Notes under the pieces: generated by a model | What the model was told of the DNA's origin: nothing | What the model saw: the letters and a program-made list of their open reading frames with translations, nothing else | The model's database searches: none | From: a virus | Length of the DNA stretch: 36,921 nt | IMG/VR virus record: IMGVR_UViG_3300045988_076101 | Strand: one strand, 5' to 3' | In this document: positions 1-36,921 of the stretch, piece after piece | Numbering within the stretch: position 1 is the stretch's first letter | Layout of the letters: each line of letters opens with the position of its first letter | Made by a program: the position numbers and the translations under genes

Positions 1-119
1 CCCTCAGCTGCACCTACACGGGCAACATGCGCGGGGACATGCTGCGCTGCGGCTTCGAGGACGTGACCGGCAGCGTCGATCTCACGACCGGCGCGGGGCT
101 TGAGCGCGGGGATGTGCTC
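1..119. repeat. Terminal overlap of the window; 1-119 is identical to 36803-36921 (circular/permuted assembly, unit length 36802 bp)
   Basis: Both ends read ccctcagctgcacctacacgggcaacatgcg...cgcggggatgtgctc. The repeat lies inside one ORF (endolysin) and preserves its reading phase. Confidence 0.95.
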
Positions 120-581
120 CTGAACCACGTCCATCACACTGCCCTGTATATCGGCGGCGGTCAGCTCGTGCAGGCGAGCATCAACGAGTACGGCACTACG
201 ACAGGCGGGCAGACCGGCGACCAGACCGGGCGCGAGATATACACACGCGGGTACTATAACTATCCGTGGGACTGCGTGCTCAGATACTCAGGGGGAGACA
301 GCGCGGACGATCCGGAGAGCACGCCGGCCGCCGCGTACTGGCCGCCCCGGCTGCTCCAGTACACGCCGGGGCTTCGGCTCATGGTCGGCCCAGACGTGCG
401 CGCGGTGCAGGCGCTGCTCCTCTGCCGCGGGTACAACCTGGACGTCGACGGAGAGTACGGTCCCGCGACTGCCGCGGCGGTCGGGCGCTTCCAGACGGCC
501 TCCGGGCTTGACACGGACAGCGAGTGCGGCCCCAGAACATGGGCGGCGCTGCTGACACTTCCGGGAGGTGATGCGGCATGA
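1..581 (+). CDS. Endolysin, 3' part (gene starts at 36661 and wraps through the circular junction): NlpC/P60-type cysteine peptidase plus C-terminal peptidoglycan-binding (PG_binding_1-like) domain
   Basis: In-frame continuation of 36661..36921 through the 119-nt overlap. His motif HHTALYIGGGQLVQAS. The C-terminal VRAVQALLLCRGYNLDVDGEYGPATAAAVGRFQTASGLDTDSECGPRTW fits the PG-binding repeat pattern. Stop at 579-581. Confidence 0.85.
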   Translation, partial: LSCTYTGNMRGDMLRCGFEDVTGSVDLTTGAGLERGDVLLNHVHHTALYIGGGQLVQASINEYGTTTGGQTGDQTGREIYTRGYYNYPWDCVLRYSGGDSADDPESTPAAAYWPPRLLQYTPGLRLMVGPDVRAVQALLLCRGYNLDVDGEYGPATAAAVGRFQTASGLDTDSECGPRTWAALLTLPGGDAA

Positions 582-627
582 GATAGAACCACCCGGCAGT
601 TCAACCACAAAACGGAGGACATCTACA

Positions 628-885
628 ATGTCAGAAGCAATAGCGTGCGCCATCATCGCCGGGATCGTTTCAGTCCTCGGCACCTGGCTCGCAAATCGCA
701 GGAGTCAGGCCGTCTTTCAGGCGGTCATTGAAACAAAATTCGAGGAACTCAGCAAGCATGTCGAGAAGCACAATCAGGTCATCGACAGAACCTATGCGCT
801 GGAGACTCAGGCTGCCCTCATGGACGAGCAGATCCGGGTCGCCAACCACCGCATAGCTGATCTGGAAGCTTTTCACAAACCGTAA
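628..885 (+). CDS. Small membrane protein (N-terminal TM + coiled coil), lysis-cassette associated
   Basis: ATG at 628 preceded by SD acggagga. N-terminal IACAIIAGIVSVLGTWL hydrophobic helix followed by a heptad-like region. Lies between the endolysin and the holin. Confidence 0.6.
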   Translation: MSEAIACAIIAGIVSVLGTWLANRRSQAVFQAVIETKFEELSKHVEKHNQVIDRTYALETQAALMDEQIRVANHRIADLEAFHKP

Positions 886-887
886 AT

Positions 888-904
888 GTGCCCTATTCGG
901 GCAC
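888..904. repeat. Palindrome family copy 1 (GTGCCCTATTCGGGCAC, degenerate centre)
   Basis: Starts 3 nt after the TAA of the 628..885 gene. Shares the GTGCCC/GGGCAC arms with six other copies. Confidence 0.8.
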
Positions 905-924
905 AAATCGAAAGGAGTCAAAAC

Positions 925-1191
925 ATGGAAATAGTAGGCATAGCGAGCGTGGCGGCGATCACCGTCATCGCATATCTTATCGGCGAGGTAGTCAAGGCAA
1001 CCGGCCTTGATAACAAGTGGATCCCCGTCATCTGCGGGGTCTGCGGCGGCGCGCTGGGAGTCGTGGGCATGATGATTATGCCGGAGTTTCCGGCGACGGA
1101 CTACATAACCGCCGTCGCCGTCGGCATCGTGTCCGGTCTCGCAGCTACAGGAGCTAATCAGATTGTTAAGCAGCTGGGCAAGTCCGAATAA
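925..1191 (+). CDS. Holin (about 88 aa, three predicted TM helices)
   Basis: SD aaaggag upstream of ATG 925. Three hydrophobic helices (IVGIASVAAITVIAYLIGEVV, WIPVICGVCGGALGVVGMMIM, ITAVAVGIVSGLAATGA) and a charged C-terminus. Adjacent to the endolysin. Confidence 0.75.
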   Translation: MEIVGIASVAAITVIAYLIGEVVKATGLDNKWIPVICGVCGGALGVVGMMIMPEFPATDYITAVAVGIVSGLAATGANQIVKQLGKSE

Positions 1192-1201
1192 CTATTAACA
1201 G

Positions 1202-1226
1202 GGCCTGACGCAAGCCGCGTCAGGCC
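1202..1226 (+). terminator. GC-rich hairpin after the holin (10-bp stem ggcctgacgc/gcgtcaggcc, 5-nt loop), no U tract
   Basis: Perfect inverted repeat read directly. No T run follows, so terminator function is uncertain. Confidence 0.3.
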
Positions 1227-1240
1227 GCACAGGAGGAGCG

Positions 1241-1519
1241 TTGCCGCGCTCCGGGCTTGCCGGCCGATATGATATGACGATATCGGCAGAGCTGCGCGAG
1301 CAGCTTTTAAGACCGCATAGCAAGCCCAGTCTGTCGTTCCCGCGAGAGCTCAGAGAGCAGCTGGAACGCGACTGCGGCTTCACCGACGATGAGATCACCG
1401 TCCTGCGTCTCTGCGGGCGCGGATGGTGCTATGCAAAGATAGCCGACGAGCAGCATTGCAGCGTCGAGGTCATTAAGCGGCGGGTGCGGTCGATTAAGAA
1501 TAAGATAGCGAACTTATAG
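1241..1519 (+). CDS. LuxR / sigma-70 region-4-type HTH regulator (start ambiguous: TTG 1241 or ATG 1274)
   Basis: The C-terminal FTDDEITVLRLCGRGWCYAKIADEQHCSVEVIKRRVRSIKNKI matches the region-4/LuxR HTH pattern. SD aggagg at 1231-1236. Confidence 0.6.
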   Translation: MPRSGLAGRYDMTISAELREQLLRPHSKPSLSFPRELREQLERDCGFTDDEITVLRLCGRGWCYAKIADEQHCSVEVIKRRVRSIKNKIANL

Positions 1520-1558
1520 CACAGAACGCAGCAGGTTCAAGCCTGCTGCGTTCTGTGC
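1519..1558. terminator. Bidirectional hairpin between convergent genes (17-bp perfect stem, 6-nt loop)
   Basis: gcacagaacgcagcagg-ttcaag-cctgctgcgttctgtgc read directly. Lies between the + gene ending at 1519 and the - gene ending at 1537. No clear U tract. Confidence 0.55.
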
Positions 1559-1764
1559 GCTTCAATATCCTTTTTAATGAGAGTCTTTATGTATTCTCCC
1601 ACGGGCAGCCCCTGTGCTTCAGCCGCGCCCTTAACAATGTCGCGCGTGAGGCCGTCGCGGCCGTCCTTCCGGAACTGGATAGTAACGGCGTCGTAAGTCT
1701 CCCGCTTATGGTTCCGGCGGTACTTGGTGCCCTCGATCTCTTCCCAGGTTGATTTATTCGGCAT
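1537..1764 (-). CDS. Ribbon-helix-helix (Arc/CopG-like) DNA-binding protein
   Basis: Start ATG at 1764 overlaps the stop of the upstream gene (coupled). The beta-strand/helix/helix pattern YDAVTIQFRKDG..LTRDIVKGAAEAQGLPVGEYIKTLIKKDIE is typical of RHH. Confidence 0.55.
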   Translation of the reverse strand: MPNKSTWEEIEGTKYRRNHKRETYDAVTIQFRKDGRDGLTRDIVKGAAEAQGLPVGEYIKTLIKKDIEAHRTQQA

Positions 1765-2029
1765 CGCTTTCAAAGTCCTTCCCGTCGTCGAACTCGACGC
1801 CGTTTTCAACGAGGCAGAGCGAGCAGAACAGGCTGTCGTTGGGCGTGTTCATCATCTGCACGAGGTGGTATCCCTCGACCTTCCGGAGCCTCTGCGCGAT
1901 GTCTCGCGTGTCCTGCGCGCTGATGTGGTTGATGCCCAGCTCTGCGGCGGTCTCTCTCAGGGAGACGATGCGCATATCCTGTGACTTCTCGATCATCTTG
2001 TTAATCACGTTCTCCTTAAATTCTTTCAT
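1754..2029 (-). CDS. Small HTH-like protein, first gene of the minus-strand two-gene operon
   Basis: SD aaggag 8 nt upstream of ATG 2029. Putative HTH VSLRETAAELGINHISAQDTRDIAQRL. Family not recognised. Confidence 0.5.
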   Translation of the reverse strand: MKEFKENVINKMIEKSQDMRIVSLRETAAELGINHISAQDTRDIAQRLRKVEGYHLVQMMNTPNDSLFCSLCLVENGVEFDDGKDFESDAE

Positions 2030-2065
2030 TTCCGTTTCTCCTTTTCTTTCACTTGGGATGGTTTA

Positions 2066-2093
2066 ATTATACCACACCAAGTGTAAAAGTCAA
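2066..2093 (-). promoter_or_regulatory. Near-consensus sigma-70-type promoter for the 2029->1537 operon
   Basis: The minus strand reads TTGACT-16 nt-TATAAT with an extended -10 TGG (ttgacttttacacttggtgtggtataat). Confidence 0.55.
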
Positions 2094-2104
2094 GCATTTT
2101 CTTG

Positions 2105-2167
2105 AAGTTTTTTTTAAAAAACTTTCGCACGAAACGTACACCAAGAGACGCTCAAACGTACACGTTT
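2105..2167. promoter_or_regulatory. Divergent control region: A/T palindrome (aagtttttt tt aaaaaactt) and two AAACGTACAC direct repeats 22 bp apart
   Basis: Palindrome at 2105-2124. Repeats at 2132-2141 and 2154-2163; the second is part of aaacgtacacgttt. Candidate operators, read directly. Confidence 0.3.
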
Positions 2168-2248
2168 GGGCGCTGTTTTAAGCTTAAACTTAAGGCAGGA
2201 AGCCCGGAGCGCTACGGGCTGAAAAAAATCATGACAGGAGGAAAACGC

Positions 2249-2779
2249 ATGGAATATGCAAGCAAGGCCACAGCTGACGCCGGCCTGACCACCGGCATCA
2301 TCGGCACCGCGCTCGGCGCTCTGAACTCCGGCATCTTCAATGGCGGACTCGGCAATCTCTTCGGCGGCAACGCCTCCGCGGCTGATCTCTCCGGCATGGC
2401 AGCCGGTGCTGCTCTCGCCGCTGCTTTCGGCGGCGGTCGCACTGTTCCCAGCGAGGACAAGCCCGTCAGCCGCTACGAGCTCGATCTCGTCCAGGAGAAC
2501 GCCATCCTTAAGGCGCAGGCTGATGTCGACAAGAAGCTCGTTGATGTCTATAACAACATCAACGGCCAGGTCGGAGCGCTGAAGGATCGATTCAGCGACT
2601 TTGAGAAGCAGCAGCTCGTTTACAACGGTGTCAACAACGCCGCTGTCAGCGTGCTTCAGTCTCAGGTCGCGGCTCTCATGGGCCTGACGAAGACCGTCAT
2701 CCCTAACGGGAACGTCTGCCCCGGCTGGGGTGACGTCAAGGTTCAGATCGTGACGCCCGCCGCCGGTTCGACCACCTAA
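2249..2779 (+). CDS. Hypothetical protein with a Gly/Ala-rich (glycine-zipper-like) N-terminal segment and a coiled-coil C-terminal half
   Basis: SD aggagga 6 nt upstream of ATG 2249. GLTTGIIGTALGALNSGIFNGGLGNLFGG segment. GC3-rich codons. Family not recognised. Confidence 0.6.
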   Translation: MEYASKATADAGLTTGIIGTALGALNSGIFNGGLGNLFGGNASAADLSGMAAGAALAAAFGGGRTVPSEDKPVSRYELDLVQENAILKAQADVDKKLVDVYNNINGQVGALKDRFSDFEKQQLVYNGVNNAAVSVLQSQVAALMGLTKTVIPNGNVCPGWGDVKVQIVTPAAGSTT

Positions 2780-2837
2780 GCCATAGCAAACCGGGGGAGG
2801 CGTATGCCTCCCCTGCTGTAATGAAAGGATTTGAAAC

Positions 2838-3176
2838 ATGGTCAGTATAGACAGAATTCAATCCGGGATTGCCCGGTATCTTGATACAGAGATCGTTCCG
2901 AAGATGAGCGGAGTCAATAAGTGGCTGGTGTCGGCTGTTGCGTCGGCTTACATCTCGGATGCTCCGGAACTCCTCCGGAAGCTGAACGGAAACAAAGCCA
3001 TCGCCGCGCTGAATCTTATCGACGAAGCCGGTAATGTGGACGTTGAAAAAATATACCAGTCGCTGAAACCGGCAGCGGCGAAGTGCCCTGCGCCCATCAC
3101 CCTGCCAATCATAGGCACGCTGACCTTCACGGAGCAGGATGTGGACAGCCTGTATGCCTATATCATGCAGAGCTGA
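2838..3176 (+). CDS. Hypothetical protein (112 aa)
   Basis: ORF with a weak SD (gaaagga). Same strand and operon as 2249 and 3191. Confidence 0.55.
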   Translation: MVSIDRIQSGIARYLDTEIVPKMSGVNKWLVSAVASAYISDAPELLRKLNGNKAIAALNLIDEAGNVDVEKIYQSLKPAAAKCPAPITLPIIGTLTFTEQDVDSLYAYIMQS

Positions 3177-3190
3177 GAAAGGAAATTAAG

Positions 3191-3685
3191 ATGAACAAAG
3201 AACACATATCCGACTATAAAGCCCGGCTTGAAAAAGAGCTGTCCGAATTCATGAATCTGCCCGTCACCGAGGGCTCCGCCGAGGCGGTCAAGAGCATGAT
3301 CGAATGCCTGGACGCTGTCGAGCATCTGGAGCACTGCACCGGGATTGAGGACGACACCCACACCAGCGAGCGCCTGACCGACAGTGAACTTCGCGCATGG
3401 CTCCAGCGGATGGACAATGCCGACGGCTCGACCGGCCAGCACTGGACGGAGGATCAGACCGCCAGCATCGCCGCAGCGATCGGCGTGGCGTTCGACCATA
3501 TCACGGCCGAGGAGTTCTGCGCCGCGATGAATATGATGTATTCGGATTACTTCCCCGTCGGCGTCAAATACGGCATCGACCGGCCGGAGTTCTACGCCGA
3601 TCTTGCCAAGGCGTTCCTGTTCGACAAGGACGGTCCGGCACCTTCGGAGAAGCTCGCCGAGTACTATCACAAGGTCGTAAAATAG
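3191..3685 (+). CDS. Hypothetical protein (164 aa)
   Basis: ATG 3191 after gaaaggaaattaag. Conserved-looking motif MDNADGSTGQHWTEDQT...MNMMYSDY. Family name not recalled. Confidence 0.6.
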   Translation: MNKEHISDYKARLEKELSEFMNLPVTEGSAEAVKSMIECLDAVEHLEHCTGIEDDTHTSERLTDSELRAWLQRMDNADGSTGQHWTEDQTASIAAAIGVAFDHITAEEFCAAMNMMYSDYFPVGVKYGIDRPEFYADLAKAFLFDKDGPAPSEKLAEYYHKVVK

Positions 3686-3694
3686 GGCTCAAAA

Positions 3695-3782
3695 AGTATC
3701 TTGAAAGTATCTTGAGAGAGTCAGTATCTTGACCAGTATCTTGAAAAATTGAGGGTATTTGACGAGACTTGAGCAGACCTGA
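3695..3782 (+). repeat. attP arm: four perfect AGTATCTTGA direct repeats (3695, 3706, 3723, 3735) plus three degenerate copies (3754, 3764, 3774)
   Basis: Read directly, with spacing of 10-17 bp. The same decamer recurs twice on the other side of the core (3936, 3948). Confidence 0.75.
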
Positions 3783-3794
3783 GAAAACGAAAAA

Positions 3795-3824
3795 CCCTGT
3801 AGTTTCAACGACTACAGGGCTTTT
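3795..3824 (+). terminator. Rho-independent terminator closing the 2249-3685 operon
   Basis: ccctgtagt-ttcaacg-actacaggg followed by cttttcc. An A run upstream makes it potentially bidirectional. Confidence 0.7.
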
Positions 3825-3827
3825 CCT

Positions 3828-3874
3828 TGGAGCTGCTACCCAGATTCGAACTGGGGACCTCATCCTTACCAAGC
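3828..3874 (-). other. attP core: 3' portion of a tRNA-Thr(GGU)-like gene (anticodon loop to CCA)
   Basis: The minus strand reads CTTGGTAAGGATGAGGTCCCCAGTTCGAATCTGGGTAGCAGCTCCA. This gives T arm CCCAG-TTCGAAT-CTGGG, acceptor 3' strand TAGCAGC, discriminator and CCA, with loop TTGGTAA. There is no matching 5' acceptor strand upstream, so it is a fragment. Confidence 0.75.
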
Positions 3875-3932
3875 GGTTGGTGTTCGCGGCTATGTCCATT
3901 GAATTTTCAAGGGAGACACCGTTTTTACGCAG

Positions 3933-5126
3933 TTAAGTATCTTGAAAAGTATCTTGAGAGCTGAAGGCAGCAAGCACAGATTTTGCGGTATCTTCCGGGC
4001 GATTTTGCATCAGATGTGCGTATATATTCAGCGTGATCGCCGCCGTAGCGTGACCGGCGAGATACTGCGCCGTCTTGACATCTGCGCCGGACAGGATCAG
4101 CTCGGAAATGTATGTATGACGCAGCAGGTGCCGCGTTACATGGAAGTCGAAGGCAACCTTGACATTCCTATACGGAACATCATCCCCGACCTTCAGATCT
4201 TTTGTGATCGTCTTTCCATTGTTCTTATTATCCTTGTAGGTCACGGTGTGAACTTCGCGCACGGCGACGGCCTCCCATTCGTGCCGAAAGGACATGCTTG
4301 TATGAGGCGATCCGTCCCGGCGGCAGCAGACATAGCCGCTGTCGCGCCTGACGCTGCGCAGATGCTCCGTCAGAACGGGCGGTATCGGGACATCACGCCG
4401 CGCTGATTTGCTCTTAAGAGTATCCGTCAGAACAGGCTGATTGTGCTCCCATCGTAGAGCACGGCGGACACGGATGTGAGGAGCCTTGCCGTCGAGGTCG
4501 ACGCAGTCCCATTGCAGCCCCAGCGCCTCCTCCCTACGGAGTCCGGCATACATACAGAGCATGACGAAAGTCAGTATACGCTCCCCTTGCAGCTCTTTAA
4601 TGAGCGCGGTCTGCTGTTCTTTCGTCAGCGCGACCTTTTCGGGTGGCTTGCTGCCGCCGGCTTTAAGCCCCCGACACGGAGAGCGGCTGATCAGCTCGTT
4701 TTCCTCGGCTGCTGCAAACATCATCTTGAGCGTCGTGACGATCTTCTGCTGGCTCGCTTTCGACAGGTTCGCCGCGGCCAGCATTACGGCGCGAATGTTA
4801 TCCGGCTTCACCTCATCGAGACGCTGCTGCCCGATGACCGGGCAGATATGATTATTTATCGCGTTTCTGTGGCTCTGCCGCCCGCTGGAGGACAGCCCGG
4901 CGGTGTTCAGCTCGTACCACTTCGCAGCGTACTCAAATACATACGGCGACTGCGGGTTTTCCATCTCGGCAAACTCCGCCTCTTTTTCGCGCAAGCGCTC
5001 ACGCAGCTCAGCTTTCGTCTTACCGTAAATCGCAAGCCACTTGCCAGTCTGCGGATTTCTTATTTGCTTTTTATAGAGTTGCTTTTCTTTAACCCACGTA
5101 AACTCCGGGCGATTGTTCTTCGGCAT
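3933..5126 (-). CDS. int: Tyrosine recombinase / phage integrase
   Basis: 397 aa. Catalytic-type motifs AGLRREEALGLQW, HLLRHTYISE and GHATAAITLNIYAHL. SD aggtga upstream. Adjacent to the tRNA-like core. Confidence 0.9.
   Translation of the reverse strand: MPKNNRPEFTWVKEKQLYKKQIRNPQTGKWLAIYGKTKAELRERLREKEAEFAEMENPQSPYVFEYAAKWYELNTAGLSSSGRQSHRNAINNHICPVIGQQRLDEVKPDNIRAVMLAAANLSKASQQKIVTTLKMMFAAAEENELISRSPCRGLKAGGSKPPEKVALTKEQQTALIKELQGERILTFVMLCMYAGLRREEALGLQWDCVDLDGKAPHIRVRRALRWEHNQPVLTDTLKSKSARRDVPIPPVLTEHLRSVRRDSGYVCCRRDGSPHTSMSFRHEWEAVAVREVHTVTYKDNKNNGKTITKDLKVGDDVPYRNVKVAFDFHVTRHLLRHTYISELILSGADVKTAQYLAGHATAAITLNIYAHLMQNRPEDTAKSVLAAFSSQDTFQDT
3936..3957 (+). repeat. attP arm on the integrase side: two AGTATCTTGA repeats (3936-3945, 3948-3957)
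   Basis: Identical decamers in the same orientation as the four at 3695-3744. They overlap the last integrase codons (..QDTFQDT*). Confidence 0.7.
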
Positions 5127-5145
5127 AGGCTCACCTATAAATTGA

Positions 5146-5168
5146 CCTGTGCCCTAATTGGGCACAGG
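5146..5168. repeat. Palindrome family copy 2 (cctGTGCCCtaattGGGCACagg; 9-bp arms)
   Basis: Intergenic, between the integrase start and the stop of the Ltp-like gene. Confidence 0.8.
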
Positions 5169-5178
5169 CTGTAATCTG

Positions 5179-6051
5179 TTAATATCCTGCTTTTGCGACG
5201 CCGTACTCGGCTTGTTCTTGAGAGAACCCCTCATATTTGAGCTGGTCAATCAGCCCTGACTTCGAGAACGAGGAGTGTTTCAGATACGATTCCGCGCACT
5301 TTGCTGCCTGTTCGTACCAGTCAGCGCCGCAGTTGTCGGCAGCAAACAGAGCTTCGGCATGAGTATACCCCTCATATTCGAGCTGTCCGATCAGGCCGGT
5401 GTACGAGAAAGACGAAGACCGCAGGTATGACAGCGCGGACTTGAGCGCGTTTTCCTCCCCAACGGTCTCGGCTGCTCTTAGCTTAGCCGAGGATGTCAAG
5501 TCGCCGGACGATATTTCATCGAAATAAGTCAGAACATCGTAAGAGACTGCCCCGTCGTAGATCTCAATCAGCGTATGCAGTCCCGTGTTCCCGTTGCTGT
5601 TGCGGAACGCCACGAAATCATTGTCATTGACAACAAGAATGTTAATGACAGGGTCGGTGCAGCCGTCGGCGACGAACTTATCAGTCAGCTCTTTACTCTT
5701 AGCGCATAAGGAGTCCTTAAGCGCCGTCCAATCATCATCTTGGTTGTTGTGCTCGGCGGAGAGCTGAATCGCTTGTTGTGTTATCGTTGTGTCCGCAAGG
5801 TACACCGTGAATGAAACCCCGCGGCTATTAGAATCGGCCTGAACGACAACAGCATCAAAGTCCCCGTTAAATGCCGAAGCTATAGCAAGTTTATAATTTC
5901 TCAGATCGTCTTCCGGTGTCGGCTCGGGTGTTGCGAGCTCAGCGGTTGACATCACGGGCTGCACACTGGAGGCCGGCGTCTTTGACATGGTGCCCATCAG
6001 AACGCCAAGAACAGCAATCAGAATGAGCAGATACCTCCACTTCAACTTCAT
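5179..6051 (-). CDS. Membrane-anchored protein with two C-terminal Ltp-type (host cell surface-exposed lipoprotein) repeats; superinfection-exclusion candidate
   Basis: N-terminal signal/anchor LLILIAVLGVLMG with no lipobox Cys. The C-terminus NALKSALSYLRSSSFSYTGLIGQLEYEGYTHAEALFAADNCGADWYEQAAKCAESYLKHSSFSKSGLIDQLKYEGFSQEQAEYGV fits the Ltp repeat pattern twice. Confidence 0.75.
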   Translation of the reverse strand: MKLKWRYLLILIAVLGVLMGTMSKTPASSVQPVMSTAELATPEPTPEDDLRNYKLAIASAFNGDFDAVVVQADSNSRGVSFTVYLADTTITQQAIQLSAEHNNQDDDWTALKDSLCAKSKELTDKFVADGCTDPVINILVVNDNDFVAFRNSNGNTGLHTLIEIYDGAVSYDVLTYFDEISSGDLTSSAKLRAAETVGEENALKSALSYLRSSSFSYTGLIGQLEYEGYTHAEALFAADNCGADWYEQAAKCAESYLKHSSFSKSGLIDQLKYEGFSQEQAEYGVAKAGY

Positions 6052-6075
6052 CCTCGTCGCCTCCTGATAAAATCG

Positions 6076-6098
6076 CCGGTGCCCGAATCGGGCACCGG
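6076..6098. repeat. Palindrome family copy 3 (ccgGTGCCCGAATCGGGCACcgg; 23-nt perfect palindrome)
   Basis: Intergenic, between the 6106..6651 and 5179..6051 minus-strand genes. Confidence 0.85.
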
Positions 6099-6105
6099 CG
6101 TGAAT

Positions 6106-6651
6106 TTATTTCCCCCGCCGCTCTTTGCGGCTTATTACAAAGAAATACACCGTCGCGGTGACGCCGGCCGTCAGCGCAACGATCACGACCGCTCCGACTA
6201 CGGACGGGGCGCCTCGCCACAGGCCGAAGTCGGGGTCTATGATATCAAGTCTCAAATACGGGACAAGCGCGATGATCGCCATCGCTGCGACGAAGGTCAG
6301 GCAGTAAATCAACCTGTCCTTTGCCCTCAGCGCCCGCCGGTGCTGCTGAAATGATCGTTCCAGCAGCTCATTTTCTCTCTTAACCGCCGCATTATCGTGC
6401 TCGAGCACCTCTATGCGGTGCTCGTTCTCCGGCGTCTTATCCGGGATTTCAATGCCGAAATACTCGTCCAGCGACACATTGCAGACCCGGCAGATCGGGC
6501 CGACCGTGTACACCGACGGGTCCTTTGACGCTCTCGCGAAGAATCCGTTAACCGTCGCTTCCGGTACTCCGGACAGCTCCGCGATGCGCCTGCTTGAGTT
6601 GTTCCCCTTATTTGCCCGACACAGATCTTTTAACAGCGGCTTTTCCGCCAT
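6106..6651 (-). CDS. Membrane-tethered XRE-type HTH protein (HTH + coiled coil + two C-terminal TM helices)
   Basis: N-terminal NNSSRRIAELSGVPEATVNGFF...CNVSLDEYFG is an XRE-like HTH. The C-terminal LIYCLTFVAAMAIIALVPYL and VVGAVVIVALTAGVTATVYFFVI are hydrophobic helices. Confidence 0.65.
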   Translation of the reverse strand: MAEKPLLKDLCRANKGNNSSRRIAELSGVPEATVNGFFARASKDPSVYTVGPICRVCNVSLDEYFGIEIPDKTPENEHRIEVLEHDNAAVKRENELLERSFQQHRRALRAKDRLIYCLTFVAAMAIIALVPYLRLDIIDPDFGLWRGAPSVVGAVVIVALTAGVTATVYFFVISRKERRGK

Positions 6652-6745
6652 TTCCTCGCCCCCAAACCCGTTATATCCTGATTAAGGCATCAGATACCCG
6701 AGCTTCGCGGTCATTTGACCGTGTTTGCGCATAGACATAACCGAT

Positions 6746-6762
6746 GATATTATGATAATATC
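6746..6762. promoter_or_regulatory. 17-bp perfect A/T-rich palindrome GATATTATGATAATATC in the 350-bp intergenic region; candidate operator overlapping a candidate plus-strand promoter (TAGACA-16 nt-GATAAT)
   Basis: Read directly. Flanked at a distance by the 10-bp inverted repeat cagatacccg (6691-6700) / cgggtatctg (6789-6798). Confidence 0.35.
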
Positions 6763-6916
6763 TAAGCGCAGCAGAAAAACCATAACACCGGGTATCTGCT
6801 AAAGCTTCGGTCGAGGCGGCAACCAAGGCCGGAGCAATTCTACAATGAAAGGGGGGCGCAAAGCCGGCAGCCCTGCGGTGTTCCTGTGCGCCGCAAATTT
6901 ATTTTAGGAGGCAACC

Positions 6917-7069
6917 ATGGAGGACACCAGACGAAGAGACCAGATCAACCGAATTATCAGCAAGTATCAGCTCCTGCCGCCGGAAGACCGGGAGAGGGTG
7001 CTCACTCTCCTTGCGTTTTTAATAGCAGATCAACATAGTCCTCCATGCGCTGCAAGTTCTCATCGTTGA
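6917..7069 (+). CDS. Possible 50-aa ORF convergent with, and overlapping by 68 nt, the 3' end of the repressor gene
   Basis: Strong SD aggagg 6 nt upstream of ATG 6917. The peptide MEDTRRRDQINRIISKYQLLPPEDRERVLTLLAFL... is below the ORF-track cutoff. Coding status uncertain. Confidence 0.25.
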   Translation: MEDTRRRDQINRIISKYQLLPPEDRERVLTLLAFLIADQHSPPCAASSHR

Positions 7070-7304
7070 GCAGCTTCAGCTTGCGGTTAAGCCTGTCGTC
7101 CTTGACGACGGGCTTTTCTTTTTGCCCCAAAAGCTCATCTATTGAGCAATTAAAAATGTCGGCCATTCGTTTCAAGGATTCAAAATCAGGCTCACGGCGA
7201 CCGACTTCCCAGCCGCTCACAGTGCCCTGTTTGACTGACAGCATATCGGCAAGGTCTTTTTGCTTGAGCCTTGCTTCCTGCCTAAATTCCTTGATACGAT
7301 TCAT
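7002..7304 (-). CDS. XRE-family HTH repressor (CI-like, 100 aa, no peptidase domain)
   Basis: LKQKDLADMLSVKQGTVSGWEVGRREPDFESLKRMADIFNCSIDELLG is a canonical XRE HTH. Divergent from the strong promoter at 7390. Confidence 0.85.
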   Translation of the reverse strand: MNRIKEFRQEARLKQKDLADMLSVKQGTVSGWEVGRREPDFESLKRMADIFNCSIDELLGQKEKPVVKDDRLNRKLKLLNDENLQRMEDYVDLLLKTQGE

Positions 7305-7389
7305 AGTTTATCACCTGATATAACAATACGCGATATTCCCGGCGTTTTCAAGCTTTATAACAAATCGCTTATTTTTTTAATATTACCTC

Positions 7390-7418
7390 TTGACATATAG
7401 CGAAACGCTGTATATAAT
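7390..7418 (+). promoter_or_regulatory. Consensus early promoter (TTGACA-17 nt-TATAAT)
   Basis: TTGACA at 7390-7395 and TATAAT at 7413-7418, read directly. Divergent from the repressor gene. Confidence 0.75.
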
Positions 7419-7457
7419 CAGAATCGCAAACCGCTGTATAAAGCGCAACGCTATAAA
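7406..7457 (+). promoter_or_regulatory. Three CGCT(G)TATA-type repeats (7406-7414, 7432-7440, 7449-7457); candidate operators overlapping and following the -10 box
   Basis: CGCTGTATA occurs twice and CGCTATAAA once, read directly. Confidence 0.4.
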
Positions 7458-7485
7458 TTATAACGGAGGCGAGGGCAGGGAAATG
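7453..7485 (+). repeat. Plus-strand leader block copy 1 (ataaattataacggaggcgagggcagggaaATG)
   Basis: 33 nt with 3 mismatches to 8175-8207. Ends exactly at the start codon of 7483..7833. Confidence 0.85.
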
Positions 7486-7833
7486 AAGTGGACATTCGAC
7501 GACGGCCATGAAATTTACATAGAGGCTGTCAGGTGCGCCCCGGACGACACAAGCACACTGGTCTTTTGGCCGACTATGCAGCTCCGCGCCAGCGACCGGC
7601 AAAAACTTGAGACAGAGCTCTCGGAAAAGTTCGGCAGAAAAGTTGTTGTCATGCCGTCATACCTGACCAATCAGCCCGGTGCAACCGTAAGAAACTGCGA
7701 TTCGAGCTGCATGCGGGATCGAATACAGTCGCTTGACGAAAGGCTCAGCAGGAAGATTTTTGCCTGGAAGATTCTTTCCTTGTCCAATGCTATTGTGCTT
7801 ATCCTTCACAGCATCCGCATTATTTTAGGCTGA
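7483..7833 (+). CDS. Hypothetical 116-aa protein with a C-terminal TM helix (first early gene)
   Basis: SD ggagg in the duplicated leader. C-terminal AWKILSLSNAIVLILHSIRIILG. Family not recognised. Confidence 0.6.
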   Translation: MKWTFDDGHEIYIEAVRCAPDDTSTLVFWPTMQLRASDRQKLETELSEKFGRKVVVMPSYLTNQPGATVRNCDSSCMRDRIQSLDERLSRKIFAWKILSLSNAIVLILHSIRIILG

Positions 7834-8122
7834 AAAACGATAGAATCCCCACAAGACTGCCGACAACACCGATCGCAGTAAACACAGCATCGGCAACCTC
7901 TTTTCCCCTTTTCTTTTTCATCTGCACGTACTCCTCCAAGAAGCCGTCATCAATGGTGACCGTGCAGGAGTCGGAGATATCAGCGTCCGAGTAGCTGATT
8001 GTCAGCGGCGGGAAAGCATAGTTAAGCTTCAGATAGCTCTCAAGCTTCGCATGCCGGAGAATCTTGTCAAGCTGTTTATAACGAATGATCATCCCGCAAA
8101 GCTTGTATTGTTCTTTTGTCAT
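7820..8122 (-). CDS. Hypothetical 100-aa tail-anchored membrane protein
   Basis: ATG at 8122 with SD aaaggtgg inside the duplicated 38-nt block. C-terminal KKKRGKE + VADAVFTAIGVVGSLVGILSFF. The 3' end overlaps 7483..7833 by 14 nt. Confidence 0.6.
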   Translation of the reverse strand: MTKEQYKLCGMIIRYKQLDKILRHAKLESYLKLNYAFPPLTISYSDADISDSCTVTIDDGFLEEYVQMKKKRGKEVADAVFTAIGVVGSLVGILSFFSLK

Positions 8123-8156
8123 GGCAACAACCACCTTTCACGGCGATATTACCACA
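8119..8156 (-). repeat. Minus-strand promoter/leader block copy 1 (38 nt, identical to 8825-8862)
   Basis: The minus strand reads tgtggtaatatcgccgtgaaaggtggttgttgccATGa, giving an extended -10 (TGnTAATAT), an SD and the start codon. Confidence 0.9.
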
Positions 8157-8174
8157 TGGAATACATAAACACAA

Positions 8175-8207
8175 ATAAATCATAACGGAGGCGAGGGCAG
8201 AAAAATG
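8175..8207 (+). repeat. Plus-strand leader block copy 2 (ataaatcataacggaggcgagggcagaaaaATG)
   Basis: Matches 7453-7485 at 30 of 33 positions. Ends at the start codon of 8205..8459. Confidence 0.85.
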
Positions 8208-8459
8208 TACATACATGAAGCGATTAAGAAAGCGCAGGAGAGAAACGCCGCCGGGCAGTCATGGGGATTGCGCCGCGCAGACTGGGGCGAAGATTACCTG
8301 AGCTTTAGCAAATGGTACCCGCCCAACGGCGAACGCAAAATATATGAGTGTCTCATTTTAAATGATTCCTGCGTGAGTGCATGGTATCCCACAACTGAGG
8401 AGCTTACAGCGGATGACTGGAGATTGGCACCTCTCGGCGGGCCGAAAATCCGGCGCTGA
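8205..8459 (+). CDS. DUF2829 / Tad2-like small protein (candidate anti-Thoeris nucleotide sponge)
   Basis: 84 aa. N-terminal IHEAIKKAQE...RRADWGEDYL and C-terminal SAWYPTTEELTADDWRL fit the DUF2829 pattern (..W.P...DLLA.DW..) by eye. Confidence 0.5.
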   Translation: MYIHEAIKKAQERNAAGQSWGLRRADWGEDYLSFSKWYPPNGERKIYECLILNDSCVSAWYPTTEELTADDWRLAPLGGPKIRR

Positions 8460-8828
8460 TCAAAGAATCCCCACCACGCGGAGGACTATATCGGCAACGG
8501 AAGCAAGGAGCGCCGCGATCGCAATCGCCAGCGTGGCAGATGCCCGCTTGTCATCACGGCGGCTGCTGTCCACCTGCTCCATTTCGGCGCGTCCGACATC
8601 CGCAAGCCGAAGAGCTTCGGCTGTGTGTTTATACTCGTTCGCCGCCCCGATCGGCATTATACAGCCGGAATCCCATAAATCGGCAATGAGCCGCGACCCG
8701 GCATCAAGCTTTGACGCCTGCTCCGCGACGTCCTTATACGCTGCGGTCTGCCGGAAACAATCGTCCTTTATGATGTACTGCTGAGTCTCAATGTATTTAA
8801 GCAGTTCATACGCAGATTCACTTATCAT
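8460..8828 (-). CDS. Hypothetical 122-aa tail-anchored membrane protein
   Basis: ATG at 8828 inside the second copy of the 38-nt block. C-terminal RRDDKR + ASATLAIAIAALLASVADIVLRVVGIL. Abuts 8205..8459 tail to tail. Confidence 0.6.
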   Translation of the reverse strand: MISESAYELLKYIETQQYIIKDDCFRQTAAYKDVAEQASKLDAGSRLIADLWDSGCIMPIGAANEYKHTAEALRLADVGRAEMEQVDSSRRDDKRASATLAIAIAALLASVADIVLRVVGIL

Positions 8829-8862
8829 GGCAACAACCACCTTTCACGGCGATATTACCACA
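8825..8862 (-). repeat. Minus-strand promoter/leader block copy 2 (38 nt, identical to 8119-8156)
   Basis: Direct comparison of the two stretches. Confidence 0.9.
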
Positions 8863-8875
8863 AGGAGGCAGGGAA

Positions 8876-9073
8876 ATGAAAGTATTCGTCAGTATCTTCT
8901 TCGGAGCGGCGGTGATCCTCACGGCTTACTCAAATGTAGGCGCATGGCAGAGCGCGATTGTGCTCTGGAAGTACGGCAGCCGCTGGCCGGTCGCGGGCGT
9001 AGCCCTGCTGACGCTCCTGACGCTGTTCGCCTGGGCTGTGGGCTGCTACCTCATCAAGCATTACATATTTTAG
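8876..9073 (+). CDS. Hypothetical 65-aa protein with two TM helices
   Basis: The leader ggcagggaaatgaa repeats the end of the 7453 block. Hydrophobic helices VFVSIFFGAAVILTAY and VAGVALLTLLTLFAWAVGCYLI. Confidence 0.5.
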   Translation: MKVFVSIFFGAAVILTAYSNVGAWQSAIVLWKYGSRWPVAGVALLTLLTLFAWAVGCYLIKHYIF

Positions 9074-9228
9074 TTTTCTCCTTTTCTATCCTCTCTATAC
9101 CTTTCCCCTTGCATCTCCCCGCGGTCTTTGCTCTTCTTTTCCCACGGGGAGGCCTTAATGCAGCCGACGCCGGTCGCAAGCCCGGGAGCAAAATGCAGAG
9201 CGAGGCAGACAGAAAGCAGGTGACGATA

Positions 9229-9480
9229 ATGGACGAGCTCAAAAGGCTGCGCGAGGCCGCGGGACTATCCCAAGTCCAGCTTGCATTGAGACTGGGCGTG
9301 TCGCAGGGCACTATAGCACACTGGGAAATCGGCAGACGCGCTCCGCAGGCCAGGCACCTTATAAAGCTGGCGAACATCCTCGGATGCAGCGTTGACGCGC
9401 TGCTCGGACTGAACACCCAGAGCGCGGACGCAGCCCGTGACAATACAATACCTGACAGGGAGGTGCGCGTCAATGGATAA
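9229..9480 (+). CDS. XRE-family HTH protein (Cro/antirepressor-like; start 9229, alternative start 9193)
   Basis: LKRLREAAGLSQVQLALRLGVSQGTIAHWEIGRRAPQARHLIKLANILGCSVDALLG. Confidence 0.8.
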   Translation: MDELKRLREAAGLSQVQLALRLGVSQGTIAHWEIGRRAPQARHLIKLANILGCSVDALLGLNTQSADAARDNTIPDREVRVNG

Positions 9481-9925
9481 GGACGCCCGGAACATCTACA
9501 GAAACGCGCGGCAGACTGCCGGTCTGACGCAGGAGCGCTGGGCGGAGCTGCTGGGGATATCCCCGGACAGCGTCCGACGGTACGAGGCCGGGGCGATGCT
9601 CCCCAGCGACGAGACGGTGCTGATGATGGCGGAGACGACGGGAATCCTCGTTCTGCCGCTATGGCACCTCAGGGCTAAGAGCACGATAGCCGAGGACATG
9701 CTCCCGGATGTGCCGGACGTGCCGCTGCCTCAGGCGGTGCTGAAGCTGCTGACATCGGTCAAGGCCGTGAGCGGCAGCATCGACAACCTGATACAGATCG
9801 CGTCTGACGGCATGGTCGACAACCGCGAGGAGGCGCTCTTTGAGGAGATCGCAGGCGACCTCGACGACGTTATACAGGCGGCGATCGCCGTCAAGTGCGC
9901 GGGAGGTGCGAGGCATGCAGAGTGA
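9473..9925 (+). CDS. XRE-type HTH protein with a C-terminal domain of unknown function
   Basis: ATG 9473 overlaps the upstream stop (ATGGATAA). IYRNARQTAGLTQERWAELLGISPDSVRRYEAG is an HTH. Confidence 0.7.
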   Translation: MDKDARNIYRNARQTAGLTQERWAELLGISPDSVRRYEAGAMLPSDETVLMMAETTGILVLPLWHLRAKSTIAEDMLPDVPDVPLPQAVLKLLTSVKAVSGSIDNLIQIASDGMVDNREEALFEEIAGDLDDVIQAAIAVKCAGGARHAE

Positions 9926-10139
9926 CAGATATCAGGGACGCTTCCCCGGCTACACCGGGAAGAAGCTCTTCGAGGTCGAGCACCCGGTATTCGGGCGCTG
10001 CACCGTGGCCGCCCCCGACGAGAACGCGGCGCTGCTGCCCGCGGCGACCTTCTGGCACACGTTCTGGGGAGGGCAGGAGTTCTACGCATACGCGAAGGTA
10101 ACACGCGCCGGGCTGATGGAGAGGAACTCCAATGGTTGA
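9915..10139 (+). CDS. Hypothetical protein (74 aa)
   Basis: SD gggaggtg upstream of ATG 9915. Overlaps the upstream stop. Confidence 0.5.
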   Translation: MQSDRYQGRFPGYTGKKLFEVEHPVFGRCTVAAPDENAALLPAATFWHTFWGGQEFYAYAKVTRAGLMERNSNG

Positions 10140-10146
10140 GCTTACG

Positions 10147-10233
10147 ATGATGGTGCGCGCCGCGCTGTTCTTCGGCGTGATAGGGACTGTCCTCAGCGCG
10201 CTTGCGCTGGCGCTGTATTGGAGGAGGCACTGA
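10147..10233 (+). CDS. Possible 28-aa hydrophobic peptide (MMVRAALFFGVIGTVLSALALALYWRRH)
   Basis: Fills the gap between two genes, and its TGA overlaps the next ATG (TGATG). Single TM helix. Below the ORF-track cutoff. Confidence 0.35.
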   Translation: MMVRAALFFGVIGTVLSALALALYWRRH

Positions 10234-10502
10234 TGGACGATAAGCTTATATCGAAGCTGGACGCCGCCGATATGCTCGGGGTCTCCGTCAAGACCGTCGA
10301 GCGGATGATCGCCGACGGCGACCTGCCCATGTACAAGATTCGCGGGCAGTGCAGGCTGATGACGTCCGACATTAAGACGTACATAGCGGGCTGCCGCAGA
10401 GTTGCGGCTAAGGCAGCCCCCGTCCCCGCGCGCAGGCAGCCCGCCCGACGCGGCTCGAAGCTCGTCGGCTGCGGGTACTACCCGGGGATGAAAGTGGTAT
10501 AA
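10233..10502 (+). CDS. Excisionase-type (MerR/HTH_17-like) DNA-binding protein
   Basis: SD ggaggagg upstream of ATG 10233. LDAADMLGVSVKTVERMIADGDLPMYKIRGQCRL fits the excisionase-family HTH pattern. Confidence 0.65.
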   Translation: MDDKLISKLDAADMLGVSVKTVERMIADGDLPMYKIRGQCRLMTSDIKTYIAGCRRVAAKAAPVPARRQPARRGSKLVGCGYYPGMKVV

Positions 10503-10542
10503 CGGGCGCACTGCGCCTGAAATTTAGACAAGGAGGCTAATT

Positions 10543-10908
10543 ATGATCAAATGCGACGCTATGAAGCTCAACCCGCGCGGCCATGTGGTAGCCGAGGGCG
10601 GCCCTTTGCAGATTCTTTCAGAGGCAAAGCTCTTGTTCTGTGAACTTATTAATCGCGAGAAGCTTTCTCCCGTTGCGGCGCGCTTCGCAGTAGAGGCGGC
10701 TATAGAGGTATGCAAGCTCGGCAACAGAGAGCTCAGCTTTTCAGAATACTCCGCCGCTTGTGATATCGCCGAGAAAAGAGTCGGATTCGACTGGAGCAAG
10801 TTCGTCGAAGAATGCACCGGCACAGCTTTCCCCGGACGCACCGCTGGTAAGGACGACGGCGCGCCGACGGGCGACCGCTCGGTCGAGGTCTACGTTATCA
10901 AGCTCTGA
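10543..10908 (+). CDS. Hypothetical protein (121 aa)
   Basis: SD aaggagg upstream. Its stop codon is the first triplet of the 55-bp repeat. Confidence 0.55.
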   Translation: MIKCDAMKLNPRGHVVAEGGPLQILSEAKLLFCELINREKLSPVAARFAVEAAIEVCKLGNRELSFSEYSAACDIAEKRVGFDWSKFVEECTGTAFPGRTAGKDDGAPTGDRSVEVYVIKL

Positions 10909-10960
10909 GCGCTTTGGACCCTGCGGCATCGGGAACGGTGCCGCATATCGAGAGCACTCG
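10906..10960 (+). repeat. 55-bp intergenic element copy 1 (tgagcgctttggaCcctgcggcatcgggaacggtgccgcatatcgagagcactcg)
   Basis: Matches 12036-12090 at 54 of 55 positions. Contains the hairpin TGCGGCA-10 nt-TGCCGCA (10922-10945). Confidence 0.9.
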
Positions 10961-10989
10961 CGTCTCGAAAAATTAAAGGAGGTTTACCA

Positions 10990-11280
10990 ATGTTTGAGAA
11001 CAAGTATGTAATCGTCCGCGGCGATCGCTCCGGCGTATTTGCCGGGCATCTCAAGAGCAAGGAGGGCAGAGAGGTCACGCTGACCGACTGCCGCCGCATC
11101 TGGTATTGGGACGGTGCAGCCAGCATATCCGAGCTTGCCAACATAGGCACCAAGAAGCCCCAGTCCTGTAAGTTCCCCGCACCGGTCGCCGAGATCTGTA
11201 TAACGGACGCGATCGAGATCATCCCCTGCACCGAGGCCGCAGAGGCGAGCATCAAGGCGGTTCGCGTATGGACAGCTTAA
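10990..11280 (+). CDS. Conserved phage protein of unknown function (96 aa)
   Basis: SD aaaggagg. The sequence KYVIVRGDRSGVFAGHL...RRIWYWDGAASISELA resembles a recurrent Firmicute-phage family whose name I do not recall. Confidence 0.6.
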   Translation: MFENKYVIVRGDRSGVFAGHLKSKEGREVTLTDCRRIWYWDGAASISELANIGTKKPQSCKFPAPVAEICITDAIEIIPCTEAAEASIKAVRVWTA

Positions 11281-12038
11281 CAGTTCAGGAGTTCCTGAAG
11301 GTCGAATTTAACGGCGACGGCTACGGCTCCGGCGACGGCTACGGCTCCGGCGACGGCTACGGCTCCGGCGACGGCTCCGGCTCCGGCTACGGCGACGGCT
11401 CCGGCTCCGGCGACGGCTCCGGCGACGGCGACGGCTCCGGCTACGGCTACGGCGACGGCTACGGCTCCGGCGACGGCTCCGGCTCCGGCTACGGCTCCGG
11501 CTCCGGCTACGGCTACGGCTACGGCTCCGGCTCCGGCTACGGCGACGGCTCCGGCGACGGCTCCGGCTACGGCTTAAAGAGTCTCTGTGGAGAACCTGTC
11601 TATATGATCGACGGTGTGCCGACGATCATCACCGGGCTCCGCGGCTCTGTCGCGATGGGGTTTATCGTGATGACCGACCTGTCGAAGCGCAAGACATTTG
11701 TCGTCAAGGGCGGCGGAAAGTTCGCGCACGGTGAGGATCTCCACGCAGCTCAGGCAGCGCTGGAGGAAAAGCTTTTTGACGATATGCCCGTCGAGGAGAA
11801 GCTTGAAGCGTTCCGGGAGCAGTTTACACCGGGCGAGGCTTACACCGTCGCGGACTTCTATGACTGGCATCATCGCCTCACGGGCAGCTGCACGCAGGGG
11901 CGCGACGCCTTCGCGCAGGATCATGAGCTCAGCATGAACGACGCCATGACTCCGGAGGAGTTCATCGACCTGACTAAGGACGCATTTGGCGGCCGGATCA
12001 TCCGCCAGCTTGCGGAGCACTACGGTATTGATCTGTGA
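11268..12038 (+). CDS. Protein with an 87-residue (Gly-X)n tract (X = Asp/Tyr/Ser) and a conserved C-terminal domain of unknown function
   Basis: ATG 11268 overlaps the upstream stop. The C-terminal domain has the motif WHHRLTGSCTQGRDAF. Its stop is the first triplet of 55-bp repeat copy 2. Confidence 0.7.
   Translation: MDSLTVQEFLKVEFNGDGYGSGDGYGSGDGYGSGDGSGSGYGDGSGSGDGSGDGDGSGYGYGDGYGSGDGSGSGYGSGSGYGYGYGSGSGYGDGSGDGSGYGLKSLCGEPVYMIDGVPTIITGLRGSVAMGFIVMTDLSKRKTFVVKGGGKFAHGEDLHAAQAALEEKLFDDMPVEEKLEAFREQFTPGEAYTVADFYDWHHRLTGSCTQGRDAFAQDHELSMNDAMTPEEFIDLTKDAFGGRIIRQLAEHYGIDL
11313..11573 (+). repeat. In-frame hexanucleotide tandem repeat built from only four codons (GGC + GAC/TAC/TCC)
   Basis: 261 nt read directly. 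Every odd codon is GGC and every even codon is GAC, TAC or TCC. Confidence 0.95.
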
Positions 12039-12090
12039 GCGCTTTGGAACCTGCGGCATCGGGAACGGTGCCGCATATCGAGAGCACTCG
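12036..12090 (+). repeat. 55-bp intergenic element copy 2
   Basis: One mismatch to 10906-10960. Lies immediately upstream of the SD of the replisome-organiser gene. Confidence 0.9.
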
Positions 12091-12109
12091 AAAAAGAGGA
12101 GGAGAGACT

Positions 12110-12868
12110 ATGGCTACAGGCGCATTATGCCGAAAGCCCGGATACTGGGCAGTCCTTCCCGCAAGGGTACGGTATGACGAAGAGCTGCGCCCCAATGCGA
12201 AGCTCATTTATGCAGAGATCACGGCGCTTGCGGACAGCACCGGTTTTTGCTGGGCGACAAACAAGTACCTGAGCGAGCTTTTCGGGCTGTCCAAGAAGAC
12301 CGTCAGTGATCTGATCGGGACGCTTGAGAAAAAAGGCTACATACAGATCGAGGTCGTTCGCGACGAAAAAGGCGCGGTTTCAGACCGAAAAATCTACGTC
12401 GACCGCGTGAGTGTCGTAGTGCCTGACCCTATCCCTAAAAATGGGGATAGGTATCCCCAAAATAACGGATACCCTATCCCCAAAAATGGGGAAGAGAATA
12501 ATATATATATTAACAATAACCCCCCTATATCCCCCCAGAGGGATGATGTGTGTGTTTCTGAACCGAAGCATAAGCCGGAGCGCTTCACCAAGCTCTGGAG
12601 CTTCTACCCGCACTCCAAGCGCGGCAGCAAGCAGCGGGCTATGAGGGCATGGGACAAGCTCAAACCATCGGACGAGCTGATCGACACCATCGCCAAGGCG
12701 CTCTTGCGGCAGCTCCGGACGGACGAATGGAGCCGCGGCATAGGGGTGCCGCACCTCAGCTCCTACCTCAACGGGCGGCTCTGGCTCGACGCCGAGGAGA
12801 TCGACGAGGCGGAGCCTGCGGCGATGTTCGAGACTGACGACGTGGAGGTCTTGCCGTTATGGACGTGA
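12110..12868 (+). CDS. Replisome organiser / replication initiator-like protein (N-terminal winged-HTH, HTH_36-like)
   Basis: SD gaggagga upstream of ATG 12110. AKLIYAEITALADSTGFCWATNKYLSELFGLSKKTVSDLIGTLEKKGYIQIE. Directly upstream of and overlapping dnaB. Confidence 0.7.
   Translation: MATGALCRKPGYWAVLPARVRYDEELRPNAKLIYAEITALADSTGFCWATNKYLSELFGLSKKTVSDLIGTLEKKGYIQIEVVRDEKGAVSDRKIYVDRVSVVVPDPIPKNGDRYPQNNGYPIPKNGEENNIYINNNPPISPQRDDVCVSEPKHKPERFTKLWSFYPHSKRGSKQRAMRAWDKLKPSDELIDTIAKALLRQLRTDEWSRGIGVPHLSSYLNGRLWLDAEEIDEAEPAAMFETDDVEVLPLWT
12426..12520 (+). promoter_or_regulatory. Candidate origin of replication inside the organiser gene: two 22-bp iterons, one degenerate copy and an A/T-rich stretch
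   Basis: accctatccc(t/c)aaaaatgggga at 12426-12447 and 12471-12492. Partial copy gtatccccaaaataacgga at 12451-12469. gaagagaataatatatatattaacaataac at 12491-12520, in an otherwise GC-rich genome. Confidence 0.5.
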
Positions 12869-14214
12869 AGAACGACAAGACGCTGTACTCACAGCAGTCG
12901 CTGCTCGGTTCAATGCTTATCTCCCCGGAGATTTGCGGCGCGGTGTTCCAGCGCGTCAAGGCCGACGACTTCGGCGACAAGTGGTGCCGGGAAGCGTTCA
13001 AGCAGCTCCGGGTGATGTTCTTCGGCAATGAGCCCGTAGACCCGGCAGTATTGGCCAGCCGCCTCGGAGACGGCGCGACACAGTTCCTCGCCGATCTGAT
13101 GCGCATGACGCCGACCGCTGCGAACTGGGAAGCATACGCCGACATAGTCGAGGACTCCGGAAAGCTCCGGCAGCTTCAGGCCGTCGCGATGCAGATAGTT
13201 ACCTCCCCCGACCTCGACTGTGCGCGCAAGGCTCTGGCGCAGGTCGACCGGGTCGTTATCAAGCCCCGCATCCGCGTCGCGTCCTACTCGGACAGCCTCG
13301 GCCGCCTGCTTGATTATCTGGGCGACCCGACCCCGCCGCAGTACATAGACTGGGGCATCCCCACTATCAACGACACGGTGCAGGTCGCCGCCGGGGATTA
13401 CATGATCATCGGCGCTGACAGCTCCGTCGGCAAGACGGCGATAATGCTTCAGTTGGCACTCAACGCCGCAAAGAGCGGCAAGCGCGTCTGCATCTTCAGC
13501 CTTGAAACCACAGAGCGCAAGCTCCTGATGCGCAGCGTGGCGCAGAACACCGGTGTGAACTTCCAGGCGATGAAAAACAAGCGGCTGAGCAAGGACGACT
13601 ACTCCCGCATCATGGACTACGGCGAGAAAACCTCAAGGCTTGTCTGCGACGTTGCCGAAGCGTCCGGCGCGACTATCGACGATATCCGCGCCGTAGCCGT
13701 CGCGAACCGATACGACATCGTCATGCTGGACTATCTGCAAATCGCCAACGCTGAGGGCGGTTCCCGCCCGGAGATAGTCACGAACATCTCCATACAGCTC
13801 CGTACACTGGCGCAGTCCCTCGGTGTAACGGTTGTCGCTTTGTCGCAGCTGACCCCGCCGGACAACCAAGCGAAGTTACGCAACGCGCCGATCATCCCGA
13901 ATGTCGAGATGCTGCGAGAGTCCCGGCAGCTCAAACAGGACGCCGACATAATTCTGCTCATGGGGCTGGTCAAGCCCGGCGACCGCGCCAGCGATCGTAT
14001 CGTCGTGATCGACAAGAATAAGGACGGCCCCTGCGGTCAGCTATACCTCAGCTTCGACCCCGCGCACATGCGGTTTGACCCCGTGTCTGACGCAACGTCG
14101 AGGAAGTACTGGGAAGCCCAGCAAAAGGCGCTCAAGGCCGCAGCACTCAAAAAACGAGCCGGACAGATCACGTTTGAAGAGCTGCCGGACAACGGCGACG
14201 AGCTCCCGTTTTAG
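12859..14214 (+). CDS. dnaB: Replicative DNA helicase, DnaB family
   Basis: 451 aa. Walker A GADSSVGKTA, then LDYLQI, then the RESRQLKQDADIILL motif pattern of the DnaB C-terminal domain. Confidence 0.9.
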   Translation: MDVKNDKTLYSQQSLLGSMLISPEICGAVFQRVKADDFGDKWCREAFKQLRVMFFGNEPVDPAVLASRLGDGATQFLADLMRMTPTAANWEAYADIVEDSGKLRQLQAVAMQIVTSPDLDCARKALAQVDRVVIKPRIRVASYSDSLGRLLDYLGDPTPPQYIDWGIPTINDTVQVAAGDYMIIGADSSVGKTAIMLQLALNAAKSGKRVCIFSLETTERKLLMRSVAQNTGVNFQAMKNKRLSKDDYSRIMDYGEKTSRLVCDVAEASGATIDDIRAVAVANRYDIVMLDYLQIANAEGGSRPEIVTNISIQLRTLAQSLGVTVVALSQLTPPDNQAKLRNAPIIPNVEMLRESRQLKQDADIILLMGLVKPGDRASDRIVVIDKNKDGPCGQLYLSFDPAHMRFDPVSDATSRKYWEAQQKALKAAALKKRAGQITFEELPDNGDELPF

Positions 14215-14227
14215 GAGGTGAGGCACG

Positions 14228-14419
14228 ACGAAGATCGGAGACAAGATTCGGTTTATCCCCTCAGCATGGACACAGTTCAGCGACGTAAGTTCCCTCAGCT
14301 CCTACGGCGTCAAGGGTGACGTCGAGGGCGAGATCGTCGAGATCAACTGGGCGCACCGGTGGTACAGAGCACGGTACCAGGCGGGCGGCGCGACACTTTA
14401 CGAGTCATTCAAATTTTAA
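14228..14419 (+). CDS. Probable small protein (..KIGDKIRFIPSAW...YESFKF) lacking any canonical start codon; ACG at 14228 sits where ATG is expected
   Basis: The frame is open over 14222-14416 and has GC3-rich, coding-like codons. Strong SD aggaggtg at 14213-14220. It fills the 234-nt gap between dnaB and parA. No ATG, GTG, TTG or CTG occurs in frame. Confidence 0.4.
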   Translation, partial: TKIGDKIRFIPSAWTQFSDVSSLSSYGVKGDVEGEIVEINWAHRWYRARYQAGGATLYESFKF

Positions 14420-14448
14420 GCAAAATCAGAGTCTGGAGGACCACAACG

Positions 14449-15180
14449 ATGAGAACAACCGCGATAATCAACCTCAAGGGCGGCGTCGCAAAGACGACGA
14501 CAGCCCTGAACATGGCCGCGATACTGGCCAAGGACTACAAGCAGCGCGTCCTGTTAGTGGACGCGGACAGCCAATGCAACTGCACCGAGTTTTTCCAGCG
14601 CGACGCGGTGCACCCCGGCACCCTCGCCGATATGCTGCGCGGCCTCGCGCCGTGCATCGAGCACAGCCGTTTTGACGGCGTCGACCTCCTTCCGGGAGAC
14701 GACAGCCTGATGGACCTCGACCTGACGAAGATCGAGACCGGCAGCGCCTCCGCCGTGTGCCTGCGTGAGCTGACCGCGGAGCTGGGCGACAGGTACGACC
14801 GGATGATCATCGACTGCCCGCCGGCGTTCAATGCGGCTTCTGCCGCGGCGCTGGTGGCGGCGGACGAGGTCATCATCCCGATCAAACTCGATGCGTTCAG
14901 CCTGCGCGGGATGGCGAACATCATGCAGCAGGTCAGCAACATGCGCAAGATCAACGACAGCCTCACCGTTGCCGGCATACTGCCGACGATGTGGTACAAG
15001 TCAGACAACATCATTGAGGCCGAGAAGATGCTGCGCGAGTTCGGGCTCCCGGTGCTGCCGCATGTTCGGCGCACGAACAAGGTCGACGACATGACCTTTG
15101 CACAGGAGCCGCTTGTTATCAGCTCGCCGAAGAGTGCGGCGGGCGTCGATTACCGCCGCGTCGTCGCGGCGCTGATGTGA
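14449..15180 (+). CDS. parA: ParA/Soj-type partition ATPase
   Basis: SD tggagga upstream of ATG 14449. Deviant Walker A IINLKGGVAKTTTALN, then VLLVDADSQCN. Confidence 0.85.
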   Translation: MRTTAIINLKGGVAKTTTALNMAAILAKDYKQRVLLVDADSQCNCTEFFQRDAVHPGTLADMLRGLAPCIEHSRFDGVDLLPGDDSLMDLDLTKIETGSASAVCLRELTAELGDRYDRMIIDCPPAFNAASAAALVAADEVIIPIKLDAFSLRGMANIMQQVSNMRKINDSLTVAGILPTMWYKSDNIIEAEKMLREFGLPVLPHVRRTNKVDDMTFAQEPLVISSPKSAAGVDYRRVVAALM

Positions 15181-15192
15181 GGAGGTGCGGTC

Positions 15193-16659
15193 ATGGGATT
15201 CGATTTAGCATCGGTGCTCAAGAATGTGCCCGATTCGGGCACAAATGACGGCCGTGAGCGCATCGAGTACATAGGGCTCGACAAGCTGCACGACGACCCG
15301 AATAACTTCTACTCCCTCGACGGCATCGAGGAGCTTGCCGAAAACATCGAGTTTGCGGGGCTCCAGCAGCCCGTCCGCGTCCGCCGCGATGCGGAGCACA
15401 GCGGCGAGTACATCATCGTCAGCGGCCACCGCCGCACGGCGGCGATGCGCAAGATTGTCGAGGACGGCAACAAGGCCTTTGAGACGGTGCCCTGCATCGT
15501 CGAGGCCGAGGGCGGCAGCGAGGCGCTGCGCGAGCTGCGCCTGATCTATGCCAACTCCGACACCCGCCGGATGTCCTCCGCTGATATCTCGAAGCAGGCC
15601 GAGCGCGTCGAGGCGCTGCTCTACCAGCTCAAGGAGGAGGGCGTTGAGTTCCCCGGCAGGATGCGCGACCACGTCGCCGAGGCCTGCAAGGTGAGCAAGT
15701 CGAAACTGTCCCGCCTGAAGGTGATCCGCGACAAGCTCGCGCCGGACATTTACGCCGGGTACTATGAAAAGGGCAAGCTGCCAGAGGACACGGCCTATAC
15801 GCTCGCTAAGCTTCCGGTCGGCGTCCAGCGTGACATTGTTGACCGCGCGACGCGGGATGGGCGGCAAAACATCCAGTATCTTTACGCGGCCAAAGTCGAA
15901 GATCAGGGCAAGGACATCGCGCGTTTCAGCAAAATGGCCTGCCGCTGCGAGCAGGGCGGAATCTGTATCAATGTTCCAAACCTGATGGATAAACTCTATG
16001 ACACTCGCGGATGGCGAGGAGATACTCACTGCGGCTCCGGCTGCTGCTACGACTGCGATGAGCTTGCGACCTGCTCAAAATGCTGCTCACGCATGGCGGC
16101 AGTCAAGGCGCAGAGAAAAGCCGAGATAAAAGAGGCCAAAGCCGCGGAAACTGCGGCACAGGCCGAACGCGACATGCCAAAGGTCGACGCGCTGAGGCTC
16201 CTCTGGAACCGGATGGGCGAGGCCTGCAAACGGGCAGGCGTTGATTATACTGAGGTCTGCTCCGAGGCCGACATTTACTCCCCGTTGCCGCCCAAGGACG
16301 CGACCGCGCTGCTTAACGGCGCTGGCAAGCTTGAGGTCAGCTGCCGCCCACCGTTCGGCTACGTCGTGAGCCTCCGTGATATCAAAGTTCTCGTCAAGCT
16401 GGCCGATCTGCTCGGCTGCTCGCTGGATTATCTCTTCGGCCGCGATGTGCCCGAATCGGGCACCGGCACGGCGGAGCCGAAGTGGCAGACCGGGGAGCCG
16501 CCGGAGGATGGCGAGTACGTTGTCTGGGCTGAAAGTCCGGACGAGGAAGCAGGATATACAGATATATCCGTTTATGAAAATGGCAGCTGGTGCGGCTACG
16601 GTTCCGCTGGGAATGCATATAGGGTCGTCGGCTGGTGGCCGATACCGCCGGAAGTGTAA
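15193..16659 (+). CDS. parB: ParB-like multi-domain protein (ParB/Srx N-terminal domain, HTH, Cys-rich cluster, XRE-like helix fragment, DUF551-like C-terminus)
   Basis: IIVSGHRRTAAM (GxRR box). CRCEQGGICINV...HCGSGCCYDCDELATCSKCC. LADLLGCSLDYLFGRD. The C-terminal YVVWAES...VVGWWPIPPEV. Confidence 0.75.
   Translation: MGFDLASVLKNVPDSGTNDGRERIEYIGLDKLHDDPNNFYSLDGIEELAENIEFAGLQQPVRVRRDAEHSGEYIIVSGHRRTAAMRKIVEDGNKAFETVPCIVEAEGGSEALRELRLIYANSDTRRMSSADISKQAERVEALLYQLKEEGVEFPGRMRDHVAEACKVSKSKLSRLKVIRDKLAPDIYAGYYEKGKLPEDTAYTLAKLPVGVQRDIVDRATRDGRQNIQYLYAAKVEDQGKDIARFSKMACRCEQGGICINVPNLMDKLYDTRGWRGDTHCGSGCCYDCDELATCSKCCSRMAAVKAQRKAEIKEAKAAETAAQAERDMPKVDALRLLWNRMGEACKRAGVDYTEVCSEADIYSPLPPKDATALLNGAGKLEVSCRPPFGYVVSLRDIKVLVKLADLLGCSLDYLFGRDVPESGTGTAEPKWQTGEPPEDGEYVVWAESPDEEAGYTDISVYENGSWCGYGSAGNAYRVVGWWPIPPEV
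15225..15243. repeat. Palindrome family copy 4 (tGTGCCCGATTCGGGCACa), inside parB codons (..NVPDSGTN..)
   Basis: Read directly. Confidence 0.85.
16447..16463. repeat. Palindrome family copy 5 (GTGCCCGAATCGGGCAC), inside parB codons (..DVPESGTG..)
   Basis: Read directly. Same reading phase relative to the palindrome as copy 4. Confidence 0.85.
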
Positions 16660-16673
16660 AAGGAGGGTGGAAG

Positions 16674-16907
16674 ATGGGGTATCATCCACTCCTTGACGAG
16701 TGCCTTAAAGGGGCTCAGCGGGTAATTAAGGCCAAAGGTGACATTAAATTCGAGGGAATGCTGTACAGACAGCATCGGCTCAAGGTTCCTGAGAGCGTTG
16801 TGCGAGGATATGAGGAGCTCCTTAAGTATGAGCTTTTGTCACTATCGATAATACTCGACAAATGGGTTGAGCAAGGTGCGCCGATTGAGGAGAAAGACAA
16901 TGGCTGA
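16674..16907 (+). CDS. Hypothetical protein (77 aa)
   Basis: SD aaggaggg upstream of ATG 16674. Confidence 0.5.
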   Translation: MGYHPLLDECLKGAQRVIKAKGDIKFEGMLYRQHRLKVPESVVRGYEELLKYELLSLSIILDKWVEQGAPIEEKDNG

Positions 16908-17076
16908 GTATGTGAAGAGGATTGACATGATTAAGAGATACTCGATATCTATAGCGGACGGCGGTTCCGTCGTTCTGGACTCTATTGAAATTGTCCTGAG
17001 AACCAGCGACGCGCCTGTCTGCTGCTTGGACGGGCTGTGTAAGATCGTGAAGGTTTGGCCGCTCGATGAGCTGTGA
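16900..17076 (+). CDS. Hypothetical protein (58 aa)
   Basis: ATG 16900 overlaps the upstream stop (ATGGCTGA). SD gaggag. Confidence 0.45.
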   Translation: MAEYVKRIDMIKRYSISIADGGSVVLDSIEIVLRTSDAPVCCLDGLCKIVKVWPLDEL

Positions 17077-17332
17077 TAACTGTCTATGCCGCACCTGCAT
17101 TTTCTCCTGCGAACTGTCCTACTCCCGCGATCCTGACGAGTTCGACGCAATAGATGATATCTGCTTTACGTGCGACGAGTGCCGCTGGTGGCACGGTGCC
17201 GATTCCCGGTATCGCATCCAGACCCGCTGCGAGTGCGAACGGTACCGGGAATCACGGCGGGCAGTCGAGCGGCGGGCAGAGGCCGCACGGAAGAAATTCA
17301 CGATAATAAACGGAGGAAAAATCAATGGATGA
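17066..17332 (+). CDS. Cys-rich hypothetical protein (CDNCLCRTC...CFTCDEC...CEC)
   Basis: ORF overlapping both neighbours. It has 10 Cys residues in CxxC-like arrangements. Confidence 0.5.
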   Translation: MSCDNCLCRTCIFSCELSYSRDPDEFDAIDDICFTCDECRWWHGADSRYRIQTRCECERYRESRRAVERRAEAARKKFTIINGGKING

Positions 17333-17672
17333 ATACATCACCAAGAAAGAGGCGCTTCGCGTAATATCCGACGTCTTTTTTGAAACCGCCCCCGACGGCA
17401 CCGATCAACTCGTTGTACTCAAGTGCTCACGAGCCGTGCGCGCTCTACCGGCAGTAAGCAGAGTGCTTAACGATCCTCACAAGATAGACCTGACCGGCTT
17501 GACTCCGGACGCGCCGATCTTAATCCGTTATCCCCTCATCGCTCCTTACGCCCCGTGCATCATGGAGTGCAAGGCCTACATTTCCGGCCTTGAGGTCAAC
17601 GCTGGGGAAAAGACGTTATCATTGACATTCGACGTCCTTAACTCGGAGAAGAAAGATGGCAAACTGTCCTAA
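17325..17672 (+). CDS. Hypothetical protein (115 aa)
   Basis: SD cggagga upstream of ATG 17325. Confidence 0.5.
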   Translation: MDEYITKKEALRVISDVFFETAPDGTDQLVVLKCSRAVRALPAVSRVLNDPHKIDLTGLTPDAPILIRYPLIAPYAPCIMECKAYISGLEVNAGEKTLSLTFDVLNSEKKDGKLS

Positions 17673-17874
17673 CTGCGGCGCACCGCTGCCGTTGTCGAGC
17701 TCAGCTCGATGCGAATACTGCGGTTCCTCGGTGCTGCCGGACGCTTCGGTTTCGGCTGATGCTGTAAGGATCCAGCTCCTTGCTATAGAAGTCGCCCGCA
17801 TGAGGTTTGCCGACGCACAGGCTAAACTGCTCCGAGATATCTCGAATCGCCCAAGGAGGAATACCTTTGAGTAA
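17656..17874 (+). CDS. Zinc-ribbon protein (CPNCG...CEYCG)
   Basis: MANCPNCGAPLPLSSSARCEYCGSSV at the N-terminus. Overlaps the upstream gene. Confidence 0.5.
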   Translation: MANCPNCGAPLPLSSSARCEYCGSSVLPDASVSADAVRIQLLAIEVARMRFADAQAKLLRDISNRPRRNTFE

Positions 17875-17998
17875 AAGCGGATTGCTCGCCCGGCAGGAGG
17901 CCGCGCTCAAGGCGGCCTGCGGTAAGTATTACTCGCCTCGCGAGGTGCGGTATGATATCAAGATCGTCACGCGAGACGGTAAGCAGCACAAATTGTGA
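17867..17998 (+). CDS. Possible 43-aa protein (TTG start)
   Basis: SD aaggagga 6 nt upstream of TTG 17867, in frame with track ORF 17807..17998. Confidence 0.3.
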   Translation: MSKSGLLARQEAALKAACGKYYSPREVRYDIKIVTRDGKQHKL

Positions 17999-18015
17999 TA
18001 AGGAGGCCGTTAACA

Positions 18016-18258
18016 ATGCTTTGTCCATTTAAGCGCGTAACCACCCGCCGCGACTTCGGCCAGACTAATGGTCAGGCCTTTGGCCTTTGCAGTGCAGACA
18101 ACTGCATGGCCTACTATGTTAAAAACGAGTACGACACCAAGCCGCCGTTTTCGGTAATTGGCAGCCGTCCCGCTTGCCGGCTCATAGAGCATCCGTATGC
18201 CGCACCGATAGCGTACTGCTCCATGTTCGCCCCGGACGACGAATGGACGAAAAAATGA
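18016..18258 (+). CDS. Hypothetical protein (80 aa)
   Basis: SD taaggagg upstream of ATG 18016. Confidence 0.5.
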   Translation: MLCPFKRVTTRRDFGQTNGQAFGLCSADNCMAYYVKNEYDTKPPFSVIGSRPACRLIEHPYAAPIAYCSMFAPDDEWTKK

Positions 18259-18509
18259 CACGGAAGAGATTCATCAAATTGCTGATGGCAAGGGGTGTCC
18301 CTCGAAATGCGGCTATCCGCACTGCGTCTGCTGTAGTCAAAATGCGGAGGTCTTACGAGTCTGCATGGGCTGTGCAGCTGTTCGCTGATGAGGTATTTCA
18401 AGTTCTCTGCTCGACCTTTGATCAAGCAGTCGAGGCTTTTGGCGTGATCTGCGCCGCAGCTCTGCTCAACAAACGGCGCGTCGCAAAAGCACTTAAAGTG
18501 TCATTGTAA
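18255..18509 (+). CDS. Hypothetical protein (84 aa)
   Basis: ATG 18255 overlaps the upstream stop (ATGA). Confidence 0.45.
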   Translation: MTRKRFIKLLMARGVPRNAAIRTASAVVKMRRSYESAWAVQLFADEVFQVLCSTFDQAVEAFGVICAAALLNKRRVAKALKVSL

Positions 18510-18569
18510 AAATCTTAATTAAACATTGCGGTCTATGGCCATGGGGCAAAGGACGTCAGGAGTATGTAC

Positions 18570-19292
18570 ATGGCTTACCGCAAAAAGATCATATCGGCCG
18601 GGCCGCTGGTCAAGGAGATCATATATCCGTATCGCTCAGGCGGCAGCAGCTCAAACGGCCGGCGGCGCACCGGGACAAGCTCGGAAGCGCAGCGCCGGAT
18701 GAACGCTATCTATTCGTGGCAGAAACTTGAGCTGCTGCTCGCGGCGAACCTCGTCAAGGGCGACGTCGTCGGGTGCCTGACCTTCGACGACTATCACCTC
18801 CCGGAGACCCGCGAGCAGGTTCGGAATAAATTCAAGTGGTTTCTTGATAAGCTCCGGGCAGCGCGTGAGGAACGCGGACAGAATCTCGTCATGTTCTGGT
18901 CGATTGAGCATCTGCACGGCGAGGGGCGCTGGCATATTCACATAGCCTGTAACGCGACCGGTAACGACTACGAGGAAATACTTCGGCTATGGGGGCAGGG
19001 CGAGTGTGAGTTCAACGCGCTGCGCGTCGATAAGAAAAAGAACTATGAGACCTTGGCCCGGTACATGGCCAAGGAGGAACGGGACAAGATAGGGCAGCGC
19101 TCTTGGAGCTACACCCGCAACGCTAAGAAGCCGGAAGTCGAGAGCTTCTCCGTGCGGGAGTTCACGCCGCTGCGCGTGCCGAAGGACACGACAGTGTTCG
19201 AGGACGTCCGCAGCCGCGGCGAATGGCAGTACATCAAATACGCTTATAACAACGCGCTTAAGGTTCGGCGGCACCGCAGACGCCGGTCGTAG
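18570..19292 (+). CDS. HUH-superfamily rolling-circle replication initiator-like protein
   Basis: SD aggag 7 nt upstream of ATG 18570. Motif 1 VVGCLTFDD, motif 2 GRWHIHIACN (H-u-H) and motif 3 TLARYMAKE (Y..K), in the canonical order and spacing. Confidence 0.55.
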   Translation: MAYRKKIISAGPLVKEIIYPYRSGGSSSNGRRRTGTSSEAQRRMNAIYSWQKLELLLAANLVKGDVVGCLTFDDYHLPETREQVRNKFKWFLDKLRAAREERGQNLVMFWSIEHLHGEGRWHIHIACNATGNDYEEILRLWGQGECEFNALRVDKKKNYETLARYMAKEERDKIGQRSWSYTRNAKKPEVESFSVREFTPLRVPKDTTVFEDVRSRGEWQYIKYAYNNALKVRRHRRRRS

Positions 19293-19295
19293 ATT

Positions 19296-19312
19296 GTGCC
19301 CGATTCGGGCAC
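19296..19312. repeat. Palindrome family copy 6 (GTGCCCGATTCGGGCAC)
   Basis: Starts 4 nt after the TAG of the Rep-like gene. Confidence 0.85.
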
Positions 19313-19385
19313 CGGAAAATCTTTTTTATAAATTTTTTCTGGCTTGAAACCTATGTTATTAAAAGGAAAGGAGTGCTGAAAAGTA

Positions 19386-19586
19386 TTGCAATCTCAAAGC
19401 TTTTCTGATAAACTAACAGTGAAAGACGGGTTCCTCCAGTGCCCGACCTGCCGCGGCAACAAAAAGCTGCTTAAGATCGAGCCGGACACGACGGCGACTA
19501 ATCTGGTCGTCTTCTGCCGTTTCTGTAAAACCGAACATCGGATCGACATCAGTCGGGGCCAGTGCTTTGAGAGCCGGGGCCAGTGA
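19386..19586 (+). CDS. Cys-rich KTR-family-like zinc-ribbon protein (non-ATG start: TTG 19386 or GTG 19419)
   Basis: LQCPTCRGNKKLLKIEPDTTATNLVVFCRFCKTEHRIDI fits CPxC..K..KI..DT...N....C..CK.E..I. No in-frame ATG. Confidence 0.5.
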   Translation: MQSQSFSDKLTVKDGFLQCPTCRGNKKLLKIEPDTTATNLVVFCRFCKTEHRIDISRGQCFESRGQ

Positions 19587-19627
19587 TAGACACATGAGTG
19601 TGTTTGTTGCTGGCCCCGGCTCTTTTT
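19571..19627 (+). terminator. Strong Rho-independent terminator
   Basis: gagccggggccag (19571-19583) pairs with ctggccccggctc (19610-19622), followed by tttttcgttt. Confidence 0.8.
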
Positions 19628-19691
19628 CGTTTCCCGGACAGCGCCGAGGCGATAGCCGGCGCACGGGAAAGAAAGGGTCGGGTGTCCGCGT

Positions 19692-20006
19692 ATGAGTCAA
19701 TCCTGGGCAAGAGGGTTCTACTCCGGCAAGGCATGGCTGCGCTGCCGTGCGGCGTTCATCGCCAAGCGCCGAGCGATCGACGGCGGGATGTGTATGGACT
19801 GCGGCGAGAGGCTCGGCTACATCGCGCATCACTGGCCGGTCATGCTGACGGCCGAGACCGTCAACGATCCGGACATCGCGCTTAACCACGCGAATCTACG
19901 GTGGGTCTGCAAAGAGTGCCACGACAAGTATCCCGGGCACGGCGTTGCGCCGTCGCTCGCGCCGCTGATCCGCTTCGACGCTGACGGCGACCCTATCCCC
20001 CCGTAA
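19692..20006 (+). CDS. HNH endonuclease (packaging-associated)
   Basis: GYIAHHWPV...ALNHANLRWVCKECHDK. Located immediately upstream of the terminase genes. Confidence 0.85.
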   Translation: MSQSWARGFYSGKAWLRCRAAFIAKRRAIDGGMCMDCGERLGYIAHHWPVMLTAETVNDPDIALNHANLRWVCKECHDKYPGHGVAPSLAPLIRFDADGDPIPP

Positions 20007-20164
20007 TTTTTCTGCGGCTTCAGCCGCTCCTGACCGCCGCCCAGCATCGGGAGAATACACAGGGTCGCGCAAGGCCCCCCACCGAAAGCGCAAAAATCGG
20101 GCAGAAGAAAAATATCAACAAAGACCCCGCGCACATGAGGAAAAGCCGCGAAAGGAGGGCGAAA

Positions 20165-20542
20165 ATGGGACGAAATGCAAAGCCAAAGACCAAAGCTGAC
20201 CGGATAAAAGCCGAGAAAAAACGGCTTGAATCCATCTACCAGGACATAGACCCCGTTCGCCAGAAGCTCGCCGCTCCGCTCATCGAGCGCGCCGCTTTCA
20301 TGCGCATCGAGTGCGAGGATCTCGAAGCCGACATCAAGGAGAACGGCTGGACGGAAATGTTTACCCAGTCGGCCAACGTCGAGCCTTATGCCCGTGCCCG
20401 TCCGCAGGGGCAGAGTTATCAGAGTTTGAACGGGAACTACCAGAAGATCATCCGGCAGCTCGACTCCATGCTCCCCGCCGTTGCCGGCAACAGCGAGGAC
20501 GACGGCTTCGGCAGTTTTGTCACGGGGCGTGATGACCCGTGA
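20165..20542 (+). CDS. terS: Terminase small subunit (P27-family-like)
   Basis: SD aaaggaggg upstream of ATG 20165. MGRNAKPKTK N-terminus. Position upstream of, and overlapping, terL. Confidence 0.7.
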   Translation: MGRNAKPKTKADRIKAEKKRLESIYQDIDPVRQKLAAPLIERAAFMRIECEDLEADIKENGWTEMFTQSANVEPYARARPQGQSYQSLNGNYQKIIRQLDSMLPAVAGNSEDDGFGSFVTGRDDP

Positions 20543-22284
20543 CAAAGCGCAGGTCGTATCCCCTCACTTTCGCCCCGATACGCGAGTACTGGGCGAAAAT
20601 CGAGAGCGGGCAGGAAGTCGTCTCGCAGAAGATCTACCGGACCTACCGGCACATAGTCCGCCGCATGGACGGAGAATGCTCGGAGTATTTCTACGACCCG
20701 CGGCGCGCTAACCACGTGATCGAGTTCGTCGAGAACTACTGCCGGCACTCCAAGGGCAAGCTCGGCGGTCAGCTCATTCAGCTTGAGCTTTGGGAAAAAG
20801 CGATGCTCGCGACGGTGTTCGGCTTCGTCGACATCGAGGGCAACCGCCAGTACCGCGAGGCGATCCTGATCGTCGGCAAGAAGAACGGCAAGAGCCTGCT
20901 CGCCTCGGCGATAGGCCTGTACATGCAGCTTGCCGATTCTGAGCCCGGCCCGGAGGTCTATGCAGTCGCTACCAAGCGAGACCAGGCTAAAATCATCTGG
21001 TCCGAGGCAAAGCGCATGGTGCAGAAGTCCCCGACGCTGCTCAAGCGTGTGCGGCCGCTCGTCGGCGAGATCGCCAGCGACTACAACGACGGCGTATTCA
21101 AACCGCTGTCCTCCGACAGCGACACGCTGGACGGCCTCAACGTTCATTGCGCGCTGCTCGACGAGATTCACCAGTGGAAGAACGGGCGGCAGCTGTACGA
21201 CATCATCGCCGACGGTATGTCCGCCCGCGAGCAGCCGCTGCTGTTCATCACCTCGACCGCCGGCAAGATTCGTGAGGATCTGTACGACGAGAAGTACGAG
21301 GAGATAGAGCGGGTCATTAACGGCTATGACGATCCTGACGGCTATCACGACGACCGCCTCATCGCGTTCGTCTACGAGCTCGACGCCCGTGCGGAGTGGA
21401 CAGACCCCGCCTGCTGGAAAAAGGCCAATCCCGGCCTCGGCACCACCAAGAGCTACAGAACGCTTGCAGAGAAGGTCGAGAAGGCCAAGGCAAACCCCGC
21501 GCTTGTCAAGAATCTGGTCTGTAAGGAGTTTAACATCCGCGAGACTAGCTCCGAGGCGTGGCTCACCTTTGAGGAGCTCGACTGCCGCGACACGTACAAG
21601 CTCAACCCCTCGGAGCGGATCTTCGTCTGGGTGCATGACGGCGTTGAAGAGGTGCTGCCGTATCCGACCTACGGTATCGGCGGCGTTGACCTGTCGAGCA
21701 CGACCGACCTCACGGCCGCCCGTGTCATCTTCCAGGTTCCCGGGTGTGAGAAGATCTTCTCGATCTCTATGTACTGGCTGGCCGAGGATCTTCTCACCAA
21801 GCGAGTCAACGAGGACAAGATCCCGTATGACAAGTGGCTCGACCGCGGGCTGGTTCAGCTCAGCCCCGGCAACCACGTTCACGCGAAGTACGTCAAGGAG
21901 TGGTTTGTCTACGTTCAGGAGGAACTGGACATCTACATCCCCTACGTCGGATACGACAGCTGGAGCGCGACCTACTTCGTTGAGGACATGGCCGACTACT
22001 TCGGCAAGATGTCAATGATCCCGGTCGTGCAGGGTAAGAAGACGCTCAGTGAGCCGATGAAGCGCCTCGGCAATGACCTCGGCAGCAAGCGCATCATCTA
22101 CAACAACAATCCGATCGACAAGTGGTGCCTGGCGAATACGGCTTACGACGAGGACGTTAACGGCAACATTCAGCCGCATAAGACCAGCAAGCCGACCCGC
22201 CGCATTGACGGCACGGCTGCACTGCTGGACGCGTACACCGTGTTCCTGGACAAGCAGGACGAATACCGCGACCTAATCGCATAG
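20539..22284 (+). CDS. terL: Terminase large subunit (Terminase_1-like)
   Basis: 581 aa. Walker A-like ILIVGKKNGKSLL. GTG start overlaps the terS stop. Confidence 0.9.
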   Translation: MTKRRSYPLTFAPIREYWAKIESGQEVVSQKIYRTYRHIVRRMDGECSEYFYDPRRANHVIEFVENYCRHSKGKLGGQLIQLELWEKAMLATVFGFVDIEGNRQYREAILIVGKKNGKSLLASAIGLYMQLADSEPGPEVYAVATKRDQAKIIWSEAKRMVQKSPTLLKRVRPLVGEIASDYNDGVFKPLSSDSDTLDGLNVHCALLDEIHQWKNGRQLYDIIADGMSAREQPLLFITSTAGKIREDLYDEKYEEIERVINGYDDPDGYHDDRLIAFVYELDARAEWTDPACWKKANPGLGTTKSYRTLAEKVEKAKANPALVKNLVCKEFNIRETSSEAWLTFEELDCRDTYKLNPSERIFVWVHDGVEEVLPYPTYGIGGVDLSSTTDLTAARVIFQVPGCEKIFSISMYWLAEDLLTKRVNEDKIPYDKWLDRGLVQLSPGNHVHAKYVKEWFVYVQEELDIYIPYVGYDSWSATYFVEDMADYFGKMSMIPVVQGKKTLSEPMKRLGNDLGSKRIIYNNNPIDKWCLANTAYDEDVNGNIQPHKTSKPTRRIDGTAALLDAYTVFLDKQDEYRDLIA

Positions 22285-22295
22285 GGAGTGATGCT

Positions 22296-23477
22296 TTGAG
22301 CATATTCGACAGATTTATAAATAAGACAATTTCCCGCGTCGACCTTGTGACTGAGCGCGGCAACGGCTTCTTTGCCTGGAACGGCAAAGCTTACCAAAGC
22401 GACATTGTCCTCTCAGCCATTCGGCAGGACGTGAAAGCCGTCGGCAAGCTGACGCCGAAGCACGTCCGGGAAAGCTTCACCGCCGACGGCAAGCGCAAGA
22501 TCGACATAAATCCGGAGCCTTACATCCGGTTCCTGCTTGAGGAGCCGAACCCGTGGATGACGGGCTCGGTGTTCCGCGAGAAGCTGATGACTCAGCTCAA
22601 GCTCAACCAGAACGCTTTCGCGCTGATCCTGCGCGATGACAACGGGCTGCCGGTCAATATCTATCCGATATCGGCCTCCGGATGCGAGGCCATTTACGAC
22701 CGCAGCGGTGAGCTGTTCCTCAAGTTCTTTTTCAACAACGGCAAAATTTTTACCTTCAGGTACACGGACGTGATTCACCTGCGGGATAACTTCCACAAGG
22801 ATGACATCTTCGGGACGCCGATATTTCCGGCGCTCGAACCGCTGATGCAGATCGTGTCCGTCACCGACCAGGGCATTGTCAAGGCCGTCAAAAACAGCTC
22901 GGTCATCCGCTGGCTGCTGAAGCTCAACAGCTCGATGCGGAAGAAGGACGTTGAAGAGCAGGCGAACAGCTTCGCCAAGGCGTTCCTCGACGTCGAGAAC
23001 GGCCGAGGAGTGGCCGCCGTCGACGCGAAGGCGGACGCCGTACAGGTCAATCCGACCGACTACGTGCCGAACGCCGCGCAGATGGACCGAACCACGAAGC
23101 GCATTTATTCGCTTTTCGGGACTAATCAGAAGGTCGTTGACACCTCACGCAGCGAGGCCGAGTGGGGCGCACACTTCGACAGCGAGGTCGAGTGGGTGCA
23201 GAACCAGCTCAGCGAGGAGTTTACCCGGAAGCTGTTTTCCCGCAAGGCGCGAGCCTTCGGGAACAAGATCGTATTCGAGGCAAGCGCATGGGACTGCGCC
23301 AGCATGCAAACCAAGCTCAATCTCGTTTCACTCGTCGACCGCGGCGCTCTGACGCCGAACGAGTGGCGCGCTGCGTTCAACCTCGCGCCAGTCGACGGCG
23401 GCGATGAACCGATACGGCGTCTTGACACCGCGCCGACAAAGCAAATAGGAGAGGAGGCATCATCCGGTGAGAATTGA
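22296..23477 (+). CDS. Portal protein (HK97 family)
   Basis: 393 aa with a TTG start after gggagtg. Position after terL and a general HK97-portal sequence pattern. Confidence 0.85.
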   Translation: MSIFDRFINKTISRVDLVTERGNGFFAWNGKAYQSDIVLSAIRQDVKAVGKLTPKHVRESFTADGKRKIDINPEPYIRFLLEEPNPWMTGSVFREKLMTQLKLNQNAFALILRDDNGLPVNIYPISASGCEAIYDRSGELFLKFFFNNGKIFTFRYTDVIHLRDNFHKDDIFGTPIFPALEPLMQIVSVTDQGIVKAVKNSSVIRWLLKLNSSMRKKDVEEQANSFAKAFLDVENGRGVAAVDAKADAVQVNPTDYVPNAAQMDRTTKRIYSLFGTNQKVVDTSRSEAEWGAHFDSEVEWVQNQLSEEFTRKLFSRKARAFGNKIVFEASAWDCASMQTKLNLVSLVDRGALTPNEWRAAFNLAPVDGGDEPIRRLDTAPTKQIGEEASSGEN

Positions 23478-24144
23478 TGTAAAGGGCACCATCGTTAGCA
23501 GCGATGAGGCCTGGATCTACGATTGGTTCGGAATCGAGAACACGAGCCCGAAGCCAATCAGGGACGCTCTGGCGAGGGCCAGAGGCGAGCCCGTTGACGT
23601 CTACATAAACTCCGGCGGCGGCGATATCTTCGCCGGGTCGGAAATATACTCTGAGCTCAGAGCCTACAAAGGGCCGGTCGCATTGCATGTGACCGGCCTT
23701 GCTGCATCTGCGGCCTCGGTGATCGCCTGTGCAGGCCCGTCGGACATCTCGCCGACGGGGATGGTCATGGTACATAACGTGTCCGGCAGCGCTGCCGGGG
23801 ACTACCACACCATGGACAAGCACAGCGACGTCCTCCGCAAGGCGAACGAGACGATTGCCGCCGCCTATGTGGAGAAAACCGGCATGACGCTTGATGCGGC
23901 ACTGAAGCTCATGGACGAGGAGACGTGGCTCTCCGCAGCTGACGCTGTGGAAAAAGGTCTGATCGACAAGGTCAGCGAGCCCGCCGTCCGCATCACAGCC
24001 GCCTGCTGCACGGTGCTGCCGGCGGAAGTGATCAACAAAATGCGCAACTCGATCAAACCGCCCGAGGGCGAGCCCGCGGACGATCTGATAAAAGCCAAGG
24101 CCAAACTCAAATTTTATGAACTGAAAGGAAGATCTCTCACATGA
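23467..24144 (+). CDS. Prohead protease, ClpP/S14 type
   Basis: YINSGGGDIFAGSEIY...GLAASAASVIACAG...MVMVHN. Confidence 0.85.
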   Translation: MRIDVKGTIVSSDEAWIYDWFGIENTSPKPIRDALARARGEPVDVYINSGGGDIFAGSEIYSELRAYKGPVALHVTGLAASAASVIACAGPSDISPTGMVMVHNVSGSAAGDYHTMDKHSDVLRKANETIAAAYVEKTGMTLDAALKLMDEETWLSAADAVEKGLIDKVSEPAVRITAACCTVLPAEVINKMRNSIKPPEGEPADDLIKAKAKLKFYELKGRSLT

Positions 24145-25355
24145 AGAAAGAAATTTATCTCCAGAAGCGCGGCGAGCTTATGAATCAGGCCCAGCAGCTT
24201 CTGGACGCCGGTGATACCGAGAAGTTCGAGGATGTCACCAAGCAGATCGAAAAACTCGACAACGAGTACGAAGAGTCCAGCAAGCGCCAGGCGAACCTTG
24301 ACGCGCTCAAGGACCGTGTCGCCGGCCCTGACTTCGCCGCCGCTGCCGCTAACCCGCAGTTCGGCAACGTGGTCGGCCGCTACGAGCAGGGCGCGCCCGA
24401 CGATATGTACGACTCCGCCGAGTATAAGGCGGCGTTCCAGGCATACGTTTGCCGCGGCGTTCCCATCCCGGCGAAGTTCTCCAACGCCGACCAGAACACC
24501 AAAACCAGCGATGCGTCCGTAGTCATTCCGACCACGACCGTCCAGAAGATCTATGAGGCGATGGAGCGCGTCGGCAACATCCTGCTGCTCGTCACCCGCA
24601 CGAACTTTGCCGGCGGCATGTCCGTGCCCACCTCCAGCGTCAAGCCGACTGCGACGTGGGTCGCCGAAGGCGCAGGCTCCGACACCCAGAAGAAGACCGT
24701 CTCTTATATCTCGTTCTCTTACCACAAGCTGCGCTGCGCAGTCCGTGTCAGCTACGAGATGGATAACATGGCTTACGGTTTCTTCGAGGCACAGCTGGCG
24801 CAGAACGTTGCCGAGGCGATCGTCAAGGCCGAGGAGACCGCCATCTTTAAGGGCACCGGCAGCGGCCAGCCCAAGGGCTTCCTGACCGAGACCGCCACGG
24901 GCAACATCGACATCGCCAACACCAAGCACATCTCTTACGCCGACCTTTGCAAGGCCGAAGGCCTTGAGGAAGACGACGAGGCCATCTGGGTTATGACCAA
25001 GGCGACCTTTATGAACGAGATTCAGGGCATGGTCGATACCGACGGTCAGCCCGTCGCCCGCGTCAACTACGGCCTCAACGGCAAGCCCGAGTACTACATC
25101 TTCGGCCGCCGCGTCGAGATTGTCAACAAGGCTTACATGGATGACGCGAACCCTAACCCGACCGCCGACACCATCTGCGCCGCGCTCTACAACTTCCGCA
25201 ACTACATTTTCAACAGCGGCGTCGCACTGCGCTTCCGCCGCTACACCGACGACAAGACCGACGATGAAGTTACCGTCGCGATTGAGGTCTGCGACGGCAG
25301 GAGCGTCCAGAATCAGAGCCTTATCACGCTGACCAACAAGAAGGCGGGCGGCTAA
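24141..25355 (+). CDS. Major capsid protein (HK97 fold, with N-terminal delta/scaffold coiled coil)
   Basis: 404 aa. Coiled-coil N-terminus. Position after the protease. Start overlaps the protease stop (ATGA). Confidence 0.9.
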   Translation: MKKEIYLQKRGELMNQAQQLLDAGDTEKFEDVTKQIEKLDNEYEESSKRQANLDALKDRVAGPDFAAAAANPQFGNVVGRYEQGAPDDMYDSAEYKAAFQAYVCRGVPIPAKFSNADQNTKTSDASVVIPTTTVQKIYEAMERVGNILLLVTRTNFAGGMSVPTSSVKPTATWVAEGAGSDTQKKTVSYISFSYHKLRCAVRVSYEMDNMAYGFFEAQLAQNVAEAIVKAEETAIFKGTGSGQPKGFLTETATGNIDIANTKHISYADLCKAEGLEEDDEAIWVMTKATFMNEIQGMVDTDGQPVARVNYGLNGKPEYYIFGRRVEIVNKAYMDDANPNPTADTICAALYNFRNYIFNSGVALRFRRYTDDKTDDEVTVAIEVCDGRSVQNQSLITLTNKKAGG

Positions 25356-25374
25356 TGTGCCCGAATCGGGCACA
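25356..25374. repeat. Palindrome family copy 7 (tGTGCCCGAATCGGGCACa)
   Basis: Starts immediately after the TAA of the capsid gene. Confidence 0.85.
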
Positions 25375-25394
25375 AGTGCGTGGGAGGTGCTTAA

Positions 25395-25691
25395 ATGGCG
25401 ATTCTCGATGATGTAAAGCTCTCCCTCGGCGGGATCTCCCACACAAGGCTCGACAGCGAGATCGAGGCGGCTATAAACGCGGCCTGCCTCGATCTCCACA
25501 TCGGCGGAGCGGAGAGCGTAGACAATGCCTGCAACGCCGACCCCCTCGTCGTACAGGCTATTAAGAACTACTGCCGTTACTGGTTCAACTATCAGGGCAA
25601 CGGCGAGTTCTGGTTCAGCTCATACAAGGCGCTGCGTGATTCGATGGCGCTGTGCGGGCTCTACAACAGGGGTGACGACGATGAAGAGTAA
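25395..25691 (+). CDS. Head-tail connector (gp6-like)
   Basis: 98 aa. The ILDDVKLSLGGIS..LDSEIEAAINAA pattern and its position after the capsid gene. Confidence 0.7.
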   Translation: MAILDDVKLSLGGISHTRLDSEIEAAINAACLDLHIGGAESVDNACNADPLVVQAIKNYCRYWFNYQGNGEFWFSSYKALRDSMALCGLYNRGDDDEE

Positions 25692-25998
25692 CCGGACACC
25701 GTTCACGGATCTGTGCAAGCTTATTGCAGTTAAAAAGACCTACGACGACGCGAACCACTACGAGACGGAGGACGTGCCGACCGAGGTTTTCTGCTCCGTC
25801 TCCCAGGGCGTCGGCCGCACAGAGTTTTACGAGGCTCTCAAAGCCGGCGTCAGGCTGTCCTTGGTCGTGGAGGTCAACGAGTTTGACTACGATGGCCAGA
25901 CCGTGCTTGAGCACGACGGGCACCGGTACAGCATCGAGCGCACGTATCCGACCGGGTACGGCACACTTGAGCTGAGCTGCGCGGAGGTGACGCGATGA
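25681..25998 (+). CDS. Head closure / head-tail adaptor protein
   Basis: ATG 25681 overlaps the upstream gene. Size and position match SPP1 gp16-like proteins. Confidence 0.6.
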   Translation: MKSNRTPFTDLCKLIAVKKTYDDANHYETEDVPTEVFCSVSQGVGRTEFYEALKAGVRLSLVVEVNEFDYDGQTVLEHDGHRYSIERTYPTGYGTLELSCAEVTR

Positions 25999-26330
25999 CG
26001 ATAGACGAACGCATCACCGCGGCCGTGACTCCGGTCGTGCCGGAGGTCGCGCCGCAGATCTATGAGGGCAGCTCCCTCACCTACTGCACCTACAATTATA
26101 CCGAAATGCCCCAGCTGCACAGCTCCGGAAAGCCGAGGCGCATCACCTATCTGTGTCAGCTGCACCTCATGCTCCCGCGTGGCGCTGCTTCCGTGACGCT
26201 CCGCCGTGAGCTCTGCCGGGCGCTGTGGCATGCGGGCTTTACGTGGCCGCAGATCACCGACGCCTACGACGGCGACGGGCAGCACTGGGTGTTTGAGTTC
26301 GAGGGCAAGGAGGCGCTGGGGGATGGCTAA
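25995..26330 (+). CDS. Head-tail joining protein (hypothetical)
   Basis: Translationally coupled ORF in the head-tail joining block. Confidence 0.5.
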   Translation: MTIDERITAAVTPVVPEVAPQIYEGSSLTYCTYNYTEMPQLHSSGKPRRITYLCQLHLMLPRGAASVTLRRELCRALWHAGFTWPQITDAYDGDGQHWVFEFEGKEALGDG

Positions 26331-26802
26331 GTTCTCCTCCGACGTCGGCCAGCTCATGCTGGACATGCAGCAGATCGCAGACATCCCGGAGGACGTGATC
26401 GACGAGATGCTTCAGGCCGGCAGCAAGGTCGGCGTTGAAGCGATGCGCCGGTCGCTGCGCCGGATGGGGCTCGTCAAGACCGGGCAGCTGATGAACAGCA
26501 TCGTTGCAGTGCGCAAGACCGGGAAGGACGGGCGCATCTACTACCGGGCCTATCCGAAAGGGCGGCGAAAATCCGAAAACAGTGCGCTCACAGTTGCCAA
26601 CATCCGCCGCGTCAATCCGCTGCGCAGCCATGCCAAGCCTCCGACCAATAACGAGGTCGGGTTTGTCCTTGAGTTCGGCGCGCCGAAGCGCGGCATTGAG
26701 GCTCGGCAGTGGATGCGCACAGCAAATGAAGAAAGCGCGGACGACGTAGTCGCCGCGGAATTCAAAATTTATGACGATTGGCTCAAATCTAAGGGATTCT
26801 GA
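26323..26802 (+). CDS. HK97 gp10-like tail-completion protein
   Basis: ATG 26323 overlaps the upstream gene. The pattern EMLQAGSKVGVEAMRRSL...KTGQLMNSI is typical of the gp10 family. Confidence 0.6.
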   Translation: MAKFSSDVGQLMLDMQQIADIPEDVIDEMLQAGSKVGVEAMRRSLRRMGLVKTGQLMNSIVAVRKTGKDGRIYYRAYPKGRRKSENSALTVANIRRVNPLRSHAKPPTNNEVGFVLEFGAPKRGIEARQWMRTANEESADDVVAAEFKIYDDWLKSKGF

Positions 26803-26819
26803 GCCGGAAAGGAAAAAAT

Positions 26820-27461
26820 ATGAGCGATGCTCTCAGCAGTAAAAATCTCGTTGTATTCGGTCTGCGTGACATTCTCTTCGGCGAGTACAACTACAACGCC
26901 GAGACCGGGTTGATCACCTACAAGAACCAGAAGATCCTCGGCCGCGGTATTCAGGCCGGGTTTGACCTTAGGTTTGCCGAAGGGCGTCTCTACTCCTCCG
27001 GTGCGCTGAGCCGTTACAGAAAAAAGTGTACCGGCGGCTCGATCTCGCTGGCCGTCGAGGCTTTGACGCTGGCTGTTCAGGCCAGCATGTTCCAGGCCGA
27101 GACCTCAGAGGTCGACATCGGCACTCCGCAGAGCCCGAAGAAAATAACCGGCATCGGCTACAGCGAAAACACCCGCGGCCGCTACCTCGGCATAAGTACC
27201 TATATGCCGGCTGACGACTCCAGCGATTCGGACGCATACGTCTGTATATTCGCCCGTAAATCGCTGTTCGGCCCGCCGAGTATGCAGTACCGCACCGAAG
27301 AAGACAACATCCAGTGGGCTACCCCGACTACTACCGGCGAGTTTATCGCGCCGGATCACCTCACTGGGACGAAGGCTCCTTTGATGGTGGAAATCGCCGA
27401 GGCGTATTCCGATGCTGACGCTCTCGCGTGGTGCAAGAAGCAGCTCCAGATGACGGCGTGA
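26820..27461 (+). CDS. Major tail protein
   Basis: 213 aa, located immediately upstream of the G/GT chaperone pair. Confidence 0.7.
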   Translation: MSDALSSKNLVVFGLRDILFGEYNYNAETGLITYKNQKILGRGIQAGFDLRFAEGRLYSSGALSRYRKKCTGGSISLAVEALTLAVQASMFQAETSEVDIGTPQSPKKITGIGYSENTRGRYLGISTYMPADDSSDSDAYVCIFARKSLFGPPSMQYRTEEDNIQWATPTTTGEFIAPDHLTGTKAPLMVEIAEAYSDADALAWCKKQLQMTA

Positions 27462-27469
27462 GGTGAGTT

Positions 27470-27844
27470 ATGGATATCCGAAACCGAGTAATGTACAAGA
27501 AAATCGGCGATGTGGAGTACGACCTTGTCGCCGATTATAACACCATCGCCGACATTCAGGCGGCTTTCGGTGATCTCAACGTCCTGTTCAATGGCTCCGC
27601 ATATCTTCGCGTCGCGGCGGTCGCACTCACCTCTATGCTCAACGGGTGCGCGCATCGCCATCGCTGGCCGAAGCACTTCGACGTCCTTGACGTGTCACAG
27701 TATATGCCGCCGATCACTGACACCTCTGCCGTGGTTGACGAAGCAATGGACATCGTCATGTTCGTGCGCATGGCACTCGTCGACCCGGATAAGGTCAAGG
27801 CCGCGGCCGAAGCTGAGCCCGAAGGGAGCGCCGAAAAAAACTGA
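27470..27844 (+). CDS. Tail assembly chaperone (gpG-like)
   Basis: 124 aa. Ends ..GSAEKN* right after the slippery A_AAA_AAC. Confidence 0.8.
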   Translation: MDIRNRVMYKKIGDVEYDLVADYNTIADIQAAFGDLNVLFNGSAYLRVAAVALTSMLNGCAHRHRWPKHFDVLDVSQYMPPITDTSAVVDEAMDIVMFVRMALVDPDKVKAAAEAEPEGSAEKN

Positions 27845-28059
27845 GCTCCGGCGCATTGCCGGAGTTCAAAATTGATTTTGCGCAGGCGCTCACCGTCTGG
27901 CTGACGCGGTTCAACGGCACGGAAGAAAGCTTCTGGTATGGGCTCTGCCCGCGCCGCCTGAACGCGCTGTGTGATGCATTGCTCCCGCCGGAGCGCCCCC
28001 AGCCGCTCCAGAACCGCGATAAACCGTCTGCGCGCGAGTTCTTTCTTGGAGGTGTTTAA
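27470..28059 (+). CDS. Tail assembly chaperone G-T fusion via -1 programmed frameshift at 27835-27841
   Basis: The heptamer A AAA AAC lies in the zero frame. The -1 frame is open from 27841 (ctg agc tcc...) to TAA 28057-28059 and abuts the tape-measure start. Confidence 0.75.
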
Positions 28060-29847
28060 GTGCCGACACGTCAAGTAAATACCGAGTTCACGGTCACCGG
28101 TGAAGAAAAGCTCAGACGGGCAATAACCGAGATCAACAACGGCGCGAAGGTGCTCAAGTCCGAGATGAATAAGCTCACTGCCGAGTATGACGGCAACACC
28201 GACAGCGCCGAATTTTTAACCCAGAAATACGACATCCTCGAACGCCAGATGCTGACGCAGAAAGACAAGGTCGAGGCTCTTAAGCAGGCCGTTGCCGACT
28301 CCGCCGCGGCCTACGGTGAGGCTGACTCCCGGACACAGAACTGGATAATCCAGCTCAATAACGCCGAGGCCGCGCTCGCTAATACCTACGGCGAGATGGG
28401 ACGGACGCAGACGGCCATTGAAAACATGGACAAGTCGCTTGATGAGGTCTCCGATTCGACCGGCTCGGCCGCCGAGGGCGTGACTTCTCTCGGCGATGTT
28501 CTCGATACTGTCGCTGATAAGCTCGGTGTTAAGCTGCCGGACGGTATCTCTAAGTTTACCGGAGGTCTCGGCAAGATCCCGGCTCCCACTGCCGCGGCCG
28601 CAGCCGGTATAGCCGCCGTCGTCGCAGCGGGGATAAAGCTTGAGCGCAAGCTTATGGACGTCACCAAGGAGACCGCGGCAGCGGCTAAGGAGCTTGAGGC
28701 GCTGTCCTTGCAGACCGGCGTCAGCACGACGGACTTGCAGGCTTTCCAGTATGCCGAGGATTTTATCGGCGTCAGCTCCGACCAGCTCGCCGATTCCCTT
28801 AAAGATTTAACCACAAAGATGTCCGACGCGGCGAACGGCAACGAGGAGACAGCCGCGAAGTTTGACCGGCTCGGCGTATCAATCTACGATGCACAGGGAA
28901 ACCTCCGCAGTTCCTATGACGTGTTTCTCGACGTGATAGACGGACTCGGTGAGATGAGCAACCAGGCAGAGCGCGACGCGCTGGCCATGAGCCTTATCAA
29001 CGAGAGTGCCCAGCAGCTCAATCCGCTGATCGAGCAGGGTTCCGGTTCTCTGAAAAAGTACGCAGCCGAGGCCGAAAACGTCGGCTATATTCTCAGCAAT
29101 GACCAGCTGAAGGCGCTGACCGATGTCGACGAGGCCCAGAACCGGCTGCTTAAGTCTCAGGAGGCCGTCAGCAAGCAGATCAGTGCAGAGTACGCGCCGT
29201 ATATGTCCGACGCTCTCAATGAGACGCGCGAGCTCATAGAGAAGGTCGGCAAAGCTCTTATCGACTCCGGTGCGGTCGAGGCGTTCGGTTCGATACTGGA
29301 CAGCGCTGTCTCCCTGCTTGAGCCGCTGGGCGATCTCACCGCTGATATCCTCCCCCCGTTAGGGACTCTGCTGCAAGGCATTGCCGGGACGCTGGCATGG
29401 GCAGCAGATACAATCAATCTGATCGTCGGCCTGCTGACGCTCAACGGCGACCGCATCAGCACCGCGCTCGGGCTCAATCCGAACAAGGCATCGAACATTC
29501 AGAAGGCGCTCTACGGCGCGGACTATAAGACCGAGAGCTACTACGACTCGACCGGCAACTACTACGACCCGACGACCGGCCAGTGGACAGGCAACTACTT
29601 CCACAACGCCGGGGGCAACGACAACTTCCCCGGAGGGCGCACGAGGGTCGGCGAGAACGGCCCGGAGACCGTTTACCTGCCGCAGGGTACGGTCATTGCC
29701 AACGCGCAGGAGACGCGCGCTGACGGCGGCTACGACGCGCCTGTCAACGTCTACATTGAGGCGCGGACGATTCAGGAGTTTAACGACATTATTGAGATAG
29801 TGCGTGACGCCCAGCGCGTCCGCAGGATGAAGGGAGCGCCGAGATGA
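28060..29847 (+). CDS. Tail tape measure protein
   Basis: 595 aa with a GTG start after ggaggtg. Coiled coils, hydrophobic AAAAAGIAAVVAAGI, and C-terminal VGENGPETVYLPQGTVI. Confidence 0.85.
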   Translation: MPTRQVNTEFTVTGEEKLRRAITEINNGAKVLKSEMNKLTAEYDGNTDSAEFLTQKYDILERQMLTQKDKVEALKQAVADSAAAYGEADSRTQNWIIQLNNAEAALANTYGEMGRTQTAIENMDKSLDEVSDSTGSAAEGVTSLGDVLDTVADKLGVKLPDGISKFTGGLGKIPAPTAAAAAGIAAVVAAGIKLERKLMDVTKETAAAAKELEALSLQTGVSTTDLQAFQYAEDFIGVSSDQLADSLKDLTTKMSDAANGNEETAAKFDRLGVSIYDAQGNLRSSYDVFLDVIDGLGEMSNQAERDALAMSLINESAQQLNPLIEQGSGSLKKYAAEAENVGYILSNDQLKALTDVDEAQNRLLKSQEAVSKQISAEYAPYMSDALNETRELIEKVGKALIDSGAVEAFGSILDSAVSLLEPLGDLTADILPPLGTLLQGIAGTLAWAADTINLIVGLLTLNGDRISTALGLNPNKASNIQKALYGADYKTESYYDSTGNYYDPTTGQWTGNYFHNAGGNDNFPGGRTRVGENGPETVYLPQGTVIANAQETRADGGYDAPVNVYIEARTIQEFNDIIEIVRDAQRVRRMKGAPR

Positions 29848-31862
29848 GCACGACACTGACACTGACCGCGAACAAGTCGGCGGCAATATCCCGGACATCC
29901 AGCAACGCAGCAACAGATTTCAACGACCACACTTCGGCAATGGTCGACCTGTCGTGGAATCTTGGCCGGGTCGACACACATTATTTGCTTGCCGGGTTCC
30001 CGGCTGTCGCAGCGTCTTACGATTATAAGCCCATCCTCCGCGCGGTCGTCAAAGCTTATCTGAGCTGCGACACCGACTATACGACGGCCGCAACAAAAAA
30101 GGTATGGGTCGAGGGCGTCACATCCGATTGGGACGAAGCGAGCGTTACCTCTCGTAAAGTGGCCTTTGCCCCCGGTTCCGGGTTTGTCAGCGTGCCGGGC
30201 GGTGCGGCGGGAGTATACCAATTTTCCGCGCTTTCAGAGGAATCCGCAAGGCACGTGCTACTGCATGGCTGCGCGATACACTCGTATTCAGCCCAGATGT
30301 GGTACCTGTCAGTCGGCACCTCCCGCTACTCTTCCCCGCCGCAGCTGCTCATCACGTTTGACGACAGCAATGTCCAGCCGAAGTTGACAACGCCAGCTCC
30401 GGCAAGCGGAGTGCGGCTTAACAAGGCCTCGGCAATAACGTTTTCAACAAGCCTTGTGCAATCAGACGTCTTTACGATTAAGAGCCTGACTCCGGCGAGC
30501 GGCACATTTGAATACCGGCTCAAAGGCGCGTCGTCCTCAACAACGGCAGCTGCGACAATAAGCTCGACCACAATCTCATACACTGCCCCGGCTAACACCT
30601 TCGCCGCCGGTGAGTATGAATACCGCTTCACGGTTACGGATAATCTCGGCCAGACGGTCTATACCGCATGGTCGTCATTCGACACCCGCGACACTGTCCC
30701 GACTGCGACGGCGGACGAGCCGTCCGGTAACCTCCTTGACGGAGACCAGCCGATAAGCTTCCGCTGGACGCACATCAACGAAAGCGGCAGCGCACAGACC
30801 AAGGCAGAGCTACAGAAAAGCGCCGACGGCAGCACTTGGACGGCACTCACAACCGTGACCGGCTCGGTCAACGAGTACAGCGCCCCCGCGGGGACGTTCG
30901 CCTCCGGGACGTGGTTCTGGAGGGTCCGGACATATAACCTCGACAACGCCGCCGGTGCATGGAGCGACGCCGCATCTTTCGTAACAGTCTCCGCGCCTAG
31001 TACGCCCAAGGTCATTGTTCAAGCGTCCCCTCGCCCCCTGATAACATGGCAGACAAATGAGCAGAGCGCTTATCAGATCCAGCTCGACACCGCAGTCGGC
31101 ACTACGGATTACGGCTCCGGGAAGAGCTGGCGCAGCCCGATCTACCTCGATGACGGGCTGCACGTCGCGCGAGTGCGCGTCCAGAACAGCTACGGAGTCT
31201 GGAGCGAATGGGGCAGCGCGACATTTACCGTCAGCCACACCGCGAGCGGGGCCGTCGTGCTCACGGTCGACGCAGATCACCGCGCGGAGCTGTCATGGAG
31301 CTACGCCGGGAGCTGGACCGAGTTTGTTGTCTACCGCGACGGCGTCGCGATAGCTAAAACGACGGACTACAGCTATACGGACGACTACTCCGTCGGCACC
31401 GTGAGGTATCAGGTGCGCGCCTGCGCATTGGACGGGACTTATAACTACTCGCTCTCGAATGAGGTCACGGTATCCGTCATGCCCGAGACCGTCATGCTGT
31501 CGGCTTTAGGCTCCGGGAAATGGCTGTTTTTAAGGCTCTCCACGGCACAGCACAGGACGAACACCATCAAGGCCTCGCGCACATTCAGCCTGACGCATCT
31601 GTCCGGGCGAAGATTCCCGGAGGCGGAGCTGACAGAGTTCTGCGACCGGTCGATATCCGTCAGTTATGCGACGGATGATGAGGCCGAAAAGGCCGCGCTG
31701 GAGGCCCTGATGGGCTCCCCCGTCTGTCTCAAGACGCCGGGCGGCAAGATGGTCATAGGTATCCTCGACACGCTCAGCGAGACGGAGAGCATGTTCTACA
31801 GCTCCTACACCTTTGCCGTGAGCCAGATGCACTATCCGGAGGAGGTCGATCTTGATGCGTGA
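29844..31862 (+). CDS. Distal tail protein (evolved Dit) with an N-terminal DNRLRE-like module and tandem FN3-like beta-sandwich repeats
   Basis: 672 aa, positioned after the TMP. Repeated ..W....Q.AYQIQL....W..A.F.V-type modules. The C-terminal part resembles siphovirus tail family proteins. Confidence 0.65.
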   Translation: MSTTLTLTANKSAAISRTSSNAATDFNDHTSAMVDLSWNLGRVDTHYLLAGFPAVAASYDYKPILRAVVKAYLSCDTDYTTAATKKVWVEGVTSDWDEASVTSRKVAFAPGSGFVSVPGGAAGVYQFSALSEESARHVLLHGCAIHSYSAQMWYLSVGTSRYSSPPQLLITFDDSNVQPKLTTPAPASGVRLNKASAITFSTSLVQSDVFTIKSLTPASGTFEYRLKGASSSTTAAATISSTTISYTAPANTFAAGEYEYRFTVTDNLGQTVYTAWSSFDTRDTVPTATADEPSGNLLDGDQPISFRWTHINESGSAQTKAELQKSADGSTWTALTTVTGSVNEYSAPAGTFASGTWFWRVRTYNLDNAAGAWSDAASFVTVSAPSTPKVIVQASPRPLITWQTNEQSAYQIQLDTAVGTTDYGSGKSWRSPIYLDDGLHVARVRVQNSYGVWSEWGSATFTVSHTASGAVVLTVDADHRAELSWSYAGSWTEFVVYRDGVAIAKTTDYSYTDDYSVGTVRYQVRACALDGTYNYSLSNEVTVSVMPETVMLSALGSGKWLFLRLSTAQHRTNTIKASRTFSLTHLSGRRFPEAELTEFCDRSISVSYATDDEAEKAALEALMGSPVCLKTPGGKMVIGILDTLSETESMFYSSYTFAVSQMHYPEEVDLDA

Positions 31863-32889
31863 GATGCGCTACAAGCTCAACGCCCTGCGCGGCGGTGCCT
31901 TCTTCAAAGAGCTGCATTTCTCCCCGGACAACGCGCCGAACATCAAGTTTTCGGCCGCGGCTGAAATAAAGCGCAGCTTCTCCGGCGAGATCGTCCCCGA
32001 CGCAGACTTTGACCTGCTGAGGGATGAGCTTCAGCCGATGATCTTCAGCGACGGAGTTTGGAGCAGCCTCGGCATCTTCCGACCGACGACGCCGAAGCTC
32101 TCCGGCAGTGCGACCGGCGAGCGGCTGAGAATCGACGCATACGACCGCAGCTGGTTACTGCAAACAAGCCGCATCGAGACCCGGCTGCACCTCGCGGCAG
32201 GGCTCAACTACATAACCGCCGTCGAGCAGCAGCTCACGGCGAGCGGCATCGGGCTTGTGATAAAGACCCCGACGACCTCGACGCTGTCATGTGACCGCGA
32301 GGACTGGGAGCCGGGGACGAGCCGCCTGACGATCGTCAATACGCTGCTGCAAGAGATAGGATACCGGGATATATGGTTCGACGGCGACGGCATGGCGCAT
32401 CTTGAGCCTTACGCCGCGCCGACGGCGGCGCGCATCTCCCGGCGCTACAGCTCCCGCGACGTGCTCCGGGCTCCGATAGCCCCGGACTATCAGTCGAAAA
32501 GCGACATCTTCAGCGCGCCGAACGTGTTCATCGTCGTCTGCGCGAACGCCGACAACGCCGAGACGCTTGTCGCCACCGCTGTCAATGACTCCCCGATATC
32601 CTCAAAAAGCACGTTCAGACGAGGGATGCGCATCTGCCAGCAGGTCAAGGTCAACCAGATCGCAGATCAGGCCGCGCTGCAAGCCTACGCCGACCGGCTC
32701 GTGTCTGAGTCGCAGCTCAGCACGCAGACGATCACCTTTTCAACGCTCCCTGAGCCGGGGCACGACTCAGGCGATGTTATCGCCATTGACCACCCCACCA
32801 TCGGCGGGGTGTATGAGGAGACTGCATGGAGCCTCACAATGCGCTCCGGCGAGCTTATGAGCCATTCTGCAAAAAGGACGGTGCTATAA
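31855..32889 (+). CDS. Tail-associated (Tal / baseplate hub-like) protein
   Basis: ATG 31855 lies 9 nt after ggaggagg and overlaps the Dit stop. Position and size fit. Confidence 0.6.
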   Translation: MREMRYKLNALRGGAFFKELHFSPDNAPNIKFSAAAEIKRSFSGEIVPDADFDLLRDELQPMIFSDGVWSSLGIFRPTTPKLSGSATGERLRIDAYDRSWLLQTSRIETRLHLAAGLNYITAVEQQLTASGIGLVIKTPTTSTLSCDREDWEPGTSRLTIVNTLLQEIGYRDIWFDGDGMAHLEPYAAPTAARISRRYSSRDVLRAPIAPDYQSKSDIFSAPNVFIVVCANADNAETLVATAVNDSPISSKSTFRRGMRICQQVKVNQIADQAALQAYADRLVSESQLSTQTITFSTLPEPGHDSGDVIAIDHPTIGGVYEETAWSLTMRSGELMSHSAKRTVL

Positions 32890-33708
32890 ATGGATGAAAT
32901 TTTAACCGCTGCCGCTCCGGAGGAGCAGGCAGAACAGAAGGAAATACTCATCGCCACGGTCGGCGCGGTGACGGAAACGGGCGTCACGTTGATCTTTGCG
33001 GGTGAGGAGTCCGCTTCCGAAAAAACATATCAAGGCAACGTCAGCGCCGCCCTGAAGGCGGGCGACCGCGTGAAGATCACCAAGGACAGCGGGACGTACC
33101 TCATCGATTACGCCGTCGGCGTCCCCGGCTCCGCCGTGGGGGAGGACACCCACGAGCTCCCGGCGGGAGGAGCAAAGGGGCAGGCTCTCGTCAAGAAAAG
33201 CTCCGCTGACGGTGATGTCGAATGGGGCACTATCTCGCTTACCGGTGGGCTGCCCACAGGCGGCACAGACGGGCAGCTCCTCGCCAAGAACGGAAAGGCG
33301 GACTACTCCGGCCAGTGGGTGGACAACCCCATACCGACCGGCGGCTCTGACGGACAGGTGCTGATGAAGGACGGGACGACCGCCCGTAAACTCAAGTTCG
33401 GTGCCCCATCCGCCGGGCAGCTGGTCAACGGTACCCACAAGGTGACCCTGAGCACGACCGGCGTCCTCGCCGGTGGCTCCGGCAAGGATATCTCCCTCGG
33501 AACCTCAAGCAATCCGTTCAAGGACGTCTACGCTGACGGGACAATCGCGCTCGCTCAAGGGTATAGCGGCAGCGTGCTGAAGCTCGGCGGCAGCAACGCG
33601 ACAATAGGGTTCTTTGGCGTGACGCCGGTGCGCCGCCCGACGGTATCCGCGTCGGCGACGGTCGCACAGGTCATCACGGCGCTGAAAAGTCTGGGGCTGT
33701 TCCAGTAA
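32890..33708 (+). CDS. Tail fibre-like protein with three P(A/T)GG..GQ.L.K repeats
   Basis: PAGGAKGQALVKK..DVEWG, PTGGTDGQLLAKN...GQWV and PTGGSDGQVLMKD..KLKFG. Confidence 0.6.
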   Translation: MDEILTAAAPEEQAEQKEILIATVGAVTETGVTLIFAGEESASEKTYQGNVSAALKAGDRVKITKDSGTYLIDYAVGVPGSAVGEDTHELPAGGAKGQALVKKSSADGDVEWGTISLTGGLPTGGTDGQLLAKNGKADYSGQWVDNPIPTGGSDGQVLMKDGTTARKLKFGAPSAGQLVNGTHKVTLSTTGVLAGGSGKDISLGTSSNPFKDVYADGTIALAQGYSGSVLKLGGSNATIGFFGVTPVRRPTVSASATVAQVITALKSLGLFQ

Positions 33709-33719
33709 GGAGGTACACT

Positions 33720-34031
33720 ATGCTGACTATCCTTCAGGGGGACGCGCTGAGCGTCCCGATATCCATCAAACTCAACGGCAAAGAAGTGACCACCGCCGAT
33801 ATACAGGCGGTCAAGGTCACGATGGGCGGCGTTGAGAAGCGCTATCCCGGCGAGATCACATACGACTCCGGCCGATTTCTCTTCCCACTGACGCAGGATG
33901 AGACACTGGGCATGACGCCGGGCGTCAACGAGGCGATAATTCGCCCGAAGTTTTCCGCGGAAAGCCTCCGCGGGGCGAGGATAAAAACCGCCTTCAGCGT
34001 GATCGCCTCCCCCGACAAGGAGGTGCTGTGA
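33720..34031 (+). CDS. Hypothetical tail-region protein (103 aa)
   Basis: SD aaggagg upstream of ATG 33720. Confidence 0.5.
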   Translation: MLTILQGDALSVPISIKLNGKEVTTADIQAVKVTMGGVEKRYPGEITYDSGRFLFPLTQDETLGMTPGVNEAIIRPKFSAESLRGARIKTAFSVIASPDKEVL

Positions 34032-34291
34032 TGGGCTGCTGCGGGCTGACCGTCGAGCTGATAGACGAGGCCCTGACCGTTGAGCTCGGCCCCGCCATCG
34101 TCGGCAGCGGCGGGAGCATCCATGACTATTATGACGGCGCGTATGACGTCGAGCCTCTCCGGACGGCACAGGTGCTGGAGACTGAGGGGCTCGTCATGCG
34201 CAAGGACGTGAACGTCCGGGGCGTCACCTTTCAGCAGACCACCAACGCCGCCGGAGGAAAAACCTGCAACATAGGAGGTGCAGACGAATAA
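34031..34291 (+). CDS. Small tail-fibre-module protein sharing the C-terminal NAAGG.T..IG motif with 34291..34866
   Basis: ATG 34031 lies 5 nt after ggaggtg. Ends ..TTNAAGGKTCNIGGADE. Confidence 0.5.
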   Translation: MGCCGLTVELIDEALTVELGPAIVGSGGSIHDYYDGAYDVEPLRTAQVLETEGLVMRKDVNVRGVTFQQTTNAAGGKTCNIGGADE

Positions 34292-34866
34292 TGGGAAACA
34301 GTAAGATCATTTTCTACGGTGAGACCCTGATGGATCTCACCGGCGACACCGTAAGCAAGGAGAAACTGCTCAAGGGCATCACCGCGCACGACAAGGCCGG
34401 TGACCCCGTCATCGGTACGTGTGAATTTGACAGCGACACGAGCGACGCCACCGCGAACGTTGACGACCTCCTCGCCGGCGAGACCGCATACGCGCGCGGC
34501 GCGAAGCTCACCGGTACCATGCCGAACCGCGGCGCAGCGGCCGGGGAGATTGCCTCCAAGGACGGCGAGTACACCATTGAGCTCGGCTACCACGACGGCA
34601 GCGGCAAGGTCGGCATAGCCGCCGCGGAGAAGCTGAAGCTCGTCGCCGGGAATATCAAGAAAGATGTGACGATCCTCGGCGTCAAGGGTACCTATGGCGG
34701 CGAGAGCGTCAACGCACAGAGCAAGAACGCGACCCCGGCCAAGACGGCACAGACGATCCTCCCCGACGAGGGCTACGACTACCTCTCCGAGGTCGTGATC
34801 GCGGCCGTGCCGTATACCAGCGCTGCGAACGCTGCCGGAGGTATGACCGTCACGATCGGAGCCTGA
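34291..34866 (+). CDS. Tail fibre / receptor-binding candidate, paralogue A
   Basis: N-terminus MGNSKIIFYGETLMDLTGDTVSKEKLLKGITAHDKAGDPV, shared with 34869. C-terminus ..SAANAAGGMTVTIGA. Confidence 0.55.
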   Translation: MGNSKIIFYGETLMDLTGDTVSKEKLLKGITAHDKAGDPVIGTCEFDSDTSDATANVDDLLAGETAYARGAKLTGTMPNRGAAAGEIASKDGEYTIELGYHDGSGKVGIAAAEKLKLVAGNIKKDVTILGVKGTYGGESVNAQSKNATPAKTAQTILPDEGYDYLSEVVIAAVPYTSAANAAGGMTVTIGA

Positions 34867-34868
34867 GC

Positions 34869-35666
34869 ATGGGCAACAGTAAGATTGTCTACTATGGCGA
34901 GACGCTGATCGACCTCACCGGCGACACCGTCGAGGCTGCGAAACTCCTCAAGGGCGTCACGGCGCACGACAAGAAGGGCGAGAAGATCACCGGCACGTTT
35001 GAGGCGGCCGACCCCTACGCGATTATCGGCGTGACATACCCCTCGGGGAGCGTCTGCACCTGTTCAAATGGCAGCGTGACGCTGACAGCGAAGGATACCA
35101 CCGGCAAGGCGCTGTTCGTTATCCCCTCCGCCGGGACGTGGACGGTCAAGGCGGTCAGCGGCAGCAAGAGCACGAGCAAAGCGGTATCGATAACTGCCGA
35201 GGGACAGGTCGAGACCGTGGAGCTGGTATACGAGCTGTACATCTTCAAAAGCGGCTCGGGGCTGACATCTGGGTACTTAATCAAGGCCAACATCAATAGC
35301 ATAACTCCTGCGCCGACAGTTTCAAGCGACACAATCAGTTGGTCTGGCAACTCCAGTAGCGGCGGCGTGTCATTCTATATCGACCCCGCTGTTGCGTTGA
35401 ATGATTACACGAAACTGTGTGTCGATTTTGAGTGCTCCTACAACTGGGGCAGTGATTACGGCATGGGATTTGGCGTCGGAACGGATGCCGCTTCCGGCCT
35501 TATGCTCACAAACACGAACTGGACAGCAAAGGTCACCAGCGTTGCGCAGGGCATAATTGCCCGGAATACAGTGCAGTGCGATATATCGGCGCTGACGGAC
35601 TCGGAGTACATCAAGATCGTAGGATCATATTCTGCCGGAAAGGTCTATAACATCTGGCTTGAGTGA
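34869..35666 (+). CDS. Tail fibre / receptor-binding candidate, paralogue B with a distinct C-terminal domain
   Basis: N-terminus MGNSKIVYYGETLIDLTGDTVEAAKLLKGVTAHDKKGEKI. The C-terminal half is unrelated to paralogue A and looks less GC-rich by eye. Confidence 0.55.
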   Translation: MGNSKIVYYGETLIDLTGDTVEAAKLLKGVTAHDKKGEKITGTFEAADPYAIIGVTYPSGSVCTCSNGSVTLTAKDTTGKALFVIPSAGTWTVKAVSGSKSTSKAVSITAEGQVETVELVYELYIFKSGSGLTSGYLIKANINSITPAPTVSSDTISWSGNSSSGGVSFYIDPAVALNDYTKLCVDFECSYNWGSDYGMGFGVGTDAASGLMLTNTNWTAKVTSVAQGIIARNTVQCDISALTDSEYIKIVGSYSAGKVYNIWLE

Positions 35667-35679
35667 GGAGGGACACAGC

Positions 35680-35979
35680 GTGACGATCTACATAGACAGC
35701 GACTATAAATGTTACGTCTCCGCATCTGACGGACGCAGAGCAATTGAGGTTAACGACTTCAATGGCAAATGCCCGGAATGGATAGAAAGTTACCGCTTCG
35801 TCCCAGCGGGTGAGACGTGGACACGCGGGAACGGCGAGGTATTCAAGGGCGAGATGGCGGCCCCGTGGAAGGACTTGGGCAGCGCTTATGCGGCGCAGAC
35901 GGCGTATGCGGCAGCGCAGAATACACAGTATGAAGCGGCCCTGACCGCCATTGAAAATGCACTGGGGGTAACATCATGA
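35680..35979 (+). CDS. Hypothetical protein (99 aa; GTG start)
   Basis: SD gaggaggg 7 nt upstream of GTG 35680. Ends ..ALTAIENALGVTS. Confidence 0.45.
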   Translation: MTIYIDSDYKCYVSASDGRRAIEVNDFNGKCPEWIESYRFVPAGETWTRGNGEVFKGEMAAPWKDLGSAYAAQTAYAAAQNTQYEAALTAIENALGVTS

Positions 35980-36113
35980 CCATTGAAGAACGGAAGAACG
36001 TGATCCTTGCCAAAATTGCCGAGATCAAGCAGGGTGGCAGCGATGAGGAAAAGCAAGACATGAAAGCTGCATTGGATTTACTTGGTGTGGTCAACGAGGA
36101 GGAAGCAACATGA
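35976..36113 (+). CDS. Hypothetical 45-aa protein
   Basis: ATGA overlaps at both ends (35976 and 36110). MTIEERKNVILAKIAEIKQGGSDEEKQDMKAALDLLGVVNEEEAT. Confidence 0.45.
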   Translation: MTIEERKNVILAKIAEIKQGGSDEEKQDMKAALDLLGVVNEEEAT

Positions 36114-36553
36114 GTTATCTTAATGGAGCTAAAAAGCTTCGCGCGGCGATGGACACCGCAGGGAATGCCCTCTCGGACGCGCAGGCGCGCACCTGCAAGC
36201 TTATCTATCAGCAGTGGTCTAATCTCATAGGCACGACCGCAACGCCGGGACAGCGCTTCCTGCACGGCGACACGCTATACAGAGTTCGCACCGACGCATC
36301 GGAGCACACCTTCAGCGCCGAGTGGGTGCCGGGAGTGCCGACCGCCGCACTCTACGAGGCTATAGACGAAGAGCACAGCGGCACGATTGACGATCCTATC
36401 CCGTTCACTCAGCCGATGGAAATTTTCAACGGTAAGTATTACAGCCAGAACGGCAAGGTCTATCTCTGCACACGCGACAGCGGTAAGCCGCTCGCGTTCG
36501 ACCTCGCTGATTTGGTAGGACTCTATGTAACGGAGGTGACAAGTGATGCCTGA
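36110..36553 (+). CDS. Conserved hypothetical protein (147 aa) upstream of the lysis genes
   Basis: ORF with coupled starts. The motif GTIDDPIPFTQPMEIFNGKYYSQNGKVYLCTRDSG looks like a conserved phage family that I cannot name. Confidence 0.55.
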   Translation: MSYLNGAKKLRAAMDTAGNALSDAQARTCKLIYQQWSNLIGTTATPGQRFLHGDTLYRVRTDASEHTFSAEWVPGVPTAALYEAIDEEHSGTIDDPIPFTQPMEIFNGKYYSQNGKVYLCTRDSGKPLAFDLADLVGLYVTEVTSDA

Positions 36554-36650
36554 CGACGAGAAGACCGACAGCGGTTTATTGACGGAAGATGCCCGAGAGA
36601 GCGTAGACCCGACAGGGTGGTTGCTCTCAAGATTTACGACAGTAACATAA
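36546..36650 (+). CDS. Possible 34-aa protein
   Basis: SD ggaggtg 7 nt upstream of ATG 36546. Overlaps the upstream stop. Confidence 0.35.
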   Translation: MPDDEKTDSGLLTEDARESVDPTGWLLSRFTTVT

Positions 36651-36660
36651 GGAGGGCACC

Positions 36661-36921
36661 ATGGGAATTATTGACAATGCCGTGACTCGCGCGCTGGAGA
36701 TATCGGCGGACGACAGACACGGCTACGACCAGGCCAACCGCTGGGGGCCTGACTACGATTGCAGCAGCCTTGTGATCTCAGTGTACAGAAAGGCCGGGGT
36801 CCCCCTCAGCTGCACCTACACGGGCAACATGCGCGGGGACATGCTGCGCTGCGGCTTCGAGGACGTGACCGGCAGCGTCGATCTCACGACCGGCGCGGGG
36901 CTTGAGCGCGGGGATGTGCTC
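36661..36921 (+). CDS. Endolysin, 5' part (continues at position 120 of the window after removing the 119-nt overlap)
   Basis: SD aaggaggg upstream of ATG 36661. GYDQANRWGPDYDCSSLVISVYRKAGV contains an NlpC/P60-type catalytic Cys. Confidence 0.85.
   Translation, partial: MGIIDNAVTRALEISADDRHGYDQANRWGPDYDCSSLVISVYRKAGVPLSCTYTGNMRGDMLRCGFEDVTGSVDLTTGAGLERGDVL
36803..36921. repeat. Terminal overlap, second copy (identical to 1-119)
   Basis: Direct comparison. Confidence 0.95.

What the first reader, a model, noticed from the sequence alone, without database searches (positions are those of the whole stretch)
888..25374. Seven-copy 17-bp palindrome family GTGCCCGAWTCGGGCAC dispersed over the genome (parS-like or REP-like sites?)
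Copies found by eye:
- 888-904 (centre degenerate, TATTC)
- 5149-5165 (TAATT; arms extend to 9 bp, 5146-5168)
- 6079-6095 (extends to a 23-nt perfect palindrome, 6076-6098)
- 15227-15243
- 16447-16463
- 19296-19312
- 25358-25374

What the copies have in common:
- A specific 17-mer is not expected to recur even once by chance in 37 kb.
- Five copies are intergenic and sit within 0-4 nt of a stop codon, or between minus-strand lysogeny genes.
- Two copies lie inside the parB-like gene.
- None has a U tract, so they are not ordinary terminators.

Hypotheses (inference):
- (a) They are centromere-like parS sites for the phage ParB-like protein. Chromosomal parS sites are 16-bp palindromes, and the first one described in Bacillus subtilis lies inside spo0J itself.
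- (b) They are recognition hairpins for the HUH Rep-like protein, by analogy with REP/RAYT and IS200/IS605, since one copy directly follows that gene.
- (c) They are binding sites for a phage regulator or insulator.

The invariant centre contains GANTC, a known methyltransferase motif class, although no methyltransferase gene is seen here.
Basis: partly seen in the sequence, partly recalled or inferred. Interest (0 to 1): 0.8.

Follow-up and report, generated by a model that had tools for sequence, protein, structure and literature searches.

The report
Dispersed ParB-binding palindromes in gut phage
Seven copies of a 17-bp palindrome scattered over this temperate gut-phage genome are most likely the binding sites (parS-like centromere/operator sites) of the phage's own ParB protein, and one copy is written into the parB gene itself, a layout that recurs across a very large family of Clostridia phage and plasmid ParB genes.

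Summary

The window is a complete 36.8-kb temperate siphophage-like genome with integrase, Ltp, XRE regulators, DnaB, ParA, ParB, an RCR-type Rep and an HK97-type head.

The exact 17-mer recurs in at least 120 gut viral contigs, with unrelated flanks. Inside genes it is almost always in one frame, giving VP(D/E)SGT, in at least 12 unrelated proteins. That points to selection on the DNA, not the peptide.

Related phages carry compensatory variants: GTGTCC-N5-GGACAC, and GTGCCC-N4-GGGCAC. In nearly every lineage examined, one copy sits in the codons of the parB N-terminal linker and further copies of the same variant lie elsewhere in that genome.

Among 150 ParB representatives under 50% identity, the linker peptide shows P-G / S-D coupling that mirrors the palindrome (p=1e-9). 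It also tracks the HTH recognition helix.

C. perfringens plasmid pCP13 shares only ParA, ParB and a generic HTH with this phage, yet has seven GTGTCC-N5-GGACAC copies.

Best reading: these are cognate ParB sites, like parS or KorB operators (confidence about 0.65). Rep/REP-like, terminator, methylation and host-REP readings are disfavoured. Homology breakpoints between phages cluster at the sites. No binding experiment exists.

The parts
888..904 (.). Palindrome copy 1, GTGCCCTATTCGGGCAC (centre TATTC). It lies between the stop of an XhlA-like gene (568-885) and the holin gene (925-1191).
   Evidence: The same centre variant is kept at the syntenic place in relatives.
5149..5165 (.). Palindrome copy 2, GTGCCCTAATTGGGCAC. 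The arms extend to 9 bp (5146-5168). It lies between the integrase start (5126) and the stop of the Ltp-like gene (5179).
   Evidence: The variant is conserved in L243, L244, L252, L253 and L257.
6079..6095 (.). Palindrome copy 3, GTGCCCGAATCGGGCAC, inside a 27-nt perfect hairpin (6074-6100). It lies between the Ltp-like gene start (6051) and the stop of the 181-aa HTH gene (6106). It is the only copy that also looks like a bidirectional terminator.
   Evidence: (-26.8 kcal/mol).
15226..15242 (.). Palindrome copy 4, in parB codons 12-17 (VPDSGT). These codons form the linker between the N-terminal FDLASVLK peptide and the ParB N-domain.
16447..16463 (.). Palindrome copy 5, in parB codons 419-424 (VPESGT). 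It is invariant in 19 relatives, and in L250/L251 the ParB C-terminus is replaced 7 nt after it.
19296..19312 (.). Palindrome copy 6, 3 nt after the stop of the Rep (REP_ORF2-G2P) gene, at the start of the AT-rich region that precedes the packaging/late genes.
   Evidence: The syntenic copy in L265 lies 4 nt after the rep stop.
25357..25373 (.). Palindrome copy 7, 1 nt after the stop of the major capsid gene.
15193..16659 (+). parB-like gene (488 aa) with four regions. ParB N-domain with the GHRRTAA (GxxRxxA) box. HTH DNA-binding region (FPGRMRDHVAEACKVSKSKLSRLKVIR). Cys-rich middle region. C-terminal XRE-like remnant. It is the proposed reader of the palindromes.
14359..15180 (+). parA-like Walker-type ATPase gene immediately upstream of parB (the start may be 14449).
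   Evidence: The ParA-ParB pair is conserved in L265-L268, in Cormatin and in pCP13.

Best explanation
The 17-bp palindromes are the cognate DNA-binding sites of the phage's ParB-family protein. They are functionally parS-like (centromere) and/or KorB-OB-like (dispersed operator) sites.

Proposed mechanism (inferred):
- A ParB dimer reads the two 6-bp half-sites GTGCCC / GGGCAC, whose centres are 11 bp apart, with its two HTH domains.
- Like other proteins of the ParB-CTPase fold, it would close into a clamp at the site and spread or slide from it.
- With the adjacent ParA it would position or partition the circular phage genome, or it would modulate transcription from several loading points.

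The selected object is the DNA site. Copies can therefore sit in intergenic gaps, sometimes doubling as hairpin terminators. They can also sit inside genes, but only in the frame that yields a harmless hydrophilic linker peptide, VP(D/E)SGT.

What is shown and what is inferred:
- Shown: the site family, DNA-level selection, lineage-specific compensatory variation, the near-constant copy in the parB 5' linker, co-occurrence with ParAB in a plasmid, and the ParB domain make-up.
- Inferred: physical binding by ParB, CTP-dependent clamping, and the biological role (partition or regulation).
For: 1. Non-random and widespread.
- The window has 7 copies against about 0.15 expected.
The flanks are unrelated, apart from a weak extension to CY...RG.

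2. Selection on DNA, not peptide.
- 75 of about 80 intragenic copies are in frame 0, in at least 12 unrelated protein families, at linkers or termini.
- 427 of 429 six-frame VP[DE]SGT occurrences use the exact 17-mer.
- Synonymous diversity is zero in both parB sites, against a gene mean of 0.118.

3. Lineage-specific compensatory variants.
- Cormatin and MT835558 use GTGTCC-N5-GGACAC.
- L265 and L268 use GTGCCC-N4-GGGCAC.
- L267 uses TGTCCA-N3-TGGACA.
- Each recurs 2-5 times per locus, with at most 0.007 expected.
- Homologous proteins change peptide with the variant: VPESGT becomes VSNSDT.

4. parB carries a copy.
- 14 of 16 ParB-bearing loci have a 6-bp-arm palindrome in the first 120 nt of parB, starting at codons 12-20. 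The other 2 have degenerate remnants.
- In 12 of the 14 the same arm/spacer pattern occurs again in the locus. For Cormatin (L262) the strict pattern found only the parB copy. Its other three copies show up with the GTGTCC-N5-GGACAC pattern.
- Among 150 representatives under 50% identity, 110 have V[SP]xx[DG]T. The counts are P-G 29 and S-D 60, against P-D 11 and S-G 10 (odds ratio 15.8, p=1e-9). This coupling makes sense only as CCC/GGG versus TCC/GGA symmetry.

5. The protein is a true ParB.
- The Pfam ParB_N domain scores above its cutoff.
- The sequence aligns to Caulobacter and H. pylori ParB through the N-domain and the HTH.
- GHRRxxA is present in 149 of 150 relatives.
- ParA is adjacent.

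6. The recognition helix tracks the site type. SKSKL occurs in 19 of 25 P-G proteins and 10 of 56 S-D proteins (p=8e-7).

7. Plasmid pCP13.
- It is 25.5% GC and has 7 exact GTGTCC-N5-GGACAC copies, with 7e-5 expected. One lies between parA and parB.
- Of 61 window proteins, only ParA, ParB and a generic XRE HTH have homologues there.

8. The host uses a different site. The study of the Cormatin host F. plautii located chromosomal parS with the canonical consensus TGTTTCACGTGAAACA, so the phage site would be orthogonal to it (PMC10197239).
Against: - No binding data exist. Every link to ParB is comparative.
- Phylogenetic non-independence inflates the Fisher tests.
- Mixed peptides (P-D, S-G) occur in about 19% of family members.
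- Two loci have a parB-embedded variant that differs from another copy in the same locus. L269 has GTGTCC in parB and GTGCCC elsewhere, and L263 has one GTGCCC copy.
- ParB and Rep are nearly always syntenic in the phages, so only pCP13 separates them.
- I found no motif-bearing phage that demonstrably lacks ParB. Contig coverage was too partial to make that a strong test.
- An integrating prophage has no obvious need for a centromere.
Confidence: 0.65

Rival explanations
1. The palindromes are a dispersed operator set for another phage-encoded HTH regulator, such as an XRE/CI-like repressor. This would resemble the multi-copy repressor sites of Streptomyces phage phiC31 (17-bp conserved inverted repeats), mycobacteriophage L5 stoperators or P1 C1 operators. 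The prophage would be silenced or insulated at many points.
For: - A 17-bp dyad with 6-bp half-sites one helical turn apart is classical for HTH dimers.
- The phage has at least three XRE-type regulators (7002-7304, 8791-9480, 9437-9925).
- Related phages have similar regulators.
- pCP13 has an S24/XRE protein whose HTH is 36% identical to that of 7002-7304.
- Two copies bracket a lysogeny-expressed gene.
Against: - There is no copy in the divergent regulatory region 6651-7420, where the perfect sigma-70 promoter lies.
- The one gene that carries a copy in nearly every lineage is parB, not a regulator gene.
- The same 17-mer is shared by phages that would be expected to differ in immunity.
- The site type correlates with the ParB recognition helix.
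Confidence: 0.12
2. The primary role is recombinational. The shared palindromes would be preferred crossover or junction points, through short homology or cruciform/hairpin-induced breaks or a dedicated recombinase. They would drive exchange of modules and domains among co-resident phages.
For: Homology breakpoints abut the motif far more often than they abut control shared 17-mers.
- Ungapped comparison: 15.7% against 1.67%.
- Indel-tolerant comparison: 20.6% against 6.7% for intergenic anchors, and 17.1% against 1.5% for intragenic anchors.
- Checked by eye in L007/L065, L014/L026 and L005/L068, and in the swapped ParB C-terminus of L010/L250.
- The same downstream gene (holin, integrase) follows the motif behind different upstream genes.
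Against: - Pairs are not independent.
- Gene and domain boundaries are junction-prone anyway.
- The 3-5 bp spacer is too short for the 6-8 bp overlap of tyrosine-recombinase core sites (background knowledge). No dedicated recombinase co-varies.
- This reading does not explain the near-constant copy in the parB linker or the HTH covariation.
- It is compatible with being a side-effect of conserved ParB sites.
Confidence: 0.1
3. The palindromes act at the RNA level, as stable hairpins that terminate or attenuate transcription or protect 3' ends after highly expressed genes.
For: - All copies fold into 6-12-bp GC-rich hairpins of -13 to -27 kcal/mol.
- Three copies start 1-3 nt after stop codons.
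- Site 6079 and most pCP13 copies have A/T-rich flanks like bidirectional terminators.
Against: - Five or six of the seven lack a U tract.
- The phage's clear terminators have unrelated sequences (19573-19620, 7089-7115, 3789-3825).
- Structure alone would not keep an identical stem sequence at every site and across hundreds of phages.
- About half of all copies are inside ORFs.
- The central base shows no strand bias.
- There is no Rfam match.
Confidence: 0.07
4. The palindromes are recognition hairpins for the HUH Rep-like protein (REP/RAYT- or IS200/IS605-like), or a host-derived REP or uptake-type repeat.
For: - One copy directly follows rep in the window and in L265.
- Rep is present on most motif-bearing contigs.
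Against: - Rep is of the REP_ORF2-G2P rolling-circle initiator type, not a Y1 transposase.
- In L266, L267, L268 and Cormatin no copy is adjacent to rep.
- pCP13 has 7 copies and no Rep homologue.
- Gut-Clostridia genome hits are prophage-like, with only 1-3 blocks per genome.
- Non-Clostridia hits are a purF coding coincidence.
- Phages of similar hosts carry different variants that match their own parB.
Confidence: 0.03

Closest known systems
Chromosomal and plasmid ParABS systems (ParB-CTPase + 16-bp palindromic parS; the B. subtilis parS inside spo0J)
   Same: - The ParB N-domain has the GxxRxxA box, and an HTH follows it.
- A ParA gene is adjacent.
- The site is a short perfect palindrome present in several copies, one of them inside parB itself.
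   Different: - The site sequence is unrelated to TGTTNCACGTGAAACA.
- It is 17 bp (16 in some lineages), with 6-bp arms and a variable centre.
- The intragenic copy lies in the codons of the N-terminal linker across a whole family.
- Copies are spread round a 37-kb integrating phage and written in-frame into unrelated genes.
- The protein has an extra Cys-rich region and a C-terminal XRE-like segment.
KorB-OB system of IncP plasmid RK2 (PMC11790492)
   Same: - The protein is a ParB-family CTP clamp encoded next to a ParA-type ATPase.
- Its odd-length palindromic sites (TTTAGCSGCTAAA) are dispersed over the whole replicon.
- They serve regulation at a distance as well as partition.
   Different: - No KorA-like partner or promoter association has been shown here.
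- The host is Firmicutes phages and plasmids.
- The sites here are tolerated inside coding sequence.
Prophage-plasmid N15 SopB with four separate natural IR centromere sites (PMC7205306)
   Same: - It is a temperate phage.
- Its ParB-type protein uses several single palindromic sites placed apart in the genome, rather than one clustered centromere.
   Different: - N15 is a non-integrating linear plasmid prophage, whereas this phage has an integrase.
- The protein subfamily and the site are different.
Multi-copy repressor sites of temperate actinophages (phiC31 17-bp conserved inverted repeats; L5 stoperators), cited from background knowledge
   Same: Many copies of one short site are scattered through a temperate phage genome, mostly in short intergenic gaps.
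   Different: - Those sites are read by the immunity repressor.
- L5 sites are asymmetric and orientation-biased.
- Here the site tracks parB, and no copy lies at the immunity switch.
Uptake sequences (USS/DUS) and Rickettsia palindromic elements, as analogies for DNA motifs living inside genes (background knowledge)
   Same: - A DNA-level motif is tolerated in coding sequence only in particular frames or positions.
- Intergenic copies double as hairpins.
   Different: The driving force is different (uptake bias or mobile insertion), and so are the scale and the sequences.

Membership tests
ParB/ParABS (ParB-CTPase fold partition or regulatory system) | ParB/Srx N-terminal domain with the GxxRxxA (CTP-binding) box | tested here: met
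   Pfam ParB_N scores 27.4 bits against a cutoff of 26.3. The box SGHRRTAAM aligns to GERRxRA of 4UMK and 6T1F. GHRRxxA is present in 149 of 150 family representatives.
ParB/ParABS (ParB-CTPase fold partition or regulatory system) | Helix-turn-helix DNA-binding domain after the N-domain | tested here: met
   phmmer alignment of residues 29-217 to Caulobacter ParB residues 42-211 includes the HTH. The block FPGRMRDHVAEACKVSKSKLSRLKVIR is highly conserved.
ParB/ParABS (ParB-CTPase fold partition or regulatory system) | Adjacent ParA-type Walker ATPase | tested here: met
   Gene 14359-15180 matches AAA_31/CbiA/MipZ and PHROG 164, a ParA-like family. The pair is conserved in relatives and in pCP13.
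ParB/ParABS (ParB-CTPase fold partition or regulatory system) | Cognate palindromic site(s) on the same replicon that co-vary with the protein | tested here: met
   Lineage-specific palindromes occur in parB and elsewhere in the same genome. The linker peptide shows P-G/S-D coupling. The recognition helix is associated with site type. pCP13 carries the same palindrome family.
ParB/ParABS (ParB-CTPase fold partition or regulatory system) | Specific binding of ParB to the site; CTP-dependent clamp loading; stabilisation of the replicon | not testable with these tools
   This needs EMSA, ChIP-seq, CTPase or cross-linking assays and plasmid-stability assays.
KorB-type global regulator | Sites positioned relative to promoters, and a clamp-locking partner (KorA/TrbA-like) | not tested
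   Only a crude promoter scan was run. It gave no systematic promoter association, and no partner was identified.
REP/RAYT (or IS200/IS605) hairpin elements | Y1 HUH transposase (TnpA_REP), with many extragenic copies in the host chromosome | tested here: not met
   Rep matches REP_ORF2-G2P, not Y1_Tnp. About half of the copies are intragenic. Genome hits are prophage-like or purF coincidences. pCP13 has copies but no Rep.
Intrinsic (rho-independent) terminators | GC-rich hairpin directly followed by a U tract | tested here: not met
   Only site 6079 passes the scan. The phage's other terminators have unrelated stems.
Restriction-modification / GANTC methylation motif | An invariant short target within all copies, and a methyltransferase gene | tested here: not met
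   The centre varies (TATTC, TAATT, AGATC, AAATC, AACTT, 4-nt spacers). No MTase was found in the window. Some relatives have one, but without a GANTC centre.
Immunity-repressor multi-operator sets (phiC31 CIR, L5 stoperator type) | Bound by the prophage repressor, with copies at the immunity switch | tested here: inconclusive
   There is no copy in 6651-7420. Binding cannot be tested. XRE regulators are present.

The most novel reading that the evidence does not exclude
The ParB sites double as the 'linker sequences' of modular phage evolution. The same 17-21-bp island is conserved in otherwise unrelated genomes and is tolerated in-frame as a VP(D/E)SGT (or VSxSDT) hinge. It would therefore act as a portable crossover point at which whole modules, and even protein domains such as the ParB C-terminus, are swapped among gut Oscillospiraceae phages. 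Each swap would leave a recognisable hexapeptide scar. A DNA-binding site would in this way shape both the mosaic architecture and the linker sequences of many unrelated proteins.
Probability: 0.25. Interest if true: 0.75.

Novelty: new variant of a known kind. Interest (0 to 1): 0.62.

Why it matters
If ParB binds these sites, several things follow.

- **A large family gets a candidate site.** This ParB family has about 500 clusters at 50% identity with E<=1e-30. Its members sit on gut Clostridia prophages and on C. perfringens pCP13-type toxin plasmids. The site could then be read directly from the parB linker codons of each member.
- **Testable specificity.** The natural half-site variants (GTGCCC and GTGTCC, N5 and N4) pair with natural recognition-helix variants (SKSKL, SKTKL and SRSKL).
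- **pCP13 family centromere.** The working assignment for the pCP13 plasmid family would change. A different 117-bp region was proposed earlier (PMC4459074).
- **DNA sites shaping proteins.** It would be a clear case of a protein-binding DNA site imposing a hexapeptide on many unrelated proteins.
- **Mosaic junctions.** The sites mark mosaic junctions in gut phages.
- **A practical marker.** The 17-mer is a cheap marker for this group of Oscillospiraceae prophages in metagenomes.

Tried and rejected
- **Literature search for the sequences.** The 17-mers and the pCP13 variants returned nothing relevant.
- **Megablast of the window against GenBank phages.** It found only a 74% TerL fragment.
- **Stop-to-stop open frames for coding context.** At 58% GC every site lay in some long open frame, so this was useless. 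I replaced it with a codon-usage gene finder trained on the window.
- **Genome-collection scan.**
  - Most hits were in high-GC non-Clostridia.
  - At first these looked like evidence of a widespread motif.
  - They turned out to be the conserved purF peptide IPVPDSGT combined with codon bias.
- **Fetching distant Rep relatives with an alignment.** The aim was a ParB+/-, Rep+/- contingency table.
- **Walking along contig 064203 with a 30-mer.** The data are stored in chunks, so this returned only a related contig, L269. That contig did, however, carry DnaB-ParA-ParB.
- **Rfam.** No family matched.
- **Peptide-level selection for VPDSGT** (a short linear motif, e.g. sortase-like). Rejected because synonymous codings are essentially absent and intergenic copies keep the same DNA.
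- **GANTC methylation.** Rejected because the centre varies.
- **Structure prediction of ParB.** Not run; the sequence alignment to solved ParB structures was judged sufficient.

Full report
**1. The observation**

Exhaustive searches on both strands find exactly seven matches to GTGCCC-N5-GGGCAC. They lie at 888, 5149, 6079, 15226, 16447, 19296 and 25357. Allowing up to 3 mismatches to the 17-mer adds none. Dinucleotide-preserving shuffles give 0.14-0.19 matches, and none of 100 shuffles reaches 7. Five copies have the centre GAWTC. Site 888 has TATTC and site 5149 has TAATT.

**2. What the window is**

- Bases 1-119 are identical to 36803-36921, so this is a complete circular assembly of 36,802 bp. 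GC is 58%.
- Pfam and PHROG scans show a temperate siphophage-like genome.
- Lysis genes: an XhlA-like gene (568-885) and a holin (925-1191).
- Lysogeny genes, all on the minus strand: integrase (3933-5126), an Ltp-type superinfection-exclusion lipoprotein (5179-6051) and a weak HTH gene (6106-6651).
- XRE-type regulators: 7002-7304 (minus strand), 8791-9480 and 9437-9925. A perfect sigma-70 consensus lies at 7390-7418.
- Replication and partition genes: a DnaD/O-like initiator (12035-12868), DnaB (12859-14214), ParA (14359-15180), ParB (15193-16659) and a REP_ORF2-G2P rolling-circle-type Rep (18564-19292).
- Packaging and head genes: HNH, TerS, TerL (20539-22284), portal, protease and the HK97-type capsid gene (24141-25355), followed by tail genes.
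- Sites 888, 19296 and 25357 begin 2, 3 and 1 nt after stop codons.
- Sites 5149 and 6079 bracket the Ltp gene.
- Sites 15226 and 16447 are parB codons 12-17 and 419-424.

**3. Not terminators, not a known RNA**

- All copies can fold into GC-rich hairpins of -13 to -27 kcal/mol.
- Only 6079, a 12-bp stem with T-rich tails on both strands, passes a terminator scan.
- The phage's obvious terminators (19573-19620, 7089-7115, 3789-3825) have unrelated stems.
- Rfam gives no match.

**4. The exact 17-mer is widespread, and it is selected as DNA**

The 120 loci are mostly from human gut and hold 147 exact copies.
- The flanks are not conserved. The only signals are 'not A' at -1 and mostly C at -2, with their mirror images, which hints at a 21-bp dyad CYGTGCCCGAWTCGGGCACRG.
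- I used a codon-usage gene finder trained on the window. About half of the copies are intragenic.
- 75 of about 80 intragenic copies are in the frame that reads V-P-(D/E)-S-G-T.
- They sit in at least 12 unrelated protein families: ParB, TerL, a SPOR-domain amidase, a tail protein, small proteins and a 1776-aa protein.
- They always lie at termini or in low-complexity linkers.
- Of 429 six-frame occurrences of VP[DE]SGT in these loci, 427 are encoded by the exact 17-mer.
- In 19 parB relatives the six codons of both sites show zero synonymous diversity, against a gene mean of 0.118. The central base flips freely between A and T, which changes D to E.
- The selected object is therefore the DNA (or RNA) sequence, and the peptide is a passenger.

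**5. Not a host repeat**

- The genome-collection scan was also capped.
- Its many hits in Nocardia, Sphingomonas and similar taxa fall in purF. There the conserved PRPP-loop peptide ...IPVPDSGT... combined with high-GC codon bias recreates the 17-mer. This is an unrelated coincidence.
- Hits in Dysosmobacter, Oscillibacter, Ruminococcaceae and 'Clostridiales' genomes share proteins with the viral loci, so they are prophages. They give only 1-3 blocks per genome.

**6. Lineage-specific, compensatory variants that track parB**

- Close ParB relatives (80-91% identity, L241-L257) keep all syntenic copies, including the odd centres.
- More distant relatives carry different but internally consistent palindromes.

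| Lineage | Palindrome | Reference |
|---|---|---|
| Flavonifractor phage Cormatin (ParB 45% identical) and MT835558 | GTGTCC-N5-GGACAC, four copies each. This is a double change, C4>T with G14>A. | |
| L266 | GTGTCCGACTTGGACAC | |
| L267 | (G)TGTCCAAWTTGGACA(C) | |
| L265 and L268 | 16-bp form GTGCCC-N4-GGGCAC | |
| L258/L261 | GTGCCC-N5-GGGCAC with other centres | |

- In each of these lineages one copy lies in the parB 5' linker, starting at codons 12-20. The linker joins the N-terminal FDLASVLK peptide to the RExIEYI start of the ParB domain. In most lineages the same arms and spacing recur 1-5 more times in the same locus, with at most 0.007 expected.
- 14 of 16 ParB-bearing loci have such a palindrome, and the other 2 have degenerate remnants. 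In 12 of the 14 the strict pattern used found a further copy. Cormatin's other three copies appear with the GTGTCC-N5-GGACAC pattern.
- A homologous small protein reads MSKKRN-VPESGT-DRTPLWAQ in the GTGCCC phages and MGDKRA-VSNSDT-GATPLWAQ in MT835558. The peptide follows the genome's palindrome type.
- Exceptions exist. L269 has GTGTCC in parB but a GTGCCC copy near its integrase, and MT835558 has one GTGCCC copy. Given the mosaicism described in section 10, these may have been imported with a module.

**7. Family-wide test without DNA**

- A search of 1.84 billion representatives finds 503 ParB clusters at E<=1e-30.
- In the best 150, all under 50% identical to one another, 110 have V-[SP]-x-x-[DG]-T in the linker.
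- P pairs with G (29) and S pairs with D (60), against P-D (11) and S-G (10). Fisher odds ratio 15.8, p=1e-9.
- Residues 2 and 5 of a disordered hexapeptide have no structural reason to co-vary.
- As DNA, though, CCC/GGG and TCC/GGA are exactly the symmetric positions 4-6 and 12-14 of the palindrome.
- Relatedness inflates the p-value, but the direction and size of the effect are striking.

**8. The protein is a real ParB, and its recognition helix tracks the site**

- ParB_N passes Pfam's cutoff.
- phmmer aligns residues 8-217 to H. pylori and Caulobacter ParB structures, through the GxxRxxA box (SGHRRTAAM) and the HTH.
- GHRRxxA is present in 149 of 150 relatives, and ParA is adjacent.
- The HTH block FPGRMRDHVAEACKV-SKSKL-SRLKVIR is very conserved. 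At the start of the recognition helix, GTGCCC lineages have SKSKL, while GTGTCC lineages have SKTKL, SAPKL or SRSKL.
- Across the 150 representatives, SKSKL occurs in 19 of 25 P-G proteins and in 10 of 56 S-D proteins (p=8e-7).
- This is suggestive rather than decisive, because the two groups are partly clades.

**9. A plasmid separates ParB from Rep**

- The ParB family also occurs on C. perfringens pCP13-type plasmids, at 34% identity.
- pCP13 is 54.3 kb and 25.5% GC. It carries seven exact GTGTCC-N5-GGACAC copies (GTGTCCCC[G/C]GGGGACAC) at 1701, 3516, 18492, 37854, 45174, 45228 and 49934, with 7e-5 expected, plus two degenerate copies.
- The first copy lies between the parA stop and the parB start. 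The second follows the next gene.
- Of 61 predicted window proteins, only ParA, ParB and a generic XRE HTH have homologues on pCP13. Rep has none.
- The published 'putative parS' for this plasmid family is a different 117-bp region between parB and PCP03, assigned by inspection (PMC4459074).
- In this AT-rich plasmid the copies have A/T runs on both sides and would also make good bidirectional terminators. A dual use is plausible.

**10. Mosaic junctions**

- For pairs of loci that share the motif and are homologous on at least one side, homology ends at the motif in 15.7% of cases. For ordinary shared 17-mers the figure is 1.67%.
- I repeated the comparison with an indel-tolerant measure, split by context:

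| Anchor type | Motif | Control 17-mers |
|---|---|---|
| Intergenic | 20.6% | 6.7% |
| Intragenic | 17.1% | 1.5% |

- Inspection of six pairs confirmed four true junctions at or within 7 nt of the motif. One is a replaced ParB C-terminus. The other two pairs were 1-2-nt indels.
- The holin and integrase genes follow the motif behind different upstream genes.
- I read this as a probable by-product of identical sequence islands in diverged genomes, but it may be functionally important.

**11. Comparison with what is known**

- The closest analogues are ParABS with a parS inside parB (B. subtilis spo0J, from background knowledge), KorB with its dispersed OB palindromes on RK2 acting at long range as a CTP clamp (PMC11790492), and prophage-plasmid N15 with four separate natural IR centromere sites (PMC7205306).
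- The study of the Cormatin host F. plautii located chromosomal parS with the canonical consensus TGTTTCACGTGAAACA (PMC10197239). The phage site would therefore be orthogonal to it.
- I found no paper describing these palindromes. The searchable library is incomplete.

**12. Verdict**

The best-supported explanation is a ParB-cognate site family (confidence about 0.65).
- It is a new variant of a known kind of system. Its unusual features are a family-wide site encoded in the parB linker, in-frame copies in unrelated genes, 16- and 17-bp and C/T half-site variants, and enrichment at mosaic junctions.
- Binding, CTP dependence and biological role (partition of the excised or replicating genome, or KorB-like regulation) remain inferences.

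Noticed in passing
window 1-119 and 36803-36921: Exact 119-nt terminal direct repeat. The window is a circularly closed (or terminally redundant) complete genome of 36,802 bp, and the ORF at 36661-36921 continues in frame into 3-581.
   Followed up: partly
window 11257-11628: Long tandem array of 6/12/18-nt units (CGACGGCTACGGCTCCGG...) inside gene 11268-12038. It encodes a Gly/Asp/Tyr/Ser-rich low-complexity region.
   Followed up: no
window 10885-10960 and 12015-12090: 76-nt direct repeat (89% identity) bracketing genes 10990-11280 and 11268-12038, as if that two-gene block were a duplicated or inserted cassette.
   Followed up: no
window 8111-8160 and 8817-8866: 50-nt repeat (92%) covering the start codon and upstream leader of two minus-strand genes (7820-8134 and 8460-8840).
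   Followed up: no
window 15193-16659 (ParB residues ~250-300 and ~395-420): ParB has a Cys-rich middle segment (CRCEQGGIC...HCGSGCCYDCDELATCSKCC), which could be a metal-binding site. It also has a C-terminal XRE-like HTH remnant (LADLLGCSLDYLFGRD) just before the second palindrome. Neither is usual for canonical ParB.
   Followed up: no
L121-L240 (e.g. L238 4806-6272): The exact 17-mer occurs in purF (amidophosphoribosyltransferase) of many high-GC bacteria. The conserved ...IPVPDSGT... loop combined with codon bias recreates it. This is a coincidence that would mislead any naive motif census.
   Followed up: yes
L270/L271 (pCP13, NC_003042.1: 1701, 3516, 18492, 37854, 45174, 45228, 49934): Seven dispersed GC-rich palindromes GTGTCCCC[G/C]GGGGACAC lie in a 25.5%-GC plasmid. 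They have the same arms as the Cormatin-type phage sites. The published putative parS of this plasmid family is a different 117-bp region.
   Followed up: partly
L258 1978-2083; L261 6643-6748, and L261 1559, 4402, 6318: Five iterons CTGACAAAAATGTCAG at ~22-bp spacing, likely a replication origin. There is also a second dispersed palindrome CTTCCCCTCAAGGGGAAG (3 copies) in the 39%-identity ParB relatives.
   Followed up: no
window 7390-7418 and 19573-19620: There is a perfect sigma-70 consensus (TTGACA-17-TATAAT) at the start of the rightward early region. A very strong 20-bp-stem terminator lies ~280 bp downstream of palindrome 6.
   Followed up: no
window 34291-34866 and 34869-35666: Two adjacent genes share similar 5' ends (two blocks of about 62 nt, 76-84% identical), so they are tandem paralogues in the tail/host-recognition region.
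   Followed up: no
L269 6288 and 11964: A relative has a GTGTCC-type copy in parB but a GTGCCC-type copy near its integrase. This mixed site type within one genome is an exception to the lineage rule and may result from module exchange.
   Followed up: partly

Follow-up and report, generated by a model that had tools for sequence, protein, structure and literature searches.

The window, i.e. the whole stretch of 36,921 nucleotides that was analysed, derives from a temperate phage of human-gut Clostridia with a genome of approximately 37 kb. Positions 7453-8880 consist of two units, each formed by a plus-strand gene and a convergent minus-strand gene and placed between repeated blocks. A full cassette reads, in order, leader A, one or more plus-strand early genes, a convergent minus-strand membrane-protein gene and block B. 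The features of the region are:

7002-7304, minus strand: XRE/cI-type repressor gene, divergent from the early promoter (Pfam HTH_3, E 2e-16; PHROG transcriptional regulator/repressor families)
7390-7418, plus strand: predicted early (PR-like) promoter, TTGACA-17-TATAAT, scored 12/12 against the consensus by the promoter scan
7397-7457, no strand assigned: three 18-nt operator-like repeats from the repeat search, overlapping the early promoter, the third abutting leader A
7453-7485, plus strand: leader A copy 1, comprising the RBS region and the ATG of ORF1 (repeat and pattern search)
7483-7833, plus strand: ORF1 (alpha-plus), 116 aa, with a C-terminal TM segment and no family match
7820-8122, minus strand: ORF2 (alpha-minus), 100 aa from the ATG at 8122, tail-anchored, converging on ORF1
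8119-8156, minus strand: block B copy 1, with the extended -10 TGTGGTAATAT, the SD AAAGGTGG and the ATG of ORF2; exact duplicate
8157-8174, no strand assigned: 18-nt AT-rich spacer from B copy 1 to A copy 2; on the minus strand, the region upstream of the -10 of B copy 1
8175-8207, plus strand: leader A copy 2
8205-8459, plus strand: ORF3 (beta-plus), 84 aa, Tad2-like/DUF2829, matching PF11195, no TM segment
8460-8828, minus strand: ORF4 (beta-minus), 122 aa, tail-anchored, with a possible N-terminal winged-helix domain, abutting ORF3 tail to tail
8825-8862, minus strand: block B copy 2, identical to copy 1, heading ORF4
8863-8878, plus strand: short leader form AGGAGGCAGGGAAATG for ORF5, which includes the third, partial A copy (8867-8880)
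8876-9073, plus strand: ORF5, 65 aa, two TM segments, the first 'core' early gene, before which the cassettes sit

The repeat search, the pattern searches and the ORF list agree that the tandem layout with repeated blocks, put forward in a preliminary description of this DNA, is real. The two copies of the 38-nt block B (8119/8120-8156 and 8825/8826-8862), claimed to be exact duplicates, are identical, with 0 such matches expected by chance (100 shuffles). The 19-nt core of leader A occurs exactly twice against 0.01 occurrences expected by chance, the leaders at 7453-7485 and 8175-8207 share 30 of 33 positions as reported, and the third, short copy GGCAGGGAAATGAA was found where it had been placed, at 8867-8880 before ORF5. 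The ORF coordinates give the described 14-nt 3' overlap in pair 1 and exact abutment in pair 2; B copy 1 and A copy 2 are separated by 18 nt (8157-8174), which corrects the stated 14 bp. The ORF list also places the minus-strand genes in the orientation of the repressor and integrase genes, as had been noted. Hydropathy reproduced the proposed TM segments (C-terminal in ORF1, ORF2 and ORF4, two in ORF5, none in ORF3), and the term 'tail-anchored' fits ORF2 and ORF4 but not the epsilon minus protein found among relatives, which has an N-terminal TM segment.

Block B carries an extended -10 of Gram-positive type (TGTG-G-TAATAT) next to a conserved SD. The -10 itself (TAATAT) matches the consensus at 4 of 6 positions only, and the promoter was not called by the simple promoter scan. 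In the epsilon cassette, only the TGTGGTAATAT part of B is retained together with a different 5'UTR, which fits a promoter role of TGTGGTAATAT. Folding of the minus-strand RNA of B copy 1 yields a hairpin that covers the SD and the AUG (-17.1 kcal/mol, z -3.35), and a hairpin is likewise obtained for copy 2 (-18.1 kcal/mol, z -4.55). No such hairpin is formed by the plus-strand RNA of B (z +0.9), and the predicted 5'UTRs of transcripts starting in B are unstructured. The B hairpin has no U-tract, and the scan returned no terminator-like site in A or B. A and B are predicted to be portable expression signals, with A giving the plus-strand gene its RBS and B giving the inverted gene its extended -10 promoter, SD and start codon.

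The minus-strand ORFs between these blocks are genuine genes. Their dN/dS in the annotated frame (0.2-0.45; 0.26-0.44 for ORF2) is below that of the other five frames, apart from one antisense frame that ties with it in the case of ORF4. All relatives of ORF2 found in a search of 5.8e9 proteins are at least 82% identical, and ORF2 shares 34% identity with the delta-minus protein (E 1e-9). The homologues of ORF4, at 24-41% identity, keep the annotated frame open as well as the SD, start codon and TM segments, and a 24% identical zeta homologue (locus L023) has only this frame open. The low dN/dS, this distant homologue and the fact that independent gene callers predict the minus-strand ORFs all show that they are conserved coding genes, as the preliminary description had assumed. 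Their products are 100-136 aa long, of which approximately 75-95 aa form a soluble N-terminal domain. The opposing plus-strand genes also encode conserved proteins under purifying selection, with ORF1 showing a dN/dS of 0.22-0.38, lowest in the sense frame. A type I toxin-antitoxin system, in which a hydrophobic toxin of less than about 60 aa is repressed by a non-coding antisense RNA, was rejected on the basis of the length and soluble domain of the minus proteins and of the protein-coding nature and purifying selection of the opposing gene.

Approximately 45 related loci were collected from IMG/VR, metagenome and genome scans and from protein look-ups. Most of them were retrieved with the blocks themselves, which inflates the apparent conservation of the blocks; loci found through proteins carry the same blocks. 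The loci represent approximately 16 architectures with zero to two or three cassettes and at least six kinds of pairs. The architectures seen are none, alpha, alpha+beta, beta, beta+gamma, gamma, delta+epsilon, delta+Tad2, zeta, beta+delta/zeta and plus-only. ORF5 is present in nearly all relatives including those without any cassette (dN/dS approximately 0.2), in which the same leader A lies directly on ORF5. The short leader that follows the last cassette in all relatives is the one found before ORF5, and the 18-nt spacer recurs at their internal B-A junctions. Across approximately 40 copies heading five types of minus-strand genes, the 33-nt core of B is invariant except for one site in two copies. 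These five types belong to three sequence-unrelated families (alpha/delta, beta/zeta and gamma). Upstream of the same leader A stand at least six different operator (immunity) sequences.

Every gain or loss of a cassette between relatives has its endpoints within the repeated blocks. In comparison to the window, BLAST breakpoints join 8160 to 8822 in L004, 7487 to 8867 in L011, L012, L015 and L028, and 7485 to 8174 in L001, L007 and L009; overall, they fall at 7485/7487, 8160, 8174/8178, 8822/8826, 8861 and 8867. Both the BLAST search and the comparison of the loci thus show that the blocks flank different cargo, which upholds the earlier claim of conserved junctions around differing genes. 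Since A and B are repeated within the array and common to different phages, they also serve as homology patches, and beside their role as expression signals they are best understood as recombination junctions. Cassettes are presumably added, removed and exchanged by homologous recombination at these patches. On the same comparative grounds, 7453-8880 represents an allele, with two cassettes, of a hypervariable array located between the immunity switch (repressor, operators and early promoter) and ORF5, the first conserved early gene. Because relatives carry different cassettes at this position, the start of the early operon appears to be a new hotspot of genes for competition between phages.

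In the absence of any system, a similar picture might result from tandem duplication at this site, from misassembly or from antisense ORFs that are spurious, and the tiny size of the protein families as well as the nearly open antisense frame of ORF4 with its similar dN/dS are in accordance with this. However, these blocks and genes were seen in dozens of independent assemblies produced by different studies, the cargo enclosed by identical blocks cannot be aligned, and the minus frame alone is open in L023. This explanation is contradicted by the repeat, relatives and coding-frame comparisons and is hardly credible; the comparisons show a cassette array for which local duplication is not the explanation.

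The two genes of a pair appear to belong together. The same specific pairings are found again in another, unrelated lineage of temperate phages, which is characterized by a serine recombinase, PcfJ and VRR_NUC. In this lineage II, an inverted homologue of ORF4 (39-41% identical) shares a convergent overlap of 4 nt with a Tad2-like protein gene (PF11195, 42.1 bits), and a zeta-like homologue converges on a 61-aa protein with two TM segments, itself a homologue of the 62-aa zeta partner (E 6e-5). In front of both inverted genes lies another block, likewise duplicated, with a predicted near-consensus promoter (score 10/12 with TG). The preliminary view that the pairs act as units is therefore strengthened by identical pairings next to other junction blocks and neighbours. 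Plus-only cassettes are present in several loci (L010/22/53, L052, L014, L034 and L033/35), and among the approximately 45 related loci a minus-strand gene was never seen without a convergent plus-strand partner; this asymmetry corresponds to approximately four to six independent events.

It is conceivable, albeit rather unlikely, that the cassettes contain accessory genes which are independent of each other and simply linked, the array being a hotspot for two temporal classes of unrelated genes. The minus-strand genes would then be lysogen-expressed moron or superinfection-exclusion genes and the plus-strand genes early-lytic Tad2-type sponges or membrane proteins resembling T4 Imm and Sp, and both would travel together for the sole reason that no recombination sites other than A and B exist. 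The Tad2 family indeed comprises established stand-alone sponges (10.1101/2023.05.01.538930), plus-only cassettes function without a minus-strand gene, and another variable slot of the lysogeny module holds an Ltp-type exclusion gene. The minus proteins of alpha and delta are homologous, as are those of beta and zeta, yet they are paired with non-homologous plus partners, and the hypervariable central segment of the Tad2-like relatives of ORF3 shows no visible co-variation with changes in ORF4, which fits an independent anti-host role of the Tad2-like protein. That the pairs stay linked may just mean that no recombination site lies between their two genes. In contrast, the pairings of beta-type with Tad2-like proteins and of zeta-type with 61-62-aa two-TM proteins persist in the second lineage at 24-41% identity, illegitimate deletions took minus-strand genes several times and the plus-strand gene alone never in the loci compared, and the 3' ends are packed up to overlap in every pair. 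These observations favour the view of each pair as a cognate functional module.

According to the mechanism that we propose, transcription of the inverted genes in the lysogen would start from B and run co-directionally with the repressor gene, the plus-strand genes being silent. Upon induction, the strong early promoter would read head-on through the inverted genes, turn them off via collision and antisense RNA, and at the same time produce the plus-strand partner. The 3' ends of the pairs overlap or abut (0-67 nt) and leave no room for terminators, so that convergent transcripts must overlap; the scan revealed no convincing terminator for the minus-strand genes, with a weak hairpin at 8483-8469 only. 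If the B hairpin blocks translation of the inverted genes from read-through transcripts, only mRNA initiated in B would be translated. Most likely, the module would combine a prophage-expressed membrane effector acting by exclusion or abortive infection with an early-lytic antagonist, i.e. a Tad2-fold protein or a small TM protein, which provides self-immunity to the phage during its own lytic growth.

The arrangement might also be mainly regulatory, a reading that we consider improbable. B promoters firing against the early promoter would dampen leaky early expression by interference and antisense RNA and may read into the repressor gene like lambda PRE, thus stabilising lysogeny, with the proteins being secondary. 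The predicted B promoters do face both the repressor gene and the early promoter, the scan detected nothing like a terminator on the minus strand from 7820 to 7305, and convergent overlap is unavoidable. Face-to-face promoter interference is known from coliphage 186, and lambda PRE is antisense to cro. Nevertheless, the minus-strand ORFs are under purifying selection with SD, start codon and TM segments kept, and their slot is occupied by at least three sequence-unrelated protein families. Zero-cassette and plus-only phages are moreover common within the same lineage, indicating that the switch can do without the B promoters.

With respect to the encoded proteins, no cassette product matched a PADLOC model of a known defence family, and the four proteins other than the Tad2-like one gave sub-threshold, uninformative Pfam and PHROG matches only. 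The AF2 models were poor (pLDDT 49 for the ORF4 family model and 50), and Foldseek returned nothing significant (best E 3.4). The assignment of ORF3 to DUF2829/Tad2, made in the preliminary description, was confirmed by a PF11195 match of 26.1 bits, just above the cut-off of 25 (E 1.2e-5, model positions 1-72 of 73), and ORF3 also matches phrog_643. With 84 aa and no TM segment by hydropathy, it is short, soluble and stand-alone like Tad2 proteins, which have about 90 aa. Its C-terminus matches the PDB Tad2 chains 9eib and 8v3e weakly (E 1.6), the conserved motif W-P...L-x-A-x-D-W at this end being alignable to the solved structures. Two other versions, gamma-plus (13.6 bits) and that of L014 (21.1 bits), lie below the PF11195 cut-off; these two and the Tad2-like versions of L034 and lineage II bear a C-terminal TM anchor.

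Signals of a winged helix in the beta/zeta family would be compatible with another arrangement, in which the plus-strand genes are anti-defence genes (Tad2-type sponges) and the minus-strand genes encode membrane-tethered, Aca-like winged-helix regulators of anti-defence or early expression. These signals comprise PadR (best E 8e-4, 2 of 13 members, below the cut-off), sub-threshold HTH_34 and HTH_45, non-significant matches to the PDB wHTH proteins 2f2e and 2esh (E 0.1-1.2) and to MarR-family proteins in Foldseek, and the succession H-E-H-H-E of secondary-structure elements in the AF2 model with a pLDDT of 49. All of them are below significance, however, and the alpha/delta and epsilon minus proteins gave no winged-helix signal. 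Known Aca genes are co-directional and encode soluble proteins. Furthermore, an invariant B common to several unrelated proteins cannot be the specific operator of each. There is thus little reason to expect regulators of this kind here.

Taken together, we give roughly even chances to a reading of the locus, based on its sequence and that of its relatives, as portable junctions (signals plus recombination sites) with a lysogen-expressed membrane protein and its early-lytic partner as cargo, from which a function in defence and self-immunity is inferred. Indirect support for this function comes from the orientation of the minus-strand genes, the recurrence of cognate pairs in both lineages and the one-sided loss of minus-strand genes. 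More speculatively, and with considerable doubt, each full cassette may represent an undescribed two-component competition module. A membrane-tethered effector of the lysogen, with a small cytoplasmic sensor domain that is possibly a winged helix, would exclude or abort other phages, and the convergently encoded cognate antagonist would be the very first early product. Some antagonists would be membrane-anchored Tad2-fold proteins, repurposed from immune-signal sponge to self-immunity, and the promoter-in-hairpin junction would be plug-and-play between heteroimmune phages and limit translation to transcripts from its own promoter. Given that the pair proteins are small (58-136 aa) and available in several cognate versions, the hypothesis is directly testable by co-expression. 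If true, it would provide a compact genomic signature for phage-versus-phage defence/self-immunity pairs in gut Clostridia phages, consisting of an inverted gene with its own promoter in the early operon, a specific converging early gene and repeated regulatory blocks. Experimental work on these phages is very scarce. The Tad2-fold proteins would then take on a new setting, as membrane-anchored members of obligate pairs, which bears on the use and regulation of immune-signal sponges.

The closest parallel to the junctions are the PeSL (promoter-early stem-loop) cassettes of T4-type phages, in which conserved promoter motifs flank ORFan genes in hyperplastic regions (PMC2839356, PMC4122927). 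In both cases, repeated regulatory motifs lie beside variable cargo, endpoints of indels or replacements fall into the motifs (here into A and B), and the motifs would act both as expression signals and as recombination sites, the promoter in B being predicted from TGTG-G-TAATAT. PeSLs, however, consist of a sigma-70 early promoter and a terminator stem-loop, are co-directional with their cargo and belong to virulent myoviruses, whereas the junction described here is bipartite (plus-strand leader/RBS and inverted promoter/RBS), has no terminator, encloses convergent gene pairs and occurs in temperate gut Clostridia phages. The idea of regulatory motifs as recombination sites would thus be extended from virulent T4-like to temperate phages.

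Hendrix-type morons and superinfection-exclusion genes, with Sie2009, Ltp and HK97 gp15 as examples, resemble the minus-strand genes as small, fast-evolving ORFan membrane proteins with their own (here predicted) promoter, which are present or absent in otherwise collinear phages, share the orientation of the lysogeny genes and lie beside the immunity region. P22 SieA is a further prophage example of superinfection exclusion (PMC10883804). Unlike morons, the minus-strand genes are antisense within the early lytic operon, are always met by a specific converging early gene, and use one shared portable promoter block without a recognisable terminator. Prophage defence with cognate self-immunity has been described for BstA, where aba is a DNA element inside bstA (PMC8585504), and for TerI with anti-TerI1/2, whose genes are not convergent membrane-protein pairs (10.1101/2025.02.27.640495). 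The similarity would be confined to the proposed logic, i.e. a prophage factor that harms lytic growth and a linked element that neutralises it during the own cycle; the cassette proteins share neither sequence nor domains with these systems.

Tad2 (DUF2829) proteins are anti-Thoeris sponges (10.1101/2023.05.01.538930; 10.1101/2025.08.24.671296). Their activity consists in the binding and sequestration of gcADPR or related immune signals, by which Thoeris is inhibited. ORF3 and several other plus-strand cargo proteins resemble them as short phage early proteins matching PF11195, although ORF3 does so barely and many cargo versions possess the C-terminal anchor. No description of a Tad2-like gene paired with a convergent membrane-protein gene was present in the literature searched, nor did a term search of Tad2 papers return one; the full cassettes with Tad2-like cargo all show this pairing.

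P2 and P4 hotspots are defence and anti-defence hotspots in phages and satellites. These hotspots and integrons have in common with the array a fixed slot with conserved bounds and interchangeable cargo that varies between close relatives. An integron cassette array was rejected, as the phage tyrosine integrase in the lysogeny module (3933-5126) is the only recombinase found, with no integron integrase and no attC; the A/B junctions are direct repeats without attC-like imperfect inverted repeats. In contrast to P2/P4 hotspots, which are bounded by flanking core genes, the bounds are regulatory blocks of 33-38 nt repeated inside the array, and in contrast to integrons, exchange presumably proceeds by general homologous recombination.

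The region between the immunity switch and ORF5, the first conserved early gene, is very probably an array of exchangeable cassettes, each a convergent gene pair, that recombines through two repeated blocks: leader A, a plus-strand RBS leader, and block B, a minus-strand block of extended -10 box, SD and ATG. The window is a complete temperate phage genome, circularly permuted, with the following features:

27-1191: endolysin and holin genes
3933-5126, minus strand: integrase, lysogeny module
5179-6051, minus strand: Ltp-type exclusion lipoprotein, lysogeny module
6106-6651, minus strand: HTH protein with TM segments, lysogeny module
7002-7304, minus strand: XRE repressor, lysogeny module
7390-7418: early promoter, perfect TTGACA-17-TATAAT, divergent from the repressor gene (promoter scan)
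7453-7485 and 8175-8207, plus strand: leader A, 33-nt repeat, 30/33 identical (repeat search)
8867-8880, plus strand: short third copy of leader A, GGCAGGGAAATGAA (repeat search)
8111-8160 and 8817-8866: 50-nt direct repeat (repeat search)
8119-8156 = 8825-8862, minus strand: block B (copies B1 and B2), exact core of the 50-nt repeat (repeat search)

Since the perfect promoter, which is overlapped by three operator-like repeats, diverges from the repressor gene just upstream, the cassette region opens the early lytic operon. Downstream of the array follow ORF5, a gap of 155 nt, two XRE-type HTH genes and the replication genes. Blocks B and A each occur exactly twice in the 36.9-kb window, compared with 0.00 and 0.01 copies expected by chance (pattern search). 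According to sequence reading and the ORF list, the five ORFs lie where the preliminary description had placed them: the early gene ORF1 overlaps the inverted ORF2 by 14 nt at the 3' ends (7820-7833; cassette alpha), and ORF3 abuts the inverted ORF4 exactly tail to tail at 8459/8460 (cassette beta). Hydropathy likewise bore out the proposed TM layout, with a C-terminal TM segment in ORF1, ORF2 and ORF4, two in ORF5 and none in ORF3, and the Tad2-like assignment of ORF3 narrowly passed the Pfam model (26.1 bits, cut-off 25). The sole factual slip concerned the spacer between B1 and the second leader A, which measures 18 nt (8157-8174) instead of 14 nt. AGAATCCCCAC, encoding ...VGIL, occurs at the 3' end of each minus gene (8464-8474 and 7842-7852), and at the end of ORF4 there is a weak terminator-like hairpin (8483-8469, minus strand).

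No blastn match to 6900-9500 was found among 50,697 GenBank phage records. Exact-pattern scans with the cores of B and A identified 15 IMG/VR loci, 11 metagenome loci and 1 genome locus as relatives, the latter (L028) in a MAG labelled Clostridiales bacterium and found by a 19-nt leader core. Four other genome-collection matches to this leader core were rejected as chance matches within coding sequence unrelated to this phage; two of them share a CYNGGEGR peptide context. Further loci were added by protein look-ups, and most samples were human-gut metagenomes. On either side of the region the relatives match the window at 86-98% identity, while between leader A and ORF5 they vary by whole units, in about 16 architectures.

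Table. Cassette architectures between leader A and ORF5 (alpha to zeta, cassette types; plus, early gene; minus, inverted membrane-protein gene)
No cassette, A directly on ORF5: L011, L012, L015, L028
Alpha only: L004, L016, L017, L026
Alpha + beta: window, L025
Beta only: L024, L037, L039-41
Beta + gamma: L001, L007, L009, L018, L032, L038
Gamma only: L003, L021
Delta + epsilon: L006
Beta + epsilon: L036
Delta + lone Tad2-like gene: L010, L022
Zeta: L023, L056
Beta + delta-plus/zeta: L057, L058
Plus-only cassettes: L014, L034, L033/35, L052

All breakpoints relative to the window (7485/7487, 8160, 8174/8178, 8822/8826, 8861 and 8867) fall inside A or B, the pattern expected of homologous (unequal) recombination between repeated blocks. 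The earlier proposal that the blocks flank different cargo in related phages held, as whole units differ and a single B stands in front of five types of minus gene, drawn from three families unrelated in sequence, its 33-nt core being invariant except for one site in two copies. Many loci were retrieved with the blocks themselves; nonetheless, the protein-retrieved loci have identical blocks. An explanation by simple tandem duplication was considered and rejected, as was, in a membership test, an integron. Illegitimate recombination within the array has left a scar in L056: a chimeric ORF (about 3505-3660 on the minus strand of this locus) that begins with codons 1-13 of the Tad2-like gene and continues into the C-terminal TM tail of delta-plus. 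Leader A is preceded by at least six different, unrelated operator sequences in related phages (7397-7457 in the window), indicating heteroimmune phages of different immunity types. Leader A is also the mosaic boundary of the immunity module.

Variation was also observed in a second slot, 5179-6051 (minus strand), between the integrase gene and the gene of the 181-aa HTH-TM protein. Comparison of L032-L041 and L056-L058 revealed TM2/SHOCT proteins, unknown proteins of 215-308 aa or a HicB-like gene in place of the Ltp-type exclusion lipoprotein of the window. The neighbouring 181-aa protein (6106-6651, minus strand) is conserved and has the look of a membrane-anchored HTH protein, with a weak XRE HTH (18 bits) at the N-terminus and two hydrophobic segments at the C-terminus; it is reminiscent of the inverted cassette proteins. 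Just downstream of the array, on the early transcript, a candidate type-P1 twister self-cleaving ribozyme (RF03160) was found between ORF5 and the first HTH gene (9152-9206, plus strand). The full model was matched (E 2e-8 to 2e-9), with a score of 45.9 bits that falls short of the gathering score (67.2); the candidate has P1, P2 and the conserved core, and 1 nt is left of the optional stem. The candidate is nearly invariant in the related phages, except that L028 has lost its 3' half by deletion, and it is absent from lineage II, a second, unrelated temperate phage lineage.

On the minus strand, B reads TGTG-G-TAATAT, 13 nt, AAAGGTGG, 8 nt, ATG. TGTG-n ahead of the -10 hexamer is the '-16' extended -10 form of Gram-positives. 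The epsilon cassette keeps only the promoter part of B, joined to an unrelated 5'UTR, which argues for B being a promoter and not merely an RNA element. In minus-strand RNA, a predicted hairpin pairs the -10 region with SD and AUG (-17.1 and -18.1 kcal/mol, z -3.35 and -4.55); because it needs G-U pairs, it is missing from the plus-strand RNA (z +0.87). A transcript initiated at B would lack the 5' arm, and the prediction for it is an unstructured RNA, so that the hairpin would form in read-through RNA only and may limit translation of the inverted gene to B-initiated transcripts. In the epsilon and lineage II blocks, the corresponding folds were not significant on their own, and a search for covariation in the lineage II hairpin (z only -1.9) found few variants and none that were compensatory. 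No terminator was found between the convergent genes, so the opposing transcripts must overlap, and Rfam returned no known RNA family within the array.

That the minus-strand ORFs are conserved as coding sequence, as had been supposed, was confirmed by gene calls from independent callers in all assemblies and by pairwise dN/dS, which is lowest in the annotated frame and amounts to 0.2-0.45 for ORF2, ORF4 and the gamma minus gene. For ORF4, dN/dS alone does not distinguish this frame from the antisense frame sharing its wobble positions, but the question is settled by a homologue in L023 (24% identical, E 1e-6) that is open on the minus strand only. The minus-protein families are tiny. ORF2 has relatives only at 82% identity or more, and ORF4 has one distant relative, P0011 (41%), among 1.84 billion cluster representatives; an ORF4 profile search gave 12 clusters in four subtypes. 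The alpha and delta minus proteins are homologous (34%, E 1e-9), and no similarity was found between alpha-plus and delta-plus. Since hhalign probabilities between the alpha/delta, beta/zeta and gamma minus groups, which have no demonstrable kinship, were only 1-2%, we do not claim a single superfamily. AF2 models from shallow alignments (pLDDT 49 for ORF4 and 50 for ORF2) were set aside, and a Foldseek search with the ORF4 model found nothing significant.

P0011 and its kin belong to lineage II, which carries a serine recombinase, a 130-aa XRE repressor, PcfJ, VRR_NUC, and HicA or ToxN. There, the 117-aa ORF4 homologue lies inverted in an otherwise one-directional early operon, separated from the divergent repressor by zero to two genes, and converges with a 4-nt overlap on a TM-anchored Tad2-like protein (PF11195, 42 bits). 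L042 has a second inverted homologue, zeta-like and 106 aa long, whose convergent partner is a 61-aa 2-TM protein homologous to the 62-aa zeta partner of the first lineage (E 6e-5). The pairings of beta-type with Tad2-like and of zeta-type with small 2-TM proteins are thus kept in both lineages at 24-41% identity. A duplicated block of TTGCCT-17 (with TG)-TATAAT, SD and start codon (promoter scan 10/12) precedes each of the two inverted genes; it differs from B in sequence but shares its design. The design of a portable promoter plus inverted gene thus recurs independently in lineage II. In the lysogeny module of this lineage, three 36-nt tandem repeats lie directly upstream of a ToxN_toxin-family gene (L048, 5312-5419 and 5464-5949; L062, 4933-5418), an arrangement that resembles a toxin-antitoxin/abortive-infection locus of ToxIN type (type III).

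Among the cargo proteins, database support exists for the Tad2-like assignment only. Pfam and PHROGs gave sub-threshold, uninformative results except for Tad2-like proteins and a zinc ribbon, PADLOC returned 0 matches for 10 proteins, and winged-helix hints in the beta/zeta N-terminal domain were repeated but sub-threshold. Tad2 proteins are DUF2829 sponges of about 89 aa for Thoeris signals (10.1101/2023.05.01.538930), with other signals bound by homologues (10.1101/2025.08.24.671296). When the 84-aa Tad2-like protein of 8205-8459 is compared with those of L010, L019, L023 and L024, its central segment (about residues 34-63) proves hypervariable, with at least three versions, and its flanks almost invariant; this mosaic pattern suggests recombination or diversifying selection. 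In the literature searched, we came across no account of Tad2-like genes that have a convergent membrane-protein gene as partner. The related-locus search with the Tad2-like alignment used an N-terminal pattern only and returned mostly the same lineage, and therefore does not measure the generality of the pairing across DUF2829.

Losses within the array are asymmetric: several independent cassettes are plus-only, some with visible deletion scars (L010, L033, L056), and no minus gene without a convergent plus partner occurs among the loci surveyed. Taken with the orientation of the genes and their cognate pairing, the asymmetry fits a minus gene that would act as a prophage-expressed membrane effector, with an early-lytic plus partner required whenever the effector is present. 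The main rival explanation, independent accessory genes that are simply linked, draws on two findings: changes in ORF4 are not mirrored in the hypervariable patch of the Tad2-like protein, and homologous minus proteins are paired with non-homologous partners. A type I toxin-antitoxin system was rejected in a membership test. We hypothesize a role of the effector and its partner in defence and self-immunity only tentatively, and the odds are about even that this role and the recombining array hold together.

The effector/partner logic would be that of BstA/aba (PMC8585504) and TerI/anti-TerI (10.1101/2025.02.27.640495), and there is a real prospect that the cassette pairs form a new class of two-gene module. 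The inverted genes are similar to morons and exclusion genes, but lie antisense in an early operon with an obligate partner. In architecture, the array comes closest, among described phenomena, to the PeSL cassettes of T4-type phages (PMC2839356, PMC4122927); unlike them it has no terminator, its junction is bipartite and involves both strands, its cargo is paired and convergent, and its hosts are temperate.

What the first reader, a model, noticed from the sequence alone, without database searches (positions are those of the whole stretch)
11313..11573. 87-residue strictly alternating (Gly-X)n tract (X = Asp/Tyr/Ser) encoded by only four codons
Directly seen:
- 261 nt in which every odd codon is GGC and every even codon is GAC, TAC or TCC.
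- The peptide reads GDGYGSGDGYGSGDGYGSGDGSGSGYGDGSG...GSGYG.
- Using a single codon per amino acid implies a recent expansion by slippage or recombination of hexanucleotide units. It also predicts length polymorphism between isolates.

Inference on function:
- The composition ([GS]Y[GS] motifs plus Asp) recalls low-complexity, phase-separating or silk-like alternating-Gly sequences.
- An acidic array could also act as a nucleic-acid mimic.
- The tract is fused to a conserved C-terminal domain (..WHHRLTGSCTQGRDAF..).
- The gene sits in the replication module, between the two copies of the 55-bp element.
- I know of no described function for such a tract in a phage replication region.
Basis: partly seen in the sequence, partly recalled or inferred. 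Interest (0 to 1): 0.7.

Follow-up and report, generated by a model that had tools for sequence, protein, structure and literature searches.

The report
Hypervariable Gly-X repeat protein, phage cassette
The tract is a real, translated six-base microsatellite encoding a floppy, acidic, tyrosine-rich Gly-X chain, and it is the fast-changing half of an undescribed two-gene cassette (a DUF6948 protein plus a Gly-X repeat protein) found in phages of at least three bacterial phyla.

Summary
Window 11313-11573 is 87 codons: GGC x44 alternating with TCC/TAC/GAC.

**What it is**
- It is the middle of a 256-aa protein: a 15-aa N-peptide, then (Gly-X)43, then a 154-aa C-domain.
- The C-domain has no Pfam, PDB or fold match.

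**How it varies**
- Near-identical relatives carry tracts of 8-100 residues, always differing in 6-nt steps.
- Cultured Pectobacterium phages with 100% identical flanks differ (73 vs 67 aa).
- About one contig in five breaks inside the tract.

**Main new result: the constant partner is the upstream DUF6948 gene, not the C-domain**
- In 78 of 78 informative DUF6948 loci and 16 of 16 GenBank phage records, a Gly-[Ser/Tyr/Asp] repeat ORF follows DUF6948.
- Its ATG usually lies 13 nt inside the DUF6948 stop region.
- In Proteobacteria and Chlorobi phages that ORF is the repeat alone. It is unannotated in phiPLPE and annotated in the wrong frame in CV-1-33.

**Codon use**
- One codon per residue holds family-wide: GGC dominates 105 of 121 arrays, even at 28% GC.
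- This reflects concerted evolution and probably selection, not merely a recent expansion.

**Translation and function**
- Translation is supported by stop-codon depletion, the in-frame C-domain and degenerate arrays that keep the composition.
- The tract is predicted disordered.
- Biochemical function is unknown. It is not a VIPR array, a DGR target or an artefact.

The parts
10906..10960 (+). 55-nt direct repeat, copy 1. It starts at the TGA stop of the preceding gene and contains the hairpin TGCGGCA-N10-TGCCGCA. It is the left boundary of the two-gene cassette.
   Evidence: Both copies are also present in relatives L005, L006, L008, L009, L014 and L015.
10990..11280 (+). DUF6948 gene (96 aa), the invariable upstream partner of the repeat gene. 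Its last 13 nt overlap the ATG of the repeat gene (ATGGACAGCTTAA).
   Evidence: Pfam PF22253, E = 1.9e-28. The start overlaps by 13, 4 or 16 nt in 70 of 70 complete loci. A Gly-X ORF follows in 78 of 78 informative DUF6948-anchored loci and in cultured phages.
11268..12038 (+). Gly-X repeat protein gene, 256 aa including the stop codon position.
   Evidence: There are 1037 homologous clusters at 90% identity and 778 at 50% identity.
11268..11312 (+). N-terminal peptide MDSLTVQEFLKVEFN. Family consensus: M-[DE]-x-[LIV]-x-x-x-[IV]-x-x-[FW]-[LI]. A short helix is predicted.
   Evidence: Conserved pattern. AlphaFold2 gives a helix at residues 6-10 and mean pLDDT 73 for residues 1-10.
11313..11573 (+). 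The finding itself: (GGC-KMC)43 + GGC, a hexanucleotide array encoding (Gly-[Asp/Tyr/Ser])43-Gly. It is predicted disordered and hypervariable in length and in unit order.
11574..12035 (+). C-terminal domain, 154 aa: a five-stranded beta meander plus six helices. Invariant residues are D115, H154, K168, H201, T205, S207, C208, G211 and R212, within the motifs FAHG and WHxxLTGSCxxGR. It is lineage-specific (gut Clostridia-type phages).
   Evidence: AlphaFold2 pLDDT 88.7. No PDB fold match (best E = 0.13). No PDB sequence match. No Pfam, PADLOC or PHROG family. Invariant columns. Absent from cultured phages.
12036..12090 (+). 55-nt direct repeat, copy 2 (one mismatch to copy 1). It is the right boundary of the cassette and lies directly upstream of the replication-initiator gene.

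Best explanation
**What it is**
- The tract is an in-frame hexanucleotide microsatellite.
- It is translated into an intrinsically disordered, acidic, tyrosine-rich (Gly-X)n chain. Family-wide composition: Gly 48%, Ser 18%, Tyr 15%, Asp 11%; essentially no Lys, Gln, Pro or Ala.
- It belongs to the second gene of a mobile, translationally coupled two-gene phage cassette: DUF6948, then the Gly-X repeat protein.

**How the DNA behaves (shown)**
- The array gains, loses and reshuffles 6-nt units by replication slippage or unequal recombination, far faster than its flanks accumulate substitutions.
- The same turnover homogenises the codons, so each array uses one codon per residue.
- GGC is strongly preferred for Gly whatever the genome GC content.

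**How the protein works (inferred)**
- The repeat chain is the functional core.
- It acts as a multivalent, length-tolerant low-complexity partner of the small beta-rich DUF6948 protein: many equivalent G-Y/S/D units, with Tyr as contact residues and Asp keeping the chain soluble.
- In this phage lineage the chain additionally tethers a 154-aa C-terminal domain, which has a conserved His/His/Cys/Asp/Arg site (a likely catalytic or metal-binding site), to that assembly.

**My estimates**
- Translated, disordered and slippage-driven: about 0.9.
- Functionally coupled to DUF6948: about 0.8.
- Physical multivalent binding or scaffold mechanism: about 0.3.
For: **Translation**
- The C-domain has no conserved start of its own and is always in frame behind the tract.
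- The ATG overlaps the DUF6948 end in 70 of 70 loci.
- In-frame TAA/TAG inside arrays: 1 observed against about 13 expected.
- Degenerate arrays with mixed codons and broken periodicity keep the G/S/D/Y composition (L037, L039-L049, L108).

**Disorder**
- pLDDT is 22-26 over residues 14-101, while the C-domain scores 85-94.

**Slippage and hypervariability**
- All length differences are multiples of 6 nt.
- L008 and L009 have flanks 99.25% identical but tracts of 62 and 68 residues in a different order.
- Phages Ymer and Amona have 380-nt flanks 100% identical on both sides but proteins of 73 and 67 aa.
- Variant GGT units cluster locally in Sabo.

**Link to DUF6948**
- 78 of 78 informative DUF6948-anchored loci carry the tract ORF: 51 with the C-domain, 15 repeat-only, 12 cut by a contig end.
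- 16 of 16 INPHARED records show the same arrangement, including Pectobacterium, Ralstonia, Vibrio, Iodobacter and Chlorobiaceae phages, where the ORF is the repeat alone.
- P0378 is a natural fusion of DUF6948 with the C-domain.

**Mobility**
- The genomic context varies between phages.
- 55-nt direct repeats bracket the cassette here.
Against: - No experiment or complex model shows that DUF6948 binds the repeat chain.
- The strong GGC preference is a nucleic-acid or translation-level signal that a purely protein-level account does not explain: 105 of 121 arrays overall, and 171 of 177 Gly codons in 27-29% GC phages against an 11% background.
- The high Asp content argues against simple FUS-like self-association.
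- The tract-DUF6948 fusion suggested by the phrog_18306 profile coordinates was not seen in any of the 159 DUF6948 ORFs I examined.
Confidence: 0.5

Rival explanations
1. Nucleic-acid-level element. The periodic GGY triplets of the array (GGY-NN-Y)n are read in the RNA or DNA by a protein, most plausibly the adjacent DUF6948. This would resemble TRAP binding (G/U)AG-NN repeats, or Vipr proteins binding GGY/NN vrRNAs. The array would then be a cis-regulatory or guide-like element, possibly as well as being coding.
For: - GGC is kept against mutational bias in 27-29% GC phages, while the X-codon third base drifts with GC content.
- One Gly codon accounts for at least 90% of units in 108 of 121 arrays.
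- The array always lies immediately 3' of DUF6948.
- Tract RNA is much less self-structured than shuffled controls (z = +6.2), so it would be accessible.
- There is a precedent for a conserved-GGY/variable-NN code in phages (bioRxiv 10.64898/2026.04.26.720920).
Against: - The period is 6, not 5, and the window has no YNNGG arrays.
- Three dinucleotides (TC, TA, GA) make up 90% of NN, giving very low information content.
- In-frame stop codons are depleted.
- The C-domain is translated through the array.
- Arrays that are homogeneous for GGG (L156, L190) exist, and degenerate arrays with mixed codons also exist.
- No in-window target scores above shuffled-order controls.
- The C-domain model has no RAMP/Cas fold hit.
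- DUF6948 shows no sequence similarity to Hfq or TRAP.
Confidence: 0.12
2. Passive spacer. The tract is a tolerated, selectively near-neutral microsatellite expansion that serves only as a flexible linker or tail with no function of its own. Its composition would reflect only what slippage of an ancestral unit can generate.
For: - Length varies from about 8 to 121 residues with no conserved order.
- S, Y and D codons interconvert by single transversions: TCC-TAC-GAC.
- AlphaFold2 sees no structure.
Against: - The tract is retained in every informative lineage across three phyla, and it exists as a stand-alone ORF whose only content is the repeat.
- Composition is maintained after the DNA repeat has decayed.
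- Ala, Pro, Lys and Gln are nearly absent, although each is one mutational step away.
Confidence: 0.13
3. Polyanionic decoy. The acidic Gly/Asp/Tyr chain acts on its own as a nucleic-acid mimic or sponge against a host DNA-binding or defence protein. DUF6948 would act only as a chaperone or co-factor.
For: - Net charge is about -0.1 per residue with almost no basic residues.
- The cassette behaves like a mobile accessory 'moron' inserted at different genome positions.
- It is an early-region gene in temperate phages.
Against: - Charge density is low compared with known DNA mimics and is carried on a disordered chain.
- There is no PADLOC or anti-defence family hit.
- Asp content varies widely between arrays, with some nearly Asp-free (for example P0118 with X = S/Y only).
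Confidence: 0.08
4. Assembly artefact or targeted (DGR-type) diversification.
For: - Many metagenomic contigs break inside the tract: 22 of 102 and at least 12 of 80.
- Variation is concentrated in two positions of each unit, giving an NNY pattern that superficially resembles the AAC-to-NNC changes of DGRs.
Against: - The same arrays occur in independently sequenced cultured phages, including phiPLPE from 2008.
- Hundreds of independent assemblies keep the frame.
- There is no second (template) copy within 2 mismatches of (GGCAAC)2 outside the tract.
- No reverse transcriptase was found among the ORFs scanned.
- Only 3 of 16 NN values are used.
Confidence: 0.02

Closest known systems
In-frame coding microsatellites / VNTRs that evolve by slippage (for example collagen-like Gly-X-Y repeats in phage tail-fibre and prophage proteins)
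   Same: - Head-to-tail units whose length is a multiple of 3.
- Rapid in-frame length polymorphism between near-identical genomes.
- Codon homogeneity through concerted evolution.
- Frequent assembly breaks.
   Different: - The unit is 6 nt (a dipeptide Gly-X), not 9 nt.
- The product is not structural and not in a virion gene.
- It is always paired with a DUF6948 gene.
- The repeat can be the entire protein.
EBNA1 Gly-Ala repeat of Epstein-Barr virus (from my own knowledge, not tested here)
   Same: - A viral alternating Gly-X tract of variable length.
- Markedly non-random synonymous codon use.
- Both the peptide and the mRNA sequence have been proposed to act in cis.
   Different: - X is Ala there, and Ser/Tyr/Asp here.
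- The codons there are purine-rich (GGA/GGG/GCA), whereas here they are GGC + YMC.
- There is no homology.
- A bacterial-virus context with a dedicated partner gene.
Low-complexity [G/S]Y[G/S] domains (FUS LC) and the Gly-rich disordered linker of bacterial SSB (from my own knowledge)
   Same: - Disordered Gly/Ser/Tyr-rich chain with regularly spaced Tyr (13 GYG in 87 residues here).
- Length and order are poorly conserved while composition is conserved.
- Peptide-linker-domain architecture, as in SSB but mirrored.
   Different: - Strict period-2 alternation.
- 11-14% Asp and no Gln/Asn/Pro.
- Encoded by a perfect microsatellite.
- No evidence of condensates.
VIPR vrRNAs (bioRxiv 10.64898/2026.04.26.720920)
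   Same: - Phage-encoded tandem arrays with an invariant GGY and variable NN in each unit.
- Located next to a small two-gene locus.
- Hypervariable between relatives.
   Different: - Pentanucleotide, 9-16 units, non-coding, with a structured 3' tail and a RAMP-like protein.
- Here: hexanucleotide, 5-60 units, translated, NN almost limited to TC/TA/GA, and no RAMP detected.
Bombyx fibroin (GAGAGS/GAGAGY)n. This is also the source of database names such as 'fibroin heavy chain-like', 'Lamprin' and 'Sulfur globule protein' for family members.
   Same: Strict Gly alternation with Ser and Tyr at X.
   Different: - Ala, which is essential for silk beta-sheet stacking, is only 0.5% here.
- Asp is abundant.
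- No strands are predicted.
- The database names are composition artefacts.

Membership tests
Coding microsatellite / VNTR evolving by slippage | Head-to-tail tandem units whose length is a multiple of three | tested here: met
   Tandem Repeats Finder gives period 6 and 44 copies. Every unit is GGC + KMC.
Coding microsatellite / VNTR evolving by slippage | Copy-number polymorphism between otherwise near-identical genomes, in whole units | tested here: met
   - Protein lengths of 182-252 aa, all even, at 94-99% C-domain identity.
- L008 versus L009.
- Ymer versus Amona, with identical flanks.
Coding microsatellite / VNTR evolving by slippage | Length heterogeneity within one population (reads) | not testable with these tools
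   No reads are available. The only indirect hint is that contigs end inside the tract.
DUF6948 + Gly-X repeat cassette (defined here) | DUF6948 gene immediately upstream on the same strand, with the repeat ORF's start overlapping its end | tested here: met
   - In the window the overlap is 13 nt.
- 70 of 70 complete loci overlap by 13, 4 or 16 nt.
- 78 of 78 informative DUF6948-anchored loci carry the tract.
FUS-like / prion-like low-complexity domain | Dense [G/S]Y[G/S] motifs in a predicted disordered region | tested here: met
   13 GYG motifs in 87 residues. pLDDT is 22-26.
FUS-like / prion-like low-complexity domain | Uncharged polar composition (Gln/Asn/Ser/Gly/Tyr, few charges) | tested here: not met
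   Asp is 14% here and 11% family-wide. Net charge is about -0.1 per residue, and Gln is 0%.
FUS-like / prion-like low-complexity domain | Forms condensates or hydrogels | not testable with these tools
   This needs purified protein.
Silk-fibroin-type (GX)n beta-sheet repeat | X dominated by Ala/Ser, allowing sheet stacking | tested here: not met
   Ala is 0.5% of tract residues, while Asp + Tyr are 26%. AlphaFold2 predicts no strands.
VIPR (Vipr protein + vrRNA) | Tandem pentanucleotide YNNGG (or NNNGG/YNNNG) repeats, 9-16 units | tested here: not met
   Units are hexanucleotides, 43 of them. No array of four or more YNNGG units occurs anywhere in the window. Definition taken.
VIPR (Vipr protein + vrRNA) | Non-coding RNA with a conserved structured 3' tail | tested here: not met
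   - The array is in frame between a conserved N-peptide and the C-domain.
- In-frame stops are depleted.
- There is no Rfam hit.
VIPR (Vipr protein + vrRNA) | Adjacent RAMP-fold (RRM + G-loop + thumb) protein | tested here: inconclusive
   The C-domain model has no Cas or RAMP match in the PDB.
VIPR (Vipr protein + vrRNA) | NN positions hypervariable over all dinucleotides and matching DNA targets | tested here: not met
   TC, TA and GA make up 90% of NN. No in-window match exceeds shuffled-order controls at skips of 0-4. External targets were not searched.
Diversity-generating retroelement target | Reverse transcriptase plus a template repeat differing at adenines | tested here: not met
   No second copy of the array or of a GGCAAC-type template. 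No RT among the 17 ORFs scanned with Pfam.
Collagen-like phage repeats | Gly every third residue (G-X-Y)n | tested here: not met
   Gly is every second residue.

The most novel reading that the evidence does not exclude
The DUF6948 / (GGY-NN-Y)n cassette could be a dual-use element. The array would be translated, but its periodic GGC triplets would also be read at the RNA or DNA level by oligomeric DUF6948, making it a hexanucleotide cousin of TRAP-RNA or VIPR GGY/NN recognition. Array length and NN order would then tune regulation or targeting, which would explain why GGC resists AT mutational pressure while the neighbouring wobble positions do not.
Probability: 0.1. Interest if true: 0.9.

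Novelty: new variant of a known kind. Interest (0 to 1): 0.62.

Why it matters
- **Spread and neglect.** The cassette occurs in thousands of phage genomes: 3628 DUF6948 clusters and 1037 C-domain clusters at 90% identity. Hosts include gut Clostridia, Beta- and Gammaproteobacteria and Chlorobi. It is nevertheless unnamed, missing or annotated in the wrong frame in reference genomes, and no paper I could find mentions it.
- **A natural evolution experiment.** It shows very fast, in-frame protein-length evolution. A whole small protein can consist of a microsatellite, with composition conserved, order free, and codons homogenised to a single, GC-independent choice.
- **Tractable questions.** Cultured carriers exist (Pectobacterium phages of the Ymer group, Iodobacter phiPLPE, Ralstonia NK-7, Vibrio IKEMa6-1). 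Two questions are therefore directly testable:
  - What does a minimal Gly/Ser/Tyr/Asp disordered chain do in a bacterial cell?
  - Why is GGC enforced?
- **Practical consequences.** The tract is a systematic assembly breakpoint and a gene-calling trap in viromes, and it could serve as a strain-typing marker.

Tried and rejected
- **Family searches on the repeat protein and its neighbours**
  - Pfam and PHROG hits on the repeat protein were composition artefacts: TrAA12 (23 bits, below cut-off) and the mid-region of phrog_18306.
  - PADLOC returned nothing.
  - NCBIfam returned only a 23-bit local resemblance of the FAHG region to a class II aldolase model, far below its 203-bit cut-off. I treated this as a motif-level lead at most.
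- **C-domain structure and sequence**
  - PDB sequence searches with two profiles found nothing.
  - Foldseek against the PDB gave a best E of 0.13.
  - Foldseek against BFVD found only family members.
- **DUF6948**
  - The PDB profile search was negative.
  - hhalign against the C-domain, Hfq and TRAP was negative.
- **Other sequence searches**
  - Megablast of the locus against INPHARED: no match.
  - GTDB genome scan: only two Eubacteriales MAG contigs.
  - Rfam: no family in the window.
- **DGR:** no template and no RT.
- **VIPR:** the period is wrong, there are no pentamer arrays, and no self-targets were found.
- **Origin of replication in the tract:** unlikely, because the iterons lie inside the initiator gene at 12426-12492.
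- **Tract-DUF6948 fusion** implied by the phrog_18306 profile coordinates: not found in 159 DUF6948 ORFs.
- **Literature searches** for DUF6948, for the peptide strings, for phage glycine-rich repeats and in the phiPLPE and Ymer papers: no description of the tract.
Full report
**1.

Window 11313-11573 is 87 codons. All 44 odd codons are GGC, and the even codons are TCC (18), TAC (13) and GAC (12). Tandem Repeats Finder calls a period-6, 44-copy array at 11311-11574.

In the rest of the window GGC is only 58% of Gly codons. TCC is only 25% of Ser codons, with AGC commoner at 37%. The codon monotony is therefore far beyond chance: roughly 4e-11 for Gly alone by my arithmetic.

The tract sits in ORF 11268-12038 (+), 256 aa. 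That protein has three parts:
- a 15-residue N-peptide, MDSLTVQEFLKVEFN;
- (Gly-X)43-Gly;
- a 154-residue C-terminal domain.

The longest exact internal repeat is 47 nt, so an assembler can cross the tract. The exact unit count in this assembly cannot be certified without reads.

**2. Genome context**

The window is a complete temperate siphophage. It contains:
- an integrase, an Ltp lipoprotein and XRE regulators;
- an excisionase-like HTH protein, followed by an unknown gene;
- a 96-aa DUF6948 gene (10990-11280), followed by the repeat gene;
- a DnaD/HTH_36-type replication initiator (12110-12868) and DnaB;
- ParA and a ParB-like gene;
- terminase, portal, capsid and tape-measure genes.

A 55-nt direct repeat (10906-10960 and 12036-12090, one mismatch) brackets DUF6948 plus the repeat gene. 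Both copies are present in close relatives. Three 22-nt iterons inside the initiator gene (12426-12492) are the likely origin, so the tract is not the origin.

**3. Length polymorphism is massive and fast**

The C-domain alone retrieves 1037 protein clusters. The 85 full-length clusters at 92-99% identity range from 182 to 252 aa. Every one of these lengths is even, so they differ by whole Gly-X units. The tract is the only part that differs.

At the DNA level:
- Sixteen close relatives (15 IMG/VR, one GTDB) carry tracts of 14-100 residues with unrelated unit order.
- L008 and L009 have flanks 99.25% identical but tracts of 62 and 68 residues.

The same holds in cultured, plaque-purified Pectobacterium phages. 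Ymer and Amona are 100% identical over 380 nt on each side, yet their repeat proteins are 73 and 67 aa with a different internal order. Across eight isolates the protein is 53-89 aa.

Contigs often end inside the tract: 22 of 102 C-domain-anchored IMG/VR/GTDB contigs and at least 12 of 80 DUF6948-anchored contigs. This is what a repetitive and probably heterogeneous locus does to short-read assembly. The artefact explanation is excluded by the independent isolates and by the universal preservation of the reading frame.

**4. The tract is a family feature, and the single-codon rule is old**

A profile search of 1.84 billion representatives finds 778 clusters at 50% identity. Of the top 150, 113 show the same architecture, and most of the others are N-truncated calls. 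That architecture is:
- a short N-peptide, M-[DE]-x-[LIV]-x-x-x-[IV]-x-x-[FW]-[LI];
- (Gly-X)n;
- G-[IL]-K-S-x-N-G leading into the domain.

Across 121 unique arrays from all loci:
- 108 use one Gly codon for at least 90% of units. That codon is GGC in 105, GGG in 2 and GGT in 1.
- The first two bases of the X codon are TC, TA or GA in 90% of units.
- Ser is never AGY.

In 27-29% GC phages GGC is 171 of 177 tract Gly codons against 11% in the background. In the same phages the X codons have switched to TCT/TAT/GAT.

So 'one codon per residue' does not mark a recent expansion. It is maintained by continuing turnover. Variant GGT units cluster locally in Sabo. Because the neighbouring wobble position follows GC content while the Gly wobble does not, there is probably also selection for GGC.

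I could only model possible reasons:
- GGC arrays have the weakest predicted pairing to the anti-Shine-Dalgarno sequence: mean -3.2 kcal/mol against -6.4 to -8.0 for the other Gly codons.
- The tract RNA is much less self-complementary than dinucleotide shuffles (z = +6.2).
- The missing fourth K x M combination, GCC (Ala, 0.6% of units), would create the palindrome GGCGCC.

**5. The tract is translated**

Four lines of evidence support translation:
- The C-domain has no conserved start of its own. The Met in 'YMIDG' is specific to the window's group. The domain always follows the tract in frame.
- The ATG overlaps the end of the DUF6948 ORF by 13, 4 or 16 nt in 70 of 70 complete loci, the signature of translational coupling.
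- Inside arrays, purine-ending variants occur in GA, TC and AA units (25 of 1931). TAA/TAG occurs once in 1029 TA units against about 13 expected. This comparison is not corrected for relatedness between arrays.
- Lineages whose arrays have decayed (mixed Gly codons, broken alternation) still encode G/S/D/Y-rich segments (L037, L039-L049, L108).

AlphaFold2 on the full-length protein gives:
- pLDDT 22-26 for residues 14-101, that is, disordered;
- 85-94 for most of the C-domain;
- about 73 for the N-peptide, with a short helix at residues 6-10.

**6. The conserved partner is DUF6948, not the C-domain**

The C-domain has no hit in 50,697 GenBank phage records apart from two human-faecal contigs. 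DUF6948 hits cultured phages of Pectobacterium/Dickeya, Ralstonia, Vibrio, Iodobacter and Chlorobiaceae. In each of these, an ORF beginning inside the last codons of DUF6948 encodes a short N-peptide plus (Gly-[Ser/Tyr/Asp])n and nothing else:

| Phage | Repeat ORF | Annotation status |
|---|---|---|
| Pectobacterium phage Sabo | CDS0035, 73 aa | annotated |
| Ralstonia phage NK-7 | 137 aa | named 'fibroin heavy chain-like protein' |
| Vibrio phage IKEMa6-1 | stand-alone repeat ORF | record has no annotation |
| Iodobacter phage phiPLPE | MSRLVNNKN + (GX)n, then a terminator | not annotated |
| Chlorobiaceae phage CV-1-33 | true frame starts ATGGACGGTATAA, the same -13 overlap as in the window | gene25 annotated in the wrong frame (MAMAMAL...) |

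Sampling from the DUF6948 side alone gives the same answer. Of 80 IMG/VR loci, 78 have the repeat ORF: 51 with the C-domain, 15 repeat-only and 12 cut by a contig end. The other two contigs end within 60 nt of DUF6948.

One representative (P0378) is a natural fusion of DUF6948 with the C-domain and has no tract.

The cassette's neighbours differ between phages:
- replication, SSB, resolvase and methylase genes in gut phages;
- tail genes in Sabo;
- small terminase in NK-7;
- the genome end next to HNH/RecE in phiPLPE.

It therefore behaves as a mobile accessory unit. The 55-nt repeats flanking it in the window fit that picture.

**7. The C-terminal domain**

- **Structure.** AlphaFold2 gives pLDDT 88.7: a five-stranded beta meander followed by six helices.
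- **Fold searches.** There is no PDB fold match (best E = 0.13, TM 0.22). BFVD returns only family members.
- **Family searches.** There is no PDB sequence match and no Pfam, PHROG or PADLOC family.
- **Weak lead.** NCBIfam gives one 23-bit local resemblance of the FAHG strand-helix region to a class II aldolase model.
- **Conserved residues.** In an alignment at 34-58% identity the invariant residues are D115, H154, K168, H201, T205, S207, C208, G211 and R212 (full-length numbering). Cys208 sits at the N-terminus of a predicted helix. This looks like a catalytic or metal site, but I could not inspect the geometry.

**8. Mechanism: shown and inferred**

Shown:
- a translated, disordered, hexanucleotide-encoded Gly-X chain;
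- very rapid in-frame unit turnover with codon homogenisation;
- obligatory, translationally coupled pairing with DUF6948 across phyla;
- an optional C-domain.

Inferred:
- The repeat chain is the functional core.
- It works with DUF6948, most simply as a multivalent, length-tolerant ligand or scaffold, with Tyr as contact residues, Asp for solubility and Gly/Ser as spacers.
- DUF6948's invariant R-x-x-W-x-W patch would suit binding of aromatic or glycine-rich peptides, but it would equally suit RNA.
- In this phage the chain also tethers the C-domain.

I put about 0.9 on translation, disorder and slippage, about 0.8 on functional coupling to DUF6948, and about 0.3 on the binding or scaffold mechanism.

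**9. The nucleic-acid-level rival**

A 2026 preprint describes VIPR systems. These are phage RAMP-like proteins guided by RNAs made of YNNGG pentanucleotide repeats, with invariant GGY and hypervariable NN. The resemblance to GGC-NN-Y is striking, and the GC-independent GGC is the kind of signal an RNA reader would leave.

Membership nevertheless fails on every testable criterion:
- the period is 6, not 5;
- there are 43 units rather than 9-16;
- the array is coding;
- NN is restricted to three values;
- there are no pentamer arrays or self-targets in the window;
- there is no RAMP-like fold in the C-domain.

GGG- and GGT-homogeneous arrays also exist. A dual-use reading, with DUF6948 reading GGY triplets in the manner of TRAP, is not excluded. 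I give it about 0.1.

**10. Verdict**

- **The unit.** The tract is better described as the hypervariable core of an undescribed, widespread two-gene phage cassette than as an odd linker in a replication protein.
- **Novelty.** By kind it is a coding microsatellite that encodes a low-complexity disordered protein. That kind is known, but the Gly-X dipeptide unit, the fixed DUF6948 partnership, the repeat-only proteins and the GC-independent codon choice are new variants of it.
- **Function.** The function remains unknown.
- **Interest.** I rate interest as moderate to high, because the cassette is common, mis-annotated and open to experiment in cultured phages.

Noticed in passing
window 10906-10960 and 12036-12090: 55-nt direct repeat (one mismatch). 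Each copy begins at the TGA stop of the preceding gene and contains the hairpin TGCGGCA-N10-TGCCGCA. The two copies bracket the DUF6948 + repeat-gene cassette, and both are also present in six close relatives. It could be a cassette boundary, a recombination site, or an RNA processing or attenuation element.
   Followed up: partly
window 12426-12492: Three 22-nt iterons (ACCCTATCCCCAAAAATGGGGAT) inside the replication-initiator gene. This is probably the phage origin, in a lambda-O-like arrangement.
   Followed up: no
window 3933-5126 (-), 14359-16659 (+), 18564-19292 (+): The same genome carries a tyrosine integrase, a ParA/ParB-like partition pair and a Rep_ORF2/G2P-like protein. This is an unusual combination of integration, partition and rolling-circle-type functions.
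   Followed up: no
window 3693-3715, 3722-3744, 3935-3957: Short 11-12-nt repeats (core AGTATCTTGA) clustered at the end of the integrase gene. They may be arm-type integrase binding sites or part of attP.
   Followed up: no
L103 (Iodobacter phage phiPLPE NC_011142) 1173-1410; L107 (Chlorobiaceae phage CV-1-33) 1767-2018: Errors in public annotation. The phiPLPE repeat ORF is not annotated at all. CV-1-33 gene25 is called in the +1 frame (MAMAMALAMA...) instead of the Gly-X frame. Elsewhere, family members are named 'fibroin heavy chain-like', 'Sulfur globule protein', 'Lamprin' or 'colicin E9' purely from composition.
   Followed up: yes
IMG/VR loci L007, L010-L012, L024, L026, L030-L033 and others; L116, L117, L126, L128, L151 and others: About one in five metagenomic contigs that carry the cassette ends inside the repeat tract. 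The tract is a systematic assembly breakpoint and so may define artificial 'genome ends' in virome catalogues.
   Followed up: partly
P0378 (266 aa, representative library): A natural fusion of DUF6948 to the C-domain with no Gly-X tract and a diverged motif (LTGAC, with WHH replaced by WFKN). This is a Rosetta-stone link between the two proteins.
   Followed up: partly
window 11574-11750 (C-domain residues 2-60): A weak local match (23 bits, E = 6e-5, far below the 203-bit cut-off) of the beta-hairpin/FAHG/helix region to NCBIfam aldolase model PRK08660. In class II aldolases the corresponding His is a zinc ligand (from my own knowledge).
   Followed up: no
L177/L180 and L156/L190: Rare lineages whose arrays are just as homogeneous but are built on GGT (61 of 61 units) or GGG (35 of 36 units) instead of GGC. 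Homogenisation is therefore general, while GGC is preferred rather than obligatory.
   Followed up: partly

Follow-up and report, generated by a model that had tools for sequence, protein, structure and literature searches.

A phage-borne HUH Rep and a conserved rep-linked candidate origin at the early/late boundary of Firmicutes siphoviruses

The window analyzed here, a stretch of 36,921 nt from virus record IMGVR_UViG_3300045988_076101 (one strand, 5' to 3'), contains a gene, rep, whose product is a bona fide HUH rolling-circle Rep by family, motifs, and fold; nicking itself is a predicted activity. A short conserved element with a CTTG core adjoins the gene and is a candidate double-strand origin. 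We see roughly an even chance that the protein is a small, nuclease-only Rep of the phiX174 A/ORF2-G2P type which probably acts in cis on this element and begins rolling-circle replication that proceeds into the late region.

Table 1. Features of the window referred to in the text.
Feature	Position (nt)	Strand	Description
Integrase	3933-5126	minus	
Organiser (DnaD/O-like)	12035-12868	+	phrog_270, 1e-36; HTH_36/DnaD_N
DnaB helicase	12859-14214	+	PF03796, PF00772
ParA and ParB-like genes	14359..16659	+	phrog_164, 6e-56; PF02195, 27.4 bits; phrog_27290, 4e-97
ParB-like gene	15193-16659	+	
rep	18570..19292	+	240-aa HUH rolling-circle Rep; alternative ATG at 18564
Rep motif 1, VVGCLTFDD	18762-18788	+	aa 65-73; T71 and D73 at least 90% conserved
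HUH motif, GRWHIHIACN	18924-18953	+	aa 119-128; conserved in homologues
Catalytic Tyr motif, TLARYMAKE	19050-19076	+	aa 161-169; Y165, K168, E169
Palindrome copy	19296..19312	.	GTGCCCGAWTCGGGCAC; between rep stop codon and conserved element
rep-linked element	19321..19366	+	two phased T-tracts, CTGG-CTTG-AAACC, then ATGTTATTA; candidate double-strand origin
Cys_rich_KTR zinc-ribbon gene	19386..19586	+	66 aa, TTG start; PF14205, 27 bits (cutoff 25.5)
Sigma-A-type promoter	19386..19414	+	TTGCAA, 17 nt, TGA-TAAACT; inside KTR 5' end
Strong intrinsic terminator	19573..19630	+	20-bp stem and T-run, partly KTR 3' end
HNH endonuclease	19692-20006	+	
HNH, small terminase-like, and large terminase genes	19692..22284	+	late operon start

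The open-reading-frame listing runs the rep frame from 18564 to 19292. We prefer the ATG at 18570 because its Shine-Dalgarno spacing is better and because the N-termini of homologues match from there (MA.RKK), which confirms the 240-residue product of the original prediction. The three Rep motifs named in that prediction were found at the places given for them, an organiser and DnaB do lie in the same window, and rep does sit at the boundary between early and late genes, with HNH and terminase genes downstream (Table 1). The structural and packaging genes of the window include those for TerL, portal, a ClpP-type protease, and an HK97-family capsid protein. A maximum in GC skew near 20 kb is confounded by gene content and was set aside as evidence.

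Rep matches the Pfam family PF23343 (REP_ORF2-G2P) with 40.3 bits (cutoff 27.8) over residues 68-169, and phrog_3584 with an E-value of 4e-40. Both databases already list the family. PF23343 is present in all 120 listed homologues of Rep. It was the only Pfam family detected at E ≤ 10, with no other Rep or transposase family; among the profiles proposed earlier for identifying the protein, Rep_1, Rep_2, Rep_trans, Phage_CRI, and Y1_Tnp gave no match, and the Rep assignment itself stands through PF23343. NCBIfam gave no match, and a PDB sequence search with the Rep profile returned nothing relevant. No homologue was found on PLSDB plasmids, which indicates that this Rep subfamily is phage-borne. 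No publication on this subfamily, or on Rep in siphoviruses of this kind, turned up in our literature searches.

The putative catalytic residues are strictly conserved. Gly119, Arg120, His122, and His124 do not vary across 42 aligned sequences, and the two histidines stay invariant when the distant homologues from phages Cormatin and PhiS63 are added to the alignment. His122, His124, Tyr165, and Lys168 are invariant among homologues down to 25-28% identity. Glu169 is invariant in the 42-sequence alignment and at least 90% conserved in a wider one. The AlphaFold (AF2) model of Rep is confident (pLDDT 87, pTM 0.84) and places the YxxK motif of Tyr165 and Lys168 at helix 159-166, C-terminal to HUH. 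A Foldseek search of the PDB with this model returned the Rep protein SIRV1 ORF119 as the best match (prob 1.0, TM 0.66, target-length normalised), followed by Rep domains of AAV, geminivirus, and circovirus; the E-values of these PDB matches are weak (best 3.7e-3, none ≤ 1e-3). The same search against BFVD gave 130 matches at E ≤ 1e-3, led by siphovirus proteins labeled "Replication gene A / ORF2-G2P" (E 2e-15, TM 0.69) and then by microvirus Reps. Rep nuclease domains dominate the PDB matches, and the model agrees with an HUH fold.

Carriers of rep comprise more than 100 prophages and viral contigs of Oscillospiraceae, Ruminococcaceae, and Lachnospiraceae. In these, rep is usually the last early gene ahead of the packaging genes, and the position and orientation of the rep cassette within the phage operon structure are fixed. 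The original prediction took this arrangement to be unusual for an HK97-like temperate siphovirus; among these related prophages it is the rule. An organiser/DnaB module accompanies rep in about 85% of the loci with enough upstream sequence. Nearly all loci were collected through rep, and the statistics on linkage of the element described next are partly ascertainment-biased for this reason.

The element downstream of rep is AT-rich with an invariant CTTG core, and 71 unique instances of it adjoin rep. A PWM scan of the window gave one match, at 36.3 bits, with the next best at 5.9 bits. Pairwise identity of the element is 0.61-0.71, compared with 0.57-0.62 at codon positions 1+2 of rep and 0.40-0.43 at position 3. 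The element stays beside rep even in loci that have no KTR gene (L056/57, L059, and L176). In PhiS63, which was left out of PWM building, the scan of the complete genome scored highest at a site 77 nt upstream of rep; shuffled sequences reach such scores too (maximum 14.4 bits, against 13.5 for this match), and the location alone is telling. The best match in Cormatin overlaps the rep stop codon. In the distant loci L060, L297, and L177-L179 the best match is not beside rep, and these scans are ambiguous. A search for loci with KTR and the element but without rep found none: all pattern matches accompanied by KTR either have rep or are cut at the edge of the locus, and this search could consequently not separate rep from KTR.

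Two other functions for the element were considered and rejected. As a terminator tail of the early operon, the T-tracts would follow a hairpin, which is missing immediately before the T-run in most loci. A cos or pac site was rejected because the cassette is joined to unrelated terminases and, in PhiS63, is far from the terminase.

Downstream of the element, the KTR gene follows rep in 83 of 94 unique loci and its protein is conserved. The promoter inside its 5' end persists as a DNA pattern (TTG..-17-TGnTAnAAT) across loci, also where the reading frame differs (L055 and L159) or the open reading frame is absent (L056/57). A simple promoter scan of 18300-20200 reported none, the copy in the window being below the threshold. 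The terminator that separates the rep-KTR unit from the HNH and terminase genes has a stem of about 17 to more than 20 bp followed by a T-rich tail in all 32 loci folded. Rfam returned only sub-threshold hairpin matches for 18400-20200.

Characterized initiators offer comparisons for both the gene and the element. The motifs TLTLADD, GRLHFH, and YVAKY of phiX174 gpA line up with the three motifs of Rep, YMAKE being the Rep counterpart of the last; the shared patterns are TLTxxDD, GRxHxH, and Y-[VM]-AK. The gene A protein shares its HUH fold class with Rep, and microvirus Reps are among the structural matches of Rep. The annotated phiX174 origin (rep_origin, NC_001422) reads CAACTTG/ATATTAATAAC, with CTTGA and an AT-rich, TATTAA-like stretch as in the candidate element, and for both proteins action in cis is likely, the origin lying within or next to the gene. 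In contrast, Rep is half the size of gpA (240 against 513 residues), carries Glu169 in place of the second catalytic Tyr, and belongs to a 37-kb double-stranded DNA tailed temperate phage instead of a 5-kb single-stranded DNA virus. A direct hhalign comparison of the two proteins is not significant (prob 3.3%). Membership in Phage_GPA, the family of phiX174 A and P2 A, was rejected because Rep gives no match at E ≤ 10 and the i+4 residue is Glu169 instead of Tyr.

The tailed temperate phages P2 and 186 replicate as rolling circles through their A protein, which is an HUH Rep. They are a precedent for a double-stranded DNA phage of this kind that uses an HUH nickase as initiator, in cis at a nearby origin. 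P2 A differs from Rep in being a large two-Tyr protein of another Pfam family (Phage_GPA) and the sole initiator of its phage; Rep, by contrast, is found at the early/late boundary, mostly in company with a DnaD-like organiser, DnaB, and ParAB.

A second parallel comes from plasmids of Firmicutes. Like Rep, the Rep_1 proteins of pC194 and pUB110 combine a single catalytic Tyr with an acidic residue at a distance of one helical turn, and they too serve Firmicutes hosts. In pC194 (E210, Y214) the order of these residues is opposite to Y165/E169. Rep also differs from these proteins in its lack of a Rep_1 HMM match and of plasmid homologues in PLSDB. The Rep_1 nick motif is CTTGATA (PMC10378824), and the CTTGA core of the pC194/pUB110 site (CTTG/ATA) is that of the candidate element; a few element loci contain exact CTTGATA. 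From its sequence, the element recalls the CTTG/ATA nick sites of phiX174 and pC194, a resemblance of five bases. The putative nick lies between G19346 and A19347.

Two isolated phages with members of the same family are the Flavonifractor phage Cormatin (WAK79867) and the Clostridium phage PhiS63 (gp31, YP_006383535), at 25-30% identity to Rep. Both proteins are annotated as "replication initiation protein", and our searches found no functional study of either. Cormatin shows the synteny of the window: organiser, DnaB, ParA, and ParB-like genes, then rep, KTR, HNH, and terminase. Unlike the window, PhiS63 has rep in the middle of the early region, about 5 kb from the HNH and terminase genes, with the element upstream and without KTR.

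These observations suggest how Rep may work. The protein would bind the bent, T-tract-rich DNA of the element and cut the top strand inside the invariant CTTG/A core, becoming linked through Tyr165 to the 5' end. The free 3'-OH would then be extended rightwards by the host polymerase into the packaging and structural genes, and displacement of the top strand would yield sigma-form concatemers for the HNH/terminase machinery. In most, not all, relatives the organiser and DnaB could supply theta-type initiation, helicase and priming for the displaced strand, or both. The data establish the family of the protein, its conserved catalytic residues, its fold, and the physical linkage of a conserved element to rep; the cleavage, its position, its direction, and this division of labor are inferences. 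The original prediction had proposed a switch from theta to rolling-circle replication. Its rolling-circle, concatemer-producing part is the reading that these data support best; they fit both a switch and primary initiation by Rep.

Primary initiation means that replication would be of the rolling-circle type from the start, with the organiser and DnaB as accessories for helicase loading and lagging-strand priming and with no separate theta origin. We regard this as possible, though clearly less probable than the reading given at the outset. What speaks for it is the constancy of rep against a variable organiser/DnaB module: among 51 unique loci whose upstream sequence extends to 7 kb or more, seven have no homologue of either, and in L031, L032 (the same contig as L074 in the locus count), and PhiS63, rep is the sole recognizable replication gene. 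The early regions that combine with rep likewise vary, with ParAB, with PcfJ/DUF3102, or with neither. On the other hand, a DnaD/O-like organiser is usually the sign of an origin of its own, and retention of DnaB in 44 of these 51 loci suggests that it has a non-redundant role.

Slightly less probable still, in our estimate, is that the element is a late-gene switch that controls transcription at the promoter and terminator, with Rep either a regulator that binds it or a mere neighbor, as the last early gene, and with the nick site elsewhere or unconserved. Parvovirus and geminivirus Reps do bind promoters near their origins as regulators. Since the element lies only about 40 bp upstream of the conserved sigma-A promoter, spanning about -40 to -105 from it (TTGcaa-17-TGnTAnAAT), it could be such a control site. 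The order of promoter, about 165-200 nt, a very strong terminator, and late genes also resembles PR'-tR' of lambda. Loci L056/57 keep the element and promoter although the KTR open reading frame is lost, and in PhiS63 the element occupies a promoter-like gap upstream of rep. However, the element has no sigma-A geometry, its TTGA and TATATT boxes being only about 5 nt apart, and it was rejected as a promoter in its own right. It also travels with rep away from KTR and terminase in PhiS63, L059, and L176, and a pure DNA-binding regulator would have no need for the strict conservation of the catalytic His, Tyr, and Glu.

An unlikely extension combines nicking with transcription: rep, the CTTG element, KTR, the sigma-A promoter, and the giant terminator may form one conserved early-to-late switch, common to many siphoviruses of gut Clostridia. 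Rep would nick site-specifically, some 40 bp ahead of the promoter, and so start rightward rolling-circle synthesis, and the nick, or the fork launched by it, would license read-through of the terminator into the HNH, terminase, and head genes. If this were true, the late genes would be transcribed, and the DNA packaged, in mechanical coupling with the start of concatemer replication.

We hold it to be very improbable that the rep-element-KTR cassette acts outside phage replication, in its own interest or in conflicts, as either a mini-replicon hitchhiker or a nuclease directed against competitors. The cassette does occur with different early modules and with unrelated packaging modules (TerL identity 21-27% versus 72-98%), and L045/L163 carry two tandem rep paralogues. 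Against this stand the fixed setting of the cassette in the phage operon, the absence of PADLOC matches for Rep, KTR, and their neighbors, and the phages in which Rep is the only replication-type gene.

The original prediction also considered nicking by Rep at dispersed hairpins, one of which it located 4 nt past the rep stop codon. The hairpin is there: GTGCCCGATTCGGGCAC occupies 19296-19312, beginning at the fourth base past the TAG at 19290-19292. It belongs to a palindrome family with the consensus GTGYCC-N5-GGRCAC, of which the window contains seven sites at up to three mismatches against 0.16 expected from shuffles. Hairpin recognition is known in IS200/IS605 and RAYT HUH enzymes (PMC3333891).

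The distribution of the palindromes points away from Rep. A copy directly after rep is restricted to the clade of the window and L025/L139 and is missing there in most relatives, whose copies often lie 0.5-1.8 kb from rep; several loci with Rep have no copy at all (L155, L156, L163, L074, L057, and L002, the PhiS63 locus). Conversely, more than 114 viral stretches contain the palindrome, and in 97 of these neither Rep nor ParB is seen locally. The palindrome follows the ParB-like gene, with a density of 1.83 per 10 kb in loci with ParB versus 0.58 in those without, and with zero copies in one of 38 loci versus seven of 13. In more than 25 loci the ParB-like gene contains a copy some 30 nt from its 5' end, and in the window two in-frame copies lie within this gene (15226-15242 and 16447-16463). 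Compensatory C>T and G>A changes in the copies of this gene alter the encoded amino acids, which indicates selection on the symmetry itself. Mixed half-sites (GTGCCC...GGACAC), which would mismatch in a hairpin, occur often; they agree better with binding of double-stranded DNA by a dimeric protein than with hairpins as substrates. As plain parS sites of ParB the palindromes are tenable only in part: L144 has five copies without ParAB, L031 has four with only a ParB-C-terminal-like open reading frame, and many unrelated contigs carry copies. The palindromes are a separate repeat family of a different system, probably a ParB-like one, and should not be taken as Rep substrates. RAYT-like or hairpin-nicking action of Rep on them is the most improbable reading of all, and membership of Rep in Y1_Tnp or RAYT is rejected on the lack of an HMM match and of co-distribution.

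The gut is rich in temperate siphoviruses of Oscillospiraceae and Ruminococcaceae, which have hardly been studied, and in such phages the path from early replication to packaging concatemers is generally unclear. Rep, a small, phiX174-like putative nickase whose candidate origin is conserved and sharply delimited, provides a directly testable handle on this path, and isolated phages exist in Cormatin (Flavonifractor plautii) and PhiS63 (C. perfringens). If confirmed, the activity of Rep would mean that rolling-circle replication driven by HUH enzymes is found, among tailed phages, in a large Firmicutes lineage as well as in the P2 group, and it would add a compact new HUH-tag specificity.

The protein encoded by rep is a real HUH Rep, as judged by its family, motifs, and fold. 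Its start at ATG 18570 lies 9 nt past an AGGAG and agrees with the N-termini of homologues, so the originally predicted 240-aa product is likely right. The three Rep motifs read from this product are found at residues 65–73, 119–128 (HUH), and 161–169 (catalytic Tyr). Throughout a 20-sequence alignment, which reaches down to 25–28% identity and includes the homologues from Flavonifractor phage Cormatin and Clostridium phage PhiS63, residues H122, H124, Y159, Y165, and K168 do not vary. G119, R120, H122, H124, Y165, K168, and E169 are invariant among 42 aligned sequences. Of the Pfam families, only REP_ORF2-G2P (PF23343) matches Rep even at E ≤ 10 (40.3 bits; gathering score 27.8). Rep_1, Rep_2, Rep_trans, Phage_CRI, and Y1_Tnp, all named as candidate profiles in the original prediction, gave no match in this search, and neither did Phage_GPA. 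Rep also matches phrog_3584 ("replication initiation protein", 4e-40) and has no match in NCBIfam.

An AlphaFold model built on the homologue alignment is confident (pLDDT 87, pTM 0.84) and is consistent with the expected HUH fold. A PDB search with this model gave no match at E 1e-3 or better; the best one is Rep from the archaeal virus SIRV1 (2x3g; E 3.7e-3, prob 1.0, TM 0.66 normalised to target length), followed by AAV Rep origin-binding domains, geminivirus and circovirus Rep nuclease domains, and an IS200-type transposase. Predicted viral structures yielded 130 matches at E ≤ 1e-3, headed by "Replication gene A" and "ORF2/G2P domain" proteins from uncultured siphoviruses (E 2e-15, TM 0.69), with microvirus replication initiators next. 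Gene matches also confirmed the surroundings described for rep, namely the organiser/DnaB module, HNH/terminase, and HK97-like genes.

Features of the window around rep and copies of the dispersed palindrome
Feature	Position	Strand or direction	Remark
Tyrosine integrase, Ltp-like exclusion gene, repressor-type HTH genes	3.9-7.3 kb	minus	
Ltp-type lipoprotein gene	5179-6051	minus	superinfection exclusion; PF07553, phrog_4980; between integrase and repressor-like genes
HTH regulators		rightward	early region
DnaD/O-like organiser	12035-12868	rightward	early region
DnaB	12859-14214	rightward	early region
ParA	14359-15180	rightward	early region
ParB-like gene	15193-16659	rightward	early region
Small ORFs			between ParB-like gene and rep
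rep (ORF call)	18564-19292	plus	TAG stop
Best weight-matrix site of the element	19339-19364		26-nt core
KTR gene	19386-19586		downstream of the element
Promoter pattern	19386-19414		TTGCAA...TGA-TAAACT
Promoter, short transcript, terminator	19386-19630		ahead of late genes
Degenerate motif copy	~19645-19665		GAGGCGATAGCC
HNH, small-terminase-like gene, TerL, portal, ClpP-type protease, HK97-family capsid protein			downstream of rep
Palindrome copies	888-904, 5149-5165, 6079-6095, 15226-15242, 16447-16463, 19296-19312, 25357-25373		copy at 19296-19312: GTGCCCGATTCGGGCAC

Alignment of the DNA downstream of rep stop codons revealed a rep-linked non-coding element with the consensus CTTTTTATwwAwTTTTTC-wGv-CTTG-rrnnnn-ATrTTAwy. 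It consists of two T-tracts about 11 bp apart, an invariant CTTG, and an AT-rich box, and occurs in 71 unique versions beside rep genes that are 35–98% identical to that of the window. Among loci with Reps of 30–55% identity, conservation of the element (61–71%) equals or exceeds that of rep codon positions 1+2 (57–62%) and is far above that of position 3 (40–43%). Scanned with a weight matrix for the core, the window has a single site, at 36.3 bits against 5.9 for the runner-up. All viral pattern matches with the zinc-ribbon gene KTR also contain rep, so that this comparison cannot separate the two genes; in the related loci L056/57, L059, and L176 KTR is absent and the element still lies beside rep. 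Three other functions for this DNA were rejected. The geometry of a sigma-A promoter is absent, most loci have no hairpin ahead of the element as a terminator tail would require, and a role as cos or pac is disfavoured because the element associates with unrelated terminases (TerL beside the cassette is either 21–27% or 72–98% identical).

The PhiS63 genome places rep about 5 kb away from the HNH/terminase genes, with no KTR gene. The top match in the entire 33.6 kb genome to a matrix built without this phage is GAGGCTTGTAATAGGTATTATCTTAA, 77 nt upstream of rep; its score, 13.5 bits, lies in the range that shuffles reach, and the chance of a top match falling within ~150 nt of rep on the same strand is ~0.4%. 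The best match in Cormatin overlaps the rep stop codon. Between rep and KTR, a divergent clade (L183, L216, L221, and L298) has ACTTG..TAGTTGAAC as a variant of the element. The constant part of the element is CTTG(A), which is shared with the annotated phiX174 origin, CAACTTG/ATATTAATAAC. The nick motif of Rep_1 plasmids is CTTGATA (PMC10378824), and exact copies of it occur in a few element-bearing loci. This likeness to two kinds of nick site comprises five bases only and is a lead, not proof.

The original prediction had suggested a switch from theta to rolling-circle replication. A concatemer-producing rolling-circle role stands as the best-supported reading, with about even chances of being correct in our estimation; the chemistry and timing of such a switch we infer. 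Rep would act in cis as initiator at the adjoining element, nick its top strand at CTTG/A, and attach through Tyr165. The nick would prime rightward synthesis, and the resulting concatemers would feed the HNH/terminase machinery. The organiser and DnaB would serve early theta replication, supply the helicase and priming for the displaced strand, or do both. Profile comparison of Rep with phiX174 gpA is not significant (prob 3.3%), yet it aligns TLTLADD and GRLHFH of gpA with motif 1 and the HUH motif of Rep. YVAKYVNK of gpA corresponds to YMAKEERD of Rep, which keeps the first catalytic Tyr and has the invariant Glu169 in place of the second. By analogy with phiX174 and pC194 enzymology, one Tyr with an adjacent Glu instead of two Tyr makes re-initiation after each round unlikely, and its absence would suit continuous sigma replication.

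Rep relatives are widespread. A large protein database holds 393 close ones (PF23343 in all 120 listed), and a profile search of 50%-identity representatives found 3,263 clusters at E ≤ 1e-3, of which 191 reach E ≤ 1e-30; lengths are mostly 230–270 aa. Relatives are encoded in 58 viral contigs and in 43 loci of bacterial genomes, for the most part gut MAGs of Oscillospiraceae, Ruminococcaceae, Lachnospiraceae, and other Clostridia; PLSDB plasmids contain no homologue. Two isolated phages have a homologue annotated as "replication initiation protein": Cormatin, with the same synteny as the window, and PhiS63, with rep in the middle of the early region. The original prediction had singled out the combination of Rep with an organiser/DnaB module. 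The coexistence is real and is not rare: among 51 unique loci (less than 90% identical to the window, with 7 kb or more of sequence ahead of rep), 44 encode a DnaB, 42 an organiser, and 38 a ParB-like homologue, and 7 have neither organiser nor DnaB, which makes the combination the norm of this lineage, if not obligatory. Alongside these counts, rep is the sole recognisable replication gene in L031, L032, and PhiS63. That Rep is the primary initiator, with organiser and DnaB as accessories, appears rather unlikely to us.

Some loci depart from this layout. L045 carries tandem rep paralogues (8965-9738 and 10001-10762), each matching PF23343 and phrog_3584, as does L163 from Colidextribacter sp. 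OB.20. PcfJ-like and DUF3102 proteins, families typical of Firmicutes conjugative elements, occupy the ParAB position in L032 (3152-6018) and L045 (5427-8519), which indicates that modules are exchanged between these prophages and conjugative elements. L031, without organiser, DnaB, and ParAB, has two DnaQ-like exonuclease-type genes, recognised by sequence motifs only, in its lysogeny region (2433-5107, minus), each bracketed by GTGTCC palindromes.

KTR, a 66-aa zinc ribbon (Cys_rich_KTR, PF14205) under clear protein-level selection, consistently follows rep (in 83 of 94 unique loci). Its start codon is almost universally TTG, and its last codons (..CFESRSQ and stop) also make up the 5' arm of a very strong terminator. 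In Cormatin, a shorter ORF overlapping KTR is annotated as "translational regulator". A sigma-A-type promoter pattern, TTGcaa-17-TGnTAnAAT, coincides with the first KTR codons. The DNA pattern is more conserved there than the amino acids, position 3 of the -10 hexamer is free to vary, and the pattern persists despite a TTG-TGA start-stop (L055, L159) or loss of the ORF (L056/57); the window copy falls under the threshold of a simple scan. All 32 loci that were folded have a stem of ~17 to >20 bp with a T-rich tail behind it. This arrangement of a constitutive-looking promoter, a transcript of ~165–200 nt, and a strong terminator ahead of late genes resembles lambda PR'-tR' and suggests that the late genes are under antitermination control. 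The window yielded no regulator of the sigma, RinA, or ArpU type. The motif GGAGGTGATAGCC recurs between terminator and HNH start in many loci (L030, L043, L049, L087, L139, and Cormatin, 9025-9040); conserved beyond the needs of a ribosome-binding site, it may belong to a cos region or to the translation start of HNH. The element, situated between rep and this promoter, could itself control transcription, with Rep binding it or being only its neighbour; we hold this to be unlikely. That the cassette is a conflict module or hitchhiker is very improbable, and PADLOC gives no match.

The palindrome GTGYCC-N5-GGRCAC (17 bp) occurs seven times in the window, compared to 0.16 copies expected by chance. 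Five copies are intergenic (around the Ltp-like gene, after the capsid gene, and after rep) and two lie in frame within the ParB-like gene. Some copies flank moron-like genes; the Ltp-type gene has one on either side. Relatives contain several copies each with GTGCCC or GTGTCC stems. As predicted, one copy directly follows rep, three bases past its stop, and nicking by Rep at these sites had been envisaged. Such a partnership is hardly to be expected. A palindrome adjoins the rep stop only in the window clade and L025/L139, where it looks like an insertion between stop codon and conserved element. In >25 divergent loci, the ParB-like gene has a copy ~30 nt in from its 5' end, the only one whose position is conserved. 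There, C>T in one arm is paired with G>A in the other: the palindrome stays symmetric although VPDSGT becomes VSKLDT in the protein, so that selection acts on the DNA. Density follows ParB and not Rep (1.83 copies per 10 kb and zero copies in 1 of 38 loci with ParB; 0.58 and 7 of 13 in those without), and an unbiased scan of viral contigs found the exact 17-mer in at least 114 further stretches, 97 of which have neither Rep nor ParB detectable locally among the matches listed. A RAYT-like reading of Rep is equally unsupported, the palindrome distribution being separate from Rep. Frequent mixed half-sites (GTGCCC...GGACAC) would mismatch as a hairpin and be acceptable to a dimeric duplex-binding protein, and the palindrome is probably the binding site of one. 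Binding by the ParB-like protein is the leading idea but not a conclusion, because exceptions occur: L144, where ParAB is missing, has five copies; L031 has four, together with no more of the ParB-like family than an ORF similar to its C-terminal part; and L156 has ParB and no copy.

The Rep family is already known from its Pfam and PHROG entries and from the annotation of the two isolated phages; a literature search found no experimental work on it. HUH-initiated rolling-circle replication is established for the tailed temperate phages P2 and 186, and an HUH Rep in the present phages is unsurprising in principle. This analysis adds an origin candidate that is precise and testable, and it describes a conserved boundary cassette; the question of replication mode in abundant gut phages thereby becomes directly testable.
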